A program made the translations under genes and the position numbers. Of a DNA stretch of 32,000 nt, positions 1-32,000 are shown one piece after another; positions within the stretch are counted from its first letter, which is position 1; every line of letters begins with the position of its first letter. The stretch spans positions 718,308 to 750,307 of the forward strand of contig BAAFHK010000001.1 in NCBI GenBank assembly GCA_042852035.1, read 5' to 3'. The notes under the pieces were generated by a model. It ran no database searches and was not told where the DNA came from. It was given only the letters and a program-made list of their open reading frames with translations. This stretch comes from Candidatus Saccharimonadota bacterium. GTDB taxonomy: Bacteria > Patescibacteriota > Gracilibacteria > BD1-5 > UBA2023.

Positions 1-1
1 T

Positions 2-3000
2 TTTTACGAATGGGATTTTGGTGATGGAAGTGCTCCCGTAAATGGAAATCTTGATTCTATAGAGCACATATATAATAAAACTGGGGTTTACACCGTAACA
101 CTCCATGTAAAAAATATAAATTGAACTGAGGAGAATCTTATTTCACGTACCATTTATATCACTGATACTGATAGTCCATTCGCACTTATTGATATTAGTA
201 ATGGCTCAAATACGATTGCTGAAAACCCAAATGGGTGTGAAGCAAGCGGTACAGGTTGATCTTTTATGATTAACCGATCAGAAAATACTAAAATTGATGG
301 AGCTAAGTCAGTAAATGTCGATGGAAATACTTCATGACTGAGCTATACATGGAGATACATGTGAAGGGTAAAAACAGGATCGTCTCTTTATGAGAAATTT
401 ACAGAACTCTGATGCTTTCCGATTGAGCTCACTGTTCGAAGTGAGAAAAACGGATCATCTCATACTACAAAAAGATTTCTCGAAATCAGAAACATGCCAC
501 CGAAACTTACTTCAATTACTTCAAACGTAGATTCAACAAAGAAGGATTCACAAAAACTTATCGCAACGGTAAATGCTAATGGCGCAAAAGATGAAGATGG
601 AGTTATAACATCCTATGTATGGTACTATACCACTGAAAGCGATAGCGAGAAACAAAATGTTAAAATTACTCAGCTTCCAACAACTTCTTTCGTGCTCCCA
701 AATATCTCAGAAAAATACTACTTTTGAGTAATTCTCGAAGATAATGACGGGGCTCGTGTCGACAGCACTGATACTCTTGCTGAACAAATACCTCTTATTA
801 CTTCAAATGATGAGGCCAACATTAATATGCCCCTTATCAACTTAAGCGTTGATAAAACTCAAGCACTTACAGATGAAACAATAAACTTTTCCGTTTCAGC
901 AAAGAATATACTCGGAGCAGACATAACCGGAAAGAGTGAGTATTACTGGGATTTCGATGGTGATGGACACACCGATAAGAGAAGCTCTGAGGCTACCGCT
1001 TCATATGCATACAAAAATTCTGGAAGATATAATATGAAGGTAAAGGTTGTAAATAATGGTGTCTCAAACACAAAATACCAAGTAGTATATGTAAAAAATG
1101 AACTTAAAGCATCCATAAAATGATATCGCTATGGAAATGCTGTCTATTTTATCAACACAAGCAAGTGATCTTATGATAAAGTAGAATGGCAGTATGGAAC
1201 AAACGTATCCGAAAATCAGTACTCTTTTATGCTTCCTTGGCCAATGAGTACCTGAAGTGGTCAAGTTGGTACTTTTACAGTAAAAGCATGAACGAGTGAA
1301 GTATCGAGCACTGAAATATCTGAAAGCATAGTCGAAGAGACGCCAAAGCCTGAAGATGGTATTTCAATTCAAACATTTCCAATCATCCAAAGCGGAACAC
1401 TACTAGTACAAGGAGCTGGAGAAAAAATACTCCTGAGTGCCTTCGGAAATAATGCAAAGGAATATGCAATAGATATCGATACAAAAATTGACAGCGATCT
1501 CGATGGTATTCCTGACAATGATAAAGATAATAAAGATACACCGTCATTTACTGATGGAAGTGTATTTGCGATTACAAACCTCGAAAGCGTAAAAACGAGA
1601 AATCGAGAAGTAAAGATAAGCCTTATTTGAGATGATTGAGCTACAATTGCTGTTAAAAAAATACCAGTCGTATTTAGCTATATTCCTGGAAATAATACCG
1701 ACACAACTGATTTAACATCTACATGAATTGTAGAGTCATTTAGTGCTATCGATAAAGAAAATCTCGAACAGTTACAATCAAAAATTCGCTCTCTAGAGTC
1801 CGACGATAGGATTATATTTACTCAAAAATACAACACACTCATTGAAAATTGGAGTGACCTCTACGAACGAACTCAGAATCTTCTCGAAATCCAAAAGGAG
1901 GTCGATGAAAGTGCCACTCTAGATGATAAAACAAAGGAGGATCTTTCAAAACTTATTGATATAATTCTTGTAGGAGATGCGCAAGCAACAAATGAAATTA
2001 GTGTTGCAAGTAGAGTAATAGAATGAATGATTAAACTCGATAATCCTGATAGGGACTATATAATTGAACGACTGGAACAAATTAAAGCTCATCCAGCAAA
2101 TCTAGCAGAAAATAAAGCTCTCTGAAAAGAAATCCTACTCAAGGTAGAATGAGATTCAAATCTTTCAAATGCTGATAAACTTCTCTTAAAGAGTCAACTT
2201 CAGATTATAGTAAATGGATGACAAGAAAGCATTCCTGCTGATGAAGTTATAGTACCAGTCGCAGAAACTTGATGAAGTGGTTGATTTTTTGGATTCATCA
2301 AGGGGGCTCTGATAATTTTTTGAGTACTTATTGCTATAATACTTGGACTTGTTTTAATTGGATATATTTTCTACAGGCTTTCTCGAAAGAAAAATGCTGA
2401 TATGGGGTTTCAGGATTTTCTTATTGATTCCATCGCACATAATAAGACTACCTCTAAAGAAGCTATTCGAAAAGAAGCTGAAACCACTGTAAAAGCAGTT
2501 GAATTGAAACCAACTGATTCATCTAATATCATCAACCCAGTACATGATCCTCTACAAAATTCAGCTCCAACCTCCCCTCTAAATAATATTCCATCTCCTG
2601 TTCCTGTATTTAAAGAAGAACCTCTCAGTCAGAAAAATACAACTCCTGTGGCATCACCTTTTGATCCTCTTAATTCAGGGAGCAAAGTAGATCCCCTTGC
2701 AGAGATTCATGAAGAAAAAAAGACTGAATCATTTGAAAAAAATACACCTGAATCAGGTTCAGTAGACCTTAATACAAACCAAAAGAATCCAGAAGAAGTC
2801 ACGGAAAAATCAGCAGATGACCAAAGTGAAATCCCTGACTGGCTTAAGCCACTACCAAAAAATTCTTCAAAGAATCTAGACGATACTCAAATATCTAAGT
2901 CAGAAGAAAATAATGAACCAAAAACAGAAACAACTGTAACAACCGATAAGAGTTCTATCTTATGACCCCAAGTTGACTCAACAAAAACTGAGGAAACATC

Positions 3001-3418
3001 ATCCACCAAAGAAGAAAATCCCCCTTCACCATCAAGTAGTGATGCTACTCTAGGAAGGCCTGATAGCCCATTAGAGAATAGTGATGAAGAATTAGTACCT
3101 GATTGGCTTAAGCCCCTAGGAGACTCCTCTGAAATAGTCAATGGAGACAGTCCTTCCCTCCTTCCAATGAATGACGTTAATAGCCCTTCGGATGATTATT
3201 CGCCTTTAATCGAAGAAACTCCTGCTGCGAGTGCGGAACTTCCAGAATGGCTTAAGGCATCGGCTTCAAATATTTCTCCTGAAGAAAAGAAGGATAAAAA
3301 ACCTGTGGAAACAAAAAAGAAAAAAGGAATAAAAAAAGCCCCAACAGCTCAAAAAGATGAAGATATCCAGCCTGAAAAAAAGATGGATAATCAAGATATT
3401 CCAGATTGGTTAAAATAA
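2..3418 (+). CDS. Large cell-surface protein, 5' end cut by the window edge. It has PKD-like repeats, one TM helix and a long low-complexity C-terminal tail with 4x [IVL]P[DE]WLK.
   Basis: One frame is open from position 2 to TAA 3416-3418 with TGA as sense; I checked every codon and found no in-frame TAA/TAG. It joins track ORFs 494-727, 827-1123, 2402-2965 and 3167-3418. PKD signatures: WDFGDGSAP...YNKTGVYTVTLHV (2-115) and YYWDFDGDGHTD...YKNSGRYNMKVKV (~941-1060). Calcium-binding-like DSDLDGIPDNDKDNKD (~1490-1540). TM segment GFFGFIKGALIIFGVLIAIILGLVLIGYIFY (~2279-2378). Confidence 0.85.
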
Positions 3419-3450
3419 AAAATCCCCCTCATTCATGGGGGATTTTGTTT
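3419..3450 (+). terminator. Rho-independent terminator
   Basis: 10-bp stem aaaatccccc (3419-3428) / gggggatttt (3437-3446) with an 8-nt loop, followed by gttt. It starts right after the TAA stop. Confidence 0.7.
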
Positions 3451-3476
3451 GACGGGATAAATGAATATGATATACT
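3449..3476 (+). promoter_or_regulatory. Sigma70-like promoter candidate for the 3499 gene
   Basis: TTGACG (3449-3454), 16-nt spacer, TATACT (3471-3476), 22 nt upstream of the ATG. No Shine-Dalgarno sequence is visible. Confidence 0.45.
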
Positions 3477-3498
3477 CTATTGTATAAATACTCCATTT

Positions 3499-5820
3499 AT
3501 GAGTGAACAAAATAATCAAAATAATAAGAAGGAAGATTCATGACAAGCACCTTCTCTTCTTGCTAGTATAATAAAAGCATCTGCTGAAAGAGCTGGAACT
3601 ACCATTCAGTCAGATTCTCAGCCTAAGCCTGAATCAGATACTCAAAAATCAGCAACTCTTTCAAAGAAAATACCACGAGAACCGATTTCCATAGCAACAA
3701 TCATCAAGATGCTTTGATCCCTACTTGTGGTATCAATTATCTTTTTTTGAAGCTTTTTAGCTTATGTTGCATTTAATCCAGCAGAAGCAGTATTTTTCGT
3801 CAATACTTTCAATATTGATCCGAAAGATATTCAAAGTTTGCTTCTAAAGCTTATAAATGTGACATTCTGATTCATGATGGTAGTAGTCTCAATTGTTTGG
3901 ATTATTACCCTGTTTAGAGCATTTTGGGTACCAAAAGACCTCAAAAGAAAACGTCTTCTCTCATGGTTATTGGCTGGAATCGTATGAATCATACTTTTTT
4001 CGATACTTGCGTTCTGGTGATACCTATTCAAGGTAGTAAGCGCCAGTGAATATGATAATCCGGATGGAAGCATTCTTATATATGATCAAGCAGGTTATAC
4101 TATTGAAAAATATCGAGGAGAATCAAGACTTTATAATACTCAAAACCTTATTTGACCTATTGATATATTCTTTGATATTCGATCGAATGCAAATCTTATA
4201 GCCAGAAGAAATCTTTATACCGTACAATGATTTGAAATTGATTTTGACGGAGCAAAATGTAATAACTGAAAGTCAGTTATATCTTGATCAAATCCAGCAA
4301 ATGAACAAAGTCTTATATGTAAGTTTGATGAAATTAAACCCTATAACATTAAGGGTTCCTATACTGTGAAAAATCGTGAATGAGAAACAATTACCGTTCC
4401 GATTAATCTACCAAGCATTGAAATTCGTTGACTTATTAGCGTAAAACAACAAAAAAATACAAGAAATCAGAAAATCGTAACTATCGATGCAAGTTCACTC
4501 AGGAAACTTGGTACCCCCCAATGGATATATGAATGAAGTAATAAGGTAGTAACTGAATCTACAATTACTGAACCAATTACTCTCGAGCCTACTAGAATAT
4601 GTTTTAAGATATTCCTTCAGTCTGGATGTGACAGAATTTTTATTCTCAAAGATGATGATTCAAAAACCATAAAATGATCGATACATGCTGAACAAGATGC
4701 TTTAGACAGCCGACTATTTCAGTTTTCCCTTTCTTGAATCTCAATTAATCCAAATCAAATACTGAATATAGAATGGCTCCTTGATGAAAAGAGCGTTATG
4801 TGTCTTAATTCCGAAGAAAAATGTAATTTTACTTTCATTACTTACTGAAGAAAAAACATAAAAGCCACTATAACGATAGCGAGTGGTGAAAAATATACAT
4901 TTAGAACAGAAGTGGATGTTATAGAGCCCCTCAATCTCGTACGTCATATCAAAATATTTAACAAGGATGGCGTCTTTCTCAATGGTGAAGAGACTTATGA
5001 TTATAGTCTACGATCATTTATTCTTAAAAATTCGATTATCCCTCCAGAAAGTCTTACATTTGATGCACGGGATGTTGTTTCTGCAAATCCAGGATACATA
5101 CTCGATAATGTCCACTGGAAAATAAGTGATGGAAGTGAAGTGCGAGAGCTTCGTGGGCTTAAAGTAGATATTGAATTTAATCAACCTCTCAGGTACAATG
5201 TGGAAGCAAAGATTATCTTCAAAAAATGAGTTGTATGAGAAAGTGACATAGAAGAAACGGTTACTGAGTATGCTATCGTTGATGTTGAAAGAAAGAAACT
5301 TATGCCTCGCCTCTCAATATCAAAAACATCTGACTATGTTCCTTCACTCATCACTGTTGACGCCTCTCAGTCTGAGATTGAAGAATGAGAAATCAAAAAG
5401 TTCGTCTTCGATTTCTGAGAAGGAAAAGTTCCAGCAGAAGGTGACGCCATCCAGCAGTATCAATATACTACCTCAGGAGAAAAAGAAATAGTACTTACCA
5501 TAGTCTCAGATACATGAGAAAAATCCTCAGTAAAGAAAATAGTAGTACTCAAAGATCAAATTAAAACAATTGACTGGAAACCAAGTATGAGCGTATGAAA
5601 CCCTTGAGTAAGTGTCGATTTTGAAGCCGCCTGAACAAACGGGCAAATAGAAGATTATGTATGGAATTTTGGAGATAATTCACCCGTTGAACGATGATTC
5701 CAGGTTTCACACGCATTCTCTTATCCTTGAAAATACACAATTACACTTACTATTATCTACTCCGATGGGACACAAAAAACCATGAAAAAGACCTACGAAG
5801 TAGTGCCATGAAATTCTTAA
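3499..5820 (+). CDS. Membrane-anchored protein (773 aa) with N-terminal TM helices and C-terminal Ig/PKD-like repeats
   Basis: ATG 3499 to TAA 5818-5820. The frame was checked line by line and is interrupted only by TGA. TM segments: SLLVVSIIFFGSFLAYVAF, FGFMMVVVSIVWIITLF, LLAGIVGIILFSILAFWGYLF. C-terminal PKD signature: YVWNFGDNSPVERGFQVSHAFSYPGKYTITLTIIYSDG (~5656-5770). Confidence 0.8.
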
Positions 5821-5832
5821 AGAATTCTCCTT

Positions 5833-5872
5833 AATAATAAGACCTCATAATTGCAGGTCTTATTATTTTTTT
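5833..5872. terminator. Bidirectional intrinsic terminator between convergent genes
   Basis: Perfect 13-bp stem aataataagacct (5833-5845) / aggtcttattatt (5855-5867) with a 9-nt loop. A T-run follows on the plus strand and an A-rich run precedes it. The 3' arm overlaps the pyrH double stop (TAA TAA). Confidence 0.75.
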
Positions 5873-6582
5873 GCGTGAACAAATGTTCCAATAATTTCCT
5901 CAGTACCAATCTGATCAATATCCTCTATCCTACAAACATAAATTGGCATTTCTTCATCATTTGCGAGCGCTATGGCTGACTTATCCATAACTCGAATATC
6001 TCTCGTAAGCACCTCATGCATATGAAGAGTTTCATGTCGTATGGCATCAGTATGCTTTTTAGGATCTTTATCATATATTCCATCCACCTTTGTAGCCTTA
6101 ACCACAACATCACAATCAAGCTCAAGTGCACGAAGAACAGCACAAGAATCAGTAGTAAAATATGGATTTCCTGTTCATCAAACACAGATAACAACTCTTC
6201 CCTTTTCAAGATGTCGAAGTCATCTTCGGCGAATAAATGTCTCAGCCACTCTATCAGTTGGAATAGCACTCATAACTCGAACATCAACTCATTCATGTTC
6301 TATAGCTTCACCGATTGCTAAGCCATTAATAATCGTCCCAAGCATTCACATATGATCTCATACTCACCTATCAAATCAGCCCTGCTCGAGAGTAATCCCT
6401 CTAAAAATATTGCCTCATCCGACAACTATAGCTATCTCAAGATTTCTTGATTGCACTAAAGATACAATTTTCTTTGCAAGAAAAGCGAGAAATTTTGGAT
6501 CAATTCCATATCACTGTTCTCATTGGAGGGCCTCTCATGATAGTTTTAAGAGAACACGTTTTGGTATATGATATTTGCGCAT
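5863..6582 (-). CDS. pyrH: UMP kinase (239 aa)
   Basis: ATG at 6580-6582 (minus strand) to TAA at 5863-5865. Motifs: KLSGEAL, VVGGGNIFRG, DHMGMLGTIING, GGTGNPYFTTDSCAVLRALE, KATKVDGIYDKDP. I count 12 in-frame TGA codons, most at glycines I recognise as conserved in PyrH. No in-frame TAA/TAG. Confidence 0.95.
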
Positions 6583-6620
6583 AAAGAATATTGATTAAAA
6601 AAATCCCGCTAAATGTAGGT

Positions 6621-7220
6621 CTATAGCGGAATAAATCTGGAATAGAAAAATACAACAAGTGAAAATGTTATAACTATAATAAGGAGTGTTGCAAGTCAGA
6701 GAATATAAGAATTTCTTTTTCACATTTCTTTTTCAAGGTCATGAATTTTTCATGAGAGAAAATTAGCATCACTATCCGTTTTCGTTTTTGCGCTTTCAAG
6801 AAGAAATGTAGCCTTTTTATATTCAACAAGTGGAATAGAATTTTTAAGCTCTGTTTCAGATTTTCCAAGACGATATGCTAAGTCTTGGATAATTTCATCT
6901 TTTTTTATAATAGTCTCTTGGGCATCTCGATAAAGAGTCGAAAAATCAATTCCTTGGTCTTTCATATTTTTTGGGGCAAGTTGCTTCTCTCGGTGGATGA
7001 TCTCTGGCTCTGGTTTTCACTGACTATCAATCACAACAAATTCTTCGGTATCTTCACCAACTTCAGACAAACGAAGATTCTCCACATCTTCTTCATGCAG
7101 GTACATCTTTTTTCAGATACGTTTTGTGCGAATGCGTCATGCTTGGATATGTCTATCAACCGTTCTTGTTGAGACAGAAAGTCTTCGTGCCGCTTCATTT
7201 CTATCAATAGCAAATGCCAT
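6621..7220 (-). CDS. Tail-anchored DNA-binding protein (199 aa): N-terminal excisionase/MerR-type HTH plus a C-terminal TM helix
   Basis: ATG 7218-7220 to TAG 6621-6623. N-terminus: MAFAIDRNEAARRLSVSTRTVDRHIQAGRIRTKRIGKKMYLHEEDVENL. C-terminus: LGLATLLIIVITFSLVVFFY. AAGGA sits 6 nt upstream of the ATG. Confidence 0.7.
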
Positions 7221-7256
7221 AGAAAGTCCTTAAAAAGTAGAATATGGACTCGGGTA

Positions 7257-7290
7257 TACAATAAGCCCATCTTTTGATGGGCTTATTGTA
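7257..7290 (-). terminator. Perfect 13-bp intergenic hairpin, possibly a terminator for the DKNYY operon
   Basis: tacaataagccca (7257-7269) / tgggcttattgta (7278-7290) with an 8-nt loop. There is no U-tract on either strand, so its function is uncertain. Confidence 0.35.
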
Positions 7291-7354
7291 TAAAACATAA
7301 GGAAAAAATCAATAAAGACTTTGGAATGTAGCTACTATGGTTGAGGCAAGAATT

Positions 7355-9082
7355 TTACTGACATACTTCTCTCGGTGACTTACTCCAGAAACACTGATAA
7401 TTTCTTATTTTTCCCTCATATTCAAGAAGTTCACGGCTAATAATTTTTACAGATTTTGGATTTTTGATGAGTTCGAGTCGAGTACCTGCAAAGTAGAAGT
7501 GATTTTTATCTCTGGCAAAACTATACCGAAGAGGTATATATGTTTTGTAATCTGCTGATTCTATTTTCCATCAAGCATAGTATATATTACTTTTATCTTT
7601 CGAATGGAGATCTTTCATAAGAACAAAGCTATTTGGATCTGAATTGAGGATTGGACGCTCATCATAGTAGACACGATTTTTATCTCGCATATAGTGATAG
7701 GTTTCTATCCAATTATATCCTCCAGTACTCATACCAGTGAAGCTTCTAGGATCAGCTCATGGTATTTTCTTGTCCTGATAGTATACACTCTTCTCATCGA
7801 GTGCTCGCCATGCTTCAAGTGCTTTAAAAGTTTTAGCGTTGCAAGGAAATTGTGTTCATTCGAACCAACAAGAACTCAAATCTTTCCCATAAGAAGTTCC
7901 TGAGAAAGCGATAAATGTATGAATATTTGCACCTGTAAGAATAATATACTCATCTCACCACATATGGGTATATATATTTTTTGAATCGTTATAATAATCA
8001 ACTGATCATGTAAATGGAGTCATGTCTAAGGGTTTCGGTATAGGTGAAAAGTAAAGATTATAGTATCCATTTTTATCTGCGAATCCTGAGGGAGTTTTAT
8101 GAAAAGTTGTTCCATCAAATCCCGTAAGCTCATACCCCTCACAACCAATCTCATTTTTACAACCTACGAATAGCTTTCACTTACTTTTTACGACTCCATT
8201 CCCAATATATTCATAATTTCAGATATCTATTCCGGAAATAGCGCTTCCAGTTGGAGTAAAAATATGATTCTTGTCTCATGCGAGCTGAGCATCAGGAAAT
8301 AGTCGAAAAGTCTTCATATCTACACCCACAGATATATCTGGAGAATATATATTTTTAGAATCAAATACAAAAATTCATGATTCAGTGAGTGTACTAAAAT
8401 CATATGATGGATACGACTTCATTTCTTTTATATCAATATATGCAATATGTGGTTCATCCTGAATTCTTTGCTTTGATGGAAAAAATGCGTCATTATAAGC
8501 ACCGTTTTTATCATAGAGGAATCGTGAACCCATAGGACTCATAAAAACTCAAAAAGTCGGTATATCGATACCTTCAATTCTGAGTATCGTACCATCTGCA
8601 GATCCCATATAATAGAGAACTTTTCCATCAGTCATATAATCATATTGAAGGTATTTCATCTTTGAAATATCAAAACCTGTCGGGATTCTGAGTGCAACAT
8701 TCCCGTGAAAAATATAATCTTTATCTATTCAGAGAGTTATTCCACTTTGGACCCTTATAATATGAAAGGTTGAAAGATCAGGGAAAACTGTAATTTGCTC
8801 ACTCTTTTTATTGTCCCAATAACCAAAATATTGACCATTATATAATAATCTCTCTCAGAGCTTCCCAAGGCAACCATCCTCGAAGATCTTTATATTCCTC
8901 CAATCTTTCCAGTCACCAAGAATATATCATCAAACAGTATAAAATGTAATATCATCATGAGCATAGCATTCTGAAATTTTTTTGTATGTTTTCGGGTTTG
9001 CTGATTCTGGAAGGTATGATTCTCAAGCAAAAATTTCTCAAAAAAGAGAAGAGAAGAGAAATATAGTAAGTAAGATTCTCAT
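7355..9082 (-). CDS. Secreted DKNYY-repeat protein (575 aa)
   Basis: ATG 9080-9082 to TAA 7355-7357, with every codon checked. Signal peptide: MRILLTIFLFSSLFGEIFA. Repeats: DKNHIF, DKNGYYN, DSKNIYT, EKSVYYQDKKIPGADPRSFT, RDKNRVYYDERPILNSDPNSFV, DKSNIYYAGWKIESADYKTY, RDKNHFYFAG. Confidence 0.75.
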
Positions 9083-9095
9083 AAATAATAAGTAC

Positions 9096-9737
9096 TTAAA
9101 AAGCTTCTAGAAAAATATCCATTATGGATAACATTTGATCAAACCAAGGGAATCGAGTGAAGTAAATAATTTCATTTTTCGAGAATCGAATATTTCTATT
9201 ATCTGGGAATGCTTCTTGTACTATAGGAAAAGCTTTTAAGAGATCATTACATGTAGGATATTTCTGTTGGAGTTTTTTGATCCAAACTGACTCATCTCCT
9301 TCTATAAATACATCAAGAAGAGATCTCGCCTCATAGCCACATCTTCCATTTTTTCTATCCCATCACATGACCGTTCCATATTTTTTCCCAAGTCGTATGA
9401 CGTTATCCTCACAAGAAAGTGTTGTAATGTGAAAAATGCTATAATTCGTCGGATATAATCCATCCTGATAATCAGAAAGCGCTACTATCAAATCACCTCC
9501 TCAAAATCACGGATAGGAAGTATTGGAGTAGCTTTGCCAGTACCAAGAAGTCGGATTTTCATATACATAATCTCGAAATGGAAAATCATAAGAGGAAAAT
9601 CCTATGTTTACTTTACCTGATTGTGTTTGATCTAAAGAGGAAATTCTGCCAACCATCACTTCTCAAGGAAAAGGCGGCATACAGGCAAAGACTGATAATG
9701 GAATAAGGAAAAGAGCTAAAAGAATGATTTTTTTCAT
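9096..9737 (-). CDS. Putative lipoprotein (213 aa), function unknown
   Basis: ATG 9735-9737 to TAA 9096-9098. N-terminus MKKIILLALFLIPLSVFAC is lipobox-like. It ends 13 nt upstream of the DKNYY gene, so the two are probably an operon. Confidence 0.6.
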
Positions 9738-9786
9738 AGAAAGAAGAACTTCAGGAAAGTATACGAAAAGACCCTAATACTCAAAT

Positions 9787-9819
9787 AAAAAAGACCCATC
9801 ATTTCCGATAAGTCTTTTT
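9787..9819 (-). terminator. Weak hairpin downstream of the tmRNA
   Basis: aaaaagac (9788-9795) / gtcttttt (9812-9819) with a 16-nt loop that holds a small atc/gat helix. The A and T tracts are part of the stem. Confidence 0.35.
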
Positions 9820-9886
9820 ATTGTTCCTTGTTTATCTCTTTTCGTATTTCGAAGAGGTAAAATTGGGACAGGTTTTGTTTCAAAAC

Positions 9887-10318
9887 TGGTGGAGATGGCG
9901 GGCACCGCCCCCGCGTGTAAAGAGGTACTATCAGCGTGTATTCCTATCTATAATCCATTTTTCGATACTTATTCCTATAAAAAAATGACAAAAAACCGGA
10001 AAAAGCTTCTTTCGTATACTTGCTCTCTTACGTTTGAAGATATCCTAGGAGAGAAGACTCATAATACGACATTTCCCTATCAGTTTCAGGAAGTGAAGGT
10101 TGTAGCAGGCCATTCGGCACTCATTTCCTTGGAAAAGGCTACACTGTTATGCGATTAGGCAAGAACAGCTGAAGGAGTTACTGCCTTCTTGAAAGAAGCA
10201 GCAAGAGCCTGAAGTGGAGATTTTGCATCTCTTGTGTGTCATTTGATAACGAGGCTGACTGCCCCGAGATAGCACGGTTGACCATACGATTCTCTTTATC
10301 GAATCCTATATCATCCCC
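9887..10318 (-). ncRNA. ssrA: tmRNA (transfer-messenger RNA), about 432 nt
   Basis: The minus strand starts GGGGAUGAUAUAGGAUUCGAUAAAGAG and ends GCGGGGGCGGUGCCCGCCAUCUCCACCA. The 7-bp acceptor stem GGGGAUG/CAUCUCC includes the G3:U pair that specifies alanine charging, and CCA is encoded. UAAAGAG near the 5' end pairs with CUCUUUA near the 3' end. The inferred tag ORF GCA AAA UCU ... GUU CUU GCC UAA (plus-strand 10155-10226) gives AKSPLQALAASFKKAVTPSAVLA; the resume codon is my inference. Confidence 0.85.
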
Positions 10319-10345
10319 GAGAAATTAATGTACTGAAGCTAGGCT

Positions 10346-10372
10346 ATTATAAGGAAAAATGGAAAGAATCAA
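10346..10372 (-). promoter_or_regulatory. Possible promoter for ssrA
   Basis: On the minus strand: TTGATT (10367-10372), 15-nt spacer, TATAAT (10346-10351), 27 nt upstream of the mature 5' end. This would leave a short leader for RNase P to remove. Confidence 0.3.
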
Positions 10373-10412
10373 AAAAGTTCAGTAATTATTCACGCTTTAT
10401 TATTAAAGAATC

Positions 10413-10445
10413 AAAAAACTCTCCGACATACCAATAATCGGAGAG
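10413..10445 (-). terminator. Rho-independent terminator of the 10463-10942 gene
   Basis: Stem ctctccga (10419-10426) / tcggagag (10438-10445) with an 11-nt loop. The A6 run at 10413-10418 gives a U6 tract after the stem on the minus strand. Confidence 0.7.
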
Positions 10446-10462
10446 AACACTGATGAGGAAAT

Positions 10463-10942
10463 CTAGTCAGAGTGAATGGTGGAAAAGATGGTTTTTGCCC
10501 GGGCAGAATCGAGATTTCATTCTATGACAGCAATGCCATGGGAGAGTTTCGAATATGCCCGAGGGGTTTCTGGAGAAATAGTCTTATCGATTGATTCGAT
10601 ATCACCCTCCCTAAAATATGATACCTTAATATCTGTATTATTAGGCTTAGAGTCTGATCCTCTCACAGATACAACATCTTTCATGTTTGAGCTCGATGCA
10701 TCGTATACATCTCAAGCAATTGATCGGAATCAGTATCCATGTGTGCTACTCCAGTATGGAGGAGCAACTGAAGGTGGAGATGTTGATTCATTTGCTGATA
10801 CTTTTTCTGTCTGTTGTGGTGCATAAGATGAAAAACTATCCATCGATGCATATACAGATCAAAGCACGAGAAGTGTACCGATAGCGCTTACCCATTCATG
10901 AACATTATTTCACCCTGAAGACCGGTAAGAAGAAGATTTCAT
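10463..10942 (-). CDS. Hypothetical membrane-anchored or secreted protein (159 aa)
   Basis: ATG 10940-10942 to TAG 10463-10465. N-terminal hydrophobic segment: WVSAIGTLLVLGSVYA. AAAGG lies just upstream of the ATG, and a clean terminator lies downstream on the same strand. It competes with plus-strand track ORF 10476-10826. Confidence 0.55.
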
Positions 10943-11078
10943 ACCTTTACAAAAAGAGCAAAATAATTATAACATATTAAATTTAAAGAGTCAATATTTA
11001 TTTGATAAAATATAATATTGTCAAATTCAGTTTTGTGATTTCATTCGATTTTTCTCCATATTTTCCTATATTAAACGC

Positions 11079-12587
11079 ATGTCACTCAAACTCTACAATA
11101 CCCTTTCTCGAAAGATTGAAACTTTTAAACCTCTCAAGCAAGATGAAGTAAAGGTGTATTATTGTGGACCAACCCCTTATAATTATGCTCATATCGGAAA
11201 CCTGAGAAACTATCTCATGGATGATTTCATCGTACGGAGTCTAAGATTCCTTGGATACAAGGTAAAAACAACGATGAATATCACCGATATCGATGATAAA
11301 ACCATTCGAGATAGTCAGAAATCTGGAAAAAGCCTCCGAGATTTCACCGAATACTATACACATGAGTTCTTCCATGATTGCGCAAGACTTAGCATAATAC
11401 CCGCCGATAATATCAAACCCATCTCTGAACTTATAGATGATATGGGACTAATTATAAATGGTCTCATACAAAAGTGATATGCATACCTTGCTGATGATGG
11501 AAGTATATATTACAGTGTAACAAAATTTGAGAAGTATGGGAATCTTGCCCATCTCGACTTCAAGTGAATGATATCAAGTGTACGAATAGACAATGATGAA
11601 TATGACAAAGAGCAAGTTGCAGACTTCGCTCTGTGGAAAGCTTACGATAAAGAGGCTGATGGAGAGAATAAATGGAGCATATCGGTAAGTATTGATGGAA
11701 AAAGGCAAATAATCGAATGACGTCCTGGTTGGCATATCGAGTGTAGCGCTTGTAATAAGCATTTTTTCTGAGATCAGATTGATATACATATGGGCTGAGT
11801 TGATCTCATATTTCCTCACCATCAGAATGAGATTGCCCAGACTGAAGCATTTACAGGAAAGGAATTTTCGAAATATTGGCTCCACGGTGGACACCTCCTT
11901 GTAGATAATAAAAAAATGTCGAAAAGTGCGAATAACTTCTATACTCTTAGGGATATTCTAGAAAAGATGAAGTCCTGAGATGAAAAATTAGTGTGCCGAG
12001 GCTTCAGACTTATGTGACTTCAGAATAGCTACAGAGAAAATTTTAACTTTACTTACGAGAGGCTCACAAGCGCAATCAATACCATTCATGGAGTTGATGA
12101 GATGCTAAAAAGACTCTGAAGATATGTATGAAATTTCATACCGACTGAACAAGTGCGTAATAATCATGGAAAACTCAAGCACCCTGATATCTCTCGAGAA
12201 TTTCGAGATAATCAGCAATACTTCATGCAATTATTTATTGAGAAGCTCGAAGATGATTTCGATACAGTTTCAGCTATGACGGTAATATTCGAGTTTCAAA
12301 CCTATGTGAATAGTGGGATTGATACTGAGATATTTTCTTTTGAAGAGGCAAAATCTCTCATAGATATACTAAGAAGCTGGGATGAAGTACTCGCCATATT
12401 CGACTTTTCGCTCCTTGAAAATACTGAAATTATTCCTGAAGAAATTACAAAGCTCGCTCTCGATCGTGTGGATGCTAAAATTGCAAAGAATTGGTGAGAA
12501 GCCGATCGTATTCGTGATGAACTAAGCAGTAAATGATGGAAAATGATTGATGAAGCTGGTGGAAAGTGGCGAGTAGAAAAAGTATAA
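11079..12587 (+). CDS. cysS: Cysteinyl-tRNA synthetase (502 aa)
   Basis: ATG 11079 to TAA 12585-12587. Motifs: HIGN (HIGH), [34 protein letters not shown] count 11 in-frame TGA codons. TGA 11718-11720 and 11796-11798 fall at glycines that match my recalled E. coli CysRS sequence. Confidence 0.95.
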
Positions 12588-12627
12588 CTTTTCATACTAA
12601 TTATTTTTTTAATAAATTTATATATCT

Positions 12628-13110
12628 ATGGATAGTGAACCCGAATGAGAATGATGGAGAATCTGATATGTAGGGCATAAGGATTTTTCAACCGATGCAG
12701 TATTGCAATGAGTCAGTCTATTGAGATCTCAAGCACCTGAAGGATCACTCAAGATAATTGATCCACATCAGTTAAAGGATATTATACACGAGTTTTATGT
12801 AGTGATTATGCAAGGTGAATTTGTTGGTTGTTTTCGTATATTTCAACCAACATCATTGAAAGTCCATAATACACTCGAGCTTGGTTCCGTAGTTTCAGCA
12901 AAAAGATGAGTATGATGATTTATAGCCGAACAAGCATGACTCATATCATTAGAAAAAAAACTTCCCATTATTGCCGTCACTCGTTGAAGGTTCGCAAATA
13001 TACTCAAACATAGGTGATGGAAAATACGAAAACGTAAGTATAAACAAAGACGATCTGAGTCATGTAGCTCAAAAGTAATTCTTGAATTTAAGCCAAAATA
13101 TAAAAAATAG
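12628..13110 (+). CDS. GNAT-family N-acetyltransferase, ArgA C-terminal-like (160 aa), paralog 1
   Basis: ATG 12628 to TAG 13108-13110. Motifs: HEFYVVIMQGEFVGCFRIF, LELGSVVSAKRGVGG (acetyl-CoA-binding R-G-x-G-type motif), LPIIAVTRG, HRGWKI. The start codon is not certain. Confidence 0.6.
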
Positions 13111-13241
13111 TTGAAAAAATTAAAAAGTCCCATATATATAATTTTATGTCAATTTGAATCAATTTTACATCTCGTCGTCGTCGAAGTACTCTCATTTGAG
13201 GGTTATTTTCGGTCGTTGTGAGATAATCCTTACAAATATCG

Positions 13242-13277
13242 AAAACAGCTCTCAAATGAGAGCTGTTTTTATTTTTT
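13242..13277 (+). terminator. Strong rho-independent terminator between the two GNAT paralogs
   Basis: 12-bp stem aaaacagctctc (13242-13253) / gagagctgtttt (13258-13269), 4-nt loop, then tatttttt. Confidence 0.75.
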
Positions 13278-13732
13278 ATCCTTTCTTATTCTATGGGACG
13301 TACGAACTAACTATCGAGCACGCATGTGCCCGAAATCTTGATGAGATACTTACTCTCAGATCAAAAACTGATCCAAAAGATCTCAAGCCTATTTCTCCAG
13401 ATGAAATTGCATATAGAATTCACGAATTTTATACCGTTATCATGAATGGAGCAACCGTCTGATGTTTCCGAATTTTTACACCAGAAACAAATCCAGATGT
13501 ATTAGAACTCGGATCTGTAGTAAGCTCTCTAAGATGAACTGGGAGAATAATCGTTGGTTATTCTGAGGAATATGCTCAGCTTATGAAGAAAAGGATGATT
13601 GCCATAACGGGTGGGAAACTTGATTCCACACTAGAAAAGCAATGATGGAAAGTTGCAACAGACACATACAAAAAAAGAATGCAAGAATCTCTCGATGATA
13701 AAAAATGTTGGGAATACAGCAAAAATACATAA
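13256..13732 (+). CDS. GNAT-family N-acetyltransferase paralog 2 (about 158 aa; start uncertain)
   Basis: The frame runs to TAA 13730-13732. Motifs matching paralog 1: HEFYTVIMNGATVGCFRIF, LELGSVVSSLRGTGR, MIAITGG, KQGWKV. The only in-frame ATG upstream of the conserved core is 13256-13258, which straddles the terminator hairpin loop and the first base of its 3' arm. No ATG/GTG/TTG lies between the hairpin and the core. Confidence 0.55.
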
Positions 13733-13774
13733 TTTTCCCTCGATTTTTCTCTCTATTTCGCTATACTTCATGCT

Positions 13775-15496
13775 ATGAAAAATATAGAAACACTCATCTC
13801 TGAATCGCTCAAATCTCTCTATGGAGTAGATTTTTTTCCTGAAATCTCCCCTGCTCCCAAGCCTGAGCTCGGAGAATACTGTGTAAATATCTTCCCGATC
13901 GTGAAGCAAGTCGGAAAAGCTCCGAATATTATCTCCGAAGAAGTCGCGAAAGAACTCGCAAAACACTCTGATATATTCAAGAATACGAGTGCTACTGGTG
14001 GGTATGTAAACTTTTTTCTTTCCGATAGGGTTTGGATGGAGATATTTTCTAAGATTTGAGACTTAAATCAAAAAGATAAAAATGGAAAGAATGCGATTAT
14101 GGAGATTTTCTCTCTCAATGTAGGAAAACCCCTCCACATCGGACACCTCTGCCCTACTTCTACTGGACAAGCAATAGTCAATGTGCATCGTTATCTCTGA
14201 TGGAATATCATCGTAGATAATCATATGTGAGATTGGTGAAGCCTCTTCGGAAAGCTCATCGTATGATACCAGAAATACGGAAACGATAAAAAACTCCATT
14301 CTGATTGAGTGGAACACCTTCAAGAACTGTATGTACAGATTACTGCTGATATCGAAACGAATCCTGAAGTAGATGAAGAATGTAAAGAGGCTTTTCGTAA
14401 GCTATCAAAATGAGATAAGGAACTTATGGAACTCTGGTGAGAATTCACACGCACCTCGCTTGAAAAAGCAAACGCTGTAGTAGCAAAACTTCATGTCTAC
14501 AATGATGTAGCTATTGGTGAAGCTTTTTATGAATGACTCCCCCTTCCAAAAATCTGAGAACATCCTGATCTTGTATACAATATGGATAGTATAGTAGCTG
14601 AACTTATAGAAAAAAAAATTGCTACAAAAAATGAGGATGGTTCTGTAGGAATAGTATTTAGTGAAGAAACAAAGCTTCCGTCTACTATACTCGAAAAAAG
14701 AGATGGCACTCATGGCTATCTCGCAAGTGATCTCGCATGCGTGAAGTATCGTATGACTAACGGTTGGAATCCTGACAAAATATCAATAGGTACTGATGTT
14801 CGTCAAGCGCTACACTTTAAACAGGTATTTGCGACAGCAAAATTGGCATGATGGATACCTGAAGGTATTGAACTAATTCATGTTGGGAACGGATTTATCT
14901 CTCTTCCTGATGGGGCTATGAGTAGCAGAAAGGGGAATATTATTCGACTTGAGGATCTTATGGAAGAAGCTTTTGTGAGAACAAAAAAGATTCTGGAATC
15001 AAAATGAAGACAGCTCTCGGACAGCGATATACAAGAAATCGCTATAGGTGCTATCAAGTACTCTTATCTTATGCAAGATCGCGAAAGAAATATTGTATTT
15101 GACTGGGATAAGGCTCTGAATTTCGAAGGAAATAGTGGACCATACATCCAATATGCCTGTGTGCGAGCGAAAAAAATACTCAAAGATGTTTCTCTGGAAG
15201 CATTATCCGATGAACAAATGGAGCTCAGTTCTCATGATAAATCGCTCATCCAGATGCTTGCTCGATTCGATGAAGTAGTAGCAACCGTAGCTAAAACCTA
15301 TAAGCCTCATCATCTCGCTCTCTATGCCTATGACGTTGCTGTGGCATTTAACAGTTTCTATGTCCATACGCCGAAAATCCTCGAAGAAAAAGACGAAAAT
15401 ATCAGGAATTTCCGCCTCGCTCTCGTGAAAAAATCGAGTGAAACGATTGAAATCGCTTTTGATCTTCTCGGTATAAAAATGCCAAGTGAGATGTAG
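13775..15496 (+). CDS. argS: Arginyl-tRNA synthetase (573 aa)
   Basis: ATG 13775 to TAG 15494-15496. It joins track ORFs 13775-14059, 14582-14851 and 15071-15496 in one frame. Motifs: PLHIGHL, HM-G-DW-G-SLFG (TGA at 14228-14230 and 14237-14239 complete the conserved GDWG), MSSRKG, and a C-terminal anticodon-binding region. Confidence 0.95.
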
Positions 15497-15539
15497 AAAA
15501 TGAAAGGAGAAAACTTTTTCCCAAAGTCGTTTATCACTC

Positions 15540-15567
15540 TTGATATAACGATGATTATTACTATACT
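15540..15567 (+). promoter_or_regulatory. Sigma70-like promoter directly abutting the start codon (leaderless type)
   Basis: TTGATA (15540-15545), 16-nt spacer, TATACT (15562-15567), then 6 nt to ATG 15574. Confidence 0.45.
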
Positions 15568-15573
15568 TACATC

Positions 15574-17433
15574 ATGCGAATCAGTCTCGGCATCATTGCT
15601 GTAACACTTTCACTTACACTAGGGGTTTCTGCTCTTGAATACCCTTTTATAGATGTACCTCTTTGAAGTAATTCTTATCCATCAGTAAAATCCCTTTTTG
15701 ATAATGGGATTCTTTTCGATGATGCTTCTCACAAATTCAAGCCTGACGAGCCCCTTACTCGCGATGTCTTTGCCTGACTTACACTTGGATCATCGTGTAA
15801 TTTCTGTCTCAATCCAACCGTCGATGTTATCGCACAGTATCAGACTTCACCCTTCCCTGATGTAACTCCTGAATCACCCTATTATTATTGCATCTCTCAG
15901 GCAATAAAGAATTCGATAATATCGGTTTACCCCCCAGGACAAAATGGAAGCATTACTTGTGAAAATAATGAAACATATTCTAGTGCTGCTTACTGTAAGA
16001 ATAATAAAGTCACCCGAATTGAAGCTGTAAAATCCCTCTTGTTAGAATCAAAACTATGGAGTGATGAACTCAATAAGAAACCTGCAAAAAATATCACCAT
16101 CTCTGATATTGCTGACAGTGATTATGGATATGCAGAAAAAGCGGTACAAGTTTGAATTTTAAGCCTATCAAATGATGGGAAAGTATTCCCGAATGTTGCC
16201 ATAACACGCTGAGAATTTGCTTCTATGAGTGCAAAGATTTTTGATTTTAATCAATGCATACCTCCACAGAAACAGAATAAATCATGAAGTAGTATCAAAA
16301 TCTCAGATAATAATTGAACGGCCTATAAAGAAAGTACTGTCGGAAGTAATACAATCCTTACAGTAGAGTGAATCACTCCTGAAAGGGATACTATGACTTT
16401 CTCTTGGAAAGCAATTGATGGAATAACAAAAAAGGAATTAAACTTTAATGGATCAAGCTTTAAAACCGATGCACTTGGTGTGGGAGTATGGTTTATAAAA
16501 CTTACGGTTTTAAACAAAGAAAACAGCGAAAAAATGAGTGTCAACTCAATCACGCTCACTATATCAGATGGTACACAAGTTTCTGCTTGAAAAAATCTTT
16601 GACCAAATATTAGTGGAAATGCTATAAATAACATACTTTATCCTTCTCTCATCATAGACTCAACATCGAGTACCCTTTGAGCCGGATGAACCTTCTCATT
16701 CATAACTTATTGAAATTCAAGCGGATCACTCCGGTATGCTTGGGACTTTTGAGATGGTGCTCGGGTTCTTACAAGCTCAGGAAAAATAGACCATACTTAT
16801 ACTGTCCCTGGAACTTATGTTGCAAATGTTATTGCAACAGATTCCCTTGGAAGAAGTGCTGGCTGAAGTATAACAATTGTTGTGACTGGTAGTCTGGATT
16901 CAGATAACGATAGCATTCCTGATTCATCAGATATTTGTCCTCTAGTGAAGTGAAGTTCATCTGACTGATGTCCAAAAATCGAAACAAATCTTTATACTGC
17001 ATGAGCCTTTCTTATATGAAACAATTCGCAAAACAATAGCGCCTCATATAATTCTATGAATAATGCGGATGGAAATAGTAACAACGCATTCTCAAACTCT
17101 ATGCCTCAACTGGGATTATCAAGTACCGATACTGATAATGACGGTGTAGATGATTCACTTGATGCCTGTCCAACAAATCCATGAAATCCGTCTAATTGAT
17201 GATGTCCGCTTGTATGAAGCTTTCTGGGTAATATAGAAAAAAATGGATGCCTTATGGATCAGATAGGTCAACATTGAGGAATTATTATCGAGCCTATCTG
17301 CGAATCATGCCCATGCCCCACAAGTGTATCACTTGGAAACAATATCCGTCGTTGTGATATGGTTTTCCCAGCTATACTCTCAAAAGATCTATCAGAGATT
17401 TATTCTCGATGACCTCTTTACCAGATTCCATAA
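15574..17433 (+). CDS. Secreted mosaic surface protein (619 aa): two SLH-like domains, Ig/PKD domains, thrombospondin-type-3-like Ca-binding repeats and a Cys-rich C-terminus
   Basis: ATG 15574 to TAA 17431-17433, with every codon checked. Signal peptide: MRISLGIIAVTLSLTLGVSA. SLH-like: FIDVPLGSNSYPSVKSLFDNGILFDDASHKFKPDEPLTRDVFAGL and ISDIADSDYGYAEKAVQVGILSLSNDGKVFPNVAITRGEFASM. PKD: YAWDFGDGARVLTSSGKIDHTYTVPGTYVANVIATD. TSP3-like: DSDNDSIPDSSDICP and DTDNDGVDDSLDACP. Confidence 0.8.
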
Positions 17434-17434
17434 C

Positions 17435-18103
17435 ATGGATAATACGATTCATTTTAGAACAAGATTTACCCGTGAGAAATGAGTGGGAAGCGCTTCGCGA
17501 CATACATCAGGAAGATCTGCAGAAGCAAGTGAGATTCGTATTATGGGTGATAATGATGATGCGCGCGATATCGTATGGAAGAAATCAACAGGAATAAATA
17601 CCTACACGAGAAGCCGGCTTATAAATCCTTCTATTGACGTCACTGTTGTATATCATCGAGGAATATACGATACAATCAAAGAAAAATACGTTAAACAAAT
17701 CTGAAAATATATTGAACACTCCTGTTTATGAAATGGTGATACCTACTCTTATGAGGAAATAACCGGGAGCCCATCGGAACATAGTCCATTTAAGAAGAAA
17801 AATCATTTAATTTTTATCGTTAGTTCGAGTGTATCAAAAGAAGATTACATCGAACTTGGGAAACTATTTCCTTGAAATGATGTTATTTTTATATTATTAT
17901 TTCAACCTATTGAGCTTGAACCAGGATGATTGAGTATCTTTGAGTCACGAATTCCAAATAAGCGATATTACACAGAGATTCAGAAAAGAATTCAAGAGAT
18001 TCAGAAAATAATTCATTCATCTCAAAAAAGTAATATTCTCGTAAGAACGAATGATAATATAGTGATTAAACTTAATCATTTTTTCAAGTATCGATATGGA
18101 TAA
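17435..18103 (+). CDS. Short DUF58-like protein (222 aa)
   Basis: ATG 17435, 1 nt after the previous stop, to TAA 18101-18103. The motif HTSGRSAEASEIRIMGDNDDARDIVWKKST resembles the DUF58 signature (G..S...G.s.ef...R.Y..GD..r.IdWk) as I recall it. Confidence 0.55.
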
Positions 18104-19196
18104 AGAGCTTCTTGCGTATGCCTTTCTTTTGCAGGTTGGGTATACCCATAAAGAACTCAAAGATCTCCTTATAAATAATAATACATCTCTTTCAGCATAT
18201 GAACTCTGGAAGAACACAAAAGACTGAATCTTTCCTTCTTTAAATGTTTGAAGAATTGAAAAAATAGAAGAAAAAATAAAGAAGATATCTGAAGCAGATA
18301 TTGAAGAACTATTAAAAAATCTCTCTGTCGAAATAATTACTCAGAAAGATTCTCGATATCCAAAAAATCTATGCTCCATTCATCATGCTCCAGCATTTTT
18401 TTATATGAGAGGAAAGATTGCTGCTCAAAAGAGGTATATTTGAGTTGTTTGATCGCGTAAACATACTCACTATGCAAAAGAAACTCTTATAAAGATTCTT
18501 CCACAAATCATACAATCAGGTATTGGAATCGTGAGTGGATGAGCTACCTGAGTTGATACTCTTGGTCATGAAATATGTATAGATGAAGGATGAGACACTC
18601 TTGTTGTACTCTGAACCGGTATTGATATTTGCTATCCATCAAGGAATAGAGAACTCTTTGAGAAAGTAGTCAGTTCTGGTTCTGCAATTATTTCGCACTT
18701 CCCTCTATGAATTTGACCTGAACCATACAATTTCCCCATAAGAAATGAGCTCGTTGCCGCAATTTCTATAGGCATCATTATTCCTGAAGCAGGACTTTCA
18801 TCTGGAACTCTCATAACTGCACAGCTTGCTCTCGAGCATGGGAGAGATGTATTTGCGATACCTTGAGATATATTTCGTACAACAAGTGAATGAACTAATA
18901 TGCTTATAGCTTCTGGTCAAGCAAAATGCGTCAGGTGTAGTGGAGATATTCTTGAAGAATATTTTGAAGTAAAAAATATCGGATCAGGAATGTCTCCGAT
19001 AGTTAAAGCTCCGCCAGTTTTTTCCAACGATATCGAAAAACAGATCTACGAAGCTATCATGAATTGATTCACTTCTATCGATGAACTTCTCTGAGAAACC
19101 TGACTTGATACGATTCTCCTTCTTTCGCATACATCACTTCTGGAGGTGCAGGGCCATATAAAACTCGACGAAATGGGAAGATATCGAGTAAACTAA
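18096..19196 (+). CDS. dprA: DNA processing protein A (366 aa)
   Basis: ATG 18096 overlaps the upstream stop (ATGGATAA); the gene ends at TAA 19194-19196. Motifs: IGVVGSRKHTHYA, GIGIVSGGATGVDTLGHE, TLVVLGTGIDICYPSRN, FPIRNELVAAIS, SGTLITAQLALEHGRDVFAIPGDI. Confidence 0.9.
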
Positions 19197-19256
19197 AATG
19201 TGAAATTGAGAATTCAAAATAAATCAATAAGATGTATCTATCTTATTTTTTTGATT

Positions 19257-19733
19257 ATGAAATCTGTTGTACGAGCGTTTCTTTTTAATCCTGATGGAGA
19301 TATTCTCTTAGCAAAACATAAACCAGATGCTCCTTGGGTGCTCCCAGGCGGTCATGTAGAAAATGAGGAATCTCTCCATGAAGCCATGATGAGAGAGCTT
19401 TCTGAAGAATTCGGAATCGAAGCCCGCTTCTTCGAGATTGATAGCGAAGAAGAACTTCATCACAAAGGGAAGAAGCTTCCGATGAACCCTCTTCCAATTG
19501 CCTCGTATAATCTTTCTTATAAAAATACTGAATGAAAAGATAAATCTCGAACAGAATATATATTTCTGATGGAAACCGATGTGCCTGTAAAGAACATACA
19601 ATGAGAAGAAATCGCAGCATATGAGTGGTTTGAGCCAGAAAAAATCCTCTCTATGAAACCAAATATTGATACTTGGGATTTTTATCAAGAAATCCTCGAA
19701 AAAATCATCGGAGATGAAGAGCTCTGAGAATAA
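19257..19733 (+). CDS. Nudix hydrolase (158 aa)
   Basis: ATG 19257 to TAA 19731-19733. Nudix box: GGHVENEESLHEAMMRELSEEFGI. Confidence 0.85.
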
Positions 19734-19756
19734 TTTAGTAAAAGAATCTATCCAAA

Positions 19757-20755
19757 ATGCATCACAAAATCAAAGAGGCTCTATCAAAATATAAAAGCAT
19801 TATCCTTGTTGGATGATGAACTGGCGGACATATTCAACCAATATTAAATATTCTCCCTGAACTCAATGAAAAAAACCTCCTTTGGATAGGAGGAAAAGAC
19901 TCAAATGAAAGCAGAGAAGCAACTCAGGTTCAGGTAGAATTCGAATCCATTCCCACATTAAAACTCGCAACCACATTCTCACCAAAAATTTTCCTCTACC
20001 CTATATATCTCTGGAAATGATTCCTCGAAGCAAAAAAAATACTTAAGAAATATAGAAGCGATACTTGTTTATTTTCAAAAGGATGACCTTGATCAGTTGC
20101 AGTGGGTATTGCAGCTTGGAGCCTTAAAATTCCCATTTATATCCATGAGTCTGATACCATCCCAGGAAGATCAAATCTCATTCTCTCAAAATTTGCCACT
20201 AAAATTTTTCTTGGATTTCAGAGCTCAATAAAATACTTTCCCAAAGAGAAATCCGAATTTACATGACAAATCCTTCATAGCACATTCTATACCAAAAAGG
20301 ATATTCAATGAACCATTCATTGGAAAACACAAAAGACTCATATTTTGGTCATTTGCTGAAGTCAGTGAGCGAAGACTGTCTTTGAGTCAATTATTAAGCA
20401 ATTTCCATGAATTACCGATTTTGAGTGGATTATCTCGCTCGGGAAGTTGAATGCCCATATGAAGAGTGATTTTGAAAAAATGAACTCTACACAATCATTC
20501 GATTGGATAGGACAAGAAAATATTGCTTCTCTCTTAAGGGAAACTGATATTGCCATAACTCGTGGTAGCGCTACAACCCTCGCAGAAATAGATGCCTTCT
20601 CAGTAAAAAAAATCATTATTCCACTCCCCTCTTCCGCTCGGAATCACCAATTATTTAATGCAAAAGAATATGAAAAAAAAGGTGATATTGTCCTAGAACA
20701 AAAAGATATCACTCTCCTTAAGGTAATAATAGAAAAACTATGTCAAAGAAAATAG
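19757..20755 (+). CDS. murG: UDP-GlcNAc:undecaprenyl-PP-MurNAc-pentapeptide GlcNAc transferase (332 aa)
   Basis: ATG 19757 to TAG 20753-20755. The motif VG-G-G-TGGHIQP has TGA TGA at 19814-19819. Other motifs: IPIYIHESDTIPGRSN, ICGSQGA, ITRGSATTLAEI. Confidence 0.9.
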
Positions 20756-22533
20756 ATACTTCAAAGTATACAAATCTTGATGTGCTCAAGCATGTATATA
20801 TCCACTGAAGCTCTCAGACTCGATCAAAATGGAAGATTCTTACGGTTCTTTTTCTTTTCTATATTGCTTGTACTGTCTCAGAGCCTTTTGTTTATCAACA
20901 AATTATTGATCTCATCATCAAGAATACTGGAGATTTTCGATCACTATTTTTCAATAAAATTCTCTATTTTATTGCTTTTTGGTGATTTATAGTTGTTGGA
21001 GGAATTCTTTCTTTTGCAGCATTTCAATACACTATTTGGAAATACCTTAATCTCGATAGCGGAAAACTCGCCCTCTACCTTGCTAGACAATTTCTCATGC
21101 TTCCTATAGATGTCCATGGTTCACTCTGAACCAATGAAATTCAGAAAACGTTTGATAGAACTGCAAATGGACAATGGGAAGTAGCAAATGCCTTATGAAA
21201 CCGCCTTTCATTTCCTGTGGTCATATTCATTTGTATGGTAGCCTTGTGATTCTATACAGATATCTACATGACTATTGTATGCCTTATACCTCTTCCATTT
21301 GGAATATGGTGGCTCGGAAAGACAGGGTCAAAGCTCTCGTGGGAACAAAGCGATGCCAATAACCTCTGGGACAATACACTTCATCGTATCAGTGATGCTC
21401 TCATAAATATAAGAATTATAAAACTTTTTGCACGAAAAGATTACGAGCTTAAAATCATAAAAAACGTTTACGATAAAGCTATTCATAAGCAGCTTATTGT
21501 AAACAATGGATGGGCCGTTACAGAATCAGCATCAGAATGATTCCAACTTATCGTAAAAATTTTTGTATTTTCAATAGGAGCATACCAGGCATGACTTGGT
21601 CGGATAAGCATAGGTGAGCTCATCCTCTTCCTTGTAATTATATGACGTATATATGGACCAATAATGAATATACTCTACGTCTATAGAGATCTCATAAAAA
21701 ACATGGCCAATTACAAGAAATGACTTGCCCTGCTTGATATTTATTCAGAAAAGGATCTTGGGAATGAAGTCTTCAAATGAATCAAGAAATCCCTTCTTTT
21801 CAAGGATATTACATTCTCTTATCCTAATACTTCTCGTAAGGTTCTGAAATGAATTCATATAGAAATAAAAAAGTGAGAAAAGGTGGCACTTATTGGTCAT
21901 ACTGGAAGTGGAAAATCTACGATAGTACAACTTCTTATGAGATTTTATAACAGTACTCATGGGAGTATATTCGTTGATGGAAATAATATCGAAGATTTTA
22001 CTCTTGAAAGTTATCGTCAGAAATTCGCATCAGTATTCCAAGACACAACTCTCTTTAATGAATCAATTCGTCATAATCTCGAATATGTAAGGAGTGATAT
22101 TACGGAAAAAGAATTAAAAAAAGCAGCCAAGGAAGCAAATATCCTCGAATTTATAGAGTCACTTCCAGAAAAATGGGATACGGAAGTTTGAGAAAGAGGA
22201 CTTAAGCTCTCAGGAGGAGAAAAGCAACGTATCGCTATAGCTCGAGCTATTTTAGCGGATCCTGAGATACTTATCCTCGATGAAGCAACAAGTGCTCTCG
22301 ATACAGAAACTGAGAGACTCATTCAAAGTTCTCTTGAGCAACTTATGAAATGACGCACTTCTATCATTATCGCCCATAGACTTTCAACCATTCAGTATGT
22401 TGACCGAATTTATATGCTCGAAAAGGGTGAAGTAATCGCAAACGGGAACCATAACGAACTCATGAAATCAAGCGAAAAATATCGCCACCTTATCGAACTC
22501 CAACATAATGGATTCATCGAAGATGAAAAATAG
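20740..22533 (+). CDS. ABC exporter, fused permease and ATPase, MsbA-like (597 aa)
   Basis: ATG 20740 overlaps the murG 3' end by 16 nt; the gene ends at TAG 22531-22533, with every codon checked. Walker A: GHTGSGKST. Signature: [14 protein letters not shown]. Walker B: [13 protein letters not shown]-loop: IIAHRL. The N-terminal half contains multiple TM helices. Confidence 0.9.
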
Positions 22534-22565
22534 ATATGCCTCACTAACCAACCAAAACTTCTCAC

Positions 22566-22991
22566 ATGCAATACAATATACCACCTTGCTTCTATCGTCT
22601 TTCAGTAAAGGCTCTCATACATAATTCAGATTGAAAATTCCTCCTCATAAAAGAAGAGAATGGACTCTGGGAACTCCCAGGTTGAGGATTAGACTATGGT
22701 GAAGAACTCCAAGAATGTCTCAGACGAGAGATTTATGAAGAAATGTGACTTGAGACGGTAAAGATAGCAAGTGAGCCTTGTTATTTTTATACAAGCACTA
22801 ATCTTTCAAAATCAAAACATATCGTAAATGCTCTTTATGAAACAAGTGTGAAAAACTTAGAATTTACCCCCTCAGAAGAATGTGTCGAGATTGGTTTTTT
22901 TACGCTTCAAGAGGCAAGCACTCTTGATACATATCCAAATATTAAGGAATTTCTCAAACACTATAACCCCTCTCGTCATGTCCACGTCTAA
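22566..22991 (+). CDS. Nudix hydrolase (141 aa)
   Basis: ATG 22566 to TAA 22989-22991. Nudix box: GGGLDYGEELQECLRREIYEEMGL. Confidence 0.85.
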
Positions 22992-23307
22992 AGATTCACT
23001 TACATATTTTTTGGAATGTCTCGAATGAACTCCAGACCTTCGAGCAAAGGCAATGTTCTGAGAATACGGTATTTATTCTGGTGACAAGATGTTTGCGCTT
23101 GCCTGTGATAATACCCTCTTCCTTAAGACTTTTCCAGAAACAATTCCCTATTTTTCAGACACAATGACCAAAGCCTACCCAGGAAGTAAAAATACGGCAC
23201 CAGCAAACCCTGAATGGCTCGAAAGTGAAAAAGAAAAGCTTATAGATATCGTAAAAATAACTTTACTATTAACCCCTCCGCCAAAACCAAAAAAGAAAAA
23301 ATGTTAA
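22978..23307 (+). CDS. TfoX N-terminal domain protein (109 aa)
   Basis: ATG 22978 overlaps the Nudix gene by 14 nt; the gene ends at TAA 23305-23307. The core AMFGEYGIYSGDKMFALACDNTLFLKTFPET matches the TfoX_N pattern as I recall it. Lys/Pro-rich C-terminus. Confidence 0.7.
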
Positions 23308-24620
23308 CCCTTATACCTCTCTTTTGCTTTTGCAGCACTCTCTTTCTGGCTCACAATTGGCGGATAGTATACCTCCTTTAGATCGAGTGAATGAATTCTT
23401 TTTGGGTCAATATTCTCAAGCTCAGGAAGGTATTTTTTTATAAATTTTGCCTCTGGATCAAATTTCTCTGATTGAAGAAGAGGGTTAAAGATACGAACTG
23501 GCTTCGGGTCAGCACCAACCGAGGCGCTCCACTGCCAATTACCGATATTTACTGCCTCATCATAGTCGATGAGATATTTTTTAAACCAACGTTCACCAAT
23601 CCTCCAATCAATACCGAGATTCTTCGTAAGAAATGATGCAACCACCATACGGAGTCGGTTATGCATCCAGTTTGTCTCATAGAGTTGTTTAATGGCAGCA
23701 TCAATGAGTGGATATCCCGTCCTAGCATTTTCGAACATTTTCCATTCATAGTCTTGAGTATCTTGAGACCAAGCTATACTTCTTCGTCTCTCCTGAAATT
23801 CTAGAGAATATGTAAAGGGGAAATAATAGGCAATATGATACCAAAATTCTCGCCAAATAATTTCCGATAGCAAGGAAGGATTATCTCATACCTTATGATA
23901 TATTTCTCTTACTGAAAAAATACCAAATCGTATATAAGGAGAAAGTCTTGTAGATCCGTCAATGGATGGAAAGTTTCGTAACTCATCATAACGAGAAAAA
24001 TCCCTTTCTAATCGTTCTCGACCAAATTTTACAGTCCAAAATGGATGATATGGCGCCTGGATAATCTCTCGAACTTTTTTTCTTTCTTGAGGAATAAACC
24101 ATTTTACTTTTGATCCATCTATCTCTTTAATTATAAGCCTCTCAGGATGAGCAAGAAGGAATTTCTTCCAGAGCATAGAAAATGGAGTAAATACCTTCCT
24201 CTGATCTACCTCATCTGGCTCCACCATGAGAAAGTCCTGAAATGAGTGAAATGCAATTGATCGACTATCACACAGAGCAATAAGTGATTCATCACGTGCT
24301 TTTCATTTCGGAGAGTAAGATCTATTTATAAAGAGAGCATTTATATCATGCTCCTTGAGAATTTCTTCTACAACTCTTTTTGGATCTCATTGATAAACCG
24401 TAATAGCTCATCCATACAATCTCAGTCATTCATCTATATATTCAAGTGCTTCTTTTATGAAACCAAATCGAACATCATTTTCACCAAAATCTTGAATGGC
24501 ACGAGAATCATGAATAAAAATAGGAAATATTTCCTCGGAATTTTTAATTGCCTCTATAAGTCACGTATTATCATGCAATCTGAGATCCTGTCGGAAAATA
24601 AAAAGACTTCGTTTATACAT
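23304..24620 (-). CDS. phrB: Deoxyribodipyrimidine (CPD) photolyase, class I type (438 aa)
   Basis: ATG 24618-24620 to TAA 23304-23306. It joins track ORFs 23304-23873 and 23886-24227 with the upstream part. Motifs: LFIFRQDLRLHDNTGL, TRLSPYIRFGIFSVREIY, WREFWYHI, TGYPLIDAAIKQLYETNWMHNRLRMVVASFL, NIGNWQWSASVGADPKP. Confidence 0.92.
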
Positions 24621-24661
24621 GAAACGAAGATATAAAAAATTTCGAGAATTACAATAAAAAA

Positions 24662-24970
24662 CTATCTTCTTAAGCTATATCTGAAAAAATGAAGAAGTTT
24701 ATGAATACGGAAAGTAAAAAATAATCGAATAGAATATCTTTTTGTTTCCTTAATACCAAAAATAAGTATTCATGCCATGCTCATAAATACTAGACCAATA
24801 GGAATCGGACTAAGGAATCCAATAATTCACATGAGAAAAAATAAAAATGAAAGGAAGATTCTCAAAGTCGAAGGAAGAATCATTATCTTATCATAAATTG
24901 GATGAATTCTTAGAGATTCAAAAAAATCATTCAATTGAATCCGATATATTGCTTTTGCTTTAGCATTCAT
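24662..24970 (-). CDS. Small hypothetical membrane protein (102 aa)
   Basis: ATG 24968-24970 to TAG 24662-24664. Two hydrophobic segments: LRIFLSFLFFLMGIIGFLSPIPIGLVFMSMAGILIFG. Confidence 0.5.
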
Positions 24971-24991
24971 AGATAAATAATACTCCAATTC

Positions 24992-25024
24992 ATCAAAAAA
25001 ATACGCTTTAGTAGAGCGTATTTT
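24992..25024 (-). terminator. Rho-independent terminator downstream of the PPIase gene
   Basis: Stem aaaatacgct (24998-25007) / agcgtatttt (25015-25024) with a 7-nt loop. The A-run on the plus strand gives a U-tract on the minus strand. Confidence 0.65.
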
Positions 25025-25064
25025 AAGAAAAAATATCTTGCAAAAACAATCTGGAATTTTCTTA

Positions 25065-25541
25065 TTAATTAAGTAGCGTGGCCTTTACAATTTTTACCTC
25101 AGATTTTGGCCTATCCTGAGAGTCTGTAGGAGTAGCTTCTATAAGATCAACCACCTCTATACCGGATATAACATGACCAAATATGGTATGTTTTCTATCC
25201 AAAAAAGAGGCATCATGTGTGGTTACAATAAAAAACTGCGAACCATTCGTGTTTCGACCAGCATTAGCCATAGAAATAACTCATCGTTTATGAGTAAGGT
25301 CGAATGTAAATTCATCTTGGAAGGATTTTCCCCAAATACTTTCCCCCCCTCTTCCTGTTCAGGTTGGATCTCCTCATTGTATCATAAAATCTCGGATGAC
25401 CCGGTGAAAGATAATCCCATCGTAGTAGCCATTTTTTACATGGGTAGTAAAATTTTCTACTGCTTTTGGTGCATATTGTGGAAAGAGCTCGAGAGTAATG
25501 TCTCCGAGATTCGTAGAAAGAAGAATTTGAGGTTGATTCAT
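25065..25541 (-). CDS. ppiB: Cyclophilin-type peptidyl-prolyl cis-trans isomerase (158 aa)
   Basis: ATG 25539-25541 to TAA 25065-25067. The motif [27 protein letters not shown] has TGA at 25374-25376 and 25359-25361. Also [15 protein letters not shown] and HTIFGHV. Confidence 0.92.
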
Positions 25542-25579
25542 AAAATAGAAATTGGTGAATGAATTTTAATAAAATCTTT

Positions 25580-25879
25580 CTACATTCCAGGAATATTGAG
25601 CCCCATCTGACCCATAACTCCTCTCATTCTCTCAGCAGCAATTTCTTGAGCTTTCTTCATCCCTTTATTTACCGCATCTGTGATTGCCTTCTCAAGCTTT
25701 GTTTGATCTTTTAGAATAGACGCATCCTCTATAACCGTATTTACAACCTTGAGTTGTCCATCGATAGTAACGACTACACCATCAACTTCAGCTTCAATAT
25801 GAGTATTACTGAGTTCTTCTTGAATCTTTTGAGCTTGTTGTTGTAATTTCATGAGCTCTTGTGCTTGTTTGAAGTCCAT
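25580..25879 (-). CDS. ybaB: YbaB/EbfC-family nucleoid-associated protein (99 aa)
   Basis: This track ORF is intact and has no TGA. Motifs: MKLQQQAQKIQEEL, EAEVDGVVVTIDGQLKVVNTVI, AITDAVNKGMKKAQE. TAG stop. Confidence 0.85.
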   Translation of the reverse strand: MDFKQAQELMKLQQQAQKIQEELSNTHIEAEVDGVVVTIDGQLKVVNTVIEDASILKDQTKLEKAITDAVNKGMKKAQEIAAERMRGVMGQMGLNIPGM

Positions 25880-25962
25880 ATAAAAAAGTGAATAAGAATA
25901 AATTGTTTTATAGATACGAAAACGAAGGGATTATAAAAAAAAAGGTGATTTTTACAAGCATT

Positions 25963-25990
25963 TTGACGTACGATGATTTCAGAGTACACT
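25963..25990 (+). promoter_or_regulatory. Sigma70-like promoter abutting the start codon (leaderless type)
   Basis: TTGACG (25963-25968), 16-nt spacer, TACACT (25985-25990), then 7 nt to ATG 25998. Confidence 0.45.
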
Positions 25991-25997
25991 TAGGGTG

Positions 25998-26573
25998 ATG
26001 ACCTCAGAAGCCGTATTGTTACTTCTTTTCTTTCTTCTATTTCTCGCTTGGGGAATAATTTTTGGTCTCTATCATATGAGTCGAGATCTTGCTCAATGAA
26101 TCCGGTGATATGGAGTACCTTATGTTCCCACTCCAAATATAAAAATATCTCTTCTCATAGAAAATTTGAATCTAAAAAAATGAGATCTCTTTATTGATAT
26201 AGGATGTTGAGATGGGATAATACTCGAAGCTGTAAAAAAACAATTTCCGGAAGCGAGGGTTATTGGGTATGAAAAATCATACCGACCCTATCTTGATGCA
26301 ATAAAAAAGAGAGAAAAGAACTGACTCGATTACGAGATTCGAAATGAAGACTTTTTTCTAGCAGGTATCAAAGAAGCGAATGTGCTTTATAGCTATATGA
26401 TTTCTTATATGATGGAGAAAATATGGTCAAAAATTAACTCTGATTGCAGAGATGGAACAATCCTCATCTCAAGCTCTTTTCCCATCAGTTCAAAATTACC
26501 AAAAACGACCCTCAATGTATGATGAAATAAGAACCTATTTATCTACGAAGTTGAGAAAAAACGAGTGCCATAA
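25998..26573 (+). CDS. Membrane-anchored class I SAM-dependent methyltransferase (191 aa)
   Basis: ATG 25998 (GTG 25995 is also possible) to TAA 26571-26573. N-terminal TM: AVLLLLFFLLFLAWGIIFGLY. SAM-binding motif I: LFIDIGCGDGIILE. Confidence 0.7.
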
Positions 26574-27249
26574 GAATACCTATTGCGTAAAAAAGAAGGA
26601 AATTTATCTCTATAGTATAGGGCTGTCCCCAGAATATACCGATACTAGCCCAAAGAAAAACAATCGATACAATATGAGCACGAAATTTGAGCTGAAAAAT
26701 AAGAGTTGCTAAAAATGCAACACTCAAAATGATGATTCACCAAATTATAGAATTCTCAGAGTTTACAATTCCAAGATATTTTAGCCAAACAGCAGTATTG
26801 GCAAAAGTTGCTATATGAATCCATGCCATAGTTAGTTCGATAGAACTACGAACTATCCAATCTTCATTTTTCGTATGAAAAAAACTATACCAAAGTGCTC
26901 CGAGAATCAAAAGCATAACCAAAAGAGCAGTACCCATCCACTCAAATCACCAAGGCAAAAGCCAAATCCCACTCAAAATCTGGGCTCATAAAAATACAAA
27001 AATTCATGTACCGATTTTTTGATGTTTTTTTCTATAGAAAGCAAGATAACATCAGGCAACAATCCAAGAAAGATAGATTAAGGACCATATTGAGAAAGTA
27101 AAGCCTGCTGGCGTTATGGGAGTTTGATACTTCGCAGAAATATCAGCCTGAGTGAGTCACCCTATAAGAAAAGGAGAACCAGGAATACTTAAGAGAGAAG
27201 TCATACTAATAACTCCAATCGAGATGATAAGTGGCAGATATCTACGCAT
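26539..27249 (-). CDS. Polytopic membrane protein, tentatively TspO/MBR-related (236 aa)
   Basis: ATG 27247-27249 to TAA 26539-26541, with every codon checked. It joins track ORFs 26539-26727 and 26737-26937. It has about 6 hydrophobic segments, is Trp-rich, and carries the motif ITPAGFTFSIWSLIYLSW. Confidence 0.55.
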
Positions 27250-28006
27250 AGGAAGATGGGTAAGAAATTATAAGCTCCATGAAACCATGATCAGAAAATA
27301 CTGGCTCAAGATTCACCCTGAAAGAATCAACAGAAAAATTCGTTCCAACAAATGCATAATCCGCAAAAGGAAGTGATGCATCGTCGTAAGCACTGGTACG
27401 TGTCGTTTGTATGTCAAATTGACGAATAAGGTTGCTGTACTTTTTCTCAAGCATCTTTACTGATTTCGTCTCGGGATTCAGATTGAAATCTCCAATCAAG
27501 ATAGTACTTGACTCCTTTCATTTTCTCAATTTCCTCAATATTTTCGACTGTAAAATACGTTCTTCAGTATCGTTCTTTTTCGATTTTGGCTGCCATGCAC
27601 CATGAATATTCATAATAGTAGCCCCCTCAACTCTTACTGATAAAACTTTTGTTGAATTATTCCATCTTCACTTATCAAGGAAGGGGGTTTCTGAAAATCA
27701 AAAGAGATATTTTTCAAATCAGAGCTTTTGTTTAAGAGTTTTTCTTACGAATGTAACTATACCAAAACTCTCGCGCACATATTCAGCATAATAGGGAGTA
27801 AAATCAATAAGCACTCTTTCGAGTTTCTCGTAAAAATGAGAATCATATCAATCCTCGAAGCAACGAATATCTTTGGCATCACGAGGAACCTCCTGAAAAC
27901 AAAATATATCAAAATTCGAAGCAATAGACTCTAAATATGGAAGAAAAGTATGACTATATTTTCCATATTCAGTATTGAGAGAAAAAATTCGAAGCTTTTG
28001 ATCCAT
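27242..28006 (-). CDS. Endonuclease/exonuclease/phosphatase (EEP) family protein (254 aa)
   Basis: ATG 28004-28006 to TAG 27242-27244. Motifs: IFSLNTEYG, FCFQEV, IMNIHGAW, ILIGDFNLNPET, VFSDHGF. It overlaps the next gene's start by 8 nt. Confidence 0.8.
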
Positions 28007-28008
28007 AG

Positions 28009-28593
28009 TTATTTTTTACGAAGAATTTGGAGAACTATAAGTAAGAAATTTATCAATATAACTGAACCAGAAAATATCATCGTTGTCCAAGAGTATATTG
28101 AAAGTGCCCCGAGGGACAAGCCATGTTTTATGTTCATAAGGAGGTAGTACCCACTTGGCTCGCTTTGAGGCTTATGCCACACTTTTTTTAGGGTTGGAAT
28201 ATACCCGATAGCATCAGCAAGCATAGCAAAAAGTGATCCATAAAATGGATTCTTTGTCCCAAACCACAAGACTATAGCTCCAAAAGAGAGAAGAAGAGAA
28301 ATCCAATCTAGTAGAGAAAGTTGATTTTTTTTCCCATATTTGAAGGCAAGAAGGAATACAAAGATGCATACAACAAAAGTAACTCCATTTTGTGCACTTC
28401 CCAACCCTCATCAACCTGCAACTTGAGCAGAAAAAGCAATTCCCGTGGTGAGAGCCCAAATACCCCAGCTAAAAATATGGGGCTCAGTTTTTCACTGAAG
28501 GGTGCTTCTTATATATCCAAAATAGGCATAAAGAGCTATCAAAACAGAAGTAAAACTCAGTACTTCTCTCCAATATAAAAAAATACTCTGCAT
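28009..28593 (-). CDS. Hypothetical polytopic membrane protein (194 aa)
   Basis: ATG 28591-28593 to TAA 28009-28011, with every codon checked. It has 5-6 hydrophobic segments, for example FSWGIWALTTGIAFSAQVAGGGG and GVTFVVCIFVFLLAF. It ends 2 nt before the EEP start. Confidence 0.6.
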
Positions 28594-28614
28594 ATGACAG
28601 AGTATAGAGATTTT

Positions 28615-29304
28615 TTATGAGGCATCAATATATTCTTCCTTTCCAATGAGTATATTCCAAGCACTGATTATTCTCTGTTTGAAAGATTTTGACTCATTCT
28701 TTTTGGCATTATCTTTAGCACTAAACTGTGAAGTACCATCCCCAACAAAAAGAGATTCATACCATTCTTTATCTTTCTTCTTCCATTTAAGAAATGAATT
28801 TTCACTTTCTTGAAGGGTTGAATTTTTTAGTCTCTCATCGGCCGTTACTTCCCAACCCAAAAACGCTGGTTTTGTGAACTTATGCTCAATATCACTCATC
28901 TCAACGTCTGCGGTAATTACTCAGAGATTATCTCATTGGTATTCATCGATTTCATAAGTAAGCCCATCAGTATGAGTATAGCTCCTACGAATCTTTATGA
29001 TTTCCCCATGTCCTATCATCATATAGAGAGCATTTCGAGGAAGGACTGGCCATTCATACTCATCTCGAACTGCTGGATCTGTTTTTTTATTTTTAGTCTT
29101 ATTTACCTTAAAACAGAAGAAACTTGACATCTCTCCTCCATTATCGAGATCTTCTATCATCCGAATACGGAGCTTATAGCCATCTTCTTTATGAATAGTG
29201 GATTGCACCAAGCGTTTTCACTTTTGATTGTCTCTGATCTTTATCCAATCTGGATGATATGGATTTACGACGAACTTTCGTTCGATTTCTATATTTTTTG
29301 GCAT
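28615..29304 (-). CDS. CYTH-domain (triphosphate tunnel metalloenzyme) protein with a C-terminal extension (229 aa)
   Basis: ATG 29302-29304 to TAA 28615-28617. It fuses track ORFs 28933-29211 and 28615-28899 through one TGA. N-terminus: EIERKFVV (ExExK). Other motifs: YKLRIRMIED, IIKIRRSY, YEIDEYQ-G-DNLGVITADVEM, KPAFLGWEVTADERLKN. Confidence 0.8.
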
Positions 29305-29310
29305 ACGAGA

Positions 29311-29339
29311 ATTATACACCTTACTGGAAAGAAATGCAA
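29311..29339 (-). promoter_or_regulatory. Near-consensus promoter abutting the CYTH start codon (leaderless type)
   Basis: On the minus strand: TTGCAT (29334-29339), 17-nt spacer, TATAAT (29311-29316), then 6 nt to the ATG at 29302-29304. Confidence 0.5.
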
Positions 29340-29343
29340 CTAT

Positions 29344-29370
29344 TTGACAATTTTATATAAATATTATAAT
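29344..29370 (+). promoter_or_regulatory. Near-consensus promoter abutting the start of the plus-strand orphan gene (leaderless type)
   Basis: TTGACA (29344-29349), 15-nt spacer, TATAAT (29365-29370), then 7 nt to ATG 29378. It is divergent from the CYTH promoter. Confidence 0.5.
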
Positions 29371-29377
29371 TGAAAAA

Positions 29378-30022
29378 ATGCATTCTTATTGATATTCTCA
29401 TCAGAGGTTTCTTCCGAATGATCCACTCCATGCATTGGAGGTAATTTGAGAAACATGAATCCCTGTAGTAATTTCCAAAAAAAGACGAATAAGGAAAGAT
29501 TATTCAGGTCGTGTCTACGAAATTGTTTGTACTCATGATTGAACATGGGAGGCTTCTTATTCCAAAAGAGACTTCCAATACCCCATTCATACAAAGGTTG
29601 AATACAATAGAGAAGTTCATCCAACGAATCTCCCTCTATGATTTCCGAGTGTAGTTGCATGAACTGCAATCCTTGATGAATTTACCAATGAAGAGTGGCA
29701 GAGAAAAATTCAACTTATTGCAAGAATCTATGATGGAGAAAATCTCGGAGTTATACTCATTTGAATACGTGCATTACTTGAGTGATATGATGATATCGAG
29801 GATGAAGCTTTTTTTGAGGTCGATCACAGGAAACTTATCCCGAAAACAGTAAACGCGAGAGTAGTTCAATTATTCCATTGATCCTCCCCAATACCCGATG
29901 GATCACCTTATCATGATAATAAGCTTGCAAAAAATCCTGCGAATGGATGGTGAAAAACTTACGCTTCCCAGGAGATTCAAAATACAGCAAAACTAATCCT
30001 TGCTAGAAATGCTTGTCGGTAG
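29378..30022 (+). CDS. Orphan hypothetical protein (214 aa); I recognise no family
   Basis: ATG 29378 to TAG 30020-30022: 215 codons open under table 25, checked line by line, including 10 TGA codons. The composition looks like a globular protein, for example EFTNEEWQRKIQLIARIYDGENLGVILIGIRALLEGYDDIEDEAFFEVDHRKLIPKTV. A consensus-like promoter lies directly upstream. It competes with minus-strand track ORF 29364-29669. Confidence 0.6.
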
Positions 30023-30679
30023 AATTTTCCAGTTTGCTGGTACTGCATAAACTTTATTTGCACGTACTTGCCAAAACTCTGCTGTCTCCAGGCAATAAGC
30101 TGTCAGATGCCCTCAGAAAGAGCATCATGTATCAAGACCAATAGTATTTTTCGTTACTCGAAGTCCTGCCGTAGCCCAATGACCGTAGATAACAAGTTTT
30201 TCTCAAGTATAACTTTCATACCAAGGTTTTCACTCTATTACACGAATCATTGTTGCAATTTCTGCTGGGGTATCTTTCCCATATTTCGGATGGAACCCAC
30301 CATGAACGAGGATAAAATCTTCTCTTTCGATATATATAGGAAATGAAAGGATCCAATCAGTATATCACATGTCGTTGAGTTTGGTACGTAGTTCATATGT
30401 TTGCTCATATCTATTTTCTATCCACTTGAGGTGATTATTTTCTTCGTAGGAGATGTATTCTTTCTTGAGACTAAAAAATTCATGATTCCCCATTACAGAA
30501 AAAGTATTTGGTCGATTACGGACAAATTCTACAACTTCGAGTGATTTTGGTCATTTATTGATAAGATCTCAGACGAAATAGAGAGTATCATCATCATGAA
30601 TTTCTACTTTTTCGAGCAATGCCATGAGTTCATCATAGCATCCATGGACATCTCCAATAAAAAGAGTTCTTGTTGACAT
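29993..30679 (-). CDS. Calcineurin-like metallophosphoesterase, ApaH/PrpE-like (228 aa)
   Basis: ATG 30677-30679 to TAG 29993-29995, with every codon checked. Motifs: [33 protein letters not shown]. Confidence 0.85.
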
Positions 30680-30682
30680 AGA

Positions 30683-31441
30683 TTATTTCTTAGGAAACCA
30701 CGGGATAAAAACACTTGTCTTTCTTTTATAATCTTCCCATCATGGTCGTCCAGCATATCGAATCTCTTGAAGCGGAACTCCTGAAACAAAAAGAAGAAGG
30801 ATTGTTATAGCTCACCACCCAATAATTGAAAATAAAGAATAGTGGATACCTATAAATGAAATACCCAACCAAAATGTACTTTCTCCGAAATAATTTGGGT
30901 GTCGGGAATATTTATAGAGTCAAGCCATGAAAATCTCACCTGGTTTTTTAATTTTTATAAACTCCCTAAGTTGATAATCAGCGATTAATTCAAAAATAAA
31001 TCCAAATAACGCAAGACTTAATCCAATAATAAGCCACATATCAATTTTGGGTGATTCAGAAGAGAAATTTACGAAAAAAATCGGGAGAGCAACAATACCC
31101 ATAAGGATCATCTGAAGTATATAAACTTGAAAGAATGATCTCAAGTAAAAGTAAGCTCAACTTCCCCATTCTTCCCTCCATTTGGCGTAACGTAAATCTT
31201 CCCTTTTTTCTTTCCATTTTCTTAGACCAATATGAAATGAAAGACGAAGTCACCAGATAATAATCAAAGTAGTAATTATGAATTGGGGAACTTCTTTTTT
31301 TCAAAGAATAAAGCTTCCAATGGCAAGTATGATAAATCATACTCACCAAAATATATCGACTATAGAATTATCCTTTATTTTAACGGATATAAGAAAAAGA
31401 AGGAGATAGCTTATGAATAAACAAATGAATAAAGTTATCAT
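30683..31441 (-). CDS. DUF1295 / steroid-5-alpha-reductase-like membrane protein (252 aa)
   Basis: ATG 31439-31441 to TAA 30683-30685, with every codon checked. Motifs: NSIVDIFWGVGF, DLRYAKWREEWG, LYKYSRHPNYFGE. It ends 3 nt before the phosphoesterase start. Confidence 0.75.
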
Positions 31442-31854
31442 ACGAGGAAATATTTATGTATCGCATACATAACACATGCCACCATACCACAGAGAAATGT
31501 TCCCCAAAAAATATCGACCACCGTAAAAAGAAAAGAATATCCCCGAATAAAAGTGAGGTTCGTAAGATCATACATAGCATATGAGAGAAATCCCATAATA
31601 GAACCATAAATAACTGCACTCATATAGGACGTTGCATAACCTGATCGAATCACAAAAACATAAACAAGAAGAACTATAACAAACCAAGCAGTAAGTCAAG
31701 CAAGAAGATTAATCTTAATTGAGCCAGCTTCTACAACAACAAGATTCCCAAATTCTCGAATAATAAATCCCTTTGTCACATATCAAAGCCAAACAAAATC
31801 ACCAATAATAATTGTAATATAGCCGATAATGATAGTAAGGATAGTTTGAATCAT
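31435..31854 (-). CDS. DUF2177-like small membrane protein (139 aa)
   Basis: ATG 31852-31854 to TAA 31435-31437; the penultimate codon is TGA. Motif: YAMYDLTNLTFIRGYSFLFTVVDIFWGTFLCG. It overlaps the DUF1295 start by 7 nt. Confidence 0.65.
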
Positions 31855-31876
31855 AATAATTATATAAGTAAGAAAT

Positions 31877-32000
31877 CTAAAACCCGCTTTGTAACTCTAA
31901 CATCTTATGGTAAATGCCTCATTTAGCAATGAGTTCTTCGTGGGTTCAACGTTCATGGATGGTTCATCATTCTATCACAATGATGTCATCAGCCTTCTTT
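31877..32000 (-). CDS. C-terminal end of an ABC transporter ATPase; the gene continues beyond the window
   Basis: The minus frame reads KKADDIIVIE-G-G-TIHER-G-THEELIAK-G-GIYHKMLELQSGF and ends at TAG 31877-31879. This is a typical MsbA-type C-terminus. Confidence 0.7.

Follow-up and report, generated by a model that had tools for sequence, protein, structure and literature searches.

Glycine as the probable meaning of UGA across a 32-kb chromosomal window of an uncultured Gracilibacteria bacterium

How is TGA read in a stretch of DNA in which nearly every gene carries it in frame? The window (the whole 32,000-nucleotide stretch analysed here) comes, with very high probability as far as its sequence can tell, from the chromosome of an uncultured bacterium of the Gracilibacteria (BD1-5/GN02, Candidatus Altimarinota; Patescibacteria/CPR) that would follow translation table 25, with UGA for glycine and UAA and UAG as the sole stops. 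The same code had been proposed in a preliminary description of this DNA, which rightly regarded the code itself as not new: the deposited record of the genome is already translated with table 25, and the table-25 products of argS, pyrH and the cyclophilin gene are exact NCBI entries (GAB0174815.1, GAB0174807.1 and GAB0174826.1, respectively).

With stops set to TAA and TAG only, 32 CDS and one tmRNA account for 95% of the bases of the window, whose GC content is 35.7%. The 32 CDS frames (9,967 codons) hold 267 TGA and neither TAA nor TAG (0 of each), as the preliminary description had it, while the off-frames of the same genes contain TAA, TAG and TGA 219, 186 and 131 times in one case and 280, 99 and 504 times in the other. 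TGA is read through in 31 of the 32 CDS, the YbaB/EbfC gene being the sole exception, and terminates none of them, the terminators being 22 TAA and 10 TAG; the earlier statement that all CDS end in TAA or TAG is hence borne out, and the number given there, 33, becomes 32 CDS plus the tmRNA. C-termini agree with those of homologues, for example in ArgRS down to the final residue. Frames that run for 150 aa or more from stop to stop make up 11% of the window with table 11 vs 94% with TGA as sense, and table-11 ORF cover ranges from 0.00 to 0.95 across 67 related loci (0.11 in the window). Counting TGA as glycine brings the glycine share of residues from 4.3% to 7.0% (GGN 422 plus TGA 262), TGA then making up 38% of the glycine codons of the window. 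No tRNA genes were found in the window, and neither prfB nor an RF1 gene is present within it.

The window opens with a PKD-domain surface protein showing a TM helix and an [IVL]P[DE]WLK-repeat tail (2..3418, plus strand, 22 TGA, terminator TAA, its 5' end beyond the window; later brackets keep this order) and a membrane protein with C-terminal PKD domains (3499..5820, +, 27, TAA). These are followed by pyrH, encoding UMP kinase (5863..6582, -, 12, 9 of them facing Gly in E. coli PyrH, TAA), an HTH_17 protein with a TM segment at its C-terminus (6621..7220, -, 6, TAG), a DKNYY-family secreted protein (7355..9082, -, 16, TAA) and a hypothetical protein with a signal peptide (9096..9737, -, 4, TAA). 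The tmRNA (9887..10318, -; Rfam RF00023, 56.2 bits) is syntenic in six relatives, and its tag ORF, 10226-10155, encodes AKSPLQALAASFKKAVTPSAVLA and terminates with TAA. The tmRNA T-loop reads GGCGGUG, without the usual UUCRA motif.

Next to the tmRNA lies a conserved hypothetical gene with homologues at 26 related loci (10463..10942, -, 5, TAG), and then cysS, for cysteine--tRNA ligase (11079..12587, +, 11 including those of G-RPGWHIEC and DIHMG-G, TAA), a hypothetical CDS (12628..13110, +, 10, TAG), its paralogue (13256..13732, +, 3, TAA), argS, for arginine--tRNA ligase (13775..15496, +, 12, TAG), an SLH/PKD/TSP3 surface protein (15574..17433, +, 24, TAA) and another hypothetical CDS (17435..18103, +, 5, TAA). 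Further along are dprA, for DNA processing protein A (18096..19196, +, 15, TAA), a Nudix hydrolase (19257..19733, +, 3, TAA), murG (19757..20755, +, 10 including VG-G-G-TGGH at 19814-19819, TAG), an MsbA-type ABC exporter (20740..22533, +, 14 including V-G-ERG at 22189, TAG), a second Nudix hydrolase (22566..22991, +, 3, TAA), in which, read off the sequence, two of the three TGA supply both glycines of the Nudix box GX5EX7REUXEEXGU, and a TfoX_N domain protein (22978..23307, +, 2, TAA).

The remaining genes encode a deoxyribodipyrimidine photolyase (23304..24620, -, 6, TAA), a small membrane protein (24662..24970, -, 2, TAG), a cyclophilin PPIase (25065..25541, -, 3, in Q-G-GDPT-G-TG, TAA), the YbaB/EbfC nucleoid-associated protein (25580..25879, -, 0, TAG), a SAM-dependent methyltransferase (25998..26573, +, 7, TAA), a TspO-like membrane protein with a weak Pfam match (26539..27249, -, 6, TAA), an endonuclease/exonuclease/phosphatase family protein (27242..28006, -, 5, TAG), a membrane protein (28009..28593, -, 3, TAA), a CYTH-domain protein, again with a weak Pfam match (28615..29304, -, 3, TAA), a hypothetical CDS of uncertain start (29378..30022, +, 10, TAG), a calcineurin-like metallophosphoesterase (29993..30679, -, 7, TAG) and two membrane proteins, DUF1295 (30683..31441, -, 8, TAA) and DUF2177 (31435..31854, -, 3, TAA). 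The TGA sites singled out in the preliminary description are each in frame, at 11718, 11796, 14228, 14237, 19814-19819 and 22189 and, on the minus strand, at 6415, 25374 and 25359, and its tallies of 11 for cysS and 12 for pyrH agree with the recount.

The residue that corresponds to TGA was obtained by masking TGA as X in eight window genes and aligning their products, blind to the code, with the orthologues from E. coli K-12. The 76 aligned TGA face Gly 34 times (7.4% background, binomial P = 8e-19), Ala 9, Leu 6, Val 4 and Trp once, and BLOSUM62 decoding puts Gly at +62.5 bits, with Ala next best at +1. As controls, GGN faces Gly in 75 of 127 cases and TGG faces Trp in 19 of 41. About half of the aligned TGA face a residue other than Gly, a fraction marginally above that for GGN (Fisher P = 0.06): Gly stands opposite 45% of the window TGA vs 59% of the window's own GGN, so that the earlier claim that TGA falls at conserved glycines holds for many sites and not for all. 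In PDB alignments spanning several species TGA does occupy invariant glycines of PyrH, CysRS, ArgRS, DprA, MurG and cyclophilin. The HMM comparison suggested in the preliminary description, carried out against Pfam with TGA as X, yields a single full-length match across the TGAs for each of the ten proteins submitted (PyrH, CysRS, ArgRS, MurG, ABC exporter, cyclophilin, photolyase, DprA and the two Nudix proteins).

Concerning the lineage, the ArgRS of the 80 nearest loci, all from Gracilibacteria or Patescibacteria MAGs, reach up to 71% identity, and NCBI labels the matching proteins, on a 750,307-bp contig, as Candidatus Altimarinota bacterium (taxid 363464); based on these relatives and this label, the source can be narrowed to the Gracilibacteria, now named Candidatus Altimarinota. 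The preliminary description had left Absconditabacteria (SR1) open as well, and SR1 does share the UGA to Gly change (PMC8629427), so that the genome might be an SR1 genome whose code also turns CGA and CGG into Trp codons. This is very unlikely: CGA and CGG occur 97 and 14 times per 9,739 window codons, that is, about 100 CGA per 10,000 codons vs fewer than 37 per 10,000 in SR1 (PMC8629427), and in the E. coli alignments CGA faces Arg in 14 of 30 cases and CGG in 3 of 4 (a small sample, 4 aligned of 14 codons), with Trp absent among the top residue classes at either codon. CGA and CGG thus align to Arg, and therefore the further-modified Absconditabacteria code is not used; of the two lineages named earlier, Gracilibacteria stands and Absconditabacteria does not.

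A second reading takes TGA as tryptophan, as in table 4 of Mycoplasmatales and several insect endosymbionts. In its favor, a PyrH entry in Logan has each of the 12 TGA sites translated as W, W-rich columns appear in the ArgRS alignment of public proteins, and one ArgRS TGA faces an E. coli Trp. Such database W entries are gene-caller choices and no evidence, and users should be aware that Trp mistranslations of genes from this clade persist in public protein collections. The single TGA out of 76 on Trp equals the 1.3% background, far from the earlier refuting case of TGA columns lying mainly on Trp, and Trp decoding scores -81.5 bits. The DNA of the relatives is equally telling. At the 12 TGA columns of the window ArgRS, the 80 relatives show GGN 380 times, TGA 162 and TGG 22, and at its TGG columns TGA appears 0 times; over 21 other genes (302 gene-locus pairs) the window TGA columns hold GGN in 40.7%, TGA in 18.7% and TGG in 0.1% of cases, and the window TGG columns hold TGA in 0.4%. 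Even the sole TGA column that faces an E. coli Trp is GGN in 29 relatives, TGA in 6 and Ala in 23. Finally, Trp makes up 1.5% of residues from TGG alone and would rise to 4.2% with table 4. Tryptophan is accordingly most improbable, and the interchange of TGA with GGN and not TGG supports glycine, as first described.

Table 11 splits the window genes into about 299 pieces (a recount that replaces the roughly 150 fragments first reported), which could be taken to mean that TGA is a true stop and that pseudogenes, an error-laden assembly or low-level read-through account for the interruptions. This is hardly credible, since TAA and TAG, both common in the off-frames, interrupt none of the 9,967 codons and no gene terminates with TGA, while the interrupting TGA sit at conserved Gly, are common to the 80 relatives or replaced there by GGN, and hit essential genes (two aaRS, pyrH, murG). 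A recoded phage or other mobile element is less credible still: CPR bacteria do have phages (PMC10746230), but the content is of a housekeeping type (two aaRS, pyrH, murG, dprA, tmRNA), is syntenic over many Gracilibacteria MAG chromosomes and belongs to a 750-kb contig, and megablast against 50,697 phage records gave no match.

For the glycine reading, the mechanism would be that known from the clade. A dedicated tRNA-Gly with anticodon UCA would decode UGA and would be charged by GlyRS via G1:C72, C2:G71, G3:C70 and U73; RF2, the competitor at UGA, would have been lost, leaving RF1 for UAA and UAG. The anticodon UCA is found in 0 of the 25 tRNAs, a small sample, of the 80 related loci. A pattern scan of metagenomes, which applies at clade level only and whose pattern itself imposed the acceptor elements, gave tRNA(UCA) in 36 of 80 matched loci, most finds being one conserved 79-nt family on low-GC contigs with collapsed table-11 ORF cover. 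In published data, prfB is undetected in any BD1-5 genome (PMC6851277), proteomics of a BD1-5 bacterium gave 97 unique peptides for UGA-Gly, 3 for UGA-Trp and 0 for UGA-stop (PMC4032931), and Codetta infers glycine for UGA in 13 out of 15 species of Gracilibacteria (PMC8629427). Insertion of selenocysteine, or of some other special residue, through local recoding signals, brought to mind by ARAGORN naming any UCA-anticodon tRNA tRNA-SeC, has a negligible chance given 267 sites across 31 of 32 genes, Cys at 0 of 76 aligned TGA, sites that swap with GGN among relatives, and a tRNA(UCA) family with a body of normal length and Gly acceptor elements instead of the long-armed SeC shape.

Within the glycine reading, this lineage may sit at the extreme of UGA use, and it is conceivable, though improbable, that this or the tmRNA T-loop reflects a lineage-specific change in the ribosome, the tRNA(UCA) or the tmRNA-SmpB pair. 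If true, a change of this kind in an RF2-less cell would add a new detail to what is otherwise a known system.

That Gracilibacteria read UGA as Gly is already known: the prediction dates from 2013, proteomics bore it out in 2014, and the Codetta catalogue of 2021 lists it; practical annotation value aside, there is nothing new. This value is real, as annotation of the window presupposes table 25, and table 11 leaves essential genes shattered. Compared with known codes, table 4 captures the same codon, also at low GC and with RF2 loss as the proposed route (PMC6851277), but differs in the amino acid, the window TGA columns being Gly/GGN and not Trp/TGG. The Absconditabacteria (SR1), a sister lineage, have UGA to Gly in common with the window and in addition read CGA and CGG as Trp (Shulgina and Eddy 2021, PMC8629427), whereas the window uses both codons freely, as Arg. 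Table 25 itself is matched in the in-frame UGA at conserved Gly, UAA and UAG as the sole stops, the low GC and the Gracilibacteria lineage, with no difference in kind, the window differing only in a TGA use at the high end of the clade.

The window has a GC content of 35.7% over its 32,000 bases, its longest stop-to-stop frame under the standard code (table 11) is at most 213 aa, and 11% of it is covered by frames of 150 aa or more under table 11, versus 94% when TGA is read as sense. The gene set was obtained from TAA/TAG-delimited frames, each begun at its first ATG, starts being inferred, and comprises 32 CDS with 9,967 codons, where 267 TGA versus no TAA and no TAG are found in frame; the other two frames of these genes contain each of the three triplets in hundreds. 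TGA is present in 31 of the 32 genes, and every gene ends with TAA (22) or TAG (10), the only CDS ends proposed in a preliminary description of this DNA. In-frame TGA throughout the genes, its basic observation, is confirmed; it correctly counted 11 TGA in cysS and 12 in pyrH, and the nine TGA sites it placed all lie in frame within the motifs it named. A TGA acting as true stop, the genes being pseudogenes or assembly errors, is contradicted. At the level of sequence, the data demonstrate that essentially all genes require their UGA codons to be read through by the ribosome, and the same record calls for glycine there.

CDS and tmRNA together make up 95% of the window. The gap at 9738-11078, first taken as non-coding, is filled by a tmRNA (9887-10318(-), 56 bits in Rfam) and a small ORF (10463-10942(-)), homologues of which occur in 26 related loci; an Rfam E-value search of this gap returned only the tmRNA and nothing further. 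The stretch 25542-25997, also non-coding at first look, contains ybaB. ORFs 10343-10966(+) and 25077-25883(+) were discarded, each being an antisense or compositionally odd frame that overlaps a better-supported gene.

To avoid presupposing an amino acid, TGA was translated as X before the Pfam search. Ten such proteins show one full-length match each, spanning the TGAs: PyrH, CysRS, ArgRS, MurG, DprA, cyclophilin and photolyase, the set for which the preliminary description had proposed an HMM check, as well as an ABC exporter and two Nudix hydrolases. Further frames encode PKD/SLH surface proteins, a DKNYY-family protein, HTH_17, TfoX_N and YbaB proteins, a methyltransferase, an EEP nuclease, a CYTH protein, a metallophosphatase, and DUF1295 and DUF2177 membrane proteins. 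In the large PKD surface protein at 2-3418(+), a TM helix precedes a long cytoplasmic tail of low complexity, in which [IVL]P[DE]WLK occurs four times, the last copy lying at the very C terminus. Between cysS and argS lie two small tandem paralogues, 12628-13110(+) and 13256-13732(+), which have in common the motif HEFYxVIMxG..VGCFRIF...LELGSVVS, no Pfam match, and homologues in just 6 related loci.

To identify the residue, eight X-masked genes were aligned to their E. coli K-12 orthologues and each codon was tallied against the E. coli residue. The 76 aligned TGA codons correspond to Gly 34 times, Ala 9, Leu 6, Val 4 and Trp once, the 127 GGN to Gly 75 times with Ala next, the 41 TGG to Trp 19 times, the 30 CGA to Arg 14 times and the 4 CGG to Arg 3 times. 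The Gly excess at TGA has a binomial P = 8e-19 (background in aligned columns Gly 7.4%, Trp 1.3%), and BLOSUM62 summed over the 76 TGA columns yields +62.5 bits for Gly, +1 for Ala and -81.5 for Trp. Residue-by-residue PDB alignments including several species place TGA on textbook glycines in six proteins: PyrH (KLS-G-E, VVG-G-GN, G-TGNP), CysRS (G-RPGWHIEC, DIHxG-G), ArgRS (G-DW-G), DprA (VV-G-SR), MurG (G-G-TGGH, G-SQ-G) and cyclophilin (Q-G-GDPT-G-TG). Both Nudix-box glycines of the second Nudix gene, read directly from the sequence, are TGA. The proposal that TGA falls on conserved glycines stands for these positions but not for all TGA, about half of which lie on non-Gly E. coli positions, marginally above GGN (Fisher P = 0.06). 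Composition was counted on a first set of 30 genes with 9,739 codons: GGN (422) plus TGA (262) give 7.0% Gly, or 4.3% without TGA, while Trp amounts to 1.5% from TGG alone and 4.2% under table 4. The table 4 reading, TGA as Trp, is contradicted, and so is selenocysteine.

Evidence independent of annotation comes from the DNA of relatives. Scanning GTDB species genomes with an ArgRS alignment gave 80 loci, all from Gracilibacteria or Patescibacteria MAGs (best identity 71%), the fetched loci being about 1.5% of each genome. At the 12 ArgRS TGA columns of the window, relatives carry GGN 380, TGA 162, TGG 22 and other codons 317 times; at the TGA of relatives' ArgRS the window has TGA (162) or GGN (215) in 377 of 591 cases. 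TGA is never found in the 80 loci at the window's TGG columns, and the single ArgRS TGA column with Trp in E. coli shows GGN, TGA or Ala in relatives. Because these loci share synteny with much of the window, the count was extended to 21 genes besides argS (302 gene-locus pairs). There, window TGA corresponds to GGN in 40.7%, TGA in 18.7% and TGG in 0.1% of cases, window GGN to 59.1%, 11.2% and 0.0%, and window TGG to 0.5%, 0.4% and 81.6%, respectively. Judged from this interchange of codon classes, TGA is synonymous with GGN, not with TGG. Glycine, the residue originally proposed, is hence supported by the E. coli, PDB and relatives' DNA comparisons. TGA use in ArgRS varies widely across the clade, from none in four loci (L016, L018, L021 and L066) up to 26 in others; the window's own use is close to the upper end, TGA being 38% of its Gly codons and its table-11 ORF cover 0.11.

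Concerning the mechanism, UGA would be decoded by a tRNA-Gly(UCA) and RF2 would have been lost, as expected from the clade, for which published data and a metagenome scan give support. BD1-5 genomes harbor prfA, and prfB was detected in none (PMC6851277). Of 15 Gracilibacteria species, Codetta assigns UGA to Gly in 13, and the two without this call have RF2 and no tRNA(UCA) (PMC8629427). Database-unique peptides of a BD1-5 bacterium numbered 97 for UGA-Gly, 3 for UGA-Trp and 0 for UGA-stop (PMC4032931), the 3 UGA-Trp peptides hinting at low-level Trp misreading. The 32-kb window contains no tRNA genes, and ARAGORN found no UCA anticodon among the 25 tRNAs of the 80 related loci. Metagenomes were scanned with a pattern combining a GCGG...CCGCU acceptor stem and a UUCAA anticodon loop; with these acceptor elements imposed, 120 stretches matched in all, and tRNA(UCA) genes occur on 36 of the 80 listed metagenome loci. 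Among the matches listed, most tRNA(UCA) fall into a single, highly conserved family of 79 nt, GCGGGGGTAACATAAAAGAGTGAGTGTACTAAGGCTTCAACCCTTGGGTGTGCCAGTTCAAACCTGGTCCCCCGCTCCA, and most of its members lie on low-GC contigs with collapsed table-11 ORF cover. This family (L090-L168, e.g. L097 8932-9010) is near-invariant over contigs of 18-44% GC, with an unusual D-loop, AAAAGAGTGA, without GG, and an encoded CCA end. A tRNA-Gly-like canonical body with anticodon UCA is found on metagenome contigs L151 (1-74), L129 (76-146) and L148 (172-245), with normal table-11 ORF cover and GC of 0.62, 0.53 and 0.32; these could be opal suppressors in standard-code hosts or their phages.

The tmRNA lies upstream of cysS, a synteny kept in six relatives (L009 987-1429, L010 5433-5889, L013 6560-7001, L014 3751-4200, L015 4927-5349 and L016 6260-6690, from Rfam). 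Rfam scores of the seven range from 54 to 87 bits, and ARAGORN found none of them. The T-arm, GCGGG-GGCGGTG-CCCGC, has a loop without the usual TTCRA, and in L015 (GCGAG-TGCAATT-CTCGC) the stem change is compensatory. G3:U70 is retained, and the tag is AKSPLQALAASFKKAVTPSAVLA, with GCY TAA ending 7 of 7 tags.

In the public record, the table-25 translation of 13775-15496 (ArgRS) is identical to GAB0174815.1, on a 750,307-bp contig, and the Gly translations of PyrH and cyclophilin are exact entries of the same contig (GAB0174807.1 and GAB0174826.1). The deposited annotation of this genome already uses UGA = Gly and the finding is already known, as the preliminary description had anticipated in calling the code not new; its value is practical, namely the correct code for annotation. 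Table-4 (Trp) mistranslations of the clade's genes are present in public protein collections: in an ArgRS alignment of database proteins (P0001-P0120), column 411 has W 18 and G 13 times and column 213 W 15 and G 11 times, the DNA of the 80 relatives showing only TGA, GGN or other codons and no TGG at both columns, and Logan PyrH P0126 has W at 12 of 12 TGA sites.

A phage origin of the window is contradicted, megablast against phage records giving no match. The genome is assigned to Candidatus Altimarinota (taxid 363464), a phylum within the Patescibacteria group, and this taxid is also the one given for Gracilibacteria (PMC8629427). Gracilibacteria was one of two taxa initially offered, and it stands; the other, Absconditabacteria, does not, nor does the SR1 code variant, which is contradicted. 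In Absconditabacteria CGA and CGG are used rarely and have been reassigned to Trp (PMC8629427), whereas in the window CGA is abundant and both codons align to Arg, and its genome is therefore distinct from Absconditabacteria.
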